The notes beneath the pieces are model-generated. The model saw only the letters and a program-made list of their open reading frames with translations. It made no database searches and was not told the DNA's origin. A DNA stretch of 34,069 bases from Chiloscyllium plagiosum (Eukaryota). Within the stretch, counting starts at the first letter, position 1. Each line of letters opens with the position of its first letter. This document shows, in pieces, positions 1 to 34,069 of this stretch. A program made the position numbers and the translations under genes. The stretch is taken from NCBI RefSeq assembly GCF_004010195.1, contig NC_057755.1:4928316-4962384 (forward strand), read 5' to 3'.

Positions 1-423
1 ATTGGGAAGATTGATGCTGACAAATAGCAAGCCCAGCCATTTGTTAAGATTGGTCTTGTAATCACATAATCCAATTTTTCACGTCGAAGATGCTCATAGT
101 AGCTGTTTGTGACATAAGTCTACACTCTGTTGAATTGTTACTGAGCAGTGAGACCAGATATTTAATCGTCAAACATTTTCTGATGAACGTTTCTATTTAA
201 TTTCATCAAAACCCACCAAAGCATCTGATTTGTTGGAGACTTACAGAGGGTTCCAGGCTGACAGCCTTTATCCAGGAGTAAATTCCACTTCCCCAGACAA
301 TTCCTTTGGAATGTGCTACAATGAGGAATTCGCAGGTCCCCAGTTCAACACTGACCCTGCACTGGTCCTGAGTACTCTATGTGAGGAGTGTGATAGAATA
401 TCCCCCATTTTCCCTTGTTGGGT

Positions 424-888
424 CAAATCCAATAACACTCAAGAAGCTCTGCACCATCCAGGACAAAGCAGACCCTCTTGATTGATACCACAGCCACTAA
501 CATCCCGTCCCTCTTCCAAGGATGCTCTGTAACAGCAGAATATACCATCTTCGTGGAATACTGTAAAACGTCACCAAAGACCCTGAGACATGACCTTGCG
601 AGCCCACACCAATTCGATCTAGAAGGACAAGGGCAACAGATACAAGGGAACATCACTGCCTGCAACTTCCCCTGCAAATCTCTCACCATGCTGCCGTTTC
701 TTCACTGTCGTTGGGTCAAGATTCAAAAATTCCCTCCCGCAGGGCGAGGAGAATCTATTTACAGCACATGGATTGCAGCAGTTCAAGATGACAGCTGACA
801 ACTCCTTCATAGTGGCGTTATGTAGGCATGGGTATTGAATTTTGAGCGAAGCGGTGACGCACACATCCCGCAAGTGAGAATTAAAAAT
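424..888 (+). mobile_element. Degenerate 3' end of a CR1/L2-superclade LINE (ORF2 C-terminus and 3' UTR)
   Basis: Frameshifted translation TLKKLCTIQDKADPL..NIPSL.. then ..GLQQFKMTADNS, ending GACGCACACATCCCGCAAGTGAGAATTAAAAA. The same family occurs inverted at 18045-18645 and 21409-22006. Confidence 0.7.
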
Positions 889-942
889 GATATGTATCGT
901 GTGGAAACCATAGATATCGACTGTGATCTTCACAAATGACTT

Positions 943-1844
943 TTATTTATTGAAAGCGCAAGAAAGTTTTTCAAACAGGTACTTTACTGCATTACATATC
1001 TCCGCTCTAAATCTAGACAACGTTGCTGCATAAATGAACGTGTTTGTGCAACAACTTAGGTTCTGCAGCATAAAACCAACAATACTGAAGTGGTACAGAA
1101 AAGGTGCGTAATCATCAGGGTGGATTTTTTGGATGGCATAATATAAGAAATCTATGACAACGATTAACCACAGGAGGATGAAGCTTCCAGAAATGGTGAA
1201 GAGCAAAATTACAGACTTCTTTCTGCTCTCCATCTCTGGGTCTCTGTGATTCTCACCTATACTCTCACCCTTCAGCCTCTTCCGGACTCGACTGGTCACT
1301 AAAATATGCCTGACTGTCAGAGCATTGAACAAAAGAATCAAAACAAATGGCAGTAAAGGGGTTAAAACCATATCAAGCCAATCTAATGCCACCCACCAAG
1401 TCTCAGTGAAGTAGCTTGATTTTGTATAACAGTAGAATGGCACATTGTTGATTATCATCATAGGTTCATATTCAAAGTAGAAAGGGATGTTTTTCAGACA
1501 GAGCAGGATGCAGGTTGTTGCTAAGACCACAGTAGCCGTTTTCTCAGTGCAATATTTTGTTCTCAGCTTCTGACAACAAATCGTCACAAATCGGTCAAAC
1601 GAGAAAGTGACCGTGAACCAGACAGAACAGTCTCTTGCTGCACGTATCAGGGCCCCAATAACACTGCAAACAGGAGTGATGGACAGGAAAGACTGAGGAT
1701 AATAATAAAAGCGAAAACTCGTCAGCAGAATATCAGTGATAATGACCATCAGATCGGCAGCTGCCATGACCACCAGATAGCGAGTTGTGCAAGGGGAAAC
1801 ATCACACTTTCCCCGGGAAAAGATGACAATTGCCAGCAAATTAA
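943..1844 (-). CDS. Exon 2 of an intact GPR139/GPR142-like class A GPCR (end of TM1 to C-terminus; spliced product 322 aa)
   Basis: Open 902-nt exon after a polypyrimidine acceptor (TTTGTCTTCCACAG|TTAAT). Hydrophobic helices carry class A motifs: TM1 (V)NLLAIV, TM2 AAADL, TM3 SVWFTVTFSFDRFVTIC, TM6 SGSFILLW, TM7 NTFIY, helix 8 SRFR. The ORF-track start at 1857 is intronic. Confidence 0.93.
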
Positions 1845-2684
1845 CTGTGGAAGACAAATACCAAATGACGTGGTGAATTACTGATCAGAAACCCCCTGCC
1901 TTTTCCAGACAGTTACAATAAGATTTTACCACAAAAATCAGCGCACCCTGTGAGTGGAAGTTGGAGGGATTGAGTGAAATTCATTGAGTGAGGGGCCATG
2001 AGTTCAGTCTTCGTCCAAACTCCACAATCTCTAGACTGAGTGTGCAATTTTAAGAATCTGAGACACACCTGAGTGCCCAATGACTCTAAAGATTGTGGAG
2101 TGTGGACAAAGACTGAACTCACCAGCCCTCCGTAGAAAGCAGAGGGAAGGTTTTGATTATGTTCACTTGTAAAATAACTGCGTGAATATCTGTAATAGAT
2201 TCTTAAAGGTCTCAGCTCCAATTTTGGCCAAAACAGAACCTGATGAAAAAACCCGGTTCCCAAATAAATCATAGCACTGGCGATTAGACTGTCAATAAAC
2301 CATACTCTCCTTTTCCCCTTGGATCAGGTCATCCCCGGTTCGTAGCATTGGACCAAATCCTGATCAGAGCCTTAACAGAAGGGGAAACCAATGATCAGTC
2401 AAGATTGCTCCAAGTGTCTTGTGCAAGTGCAGCATATTAGAGCATACAGAGCTCCTTTAGTGACAACGTAAAAGTGTCAGACTGGAATTCCACACATCTG
2501 CACATGAAAAATGTCTCGAGGAACAGAGATTAGGAGGACATTCTGTCAAGATTTGAATCTCCTGACCAGACGGGCTGAGGAGAAGAGAATTTCCAGAAGG
2601 GAGGGTAATTATATGAGGCTTTACGAATCAAAACAGACTGCATATTCACAATACTCAGACGCTTCAAACCGAAGTTGATCAAAA

Positions 2685-2805
2685 TTAACATTTCAGGTTC
2701 ATTCTGAGGAAGAGTCCCCAGACCTGAAACGTTAACTTTAATTTCTCTTCACAGATGCTGTCAGACCTGCTGAGCTTTTCCAGCAACTTCTGTTTAGTTT
2801 TTCAT
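2685..2805 (+). mobile_element. Penelope-like pseudo-LTR fragment with a minimal hammerhead-like core
   Basis: CTGAGGA-AGAGTC-ccca-GACCT-GAAACGTTAAC at 2704-2736, followed by CAGATGCTGTCAGACCTGCTGAGCTTTTCCAGCA, which is shared with other pLTR-like copies in this window. Confidence 0.55.
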
Positions 2806-3373
2806 GCAGCGTATACTTCAACTCCTTTGTTATAACAAAAAACTAATCTGTCTTTGATTTAAAATTCAGGATCTCCATTGCGGTTTCTGGAACAGAGTTT
2901 CAAACTTTCCCGACCTTTGTGCGTCATAGTGCTGACAAACATCTCTCCTGAACACTCTGGCCCTAATTCTCAGACTGTGCTTCCTCACTCTAGATTCCCC
3001 AAAGTCCTCATCTGAATAACAAAAGCAGAAATTACTCAGCATGCCAGGAACATCGGTGGAGAGAAAGCAGAGTTTAATGTAACATTTCCAGAGACCCTTC
3101 TGCAGAAGTAATTTGCATGATCACTCCTCATACCTTCAAACCGCATGAAACCAGAACAGATGGCAGAACACAGAGATCAGAACATGCAGCAGCAGCAGCA
3201 GTGAAGTTGGGAGTCTCTATCAGCAGAGAATTGTACCAAGAATGCTGCTCAGTGAATTGCTGGTGAATTATCCAGATTCTGAATAATGCTGACCAGCTAG
3301 TGAGTTTGTGACATGACAGCAAAGAGCGTAACAGCAGCAGATTAATACAAGTTCACTTATCATAATGCCATAC

Positions 3374-3440
3374 CAGGGATCCCGATAAATGCAAGGATGG
3401 TGTAAAACACTATTTCCAAAAGTTCAATCGTTAGATTCAT
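3374..3440 (-). CDS. Exon 1 of the same GPCR (MNLTIELLEIVFYTILAFIGIP, phase-1 donor)
   Basis: ATG at 3440, 22 codons + G, donor G|GTATGG. It splices in frame to 1844 (G+TT=Val), giving ..AFIGIPVNLL.., a canonical TM1 GxxxN. 67+902=969 nt = 322 aa + stop. N-L-T glycosylation sequon at residue 2. Confidence 0.88.
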
Positions 3441-3510
3441 TTCTCTGCGAGGTGATTTGTCCCTTCAGGCAGCTGACAAGCTCCGTGTTTAAAATCCTGA
3501 GCTGATACAG

Positions 3511-3646
3511 TCCCAGGGACGCTGCCTTATATTGAGTCGAAGCTCCTTGGGGAGATCGAGGTGAGAGCATTGCTCAGTTTTGATGCTGTTTTTCACATTT
3601 CAGTCAGTGAACAAACTAATTGCAATGATGAGTTTAATCCCAATTA
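3511..3646 (-). promoter_or_regulatory. Candidate proximal promoter of the intact GPCR (TATA-like box, O/E-like and homeodomain-like motifs)
   Basis: TATAAG at 3531-3526 (minus strand), about 90 nt upstream of the ATG. TCCCAGGGA 3511-3519, CTCCTTGGGGAG 3543-3554, TAATTG 3617-3622, TAATCC 3635-3640, CAATTA 3641-3646. These are short motifs only. Confidence 0.4.
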
Positions 3647-3937
3647 TGAAGACGTGATGCTGCTTCGAACATTGTCATGAAATAACTAAAATAGAATCTG
3701 GAATCTGCCAGCAATAACGCTGCCCACTCAAATATCAAGAGCTCCATCCCAAGATTATGAATTATTTCAATCGATTCTGCAGCGAAACAGCTTATTCCAA
3801 GTGTGAATATATGTCTCAGAGCTGTTCTTCTGCACTCTATGGTAGGGGCTGCTCCCTATAAACGAGAACATTTCACTGGTTGATTAAAATATGATTCATT
3901 TCACACACTGAATGTGGTTAACAATCATGCAACATCT

Positions 3938-4085
3938 AATAGTCCAACAGGTTTATTCGGAAGCATTACCTTTCAGAGTGCTGCTCTTTCATCAACTACT
4001 TGATAACGGAGCAGTGCTCTGAAAGCTAGTGCTTCCAAGTAAACCCATTGAATATCACCTGGTGTTGTATGATTTTGAACTTTGC
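3938..4085. mobile_element. Inverted pair of Penelope-like pLTR ends (imperfect palindrome)
   Basis: The reverse complement of the left arm (TTGATGAAAGAGCAGCACTCTGAAAGGTAATGCTTCCGAATAAACCTGTTGGACTAT) matches the right arm (TTGATAACGGAGCAGTGCTCTGAAAGCTAGTGCTTCCAAGTAAACC..) and the pLTR end at 14515-14603. Confidence 0.65.
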
Positions 4086-4344
4086 CCACTCCAGTCGAAA
4101 ACCACCTCGTCCACCTTAGTGAATGAATGCATTGCTGCTGAGGTCAACAATTCTTCCTCATCCCCCATTGCTAGGATCTGGAATCACATGAAAAAACAAG
4201 TGAGGTGAATATACTGCCGTATCTGAGAGCACGGGACTGAGTGAACAAGATGGACTTCCAAAATTATAGACATGACTGACTTCACTGTACATCCAAATAC
4301 GTTCCGGACTTCTCTTTCCCTGTCACTCTTTGTTCAGATACAAC

Positions 4345-4710
4345 ACTGAAATCACTCTGATTTTCACTGCCCACCCAGATTCATCACTGATCTCAGTCTT
4401 GCTATCATTCTCCATCCAAGTAAATCACTCACCTCACTCTTATTGTCACACTCCAACTAGATGCTTCACTGGACAAAAGTGAGTACTGCAGATGCTGGAA
4501 ATCAGTGTCTAGGTTAGAGTGGTGCTGGAAAAGCGCAGCAGGTCGGGCAGCATCCGAGGAGCAAGATGAAGGACGTTTGCCCAAAGCGTCGATTTTCCTA
4601 CTCCTCGGATGCTGCCTGACCTGCTGTGCTTTTCCAGCACCACTCTAATCTAGATGCTTCACTGACCTCACTCTTGTTGCCATTGGCCATCCGGATCCAT
4701 TACTGATTTT
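4345..4710. repeat. Degenerate ~41-bp minisatellite (TCACTGACCTCACTCTT.. units), interrupted by a hairpin element
   Basis: Recurrent CACTGA[A/T/C]..TCACTCT(T) units at about 41-nt spacing on both sides of the insertion at 4472-4649. Confidence 0.55.
4472..4649. mobile_element. Hairpin (inverted pLTR) Penelope-like insertion with a 15-bp target-site duplication
   Basis: Arms of about 58 bp at 4508-4565 and 4597-4654. Flanking direct repeat CTAGATGCTTCACTG at 4457-4471 and 4650-4664. A related sequence precedes the GIY-YIG region at 33700. Confidence 0.75.
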
Positions 4711-4924
4711 AGAATAAATCCTTCAGGAAATGATGAGATATTAACTTTCACCTTTAATTATATATTAAGACAATAATCATGATCAAAAGAGAAGAATAAA
4801 ATGAGGTCCATAAGGAGAGAGCACTGTAACATGCTCATAGAACACAAGGATATGGCAGAGATAAAAAATGGATATATTTAATTTGTCTTTACTAAAGTTA
4901 TGTTGAATATTTGACCATGTTTGT

Positions 4925-7097
4925 CTGTGTCACAGTGTGACCACGTACATTCAGGAGACAATGTGTACATGCATGTGTGTGTCCATGTGTTTGGGATCAT
5001 ATATGTGTTTGTATGAGTGGCTGTGTGTGTATAACATGTGTGACTGTGAGTGTGTGAACCTGCATGCACATGTGTAAGCGCAAAAGTGTGAGACTGCATG
5101 TGTTTATGAGACCACAGGTGTGAGTGAGCGCATATGTGACCATATGTGTGTGTGTGTGTGTGTGTGTGCGCATATGTGACCATATGTGTGTCTGTGTGTA
5201 TGCGTGTGTGAGAAAAGAGCGCACGCAGTTGTGAGTGTCCATTTGTGTGACTGTTCAATCTCAATTATATGTGACTGCTCTGTCTGTGCATCTGAATGCT
5301 CGTGCGTGTCTCTGACAATGACTGCGTGTGAGTGACTGTGTGTATGCCTGATCGCATGTGTGTGACTGTATGTGAGTGACCATATATGTGCGAGTGACCA
5401 CATGTATGTGTGACTGTGTGACCGTGTGCATGTGTGAGTGACTATGTATGTGACCACGTGTCTGTATCTGTGACTGCATATTGCTGTAAGACTGTGTGCT
5501 CGTGTGCATGTGTGTGTGAATGTGTATGTGTGTTTGTGTGAGCGTGTCTGTGTGTGAGAGAGTAACTATGTGGATGACTATGTGATTATGTGTTGTGTGA
5601 GAGATCACATGCATGCAACTACTTGTGAGTGATTGTGATTGCGAATGATTGTTGGAGCGGATATGACCACGTGCATGTCACTGTATGTTTGTATGAGATT
5701 TCCTGTGTGTGTGTGTGTGTGTGTGTGAGATTGTGCTTGTGTAAGTTACTGTATGTGATCACAGATGTGTGAGTGACTGCGTGTGGGACCACACGTGTGT
5801 GAGTTCTCAAGTGTGTGAGAGAACACGTGTGTGAGAGATCAATTGTGTGCGTTAGACCATGTATAAGCGATCGTGTGTGTGTGAGAGAGACCATGCATTT
5901 GTGTGACTGTGCATGTGCAGGCCACTGCGTGTGTGTGTGTTTGTGAGAAACCATGAGCGTTTGAGTGACTGCGTTTGTGGATAACCATGTGTTTGCATGT
6001 GATAGCGTGTGTGTGTCACTGCATTTGGGTGTGTGAGACCACATTTGTGTGCGAGTCTGTGTATGTCTGTGTGTGTATGTGTGTGTGAGAGAGAGACCAT
6101 GTGTGTTGGGGTGAGTGACTGAATTTGTGTGTGATTGTGTGTGTGATTGACCACGTGTGTGACATACCATATGCACGGGAGACTGCATGTATGTGTGTGT
6201 GTGACCATGCGTATGTTGATGCATGTGTGTAACTGCGTGTGTGGATGTGAGATTGCATGTGTGGGTGACCACCAGTGTTTGTGTGATCATATCTGTGTGT
6301 GATGATGTCACCGTGTGTGTGAATTGCTGTGTGTGTGTGTATGTGCGTGTGAGACCATGCCAGTGCGTGTGACTGCTTATATGTGTGCGTGTGTGTGTGT
6401 TTGTGTGCATGTATGACTGACTGTGCGCATGGGACCGTGTGTCTGTGAGTGACTGTGCTTTTCTGTGTGTATGATATTGCATGTTAGAGACCGTGTATGC
6501 GTGTATGGGGCCATACATGTGTGTGAGACCACAAGTGTTAGTGACCACATGTCTGTGTGATTCTGACCATGTGTGTGACAGTGTGACTGCATGGATGTGA
6601 GTGTGAATGTGTGGATGTGAGTGACTATGTGTGTGCGCATGTCTGTGTGTGTATGTGACTGCTTGTGTGTGAAGGTGTCTGTGTGTGAACGTGTGTGTGT
6701 GTGACTGCGTGTGTGCGTATGACTTGATGTGGGTCTGTGAGACTGTTTGAGTTTGTGTGACCTTGTCTGTTTGTGAGAGGCCGTGTGCAAGAGTAAATTC
6801 GTATGTGTGACCTTGCATGTGGCAGTGTGAATGTGTGTATGTTTGATTCTGTGTGTGTTTCTTTCTGAGTGTGTGTACATACATGTATCTGTGTGCATGT
6901 ACTTTCTCTTACTGTGTGTCTGTATGCGCGTGTGTGTATGTCTCTGTGTATTTCTGTTTGTGTCTGTGTGTTCCTGTGTGCATGTGTGTATGGGTATGTG
7001 TGACCGTGTGCATGCATGACCATGTATGTATGACTGTGTGCGTCTATGTGCGTCTCCGTGTGTGTGTGTGTGGTGTGTGTGTGTGCAGATACACACA
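4925..7097. repeat. About 2.2-kb degenerate (TG)n-derived low-complexity tract
   Basis: TG/GT dinucleotide background with recurrent GTGACCAC/GTGACTGTG/GAGACCAT words. It generates the spurious His-Thr and Cys-Val ORFs. Confidence 0.95.
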
Positions 7098-7142
7098 CGC
7101 CCTCCGATCTAAATTGCCAAAAAGATTTTTTTAAATCCTTAC

Positions 7143-7385
7143 CTGATTAACGCTCCATATTGAGTCTTTTATTAGATAGGAAGAGGAAGACGGATACATA
7201 ACGTTACACGTGTAGTGTTTCAGGTTTAATCACTGCCCGAATATATTAGTTCATGTACCTAGCAGTTGCCATGTACGCTTCCACTCCTGTTCAGCCTTCG
7301 TTCAGTTGATTCTTGAGGGAAGCATTTAATATTTAAATTTCACTACACAGCTGCCCCCTGGCTTCCGCTCTCTCAACTCCCATGG
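7143..7385 (-). pseudogene. Possible degraded Ig C1-type domain exon
   Basis: Bounded by a strong acceptor (TTCTCCATTTCAG|) and donor (CAG|GTAAGG). Broken translation ..ELIYSGSD*/NLKHYTCNVMYPSS.. resembles the C1 motif L...SxW....YTCxVxHPSS. Stops occur in all frames. Confidence 0.3.
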
Positions 7386-7582
7386 CTGAAATGGAGAAAT
7401 AAATGCTTCCTGTTAACTTTAGTTTAAGAGGACAGTAAATGACAAATTCTATGTGGATTTTCAAATCATTGACTTCTGTTACAACTGAAAGCATTACATG
7501 TCTTGCTTTCCAGTACAGGGCCAAGAACACTGTGTAAACATTAACTCTCTTTGGAAAAGTTGATAGTAGCTACGATTAAATG

Positions 7583-8251
7583 CAACAACGCAAAGTGGCT
7601 GCGCAGAGGCTGATAGCTAAGTTTGTGACCCATCAGGATGGCTTCAACTGGTAACTTGGGTTCATGTCACACTAGAGGTGACCGCACTACATTATACACT
7701 GTCTCTCTCATGGACACACACACACACCATCTTACATTTTCATGCACTCACGCACATTCTCTGTCTCATACACACATAGACATACAGTCCCCACACTCAA
7801 ACCCACGTATACACCCGCTCACAAGCTTATACACAATCACACTCCCACAGTTTACCAAGCTTGTACACACGATAATACACACCGTCTCACGTGTACTCAC
7901 ACTAACATACATATACTCACATGCACATGCACTCTCTCTCTCAGCCCCACGACACATATATAAGTCAATCAGGCTGCATTTGGATTTGCAGAATTATGTT
8001 TGCAGGAACATTCTATTTTGCTCAAAAATACAGTGAACGGAAGAGCATTGGGAGTCAATGCAGGCAGTCAATGCAGGAAATCATTCCATGTATTTTTTTA
8101 AAATTCCACTTTGGAAATAGAATCAGTCTGACTCACGATTGGGATACAGACAGACTCTAGCCTCACAACTTCAATGCATTGTTTGCGCTCTGATGTCACT
8201 TTTTTTGAAAACCTTAAGTTGTCAAGATAATGTGACTTAAAACAAGTACTG
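7583..8251 (+). mobile_element. Penelope-like element 3' part (endonuclease C-terminus and pLTR), left piece
   Basis: QQRKVAAQRLIAKFVTHQDGFNW*LGFMSH* resembles the Penelope GIY-YIG C-terminal ..LIAKFxT..GLNRD.. motif, followed by a CA-rich UTR. It appears to continue at 14373 after the CR1 insertion. Confidence 0.6.
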
Positions 8252-9141
8252 GCATAGAAAGAACATGGAAGAACAAAGAAGATTTACAGCCTAGGACCAG
8301 GTCCTTTGGCCCTACAAGCCTGAGCCGATCCAAATCCATTGTCTAAACCTGTCGCCCAATTCCTAAGCATCTGTATCCCTCTGCTCCCCACCTACTCATG
8401 TTTTTGTCCAGAAATATCTTACATGAATCTACAGTGCCTGTTTCTCCGAGCTCAGCTGGTAACGTGTTCCAGGCACCTACCATCCTTTGTGTAAAGTACT
8501 TGCCACGTGTATTCCCCTTAAACTTTTCACTTTTCACCTTGAAAGTGCGACCTGTCGTTATTGAATCCTTCACTGTGTGAAAAAAGCTTATCTCTATCTA
8601 CCCTGTCGATACCCTTCATGATTTTGTAGACCTCAAGCATGTCCCCCCTCAATCTCCTTTTTTTTTTCTAATGAAACAATCCAAACCTTCTCAACCTCTC
8701 TTCATAGCTCGCACATTTCATACCAAGCAATGTCCTCGTAAACCTTCTCTGCACCCTCTCCAAAATGTCTGCATCCATTTGGTAATGTGGTGACCAGCAC
8801 TGTGCACAGTATTCTAAATGCGGCCAAACCAATACTTTGTACAATTTTAACATGACGTGCCAGTTCTTACACTCAATACCCTGTCCGATGAAGGCAAGCA
8901 TATAATATGCCCTCTCGACCATTTTATCCACCTGTGCGGCAACCTTCAAGGTACAAAGGACCTGAACTCCCAGATCTCTCTGGTCATCAACTTTTCCCAA
9001 TGCTCTTCCGTTCACTGTATAATTCACTCGAGAATTACTTACCAAAATGCATCACCTCACATTTGCCTGGATTGAATTCAATCTGCCACTTCTCCGCCCA
9101 ACTCTCCAGAATATCTAAATTCTCCTGTATTCGTTGACAGT

Positions 9142-10383
9142 TGATTGAGTTTTTTGAAGAAGTAACAAAAAGGATTGATGAGGGCAGAGCAGTAGATGTG
9201 ATCTATGTGGACTGGAATAAGGCGTTCGACAAGGTTCCCCATGGGAGACTGATTAGCAAGGTTAGATCTCATGGAATACAGGGAGAACTAGCCACTTGCG
9301 TACAGAACTGGCTTAAAGATAGAAGACAGAGGGTGGTGTAGGAGGGTTGTTTTTCAGACTGGAGGCCTGTGACCAGTGGAGTGCAACAAGGATCGGTGCT
9401 GGGTCCTCTACTTTTTGTCATTTACATAAATGATTTGGATGTGAGCATAAGAGGTACAGTTAGTAAGTTTGCGGATGACACCAAAATTGCAGGTGTAGTG
9501 GACAGCGAAGAGGGTTACCTCAGATTACAACAGGATCTGGACCAGATGTGCCAATGGACTGAAAAGTGGCAGATGGAGTTTAATTTAGATAAATGCGAGG
9601 TGCTGCATTTTGGGAAAGCAAATCTTAGCAGGACTTATACACTTAATGGTAAGGTCCTAGGGAGTGTTGCTGAACAGAGACCTTGGAGTGTTGGTTCAAA
9701 TCTCCTAGAAAGTGGAGTCGTAGGTGGATAGGATAGTGAAGAAGGCATTTGGTATGCTTTCCTTTATTGGTCAGAGTATTGAGTACAGCAGTTGGGAGGT
9801 CATGCTGCGGCTGGACAGGATATTAGTTAGGCCACTGTTGGAATATTGCGTGCAATTCTGGTCTCCTTCCTATCAAAAAGATATTGTGATACTTGAAAGG
9901 GTTCAGAAAAGATTGACAAGGATGTTGCCAGCGTTGGAGGATTTGAGCTACAGGGAGAGGCTGAACAGGCTAGGGGTGTTTTCCCTGGAGCGTCGGAGGC
10001 TGAGGGGTGACCTTATAGAGGTTTATAAAATTATGAGGGGCATGGATAGGATAAATAGACAAAGTCTTTTCCCTGGGGTCGGGGAGTGCAGAACTAGAGC
10101 ACATAGGTTTAGGGTGAGAGGGGAAAGATATAAGGAGACCTAAGGGGCAACATTTTCACGCAGAGGGGTGTGCATGTATGGAATGAGCTGCCAGAGGACG
10201 TGGCGGAGGCTGGTACAATTGCAACATTTAAGAGGCATTTGGATGGGTATATGAACACGAAGTGTTTGGAGGGATATGGGCCGGGTGCTGGCAGGTGGGA
10301 CTAGGTTCGGTTGGGGTATCTGGTCGGCATAGATGGGTTGGACTGAAGGGTCTGTTTCCATGCTGTACGTCTCTATGACTCTA
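9142..10383 (+). mobile_element. CR1 LINE 'B' (5'-truncated), inserted antisense into CR1 A
   Basis: RT motifs KAFDKVPH, QGSVLGPLLF, SKFADDTKI, LEYCVQFWSP. CTCTATGA tandem tail. 7-bp TSD TGACAGT at 9135-9141 and 10384-10390; removing B restores the host reading EDCQRIQENLD. Confidence 0.93.
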
Positions 10384-13016
10384 TGACAGTCTTCTGTGAT
10401 TTCTGCTACTCCACCAATCATCCTGTCATCTGCAAACTTGCTGATCATACCAACAGTGCCCTCTTCCAGGTCGTTTATGTATGTTACAAACAACAGTGGC
10501 ACCAGCACTGACCACTGTGGAACACAACCGGTCACCTTTCTCCATTTTGAGCAACTCCCTTCAGCGACTACTCTCTGTCTCCTGTTGCACAACCAGTTCT
10601 TAACCACCTCACTAGAACACCCTGCAGAATATGTGACAGCATGTTCTCCATTTGTTTACCATGGGAAACCTTATCAAACGCCGGACTAAAGTCCATGTCT
10701 ATGACATCTACTGTCCTTCCTCCATCTATCAGCTTGGTCGCTTCCTCAAAGAACTCTATTAAGTTGGTAAGGCGTGGTCTCTTCCGCACAAAATCATGTT
10801 GCCTATCACTGATAAGCCCATACTTTTTCAAATATAAATCGATGTCATCCCTCAGTACCTTCCACAGCAACTTTCCCACCATTGCCATCAGGCTCACTGG
10901 TCCGTAGTTACACGGAATTTCCATACTACCTTTCTTGTACAGGGGACAAAATAATTAACCCTCCAGTCCTCTGGAACCTCACCTGTGTTTAAGGATGCTA
11001 CAAAGATATCTGTCATGGTCCCAATTATTTCCTCTATCGCCTGCCTCGGCAACCTGGCAGAGATCCCATCAGGTCGTGGGGATTTGTCCTCCTTAACATA
11101 TATTCGCTACTTATGTCAACGTGATCCGGAGTAACCAAACTTCTATATCTCTAATTTCAAAATTCATCATGTCCCCCTCCTCAGTGAACACTGATACAAA
11201 AGTAATCATTCAAAGTCTCACCCATTTTCTCAGGTTCGACATATAGCCTTCTTTCCTTATCCTTTAGTGGACCAGTCCTTTCTCTAGTTACCCGCTTGCT
11301 TCTTATATAAGAATAAAAGTCTTTGGGATTCACCTGAATTCTGCTTGCTAAAGTTATTTCATGTCTCGTTTTTGCCTGCACGATTCCTCGTTTAAGACTG
11401 ATCCTATTCTCCCAATATTCCTCCATGGCCTGTTTTGTTCTTAGCTGCTTGGACCTTATGTATGCTTCCCTTTTCTTCTTGACTAGTCGTATTATTTCTC
11501 CTGGAGCGTCGGAGGCTGAGGGGTGACCTTATAGAGGTTTATAAAATTATGAGGGGCATGGATAGGATAAATAGACAAAGTCTTTTCCCTGGGGTCGGGG
11601 AGTGCAGAACTAGAGCACATAGGTTTAGGGTGAGAGGGGAAAGATATAAGGAGACCAAAGGGACAACTTTTTCACGCAGAGGGGTGTGCATGTATGGAAT
11701 GAGCTGCCAGAGGACGTGGTGGAGGCTGGTACAATTGCAACATTTAAGAGGCATTTGGATGGGTATATGAACAGGAAGGGTTTGGAGGGATATGGACCGG
11801 GTACTGGCAGATGGGACTAGGTTCGGTTGGGGTATCTGGTCGGCATGGATGGGTTGGACTGAAGGGTCTGTTTCCATGCTGTACGTCTCTATGACTCTAT
11901 GACAGTCTTCTGTGATTCCTGCTACTCCACCAATCATCCTGTCATCTGCAAACTTGCTGATCATACCAACAGTGCCCTCTTCCAGGTCGTTTATGTATGT
12001 TACAAACAACAGTGGCCCCAGCACTGACCACTGTGGAACACAACCGGTCACCTTTCTCCATTTTGAGCAACTCCCTTCAGTGACTACTCTCTGTCTCCTG
12101 TTGCACAACCAGTTCTTAACCACCTAACTAGAACACCCTGCAGAATATGTGACAGCACGTTCTCCATTTGTTTACCATGGGAAACCTTATCAAACGCCGG
12201 ACGAAAGTCCATGTCTATGACATCTACTGTCCTTCCTCCATCTATAAGCTTGGTCGCTTCCTCAAAGAACTCTATTAAGTTGGTAAGGCGTGGTCTCTCC
12301 CGCACAAAATCATGTTGCCTATCACTGATAAGCCCATTCTTTTCCAAATATAAATCGATGTCATCCCTCAGTACCTTCCACAGCAACTTTCCCACCATTG
12401 CCATCAGGCTCACTGGTCCGTAGTTACACAGAATTTCCATACTACCTTTCTTGTACAGGGGACAAAATAATTAACCCTCCAGTCCTCTGGAACCTCACCT
12501 GTGTTTAAGGATACTACAAAGATATCTGTCATGGTCCCAATTATTTCCTCTATCGCCTGCCTCGGCAACTTGGCAGATATCCCATCAGGTCGTGGGGATT
12601 TGTCTTCCTTAACATATATTCGCTACTTATGTCAACGTGATCCGGAGTAACCAAACTTCTATCTCTAATTTCAAAATTCATCATGTCCCTCTCCTCAGTG
12701 AACACTGATACAAAGTAATCATTCAAAGTCTCACCCATTTTCTCAGGTTCGACATATAGCCTTCTTTCCTTATCCTTTAGTGGACCAGTCCATTCTCTAG
12801 TTACCCGCTTGCTTCTTATATAAGAATAAAAGTCTTTGGGATTCACCTGAATTCTGCTTGCTAAAGTTATTTCATGTCCCGTTTTTGCCTTCACGATTCC
12901 TCGTTTAAGACTGATCCTATTCTCCTAATATTCCTCCATGGCCTGTTTTGTTCTTAGCTGCTTGGACCTTATGTATGCTTCCCTTTTCTTCTTGACTAGT
13001 CGTATTATTTCTCCTG
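9984..13016. repeat. Tandem direct duplication of about 1.5 kb (copy 1 9984-11499, copy 2 11500-13012)
   Basis: Near-identical sequence, with paired ORFs 10140-10607/11539-12123 and 10568-10924/12084-12440. CCTG microhomology at 9984, 11500 and 13013. Confidence 0.93.
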
Positions 13017-14372
13017 TCATCCACGGTTCATGAATCTTGTTTTTCCTATCCTTTGGTTTCAAGGTGACATGCCTAATCTGCACTATCTTTAGCTTATCTT
13101 TGAAAGTCTCCCACATATCAAATGTGGACTTCCTTTCAAATAGCTGCCCCCAATCCACATTTCCTAGCTTCTGCCTAATTTTGATTCATTGGCTTTGGCT
13201 CAGTTTAGTACTCTTCCCTTTAGACCACAATCACCTTTGTCTATGCGTATTGTAAGAGTTATGGAATTGTGGTCACTGTACCCAAGGAAATCCCCCACCA
13301 CGACTTCTACCACCTGGCCTGGCTCATTCCCCAACACCAGGTCCAATATGGCGCCTTTCCTCGTCGGACTATTGAAATACTGCTCTGGAAAATTCTCCAG
13401 ACCTCTGACACTAAGTGTATCACAGTCAACGTCGGGAAAATTAACATCTCCTATCACCATCACCCTGTTGCATCTACATCTTTCCATAATCTTTTGACTT
13501 ATTTTCTCTTCTACCTCATACTCATATTAGGGATGCCTGTAATATAGCCCCAACAATATAACTGCACCCTTCCTATTTCTCAATTCCACCCATAATGCCT
13601 CACGACTCAAGCGCTCCATAGTGTCCTCCATTAGCGTAGCCGTGATACCTTCCCTTGCCAGCAATACAACTCCGCCACCCGCCCCTTTTACTTCTCTCCC
13701 TTTCCTATCTGAAGCGTCTATATCTTGGAGCATTTATTTGCCAATCATGCCCTTCCTTCAACAAAGTATCTGTGATTGCAATAATGTAATACTCCAAAAT
13801 ACCAATACAAGCCATACGTACATCTGCCTTTCTCACTATACTCCTTGCATTAAAGTATATGCACTTCAGGCCACCAGTCATTTTGCATTCATTTCCTCTC
13901 TGCCTACTCTTCCCCTTAATAATGCTAACTCTATGATTCTTATAGTCTCCAGTTTCCACCTCGCTGTCTACCTGTCTTCTCTTCTCGTTCCCAGCCCTCT
14001 GCCACATTAGTTTAAAACCTCCCCAACAGCAGCAGCAAAAACTCCCCCAAGGACATTGGTTCGAGTTTGGTTCAAGTGGAGACCGTCCAATTTGTAATAG
14101 TACCACCTGCCCCAGAACTGGTCCCAATGTTCAACCAATCTGAACCCTTCCCTCTTCCACTACCCCTGAAGCCACGTGTTCATCCTGCCTATTTTTTCAT
14201 TTCTACGCTGGCTCGCACGTGGCGCTGGTAGTAATCCCGAGATCAGTACCTTTGAGTCCTCCTTTTTGACTTCTCTCCCAGTTCCCTGAGTTCTGTTTTC
14301 AGGACCTCATCTTGTTCTTTACTTATATCGTTGGTGCCGATATGCACCAAGGCCAAGGCTGTTCACCCTCCC

Positions 14373-14603
14373 ATTTAATGAACCGAAACCTGCAATCTAT
14401 TCTAAAAGACGAAAGACTTAACAACAATCTAGGTTTGTTCAATGTATCATTTCAGTTGCATGACCTTGAAAGGTTTTGCTATAAATTCTGTGTCTTATGG
14501 TCCTGCTTGATAGCCACCTAATGAAGGAACAGGGCTCCGAAAGCTAGTGCTCTCAAACAAACCTGTTGGACCATAACCTGTTGTTGTATGAGTTTTAACT
14601 TTG
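14373..14603 (+). mobile_element. Penelope-like pLTR 3' end (right piece) with a mutated hammerhead core
   Basis: CAC-CTAATGA-AGGAACAGGGCTCC-GAAAGCTA-GTG at 14515-14549, then AAACCTGTTGGACCATAACCTG..TTTTAACTTTG, matching 3938-4085. Confidence 0.65.
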
Positions 14604-14779
14604 AAAGGTTGAGACAGAGGCATTCTGAAGAAATTAGGTGGGATTGCGAGGAAAATTTCCTTTCTATCTTATTGTATTGAATACATCTCCTATAAATATA
14701 GCTTTAAATCACGCGTCGAATATGAACTGGCGTAGTCATTTTTCAATTATCAATATTCTATTATACCACATTCATGCAT

Positions 14780-15692
14780 TTCTTTTTACTTCAAAAATAT
14801 ATTTCATCCATTTGAAAGACCTTCATATAGAAATAGTCACAAATGTAGGATGGTTCTGTACAACAGCATGACAAGGGACAAAGAAAGGAGTTTGTCTCGC
14901 TCCAAAAAGCCAAAGACATCTCTTACACATAAAGGCAATACTTAAGTGCATTTGAGGCACTGGAAGGATCCCATAATTGAATGGAGCTTCATCGTGCATT
15001 GGCTGAAAGACCTTTAAATGGTGTTCTTTCGCCACTGCACCATGGAGGCATCTGCCTCAAGCTATCGCGTGGCCCTCACAAAATGAGGCATCTGCCTCAA
15101 GCTATCGCGTGGCCCTCACAAAATAGTTCTGGACCTTGGAATGTGCCCATCTGCAACACTTGGTCAGGATCAACTCCTTGTTCTGGAAGACCAACAAGTT
15201 TTGGACACATCGATGAGCGTCTTTTTATCAACCTCTTGGTCCTCCAGGCGCAGTCGATGTCTGTTGCAGACTTGGCAAAGGCAAATTCCAGAAGGAGATG
15301 TGTGATAGTCTGTAGTCTCCACACTCCCACACCCCCAACAGCTTCGAGGGCAGCGTGTGGTGGTACAGATCCACCGGGCATATATGTGGATTCTGACAGG
15401 CAGTATTCTTCTCGACACTAACCATGGCATGTCTTGGTAATTGTTTGAAAAATGCTGCTGTTGAGGCATTCTACCAAGTGAATCTGACAGCCTGCCCAGG
15501 GAACCGCGCGACAGAACCCACACTCAGATTTTTCCGAAGGGTCTCATGAAAGCTACCTACTCTCCACTTCCTGAGAGACTGTGGTCAAAGGTGTTTCTCT
15601 TTGCATGAGGGGCAGGTGATAAGGAGCGATCCATCTACCTGGAGCATTCGGTGGCGATGAGACCAAGTCCATCTTTCGCAACACTCTGTCCT
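14780..15692 (-). mobile_element. Tx1/L1-clade LINE 3' remnant
   Basis: zf-RVT-like RCPRSCWGCG..TITHLLLEFAFAK and C-terminal NLLVFQNKEL..CCRWAHSKVQNY; A-rich tail toward 14780. Confidence 0.7.
15045..15124. repeat. Perfect 40-bp tandem duplication inside the Tx1-like element
   Basis: GAGGCATCTGCCTCAAGCTATCGCGTGGCCCTCACAAAAT x2. Confidence 0.95.
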
Positions 15693-15963
15693 CATTTTTT
15701 TTTAAATTTCAGAAACATACTTTATTCATAAAAGTATCTTCATGGACGCAAATAGTCACTAAAGTAGTTCGTTTCTGTACACTAGCGTATGGATTTTCTT
15801 GCAAAAATATACGTTCTTCATAAAAATACATCCTTATGTACATGTACAATTAACGAAGGTGTTCACATCTATACACTCTTTACATACAGAGAAGAAATGA
15901 AGCCTTGATGTTCACCATTCTCTGTGTTTGCAATCAACCTCTTGGCATTTTAGCTGAAGCAAC

Positions 15964-16463
15964 NNNNNNNNNNNNNNNNNNNNNNNNNNNNNNNNNNNNN
16001 NNNNNNNNNNNNNNNNNNNNNNNNNNNNNNNNNNNNNNNNNNNNNNNNNNNNNNNNNNNNNNNNNNNNNNNNNNNNNNNNNNNNNNNNNNNNNNNNNNNN
16101 NNNNNNNNNNNNNNNNNNNNNNNNNNNNNNNNNNNNNNNNNNNNNNNNNNNNNNNNNNNNNNNNNNNNNNNNNNNNNNNNNNNNNNNNNNNNNNNNNNNN
16201 NNNNNNNNNNNNNNNNNNNNNNNNNNNNNNNNNNNNNNNNNNNNNNNNNNNNNNNNNNNNNNNNNNNNNNNNNNNNNNNNNNNNNNNNNNNNNNNNNNNN
16301 NNNNNNNNNNNNNNNNNNNNNNNNNNNNNNNNNNNNNNNNNNNNNNNNNNNNNNNNNNNNNNNNNNNNNNNNNNNNNNNNNNNNNNNNNNNNNNNNNNNN
16401 NNNNNNNNNNNNNNNNNNNNNNNNNNNNNNNNNNNNNNNNNNNNNNNNNNNNNNNNNNNNNNN
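15964..16463. other. Assembly gap (500 N)
   Basis: Run of N; the round length suggests a placeholder size. Confidence 0.99.
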
Positions 16464-17093
16464 ATCCACAAAGGGAGCAGTTGTTAATTTTCAATTTGTG
16501 ATCTTTGTTTGATGATCAACAAAGGAATTGACGAAGATGCATCCTGCTTTGATTTGTAAAACTTCATCCAGCTACCATCCGTTACAAAATTCTCTCCGCC
16601 TTAGCCTGTATTGCCAGAGAATTCAAATCTTGACAGGAGCTGCTGAGCTTTTTCTTTTTGTTTCTGATTTGCAACATTAATTTTTTTTTTGTTTTTCATT
16701 ACTCAGTCCTATGTCTGTGTTGGGATGACTGTTTCTATTGGCGTTCTGGACCTGGCCAGCGTTGGACCTGAGGACTGTGAAAAACTATCACAGGCATTTG
16801 AATTGTTCCCTTTCATCCAGAAAAAATCTCAAACTTCCTTCTGTTCTCATTGGAGGATCCACGAGCTCAGCATCTGTCCAAAATCCATAATCTCTGGAGC
16901 GGTTGGGCCATAGGTCAATCTGGGATGGGTGAAAAATTCTTGAAATTCAAACTCATTCAATCCCAGTCACTTCCACTTCTACGCACAGAGTGCACTGGGC
17001 GGTGTGATAAAATTGTATTTTTGCACTCTGGAGGACACAGAGGAATTTATAATCAATACTTTTGTTGTGTCTTTTCCCATTTTTCTTACATAG

Positions 17094-17979
17094 TTAATTT
17101 GCTGGTGACGTTTATCCTTTCCCGGGGAAAATGCGGTGTTTCCCTTTGCACGACTCGCTACCTGGTGGTTATGGTAGTTGCCGATCTGATGGCCATTATC
17201 ACTGACATTATACTAACAGATTTTCACTTTTATTACTGCCCAAATTCTGTCCTGTCCAAACTCCTGTGTGCAGTGTTATTGGGGTTGTGTCACATGCAGC
17301 CACTGTCTGAACTGTCTGCTTCACTCTCACTTTCTCCTTTGACAGATTTGTGAGTATTTGTTATTAGAAGCTGAAAACAAAATATTGCACTGAGAGAACT
17401 GTAACTCTGGTTCTAGCAACAACCTGCACCTTGTTCTGTTTGAAAACCATCCCCTTCAATTTTCAATATGTACGTCAGTTGATAACCAACCATGTGCCAT
17501 TCTACTGTAAAACAAAATCAAGCTACTTTACTGAAACTTGGTGAGTGGTATTAGATTGGCTGGATACAGTTTTGCGCCCTTTACTGCTATTCGCTTTAAT
17601 TCTGTTCTGACAGTTGGACACATTTTAGTGACAAGGCGAGTCTAGCAGAGGCTGAAGGGTGAGAACGAAGAAGAGAATTGCACAGACTGTGAGATGGAGA
17701 GCAGAAGGAAATCTGTGATATTGCTCTTCGCTAAATCTGGGACTTCCATAATCCTGTGGTTACTCTTTCTTGTACAGTTCTTATGTCATTCAAGGAATCC
17801 ATCCTTACGATTACTTGGCTTTTCTGTATTCCTTAGGTATGACTGGTTACATGCTCCAGAATTTAAGTTGTTGCACAAATACATCCATTTATGCAGCAAC
17901 TTTGTCGAGGTTCAGAATGAACATCATTAACACAGTAAAATACCTGGTTACATGAATTTCTTCCATTATGAATAAATAA
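17094..17979 (+). pseudogene. GPR139/142-like GPCR pseudogene, exon 2
   Basis: Acceptor TTTTCTTACATAG|TTAAT at the same phase-1 site as the intact gene; colinear with it from VNLL..SRGKC to NK*. Premature stops at 17308, 17365, 17542, 17643 and 17953. Frameshifts near 17258, 17605 (deletion removing the 'NA' of NAL) and 17788. Exon 1 not found. Confidence 0.93.
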
Positions 17980-18044
17980 AATTTCTAATTGAATCCAGAA
18001 GAATTTTCTAAATGTTTCCAGACTATGGTATGATATTTCCAATT

Positions 18045-18645
18045 CTCCCACGAGAGGTGGGCATCACTGGTTGCGTCAGAACTTATTGCCCCGTCACCAG
18101 TTGCCACCCCATGGAGACAAGAGTGAGCTGCCTTCTTGATACGCTGCAGTCCATGTGCTGTGGCCTGACCCACAATGCCCTGAGGGAGGGAATTCTAGGA
18201 TTTTGAAGAAGCAACACTGAAGGAATAGTGATATATTTCAAGGTCGGGATGGTGAGAGGATTCCAGAGAAATTTACAGAGGTGTGGCGTCCTCGTGCATC
18301 TGCCATTCGCGTTAATTCTGTTGCTCAATGCCCTGACAGTCAGACACATTTTAGTGTTCAGTCGAGCTCAGAAGAGACTGAAAATTGAGACCCGGAGATG
18401 GAGAGCAGAACCCTTTTCATTCCAGATGGAATTGGGCGTGTGTTTGCAAATTGCTTACTGGGGATATTTGGTGAATTTCTGTGCTGCATATTGTAGCTGG
18501 TGCACACTGTTGCTACTGAGTGTCGGTGGGGTGGGAGGTAATGTTTAAGGGTGCGGTGCCAATCAAGAGGGGGCTGCTTTGTCCTGGTTGGTGTTCAGCT
18601 TCTTGAGTGTTGTGGGAGCTGCCTCCATCCAGGGCAAATGGGGAC
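18045..18645 (-). mobile_element. Degenerate LINE 3' end (same family as 424-888), interrupted by a GPCR fragment; second copy at about 21409-22006
   Basis: The reverse complement gives AHGLQRIKKAAH..ATSDAHL and TLKKLNTNQDKAAPL, matching 424-888. Confidence 0.7.
18300..18410 (+). pseudogene. Isolated GPCR TM5-ICL3 coding fragment (second copy 21664-21774)
   Basis: LPFALILLLNALTVRHILVFSRAQKRLK../DPEMESR versus the intact gene LPFVLILLFNALTVRHILVTSRVRKRLK..DPEMESR. Confidence 0.88.
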
Positions 18646-18999
18646 ACTGAAAGTGAAGCCTTATCCCAATGCAGGGAGGGAGTTCAACTGGGAACTTATG
18701 GACTTGCTAGTGCAGCACAATCTAAAGGAATTGTCCAGGGATTGGAATTTTCTACTGGTTAACTCCTCTCAGATTGGAACCCTCTGTAAGTCTCCAAAAA
18801 ATCATATCCTTCAAAGGGATCTGATGAAACTAAATAACAAAGTAATTCAGAAAATATTTGTCGATTAAGTACGTAGTCTTACTCCTGAGTACGAATTCAA
18901 CAGATTGCATATTAATCTCACAATGATCCCACGATGGCCAGTTTCAATGTGAGGAATTGTGGCAGGGGATTACATGACAGTATCAGAACCACACTGGAA

Positions 19000-19075
19000 A
19001 CCTTTATTTATGCAGTGACATTGTCTCGGTTCAGCGTGAAGTTCCATAATGCAGTAAAAAATCTCGCTCGATCGG
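19000..19075 (+). pseudogene. Isolated GPCR TM7-helix 8 coding fragment (second copy about 22363-22438)
   Basis: TFIYAVTLSRFSVKFHNAVKNL versus the intact gene TFIYAATLSRFRAEICNAVKYL. Confidence 0.82.
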
Positions 19076-19399
19076 TTATATCCATGAGAACGAATGGCTG
19101 AGGTCCCTACTTTTAAGCATCATTGTTACAGCTGCCAAAACTGATTTGTGTTTCCAAATAAATTCTTTGAAGAACGGAACAAACATGCAGTGTGAGGAAT
19201 CATACAGCTTGATCGCTTCTCTGAGCAAAATCTGCTTTTGCAGTGGCGTGAAGAGTCCAGTTGAGGATGGTATTGTATCACTGAAAACAAATGGACAGCC
19301 AGACGGAGAGAGAGAGAAAGTCTGAAACTTCGATTAACAACATGTTAATTAATTTATTCAAATCTCCATTGGAAAAAAAGAAATTCCCATTGCAGGTAG

Positions 19400-20200
19400 A
19401 GATGGGCACACACATACACGCGCACACATGCAAATAGGCATATACAAGTACAGAGAGACAGAGACACACAAACGTATAAAGGACACATCATCATCAGCAT
19501 CAAATTACCACCTTAAACACAGTAGTGACACAGATAGAGGGTTTTTAACCTCAGTTCAACGGCTTCACTTCCAAAACAACAGAGACGCTATTGCACAGAC
19601 ATACAGTCACAGAGATATACACGGAAATATAAACGTACTGTCATATTAACACACTGAAGGCACAAACATGTAGATGGTGTCAGAAATCGCATGTTGAAGT
19701 TCAACAGTATTATTTGGAAGCTTGTGATTACAAATAAATTTGTTGGGCTCTGACCTGGTTTAGTGCGACTTCTGATCTTGTCCACCTCAGTCCAACACCG
19801 GCATAGACACAGAGATAGACTGTGATACATATGCACAAGCAAAGAAACACACTGTAATAGACACACTTATATACACTGAAACACGCACATGCACCTCTGT
19901 CATGCACACAAATTCATCAACAGAAACATGCAGATAGATACCGAGGGAGATGCACACATGCGCAGACATAGACACTCACATATACAGAGAGATGTCCAGA
20001 GATGGATGCATAAACAGAGAGAGAAAAACAGGCGGACACAGAGACACCCACACACAAAAGCAACACACAGAGACACACACACATATATGCACTCACAATC
20101 ACATGTACACGCACACAGATACTCAGACATGTACTCACAGACACTCAGAGGCACACATGCGTGTAGAAACACACTGTCATACATGTACAAACACACAGGT
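19400..20200. repeat. CA-rich low-complexity region (duplicated at about 23480-24270)
   Basis: CACA/CAGA-rich degenerate repeats interspersed with unique sequence. Confidence 0.75.
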
Positions 20201-20226
20201 ATTGCCAATGACAGCCAATGTGAAGA

Positions 20227-20886
20227 GTCTAATAGAATGACACTAATGTCGGTGGAGTAGTGGATAGTGCTGAAGGATGTTGCAGGTTACAGAGGAACAT
20301 GGATAAGCTTCAGAGCTGGGCTGAGAGGTAGAAATTGGAGATTAATACGTAAATGTGTGAGATAATTCACTTTCGAAGGAGTAACAAGAGCACATAGTAC
20401 TGGGCTAATAGTTATATTCTTGAAGTGTGAATGAGCAGAGAGATATCGATTCCATGTATATTGATGCCTGAAAGTTGACACACAGATTGACGGGGTTGGT
20501 AAGAAGGCTTACAGTGTGGTAGCTTTTATCGGTACAGGGATTGAGTTTCGGAGCCATGAGGTCATATTGCAGCTGTACAAAACTCTGGTGCGGTCGCACT
20601 TGGAATATTGCGTGCAGTTCTGTTCGCTGCATGATAAGAAGGATATAGAAGCATTAGAAAGTGTGCAGAGGGGATTTACCATGGTGTTTTCGTTAGAGAG
20701 AAGGGGTTTGAGAGGAGCCCTAATAGAGAGATACAAGATAATCAGAGAATTAGAAAGGATGAGCAGTGAGAGCCTTTTTCCCCGAATGTTGATGGCTGGC
20801 ATGAGAACACATGGTTTTAAATTGAGGAGTGATGTTTATAGGAAAGATATCGGAGGTAGGTTATTTACACAGAGATTAGTAAGGAC
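20227..20886 (+). mobile_element. Degenerate CR1 ORF2 3' part, cut at the duplication junction (complete copy about 24307-25145)
   Basis: LQLYKTLVRSHLEYCVQF..LERRGLRGALIERYKI..FTQRLVR. Copy B continues into NALPAVV and a CR1 3' UTR. Confidence 0.88.
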
Positions 20887-21168
20887 CGTATGGAGTCAGC
20901 TATTATGAGGGGGCATAGCTTTAAATTAAGGGGGGGTAGGTATAGGGCAGATGTTAGGGGTAGGTTCTTTACTCAGCGTGTCGTGAGTTCATGGAATGCC
21001 CTGCCAGTAGCAGTGGTGGACTCTCCCTCATTATGGGCATTTAAGCGGGCATTGGATAGGCATATGGAGGATAGTGGGCTAGTGTAGGTTAGGTGGGCTT
21101 GGATCGGAGCAACATCGAGGGCCGAAGGGCCTGTACTGCGCTGTATTCTTCTATGTTCTATGTTCTAT
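20887..21168 (+). mobile_element. 5'-truncated CR1 3' end at the duplication junction
   Basis: Uninterrupted ORF2 C-terminus RGHSFKL..FFTQRVVSSWNALP..FKRALDRHM, 3' stem GGGCCGAAGGGCC and (TTCTATG)n tail. Confidence 0.92.
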
Positions 21169-21353
21169 GAATCCATCCTTATGATTACTCGGCTTTTCTG
21201 TATTCCTTAGGTATGAGTGGTTACATGCTCCAGAATTTAAGTTGTTGCACAAATACATCCATTTATGCAGCAACGTTGTCACGGTTCAGAATGAACATCA
21301 TTAACACAGTAAAATACCTGGTTACATGAATTTCTTCCATTATGAATAAATAA
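21169..21353 (+). pseudogene. Duplicated 3' end (ECL3-TM7-C-terminus) of the GPCR pseudogene
   Basis: IHPYDYSAFLYSLGMSGYMLQNLSCCTNTSIYAATLSRFR..KYLVT*ISSIMNK*; it shares the premature TGA with 17953. Confidence 0.9.
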
Positions 21354-22006
21354 AACTTCTAATTGAATCCAGAAGAATTTTCTGACTATGGAATGATATT
21401 TCCAATTCTCTCACGAGAGGTGGGCATTACTGGTTGCGTCAGAACTTATTGCCCCGTCACCAGTTGCCACCCCATGAGAAGACAAGAGTGAGCTTCCTTC
21501 TTGATACGCTGCAGTCCATGTGCTGTGGCCTGACCCACAATGCCCTGAGGGAGGGAATTCTAGGATTATGAACAAGCAACACTGAAGGAATAGTGATATA
21601 TTTCAAAGTCGGATGGTGAGAGGATTCCAGGGAAACTTACCGTGGTGTGGCGTCCTCGTGCATCTGCCATTCGCGTTAATTCTGTTGCTCAATGCCCTGA
21701 TAGTCAGACACATTTTAGTGTTCAGTCGAGCTCAGAAGAGACTGAAAATTGAGACCCGGAGATGGAGAGCAGAACCCTTTTCATTCCAGATGGAATTGGT
21801 GTGTGTTTGCAAATTGCTTACTGGGGATATTTGGTGAATTTCTATGCTGCATATTGTAGCTGGTGCACACTGTTGCTACTGAGTGTCGGTGCGGTGGGAG
21901 GTGATGTTTAAGGATGCGGTGCCAATCAAGAGGGGGCTGCTTTGTCCTGGTTGGTGTTCAGCTTCTTGAGTGTTGTGGGAGCTGCCTCCATCCAGGGCAA
22001 ATGGGG

Positions 22007-22792
22007 ACGCTGAAAGTGAAGCCTTATCCCAATGCAGGTAGGGAGTTCAGCTGGGAACTTATGGACTTGCCAGTGCAGCACAATCCAAAGGAATTGTCCA
22101 GGGATTGGAATTTTCTACTGGTTAACTCCTCTCAGATTGGAACCCTCTGTAAGTCTCCAAAAAATCATATCCTTCAAAGGGATCTGATGAAACTAAATAA
22201 CACAGTAATTCAGAAAATATTTGTCGATTAAGTACGTGGTCTTACTCCTGAGTACCAATTCAACAGATTGCATATTAATCTCACAATGATCCCACGATGA
22301 CCAGTTTCAATGTGAGGAATTGTGACAGGGGATTACATGACAGTATCAGAACCACACTTGAAACCTTTATTTATGCAGTGACATTGTCTAGGTTCAGCGT
22401 GAAGTTCCATAACGCAGTAAAAAATCTCGCTCGATCGGTTATATCCATGAGAACAAATGGCTGAGGTCACTACTTTTAAGCATCATTGTTACAGCTGCCA
22501 AAGGGGTCACACTCCATGAAGTCTCAAGCAGGAATTTCCTGTCATGTGGCGAAGTGTCAAATGAGAACAATGAATGTCTCTTTTGTTGAAAGTGAGACAA
22601 TGTTACCCTCTGCTGGACATCCCACACCACTGCACATGGATTGTTGGTGGGTAAAAATTGTCTGATTCAGTCAGAAAGACACAGAGAGAGCGAGGCCAGC
22701 ACAATCAACACAGATACACCCACACGCACGAACACAAACATGCAGAAGCTCACACAGAGGCAATCATCTGCACACAAACAGGCACATGTGCA

Positions 22793-22829
<37 letters not shown>

Positions 22830-23222
22830 ACACAAATAAACACACAAAAATACAAGGCTGGAGTGGATTTGGTAACAATTGCGCTGAGGTCTCTCAGTCA
22901 GTAAAAACACTCAGGGCAGCAACGCTTGTGATTCCTCTGCAGTGAGGTATGATTTGTCTTGGAGCACCATTCCTGAAATAATAGACATGAAATAGAGTAT
23001 TTCTGCTATAATTGTATACAAGAACCTTGGAGTGAATCGTCTCTTCAGGAGACTATGGTGAATTTTATTACACTTTCTGCAGGTGTGTTGTGATGCAAAT
23101 CGCAAAATCTAAGTGAGAACTGATACAAAATTGCAGTGGATAAAACGACCTCTGGAAATATTCATCTTCCTCTCCTCATGTCTCAGGGACAATATCGCAA
23201 AGGTCAGGCAAAACTGATTTGT
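22007..23222 (+). pseudogene. Probable heavily degraded LINGO-like LRR-Ig-TM gene relic (partial copy about 18645-19150)
   Basis: Ordered frameshifted segments: WLTPLRL..SFKG/LMKL; NRLHINLTMIP (LRRs); KWLRSLL..AKGVTLHEVS..FLSC (LRRCT-like); NVSFVE/*DNVTLC/AGHPTP/TW (Ig); FGNNCAEVSQSVK (Ig G strand); IIDMK*SISAII..TMVNFITL (juxtamembrane/TM); KV-AKLI (C-terminus). Confidence 0.5.
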
Positions 23223-24306
23223 GTTTCCAAATAAATTCTTTGAAGAACGGAACAAACATGCAATGTGAGAGATTCACACAGCTTGATCGTTTCTCTGAGC
23301 AAAATCTGCTTTTGCAGTGGCGTGGGGAGTCCAGTTGAGGATGGCATTATATCACTGAAAACAGAGGGACAGCCAGATGGAGAGAGAGAGAAAGTCTGAA
23401 ACTTCGATTAACAACATGTTAATTAATTTATTCAAATCTCCATTGGAAAAAAAGAAATTCCCATTGCAGGTAGAGATGGGCACACACATACACGCGCACA
23501 CATGCAAATAGGCATATACAAGTACAGAGAGACAGAGACACACAAACGTATAAAGGACACATCATCATCAGCATCAAATTACCACCTTAAACACAGTAGT
23601 GACACAGATAGAGGGGTTTTAACCTCAGTTCAACGGCTTCACTTCCAAAACAACAGAGACGCGACTGCACAGACATACAGTCACAGAGATACACACGGAA
23701 ATATAAACGTACTAGCATATTAACACACTGAAGGCACAAACATGTAGATGGTGTCAGAAGTCACATGTTGTAGTTCAACAGTTTTATTTGGAAGCTTGTG
23801 ATTTCAAATAAATTTGTTGGACTCTGACCTGGTTTAATGCGACTTCTGATCTTGTCCACCTCAGTCCAACACCGGCACAGACACAGAGATAGAATGTGAT
23901 ACATATACACAAGCAAAGAAATGCACTGTAATAGACACACTTATATACACTGAAACACGCACATGCACCTCTGTCATGCACACAAATTCATCAACAGAAA
24001 CATGCAGATAGATACAGAGGGAGATACACATATGCGCAGACACAGACACTCACATATACAGAGAGATGTCCAGAGATGGATGCATAAACAGAGAGAGAAA
24101 AACAGGCGGACACAGAGACACCCACACACAAAAGCAACACACAGAGACACACACACATATATGCACTCACAATCACATGTACACGCACACAGATACTCAG
24201 ACATGTACTCACAGACACTCAGAGGCACACATGCGTGTAGAAACACACTGTCATACATGTACAAACACACAGGTATTGCCAATGACAGCCAATGTGAAGA
24301 GTCTAA

Positions 24307-25145
24307 TAGAATGACACTAATGTCGGTGGAGTAGTGGATAGTGCTGAAGGATGTTGCAGGTTACAGAGGAACATGGATAAGCTTCAGAGCTGGGCTGAGA
24401 GGTAGAAATTGGAGATTAATACGTAAAAGTGTGAGATAATTCACTTTCGAAAGAGTAACAGGAGCACAGATAACTGGGCTAATAGTTATATTCTTGAAGT
24501 GTGAATGAGCAGAGAGATATCGATTCCATGTATATTGATGCCTGAAAGTTGACACACAGATTGACGGGGTTGGTAAGAAGGCTTACAGTGTGGTAGCTTT
24601 TATCGGTACAGGGATTGAGTTTCGGAGCCATGAGGTCATATTGCAGCTGTACAAAACTCTGGTGCGGTCGCACTTGGAATATTGCGTGCAGTTCTGTTCG
24701 CTGCATGATAAGAAGGATATAGAAGCATTAGAAAGTGTGCAGAGGGGATTTACCATGGTGTTTTCGTTAGAGAGAAGGGGTTTGAGAGGAGCCCTAATAG
24801 AGAGATACAAGATAATCAGAGAATTAGAAAGGATGGACAGTGAGAGCCTTTTTCCTCGAATGGTGACGGCTGGCATGAGAACACATGGTGTTAAATTGAG
24901 GAGTGATGTTTGTAGGAAAGATATCGGAGGTAGGTTATTTACACAGAGATTAGTAAGGACATGTAATGCCCTGCCTGCAGTAGTGGCAGACTTGCCAATT
25001 TTAAGGGCATGTAAATGATCATTAGATAAACATTTGAGTGATAATGGAATAGTGTAGGTTAAGTGGGCTTGAGATTGTTTTCAAAGGTCGGTGCAACATC
25101 AAGGGTAGAAGCGCCTATACTGCATTGTAATGTTCTCAGTTCCAT
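24307..25145 (+). mobile_element. Degenerate CR1 3' portion
   Basis: ORF 24590-25018 (HLEYCVQF..FTQRLVRTCNALP) followed by a decayed CR1 3' UTR and tail. Confidence 0.88.
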
Positions 25146-25339
25146 GAATTGCTTTTCTTTCCAAAAACTAAATGAGAAATTAGTAGATTTTTTTTAGGAA
25201 TATGTACGTTTGCTGGAAAAGTTTGCTTAATCTCAGATTGTGAGTTGTGCCATTAAAACAATTTGTGAAGGAACCAAGCAAAAGTTGTCTTGTGAGTAGA
25301 ATGCGAGACTGCCTTTTTGGGGATGAAGGGAAGTTGAAT

Positions 25340-25732
25340 CAAAGGGCCAATGTCGCCATCCGTGAGCTTTCCAGTGTTTTCAAATGGCAGTTCATGCTGT
25401 TGACTTGGGACTGAGTGCTGTCATGTTTCAGGTTGATGAATCAGAGATAGAGAAGTCCATAGTGTTCGACTCTTAGCAAGAATGCACATCATAGGAAAAT
25501 ATTTCCCGGAGAAATAGAAGATTTAGGATTGCCGTTGGCTCTTCAACACCATGAAGTCTAAACCCAACTGGGAACAATAAAATGCGAAGTTACACTGAAC
25601 AGAATCCACTGGCCTTCATTGAAAACTTTCCAGCAAAAAATGCAAGACAATTCAGTTGGATCCATTCAATATAAAGATCATGCACCTTATTGGAACACGT
25701 AATGTAATGGCCAATGTATTGTCTCATGTGTC
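25340..25732 (+). mobile_element. Gypsy/Ty3 LTR-retrotransposon RNase H remnant
   Basis: Broken translation AVHAVDLGLSAVMFQ..EKSIVFDS..RKY..LALQHHEV..YTEQNPLAFI..KNARQFSW..PFNIKIMHLIGTRNVMANVLSH. This matches the Gypsy DAS..GAVL.Q / TDHNPL / G..NVxADALSR pattern. Confidence 0.72.
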
Positions 25733-26539
25733 AAATTCTGAAATAAACGAAAGATATAAGGAATCCTGATTGTTAAACATTGTCAGATGGTAGAAAGAAT
25801 AAATAGATTATAGTCTGATGTTTTATTTTTGTACATCATATACTTTGTACACAAATGCTTTTTGAATGGCATTTCAGTTTTATAAGGGCTGAATCATATG
25901 AAAAGCATTCTTTTCGACAGCTGGAATTTAATTGTTGACTGAAATAAGAAGAGACCTACTTCAAAACCAGAGGTCTAGTGGCGGATTGATGCATGATTTG
26001 GAACCAATTCACATGTCAGTGAGAGTGACCCAATGGCTGAAGTGTTTGCAGATGAACAGAGGTACTTACAGATAGAGCCTTGGTTAAGAACAAGTAGTTG
26101 CTTGGTTTGTAAACCACCGACAGATTATCAATACCAAAGGCCTTCTCACTGCCTGTAGTGACGTGATTGTTTCTCAGACAGCTGAACCACTTGGGGCTCT
26201 GAATTAAATCCAGAGAAGCCTCAGACCTCCGCCTGATAGGCGGTCTCTCTCTGTTCCCTGCAGTAAAAATTCCTTTTAGCCAGAAGAAACCTGGTTGCGT
26301 TTTCCTTCTGCAGTTCATGTGAGCTCAGCCGTTTAATGGGGATGACAGAGAATATTTCTAGCTGTGAATCAGTCTTCGTTCCTTTTGTAAATCAATAAGA
26401 GCGTTGAGAGAAGATAGACTGTGAAACAACATTTTGACCTGAAGAGAATCAATACAATTAAATCATTTTCATTGTGAAGAGGAATTGGGACTTCCTTCTT
26501 AGTTCTTCCCGCCATCTACAACATTCTTTCTTTTTATCT

Positions 26540-26760
26540 CGTCTGTGTGTGCGTGTGTGTGTGTGTGTGCATGCATGTGCGTGTCTATGTGTGTATATCT
26601 GTTTGCATGTGCTTGTGTGTGTATATGTGTGTGTGCCTCTATTTGCACGTGCGTGTCTGCGTGTGAGAGTATATGCATGTGTGTGTGCTTGTGTGTGTGT
26701 GTCAGTTTACATGTGCAAGTGTGCATTTGAGTGTGTCGGTGTATGTGGAAGACTGTGACT
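26540..26760. repeat. Degenerate (TG)n tract
   Basis: Direct inspection. Confidence 0.9.
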
Positions 26761-27194
26761 CGAAGGGAATTGCACATTTAATTTATTGGGTATAGACTGA
26801 TGACCAATAAAAGTTTGGCTGTTGCTGGAGTCTAATGCTGAACATAAATAGGCGGTTCCACGCAGTGCAGATGACTGATCAATACTTTCTGTTAACCTTC
26901 GTCGAAGATAATTGTAATTCTATCTACATTTTTTTAATCAAAAACATTTGTAATAACTGCATGAAGAGTTCGTAATGATTTCCAGTGCTCAGCCCCATAT
27001 CGCCTTCTAAATTACCTTGGAAACATTGAGACACAGGCTTCTAAAGAAACTAGACCGGACTGCAAGGACGGTTTTCCTTCATTCTATTGTATTAAGAAGC
27101 TTATTAAATATGGATTTCTATAAAATGATTAAAAATTGAGTTCGGATTGTCATGTCACAATTATTTAAATTCTGTTTTATTGTATTCATTCATT

Positions 27195-28410
27195 TCTTTT
27201 TAATCCAAAAATACATTTTATGAATTAAAAAAAATCTTTATATATGAATAATCACAAAGGCAATACAGTTCTGTCCAATAGCACAACAAGAAAACTAACC
27301 AAACGAACAAAGACACATCTTAGACAAGAAAAAAATTAAATAGACTTGGGACACTGGAAGCTTTCGATAATTGAACAGAGGTTCATAGTGCATTAGTTGA
27401 AACAACTTAAATTGTGATCTTTTCCCACTGCACTTTGGAGGCAACTGCCCTAAGATTGAATGTATCCCGGAGCACATAACCCTGGCCCTTTGAATGGGTC
27501 AGTCTGCAGCACTCGGCCGGTGTCAACCAATTGTTCTGGAAGACCACATGTTTCGGTTAGACCAAACAGTGTCTATCACAGGATAAATTGTCCTCCAAGT
27601 GCAGTCAATGTTTTTCTTTGTGTGCATCCCAGGGAACAGGATCCTGAAGCACAGAGTCCTGTGTCATGGAGCTGCTCGCGAAGAACCACGATACAAACCA
27701 TTGCATTTTCCCCCAGATTTCGTTTGCAAAGATATATTGCAGAAGGAAGTGTGTGACAGCCTGTATCAACATGCAGACATGTCGTTGGCAGTGTGTGCCG
27801 ACAGGGCATATGGAAGGACCTCACAGGGACTTCACTTCTCACCAACAGCCAAGTGGAGCATTGGCACTTGTTGGAATGTTTTGGAGATGAGGCGTTCTTC
27901 CAAATGCCTTTTACAGCCTGCACAGGGAACCATGCAGACGGCCCACCCTCTCCTTTTCCCGCAGCGTCTCGAGAACACTACGAGATTACCACTTCCTGAC
28001 GGACTGTGTCCAAAGGTGCCTTTTCTTTGCAAATTTCTCGATGCAGGACAGATGATACAGAACGGTCTAATTACACGGAGAGTCCAACTGGATCAAGGCC
28101 TGCTCCATCCTTTACAACACCGGAGATAATTAGATCTTCAGTACATAATGCCGCTTGGAGATTGTGTACCAAATGTCCATGCTGACCTTGACTCAGCCAC
28201 ACAAAAAGGTGTCCATAAGGATGAAGGTAGAGCCAGGTTTGGTCTTCCCACCGCCTTATTCAGATTTATGTTCATGAAGTCCTAGCAGACACTGTCTATC
28301 TTCGACATCCAAATGAATTGGAAGATGATTCGGGTAACTGCAACAGTGCAGGTCCATGGAATTTGTCAGAATGGCACCACTTAAAACAACAGAGAGAGTG
28401 CCGAAGCATA
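27195..28410 (-). mobile_element. Tx1/L1-clade LINE 3' remnant
   Basis: Related to 14780-15692 (shared TTGTTCTGGAAGACCA, TTTxCCACTGCAC and GACTGTGxxCAAAGGTG blocks). The reverse strand gives IPWTCTVAVTRIIFQFIW, WKNASSP and TVTHFLLQ; A-rich tail at about 27200. Confidence 0.7.
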
Positions 28411-28689
28411 TGGGGAATGGGCACACAACATCAGTTGTGACCCCTCATTCTGGAGACCTCCATAATCAGTGACATCCGTCTTTCATTGATCCTGTTTGGT
28501 TCTCTTCGAGATTAATATGGTCTTGGATAATTAGTTGTATTGTCGTTGGATGTCTGAGCAGAGCTGGAAGTTAAATACAGATAACTACCCCAGAACTGCA
28601 TTAATCCCGATTTGGAATTCTTTCTAGCACGCCTTTAATTTTCTCACTTTAAACATTCAAATTACATCAGTGACACACCAATCCCCCCT

Positions 28690-29105
28690 TAGGAACCGTC
28701 CTATGAAGTGGCATTGAGGAGTCTCGCCTACAGTCTCAGGATTTCAAAGAATGAGAGGAGATCATATTGAGGAATATCAGGTTATGAAGGGTATTGGCGA
28801 AGTAGACACACAGAGTATGTATGCTCATGTGGGCCAATCGAGAATGCGAGTTCACTGATTGTTGATAAGGGTTAAGCAGATTTAAACCAGAGATGCAGAG
28901 GAAATATTCCTCTCAAAAGGATCATGCATCTGCAGAACTCACTCGCTCAGGGATTGGTGGATGCAAGGACATTGAGTAAATTTAAAGGGAACATGGACAG
29001 GTATTTGATCAACAATGGCTTGAGGGGCTACAGAGCGGACAGGAACGTGGAGTTCTGTTTAACTTCAGATTAATTGTGATTGTAAGGGCTGGTGCAGCAG
29101 GCTGA
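28690..29105 (+). mobile_element. Old CR1-type 3' end, left piece (continues at about 31578-31630)
   Basis: RMRGDHIEEYQVMKG..KYSSQK..NSL..SKFKGNMDRYL, ending GCAGCAGGCTGAG. The terminal GAGGGGCCGAATGGCCTACTGCTGCTCCT lies beyond CR1 C. Confidence 0.7.
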
Positions 29106-31573
29106 GAGTCATATAGTCATACAGAAGTACAGCATGGAAACAGACCCTTCGGTCCAGTCCGTCCACGCTGACCAGATTTCCCAACCCAATCTAGTCCCAC
29201 CTGCCAGCACCCAACCCATATCCCTCCAAACCCTTCCGATTCACATACCCATCCAAATGCCTCTTAAATATTGCAATTGTACCAGCCTCCACCACATCCT
29301 CTGGCAGCGCATTCCATCATTCCATACACGTACCACCCTCTGCATGAAAAAGGTGCCTCTTCGGTCTCCTTTATATCTTTCCCCTCCCACCCTAAACCTT
29401 TTCCCTCTAGTTCTGGACTCCCCCACCCCAGGTAAAAGACTTTGCCTATTTATCCTATCCATGCCCCTCATAATTGTGTAAAACTCTATAAGGTCACCCC
29501 TCAGCCTCCGACGCTCCAGACAAAACAGACCCAGCTGTTCAGCCTCGCCTTGTAGCTCAGATTCTCCAACCCTGGCAACATCCTTGTAAATCTTTTCTGA
29601 ACCCTTTCAGGTTTCACAACATCATTCCGATAAGAAGGAGACCAAAATTCCAAAAGTGGCCGAACCAATGTCCTGTACAGCTGCAACAAGACCTCTGAAC
29701 TCCTGAACTCAATACTCTGACCAATAAAGGAAAGCATACCAAACACCTTCTTCACTATCCTATGTACCTGCGACTCCACTTTCAAGGAGCTATGAACCAA
29801 CACTCCAAGGTCTCTTTGTTCAACAACACTCCCTAGGACCTTACCATTAAATGTCGAAGTCCTGCTAAAATTTGCTTTCCCAAAATGCAGCACCTCGCAT
29901 TTATCTGAAAAAAACTCCACCTGCCACTTCTCAACCCATTGGCCCAACTGGTCCAGATCCTGTTGTAATCTGAGTTAACTCTCATCGCTGTCCACTGCAC
30001 CTCCAATTTCGGTGTCATCTGCAAACTTACTAATTGTACCTCTTATGTTCGCATCCAAATTATTTATGGAAATGATAAAACGTAGATGGCGCCGCACGGA
30101 TCCTTGTGGCACTCCACTGGTCATAGGCCTCTAGTCTGAAAAAAACAACTGTCCACCACCACCTTTGAGCCAGTCCTGTATCCAAATGGCTAGTTCTCCC
30201 TTTATTCCATGAGATCCAAACTTTCTAACCAGTCTCCCTTGTCGAACGCCTTACTGAAGTACATATAGATCACATCTACTGCTCTGCCCTCATCAATCTT
30301 CTTTATTACTTCTTCAAAAAACTCAATCAAGTTTGTAAGACATGATTTCCCATGCACAAAGCCATATTGACGATCCTGAATCAGTCCTTGCCTTTCCAAA
30401 TGCATGTACATCCTATCCCTCAGGATTCCCTCCAACAACTTGCCCACCACCGAGGTCAGGCTCACCGGTCTATAGTTCGCTGGCTTTTCTTTACCGCCTT
30501 TCTTAAACAGTACCACCACGTTTGCCAACTGGCACCTCACCTTGGACTATCGATGATTCAAATATCTCAGCAAGAGGCCCAGAAATCACTTCTCTTGCTT
30601 CCCTCGGAGTTCTCGGGTACACCTGATCAGGTCCCGGGGTTTTATCTACCTTTGACCGTTTCAAGACATCCAGCACTTCCTCGTCTGTAATCTGAACATT
30701 TTTTAAGATGTCACCATCTATTTCCCTGCAGCCTATATCTTCCATATCCTTTTCCACAGTAAATACTGATGCAAAATATTCATTTAGCATCTCCCTCATT
30801 TTCTGTGGCTCCACACAAAGGCCGCCTTGCTGATCTTTGAGGAGCAAGTTTTGCACCTTCTCGAGTACGTACATCCACTGAATCCTGAGGGGCCGAATGG
30901 CCTACTGCTGCTCCTAGCTCTGATATTATTGTGTATCACAAACCTTCACAAACGTTCTGCCTTGCTGATCTTTGAGGAGCCCTATTCTCTCCCTAGTTAC
31001 CCTTTTATCCTTAATATAATTGTAAAAGCCCTTTGGATTGTCCTTAATTCTATTTACCAAAGCTATCACATGTCTCTGTTTTGCCCTCCTGATTTCCCTC
31101 TTAAATATACTCCTACTTTCTTTATACTCTTCTAAGGATTCACTCGATCTATCCTGTCTATACCTGACATATGCTTCCTTCTTTTTCTTAACCAAACCCT
31201 CAATTTATTTAGTCATCCAGCATTCCCTATACCTATCAGCCTTCCCTTTCACCCTGACAGGAATATACTTTCTCTGGATTCTTCCTATCAAATTTCTGAA
31301 GGCTTCCCATTTTCCAGCCGTCCCTTTACCTGTGAACATCTGCCTCCAATCAGCTCTCAAAAGTTCTTGTGTAATACCATCAAAATTGGCCTTTCTCCAA
31401 TTTCGAACTTCAACTTTCAGATCTGGTTTATCCTTTTCCATCGCTATTTTAAAACAAAGAGAATTATAGTCGCTGCCCCCAAAGTGCTCCACCACTGACA
31501 CCTCAGTCACTTGCCCTGCCTTATTTCCCAAGAGTCAGTCAAGTTTTGCACCTTCTCGAGTACGTACATCCAC
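29106..31573 (-). mobile_element. CR1 LINE 'C' (same family as B), 5'-truncated in the endonuclease
   Basis: 3' end is the reverse complement of B's (GAAGGGTCTGTTTCCATGCTGTAC plus GACT[C/A]TAT tail). ORF2 pieces REGAKLD, SDYN, PGPDQVYPR, NYRPVSLTS, FSKAFDK, KFADDTEI. Confidence 0.93.
30846..30958 (+). other. Templated insertion copied from 31541-31648, flanked by a 22-bp direct repeat
   Basis: 30845-30953 equals 31540-31648 except one C/T difference. GCCTTGCTGATCTTTGAGGAGC occurs at 30824-30845 and 30959-30980. Confidence 0.92.
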
Positions 31574-31699
31574 TGAATCTTGAGGGGCCGAATGGCCTAC
31601 TGCTGCTCCTAGCTCTGATATTATTGTGTATCACAAACCTTCACAAACCTTGCAAAAATTATTGTGTTCTCTTCCGGAGTCAATCGAGTCTTGGAAGAT

Positions 31700-31893
31700 C
31701 GAGAGTGAGGTGTTCGAAAAAGGCAGCAGCTCAGGCAGAATCCGAGCAGCATGAGAATCAACGTTCCAGGCAAGAGCTCTTCATTAGGAATATACCCGAA
31801 ACGGCGCCTCTCCATCTCCTCGGATGCTGCCTGATCCTTTCCAGCAACACACCATCAACTCTAATCTCCAGAATCTGTAGTCCTCACTTTTTC
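31700..31893. mobile_element. Degenerate inverted Penelope-like pLTR hairpin (family of 4472-4649)
   Basis: CAGGCAGAATCCGAG arm versus CTCGGATGCTGCCTG arm; ends CTCCAGAATCTGTAGTCCTCACTTTT, the reverse complement of the start of the 4472 element. Confidence 0.65.
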
Positions 31894-32780
31894 CTGGAGT
31901 CTTGGAAGGTGACCATCAATGCATCCATTACTCTTTGGGCTACGTTTTTAAATAATCTGGGAGGCCAGTAATAGGGCTTCAGGGATTTATCTGCCTTAAA
32001 TCTCATCAGTTTGACCAGCACCATTTTCTCAATCACCCTGATGTCATTCTCACTCGCCCTGATGTACTTCACTCACTCTTTAGAGCAGAGAATGTCGAAG
32101 AAAGCCTGGGTGTTGTCTTCTCATATTATGAGAAGCATGGTAAGGTGGATTGAAAGCATCTGTTCCTTCACTGAAGGATAGTAACAAGCAGGGATGAATT
32201 TAAAGTGAAGGGCAGGAGGTTTAAAGGAGATTTGAGGGAATATTTTCTCTCAAATCTTAGTGGGGGTCTTAGTGCACTGTGTATGAGGTTAGTGGAGACA
32301 TAAACCCTCACAAGCTTTACAGGCATTTGGGTAAGCACTCGAAATGTTATGTCATTCAAGGCTATGGACCAAATGCTGGAATGTGGGACTTGTGTAGGTA
32401 GAGGGTAATTTGTTTTCTGGGTCGAGCTCGATGCACTGGAGGGCCGCTATCTTTTTTCTCTCATTGGAATTTGTCCCCCAATATTATCTGAGCTTTATTT
32501 GTGTCCTCCTTTGTGAAGACCCATGTTAAGTATGCATTTAATTTTCTTCCCCATTATTTGCATTTGAATATGTAAGGGACGACCATTTGACTTCATTAAT
32601 TCTTTTTTCTTTACACGCCAAAGAAATATTTAATACACAGTTGTTTTTGTTCTCTGCAAGCTTGACTCTCTCCCACTTAATCAATCCCTTGCTTCTCCCT
32701 TGCTAAAACCTAAACTGCTTCTTAAGTCTGCTTTTTTTTTAATTTTTAAGCAATACGTATGCTTGTTGCTTGAATCTGAA
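31894..32780. mobile_element. Mixed old CR1 fragments (both strands)
   Basis: Minus strand KADKSLKP..PRLFKNVA..TFQDS (31894-32030); plus strand HEFKVKGRRFKGDLR-like 3' end (about 32190-32450). The remainder is only tentatively CR1. Confidence 0.55.
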
Positions 32781-32826
32781 GCAAACACATGTTACACATG
32801 TCACATTCCTACAGACCACGCGCTGG

Positions 32827-32833
32827 TATAAAT
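32827..32833 (+). promoter_or_regulatory. TATA box upstream of the third GPCR exon 1
   Basis: TATAAAT begins 82 nt before the ATG at 32909, a spacing similar to the TATA-like motif of the intact gene. Confidence 0.5.
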
Positions 32834-32908
32834 CCCAGGCCGCATTAATTTTTTACCTCAATTTTAATAGATTCGGTTGTGACACCACAGACCAGTTCAC
32901 GTAGAAAA

Positions 32909-32975
32909 ATGCTTGACGTATTCCAAAGTATTTCTAAAATAGTGTACGCAACCATTGCCATCGTTGATGTTCCTG
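32909..32975 (+). CDS. Exon 1 of a further GPR139/142-like paralogue (MLDVFQSISKIVYATIAIVDVP; exon 2 outside the window)
   Basis: Exactly 67 nt (22 codons + G), like exon 1 at 3374-3440. Aligned IVYATIAIVDVP versus IVFYTILAFIGIP; consensus donor CCTG|GTAAGT. Whether the gene is functional cannot be judged here. Confidence 0.8.
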
Positions 32976-33699
32976 GTAAGTCACAATAACTAGTTAATAT
33001 TTGCGAATCGATTTGGGAACTGGTTGCTGCTTTTGCTAAAACAGAAATTGCTGGAAGATTTGGCAGCATCTGTGACAGAGTTCAAACTTAATGTTTCCCC
33101 TGTGTGACGATAGTGCTCTTTTAAGTTATGTTATCTTTGTTTTTCATTCAGAGATATTGTAAAGGACACAGACTCCGTAAAATCTAAGATGAAAGGTTGT
33201 AGTGCCAATTTGATTATAGCTAATAGATACTGCCTCAGAAGAAAAGCATTCAAATTAAAATAAAAAACACTTCTATAAAAATGGGCCAGGGCCAGTTCTC
33301 CCAGTTCAGCTCTGCTCTGGTTTGGTTCGGCTTCAGCACAATTGATTTGAGAAAGGCTGCCGGACCCTAACAAAGCAGGTCCAAGCTGATCCTCCTCACT
33401 CACTCTGACATCTCTCCTGTCAGACCACGGTTTGATTTTGCCTTTTGTGCCAAGAGCTATTTATGGGAATTGTACCAAATATTTGGAAGAGCATCATTAA
33501 TTTGGTTAGTCTGTTGCAATTTCGAAAAGGGTAAGTTATTCTATTTTCTGTTCTCTTTTCTTTGTGCTTCATTTCCAAATCTTGCAAATGAATTCTGTTT
33601 TGTTTAAAACTAAGTGTGTTGAGCAGCTACATCTCTCCTGGAATATACATGTTATACTTGCTTAAAACAATTGGGAAAGTTAGGGGCTAGGCTCCTTCC

Positions 33700-34069
33700 T
33701 ACAAATGACTGCAGATGCTGGAAACCAGATTCTGGATCAGTGGTGCTGGAAGAGCACAGCAATTCAGGCAGCATCCGAGGAGCTTCGAAATCGACGGACA
33801 AGCCACCGCAGGAACTGTAAAACCTGTGCCCACACCTCCTCCCTCATCTCCATCCAAGGCCCTAAAGGAGCCTTCCACATCCATCAAAGTTTTACCTGCA
33901 CATCCACTAATATCATTTATTGTATCCGTTGCTCCCGATGCGGTCTCCTCTACATTGGGGAGACTGGGCGCCTCCTAGCAGAGCGCTCTAGGGAACATCT
34001 CCGAGACACCCGCACCAATCAACCAAACCGCCCCGTGCCCCAACATTTCAACTCCCCCTCCCACTCTAC
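33700..34069 (+). mobile_element. Penelope-like retroelement: inverted pLTR piece followed by GIY-YIG endonuclease coding sequence (runs off the window)
   Basis: Open frame from 33804: RNCKTCAH..FTCTSTNIIYCIRCSRCGLLYIGETGRLLAERSREH..VPQHFN. 33700-33796 matches the left arm of the 4472 hairpin family. Confidence 0.9.

Follow-up and report, generated by a model that had tools for sequence, protein, structure and literature searches.

The 34,069-nt stretch of Chiloscyllium plagiosum DNA analyzed here (the window; NC_057755.1, positions 4,928,316-4,962,384, forward strand, assembly GCF_004010195.1) lies within a tandem cluster formed by a GPCR family of cartilaginous fishes, of which this genome carries more than 1,600 loci. 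These receptors are not orthologues of GPR139 or GPR142, and a comparison of aligned copies indicates that they diversify fastest at the outer, ligand-facing surface. The family is likely to be an undescribed set of chemical sensors.

The window contains one intact two-exon class A GPCR gene encoding 322 aa, together with several broken copies. An earlier note on this DNA had described the intact gene, a pseudogene exon 2, and a third exon 1, and all three were recovered. The features are as follows.

943..1844, minus strand: exon 2 of the intact gene, from the second half of TM1 to helix 8, with a CAG acceptor
1845..3373, minus strand: sole coding-region intron of the intact gene, in TM1, 1,529 nt, with splicing predicted from the DNA
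3374..3440, minus strand: exon 1 of the intact gene, 67 nt (22 codons plus 1 base), with a phase-1 GT donor
3441..3740, minus strand: proximal upstream region, conserved in the window gene's subfamily (30 related exon-1 loci aligned)
17094..17979, plus strand: pseudogene exon 2, 77% nucleotide identity to the intact gene
18300..18410, plus strand: TM5-ICL3 fragment of a decayed paralogue
19000..19065, plus strand: TM7-helix 8 fragment, probably from the same decayed paralogue as 18300-18410
21163..22502, plus strand: local duplicate of 17789-19139 (96%, self-BLAST)
32909..32975, plus strand: third exon 1, 67 nt, with a G/GTAAG donor

The pseudogene exon 2 carries three frameshifting deletions (1, 10, and 5 nt) and five in-frame stops, and its AG acceptor has the same phase as that of the intact gene. 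Its exon 1 was not located; the upstream sequence contains a 500-N gap. Fragments of other paralogues had also been proposed. Decayed pieces are indeed present at 18300-18410 and 19000-19065, but some of the proposed fragments belong to the local duplicate, which carries the pseudogene 3' end and copies of both pieces. Since 17789-19139 is duplicated there, 21171-21350, 21664-21774, and 22363-22428 are copies and not separate paralogues. The closest same-strand exon 2 to the third exon 1 lies 3.2 kb downstream, beyond the window (G000:C46:4964497-4965388); it is frameshifted and is likely the partner of this exon. A common 67-nt exon 1 held for the intact gene and the third exon 1, whereas two of the eight exon-1 candidates in a 234-kb region were 70 nt long. 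In the intact gene, an AATAAA overlaps the stop codon of exon 2.

The family extends far beyond this locus. Exact matches to its TM3 motif numbered 1,601 genome-wide (control 0), compared with the one to three copies that would have spoken against an expansion, and its TM7 motif gave 1,107 matches (control 2). The 234-kb region holds ~19 exon-2 loci, six of them open for at least 300 codons. Among 53 motif loci sampled on contig C8, 17 were open, 21 broken, 14 gap-affected, and one unassessed, giving a broken share of 21/38 among gap-free loci. Extrapolation from this one-contig sample suggests that exon 2 is open in roughly 500-1,000 copies. The two-exon genes multiply by DNA-level duplication and often decay. 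Introns are kept, so the copies are not retrocopies, and a retrocopy origin of the family was ruled out. Recent paralogues are ~90% identical, indicating fast turnover. Family members were found in sharks, rays/skates, and a chimaera under the automatic database name 'probable GPR139', and deep subfamilies are represented in sharks, skates, a ray, and a chimaera. The lineage-expanded, birth-and-death repertoire suggested in the earlier note is thus borne out by the 1,601 motif loci and the 21 broken loci among the 53 sampled. Pfam gave six hits among the 73 other open frames of at least 130 aa in the 234-kb region, all to retroelement-type domains.

The window protein belongs to the class A (rhodopsin) GPCRs, as shown by its 7TM fold, its PF00001 match (E 6.6e-21), and the class motifs. 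N1.50, D2.50, DR3.50, C3.25-C45.50, P5.50, W6.48, and N7.49/Y7.53 are present and nearly invariant, while P6.50 and P7.50 are substituted, with P6.50 mostly lost across the family. A structure model of the exon-2 product reached pLDDT 93.3, superseding a poor model built on 30 close rows (pLDDT 56.7). It matched peptide GPCRs with Z 24.5-25.9 and an rmsd of ~3-4 A over ~250-280 residues, and a Foldseek search placed GPR139 on top, level with peptide receptors. At E<=0.01, PF00001 was the sole Pfam match, with no OR-, TAAR-, V1R-, T2R-, or V2R-specific domain. Membership in those families was rejected on this basis and on the closest relatives, which are orphan clades.

Two structural traits proposed as family hallmarks are present but more widely distributed. 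A phase-1 intron AG acceptor just before N1.50 was found in five of five family loci, and also in shark GPR139, GPR142, and two single-copy orphans; it is missing in a degenerate orphan on C27 (L081). The first exon of GPR139 could not be located within ~50 kb, so only the acceptor side is shown for that gene's intron. The almost absent N-terminus was likewise seen, but N-termini are equally short in single-copy amphibian and coelacanth relatives. This trait is therefore ancestral and provides no evidence for chemosensation.

The relationship to GPR139 and GPR142 was assessed with a tree and by locating the true orthologues. A gene with the GPR139 motif lies at C21:58.73 Mb. A second gene, 56% identical to it and interpreted as GPR142, lies at C24:44.3 Mb; each was found once, separate from the family. 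A joint clade of the family with GPR139/142 was rejected (p-AU 1.05e-5; 26 rows, LG+G4), and lancelet sequences branch between the family and these two receptors (98/93). A 55-row quick tree gave the same branching. These results agree with the earlier view that the window gene is not a GPR139 orthologue, and one-to-one orthology with either receptor was not found. Family loci lie 0.5 Mb from GPR139 on C21. This linkage was dismissed as a sign of origin from GPR139 because the tree separates that gene from the family and family loci occur on many contigs. The family might nevertheless consist of GPR139/GPR142 paralogues sensing Trp/Phe, given the common intron position, the Foldseek ranking, the retained W6.48, and the database names. 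We regard this as very improbable in view of the two separately located genes, the rejected clade, and an identity of just 24%. Moreover, of the Trp/Phe-binding residues F3x33, H5x43, W6x48, and N7x38 given for GPR139 in passages of PMC5430874, the window gene keeps only W6.48, having R90, D180, W248, and F280 at these sites; positions 3x33, 5x43, and 7x38 vary across the family. GPR139/GPR142 (PDB 7vug) thus resemble the family in receptor group, phase-1 TM1 intron acceptor, class A fold, and W6.48, but they are distinct genes in the same genome, and three of the four residues are not kept in the family.

The GPR139/142-like placement of the earlier note stands at the level of the receptor group, but the closest kin is an amphibian/sturgeon orphan, which is sister to the family with support of 100/100 in the 26-row tree and an SH-aLRT of 99 in the 55-row quick tree. 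This gene (RefSeq 'probable GPR139', e.g. XP_069092602.1 of Pleurodeles) appeared just once in each species across 20 amphibian clusters and in a sturgeon. It is conserved and apparently single-copy, being 66-74% identical across amphibians and invariant at 3.32, 3.33, 3.36, and 7.39 in three aligned sequences. It shares the short N-terminus and the ICL2 and ICL3 motifs with the family, but has a fixed pocket, keeps P6.50, and forms one cluster per species, in contrast to the family, whose pocket varies and whose loci exceed 1,600. Among 119 scored candidates out of 5,575 in the shark genome, no separate one-to-one match to this orphan was found at E<=1e-42. The family arose from a lineage that has apparently remained single-copy among amphibians. 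Rinne et al. 2019 (PMC6504862) described three bony-vertebrate orphan sets beside GPR139/142, two of them named GPR210A/B; their main text nowhere mentions sharks. The sister orphan is probably one of these sets.

We then compared selection along the receptor, using our own implementation of M1a and M2a with NEB posteriors. M2a was favored in a 29-sequence subfamily (2dL 68; w2 3.1 on 4.8% of sites) and in the 15-sequence C8 subfamily (2dL 320; w2 10.8 on 5.9% of sites), where positive selection focused on ECL1, ECL2, and ECL3/outer TM6-7. The outer half contained every site with a posterior >0.9, seven and 15 in the respective sets (Fisher p 0.003 and 2e-6). In contrast, 56-64% of sites evolved at omega ~0.14, and inner-half dN/dS was 0.27 and 0.37, reflecting strong purifying selection. 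ECL2 reached a dN/dS of 1.72 in the C8 set, while in the window's subfamily region-wide values stayed below 1 throughout (maximum 0.61). Gene conversion may inflate these tests, since C8 dS is raised in the outer segments (0.20-0.24 in the ECL1/ECL2/ECL3 regions versus 0.13 inside). Pocket positions 3.29, 3.32, 7.35, and 7.39, numbered here from motifs, had an entropy of 2.7-3.5 bits across 79 sequences. The variability first noticed in ECL1/TM3, ECL2, and TM6-7 was thus confirmed, and the proposed site-wise dN/dS check supported diversifying selection at the extracellular surface.

We judge it about as probable as all else together that the family is a chemosensory repertoire, with each paralogue tuned to its own external ligands. 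Two-exon genes duplicate with their intron and frequently decay; the conserved inner half would retain G-protein coupling, the diversified outer half would form a variable pocket, and expression would be predicted in sensory cells of the nose, skin, gut, or taste organs. The ligands would likely be peptides or amino-acid derivatives, because the fold has an ECL2 beta-hairpin and the ancestry lies in the GPR139/MIP/FMRFamide receptor group, placed among aromatic-peptide receptors in passages of PMC8557429. As in chemoreceptor repertoires, the family is large, clustered, and rich in pseudogenes, and its ligand-facing surface is under diversifying selection, to which gene conversion may contribute. 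The shark olfactory repertoire known so far is tiny, according to parts of PMC11979771. Against the chemosensory reading, the catshark olfactory epithelium is described in portions of PMC10116579 as seemingly all microvillous (Go/TRPC2), consistent with V2R dominance, and no need for a further family has been reported. The very high omega on the outer loops would also fit an immune arms race equally well.

Upstream sequence and reads did not discriminate. The region 3441-3740 has a TATA-like box at 3526-3531 (minus strand) and what we take to be homeodomain-like and O/E-like motifs, which are weak evidence. The copies that carry this pair of motifs come from a single subfamily and are not independent, and only one of four promoters from other subfamilies has an O/E-like site; the motifs were judged non-discriminating as a sensory sign. 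Sampling ~2% of a single-cell run of unspecified tissue yielded a small number of divergent exon-2 reads and no spliced joint, and a second run gave zero reads on exon 2; reads were matched to 700-3700 at 85%, most fell on an intron repeat, and they were too few for inference either way.

Immune pattern sensing, with receptors on leukocytes or barrier cells for microbial or parasite peptides as in FPR/MRGPR expansions, seems possible though rather unlikely. The w2 of 10.8 on the outer loops, the rapid turnover of ~90%-identical paralogues, and the peptide-receptor-like fold would all suit it. However, the 73 other open frames of the 234-kb cluster contained no immune domain (short exons would escape), and the class A GPCR repertoires of hundreds that are known are mainly chemosensory. 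Outer-loop positive selection and the aromatic-peptide ancestry noted above would also accommodate receptors for fast-evolving conspecific peptides in reproduction, gamete, or individual recognition, by analogy with sex-peptide/MIP receptors. We consider this improbable, as we know of no matching ligand family and no known endocrine need would call for hundreds of receptors.

Expansion by drift or segmental duplication, leaving many redundant copies with few distinct functions, is already disfavored and to us equally improbable. The 21/38 broken loci, local duplications that move a gene plus decayed fragments, the raised outer dS, and some unplaced contigs that may be redundant haplotypes are in line with it. 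It is opposed by the constraint at 56-64% of sites, the confinement of selected sites to the extracellular half, the deep subfamilies across sharks, skates, a ray, and a chimaera, and the kept introns, hence no retrocopies.

Returning to the chemosensory reading, OR, TAAR, V1R/ORA, and T2R receptors, like FPR/MRGPR expansions, share with the family large clusters, birth-and-death evolution, many pseudogenes, a conserved inner half, and a variable pocket. They differ in GPCR ancestry, and the present family has a coding-region intron and is known here from sequence. Nematode srw chemoreceptors, which according to passages of PMC3963977 derive from peptide-type rhodopsin receptors, offer an analogy only: they belong to a protostome lineage, and the window protein matches PF00001 only, although PF10324 occurs on 16-42% of members in some look-alike Atlas clusters.

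No published description of the family was found in the full-text literature searched, a scope that excludes subscription papers and bioRxiv supplements, and GPR139 did not appear in the 12 of 24 whale-shark supplementary files searched. Cartilaginous fishes are described as GPCR-poor in parts of PMC8455134 and as poor in olfactory receptors in parts of PMC10116579 and PMC11979771, even though they have large noses. The estimated 500-1,000 open copies, hidden under one automatic name, are more than 10 times the 32 canonical catshark V2Rs. Whether sensory or immune, the family would be a large vertebrate receptor repertoire that arose independently. We tentatively suggest, with considerable doubt, that it may be a fifth vertebrate olfactory receptor family, with between several hundred and a thousand members of GPR210-like type, each sparsely expressed by olfactory neurons in sharks, rays, and chimaeras. 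If true, the idea that cartilaginous fishes rely on a few dozen V2Rs for smell would no longer hold.

The intact gene, pseudogene exon and third exon 1 described in the earlier note were all recovered in the window (G000:C46:4928316-4962384; genome size 3.56 Gb), with the following coordinates and splice sites:

3440-3374, minus strand: exon 1 of the intact two-exon gene, 67 nt, GT donor
1844-943, minus strand: exon 2 of the intact gene, CAG acceptor; spliced product 322 aa
17094-17979, plus strand: broken exon 2 (77% identity to the intact one), carrying three frameshifts along with five stops
32909-32975, plus strand: third exon 1, 67 nt

The likely exon 2 partner of the third exon 1 lies 3.2 kb downstream, beyond the window, and is frameshifted. 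Decayed receptor fragments were also present as reported, but those at 18.3, 19.0, 21.2, 21.7 and 22.4 kb amount to a single set and a local duplication (96%). The remainder is mostly LINE remnants, simple repeats and one 500-N gap. A 1.5-kb tandem duplication (97.8%) occupies 9980-13016 within interleaved LINE remnants, 19136-20886 has a second copy at 23209-24960 (97%), and two non-receptor segments (14595-15605 and 27012-28031; 68-74% similar) are probably the same degenerate repeat element.

The proposal of a lineage-expanded repertoire was borne out by counts far above a few copies. An exact degenerate TM3 motif marked 1,601 loci genome-wide (reversed control, 0), and two TM7 motifs marked 1,107 and 401 (controls, 2 and 2). 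A genome protein search yielded 134 matches, with 131 of 8,360 candidates scored and full-length matches at least 58% identical. Around the window, 234 kb held ~19 exon-2 loci, six of them open for at least 300 codons; the TM3 motif detected just 6 of the 19. Among 53 listed motif loci sampled on contig C8, exon 2 was open in 17, broken in 21, at assembly gaps in 14 and unassessed in one. Extrapolation from this one contig, with exon 2 judged alone at most loci and any haplotigs included, gives 510-720 open copies (1,601 x 0.32-0.45). Because 9 of the 30 closest loci lack the motif, the total with open exon 2 is perhaps 700-1,000, a count in which a stop near helix 8 (7 of these 30) is still scored as open. 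One subfamily of the C8 loci (80-93% nucleotide identity) is spread over ~0.3-70 Mb, most of the 107-Mb contig, at few-hundred-kb spacing, with no tight cluster.

In Pfam, the window protein matched PF00001 only. The predicted structure of its exon-2 product (100-row alignment; pLDDT 93.3) contains an ECL2 beta-hairpin, and in Foldseek GPR139 (7vug) came first, level with neurotensin, opioid and other peptide receptors. At E<=1e-10 a sequence database search returned 2,192 clusters, and every one of the 120 listed was a shark entry named 'probable/putative GPR139' or 'capa receptor-like'. When 23 family representatives were looked up, those with a species came from sharks, skates, a stingray and Callorhinchus milii, and two had none. 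RefSeq already contains family genes under the automatic name; its models P0211, P0194 and P0170, which join family exons to unrelated genes (integrin alpha-X-like, sodium channel-like and RING-type), are probably annotation artefacts.

As the earlier note had held, the window gene is not a GPR139 orthologue. GPR139 and its partner, read as GPR142, were each found once, elsewhere (C21:58.73 Mb and C24:44.3 Mb), and a constraint placing the family and GPR139/142 in one clade was rejected (p-AU 1.05e-5, 26-row tree). Family loci also occur at C21 59.2-60.2 Mb, 0.5-1.5 Mb from the true GPR139. The family's sister is an amphibian/sturgeon orphan (100/100 in the 26-row tree; SH-aLRT 99 in a quick tree of 55 rows). 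In a profile search against 1.84 billion representatives, 131 hits reached E<=1e-30; the closest of them outside the family were orphans with short N-termini, from salamander, coelacanth, teleosts and lancelet. Two of three orphan clades have one-to-one matches in C. plagiosum, on C26 (64%) and C98156 (48%):

G000:C26:36600769-36601743: orphan GPCR L072, apparently single-copy, one-to-one with coelacanth/teleost 'probable GPR139', shared TM1 intron acceptor
G000:C98156:21293-22192: orphan GPCR L080, likewise in all three respects
G000:C27:2294602-2295507: divergent orphan GPCR L081, grouping with the C98156 gene in a quick tree on a long branch; shared site without a canonical acceptor

The third clade, the family's sister, was found in 20 amphibian clusters and in a sturgeon, one per species, and had no one-to-one match in C. 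plagiosum at E<=1e-42 (119 of 5,575 candidates scored). The accessible text of Rinne et al. 2019 (PMC6504862) places three bony-vertebrate orphan sets beside GPR139/142, two of them named GPR210A/B. It is plausible that our three clades correspond to these sets, and L072 and L080 are candidate shark GPR210A/B. The phase-1 acceptor before N1.50 is common to GPR139, GPR142, L072, L080 and the family, so the TM1 intron site, although shared within the family as claimed, marks a wider group. At window protein position 250, P6.50 is absent from most family members and present in the early-branching P0172 and P0208 and the amphibian sister; at position 291, P7.50 is substituted throughout the whole group.

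Site-wise dN/dS, as the earlier note had suggested computing, indicated positive selection. Codon models were self-implemented (F3x4, nucleotide-derived tree) and run on the window's subfamily (29 of the closest 30 loci) and the C8 subfamily (15 of 17 open loci), after dropping two without a located exon start and one of another subfamily. M2a was preferred to M1a in both (2dL 68 and 320, respectively), with omega about 0.14 at 56%-64% of sites. All sites with posterior >0.9 (7/7 and 15/15) fell in the extracellular half, with regions set by the analyst from motif anchors (p 0.003 and 2e-6). Among them are 3.32 and 6.51 for the window's subfamily; those of the C8 subfamily include positions in ECL1, ECL2 and outer TM6-7. 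Pairwise dN/dS was 0.27 and 0.37 in the inner halves; ECL2 selection was strongest in the C8 subfamily (1.72), and the window's subfamily stayed at or below 0.61 in every region. As dS was likewise higher in outer segments, gene conversion may contribute to the signal.

Copies are made by clustered DNA-level duplication and often decay; the signalling half is conserved and the ligand face diversified. Each paralogue would couple its own external ligand to a shared G protein, since one endogenous ligand would not require such diversity and the pocket of the apparently single-copy amphibian/sturgeon sister stays fixed. The group arose among receptors that recognise aromatic amino acids and peptides with aromatic ends, as given in the available part of PMC8557429; this origin and the ECL2 hairpin fold suggest that the ligands may be peptides or amino-acid-derived. 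GPR139-like Trp/Phe sensing itself is highly improbable; of the four residues required for GPR139 activation in the accessible text of PMC5430874, the window gene retains W6.48 alone.

Olfactory-type promoter motifs lie upstream of the window gene and most of the 30 close, non-independent copies, and the O/E-like site is missing from most promoters of other subfamilies. We consider the chances of a chemosensory repertoire about even. Nematode srw receptors, chemoreceptors derived from peptide receptors, offer a precedent (PMC3963977, accessible text). The same diversified ligand face could serve immune sensing, a distinctly less probable role. That the receptors detect conspecific peptides is unlikely, and an expansion driven by drift equally so.

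Full-text literature searches returned no description of the expansion, a result on which subscription papers and supplements may bear. In the terms searched, the accessible parts of shark genome papers PMC10620051, PMC11979771, PMC8455134 and PMC7677710, the olfaction paper PMC10116579 and the review PMC12294341 made no mention of the family; the available text of PMC8455134 describes GPCRs as scarce in cartilaginous fishes. New here are the amphibian/sturgeon sister group, the plausible GPR210 link, the intron site in common and the mapping of positive selection along the receptor. The family is real and large; birth-and-death GPCR repertoires are a known kind, and the lineage that produced this one is new.
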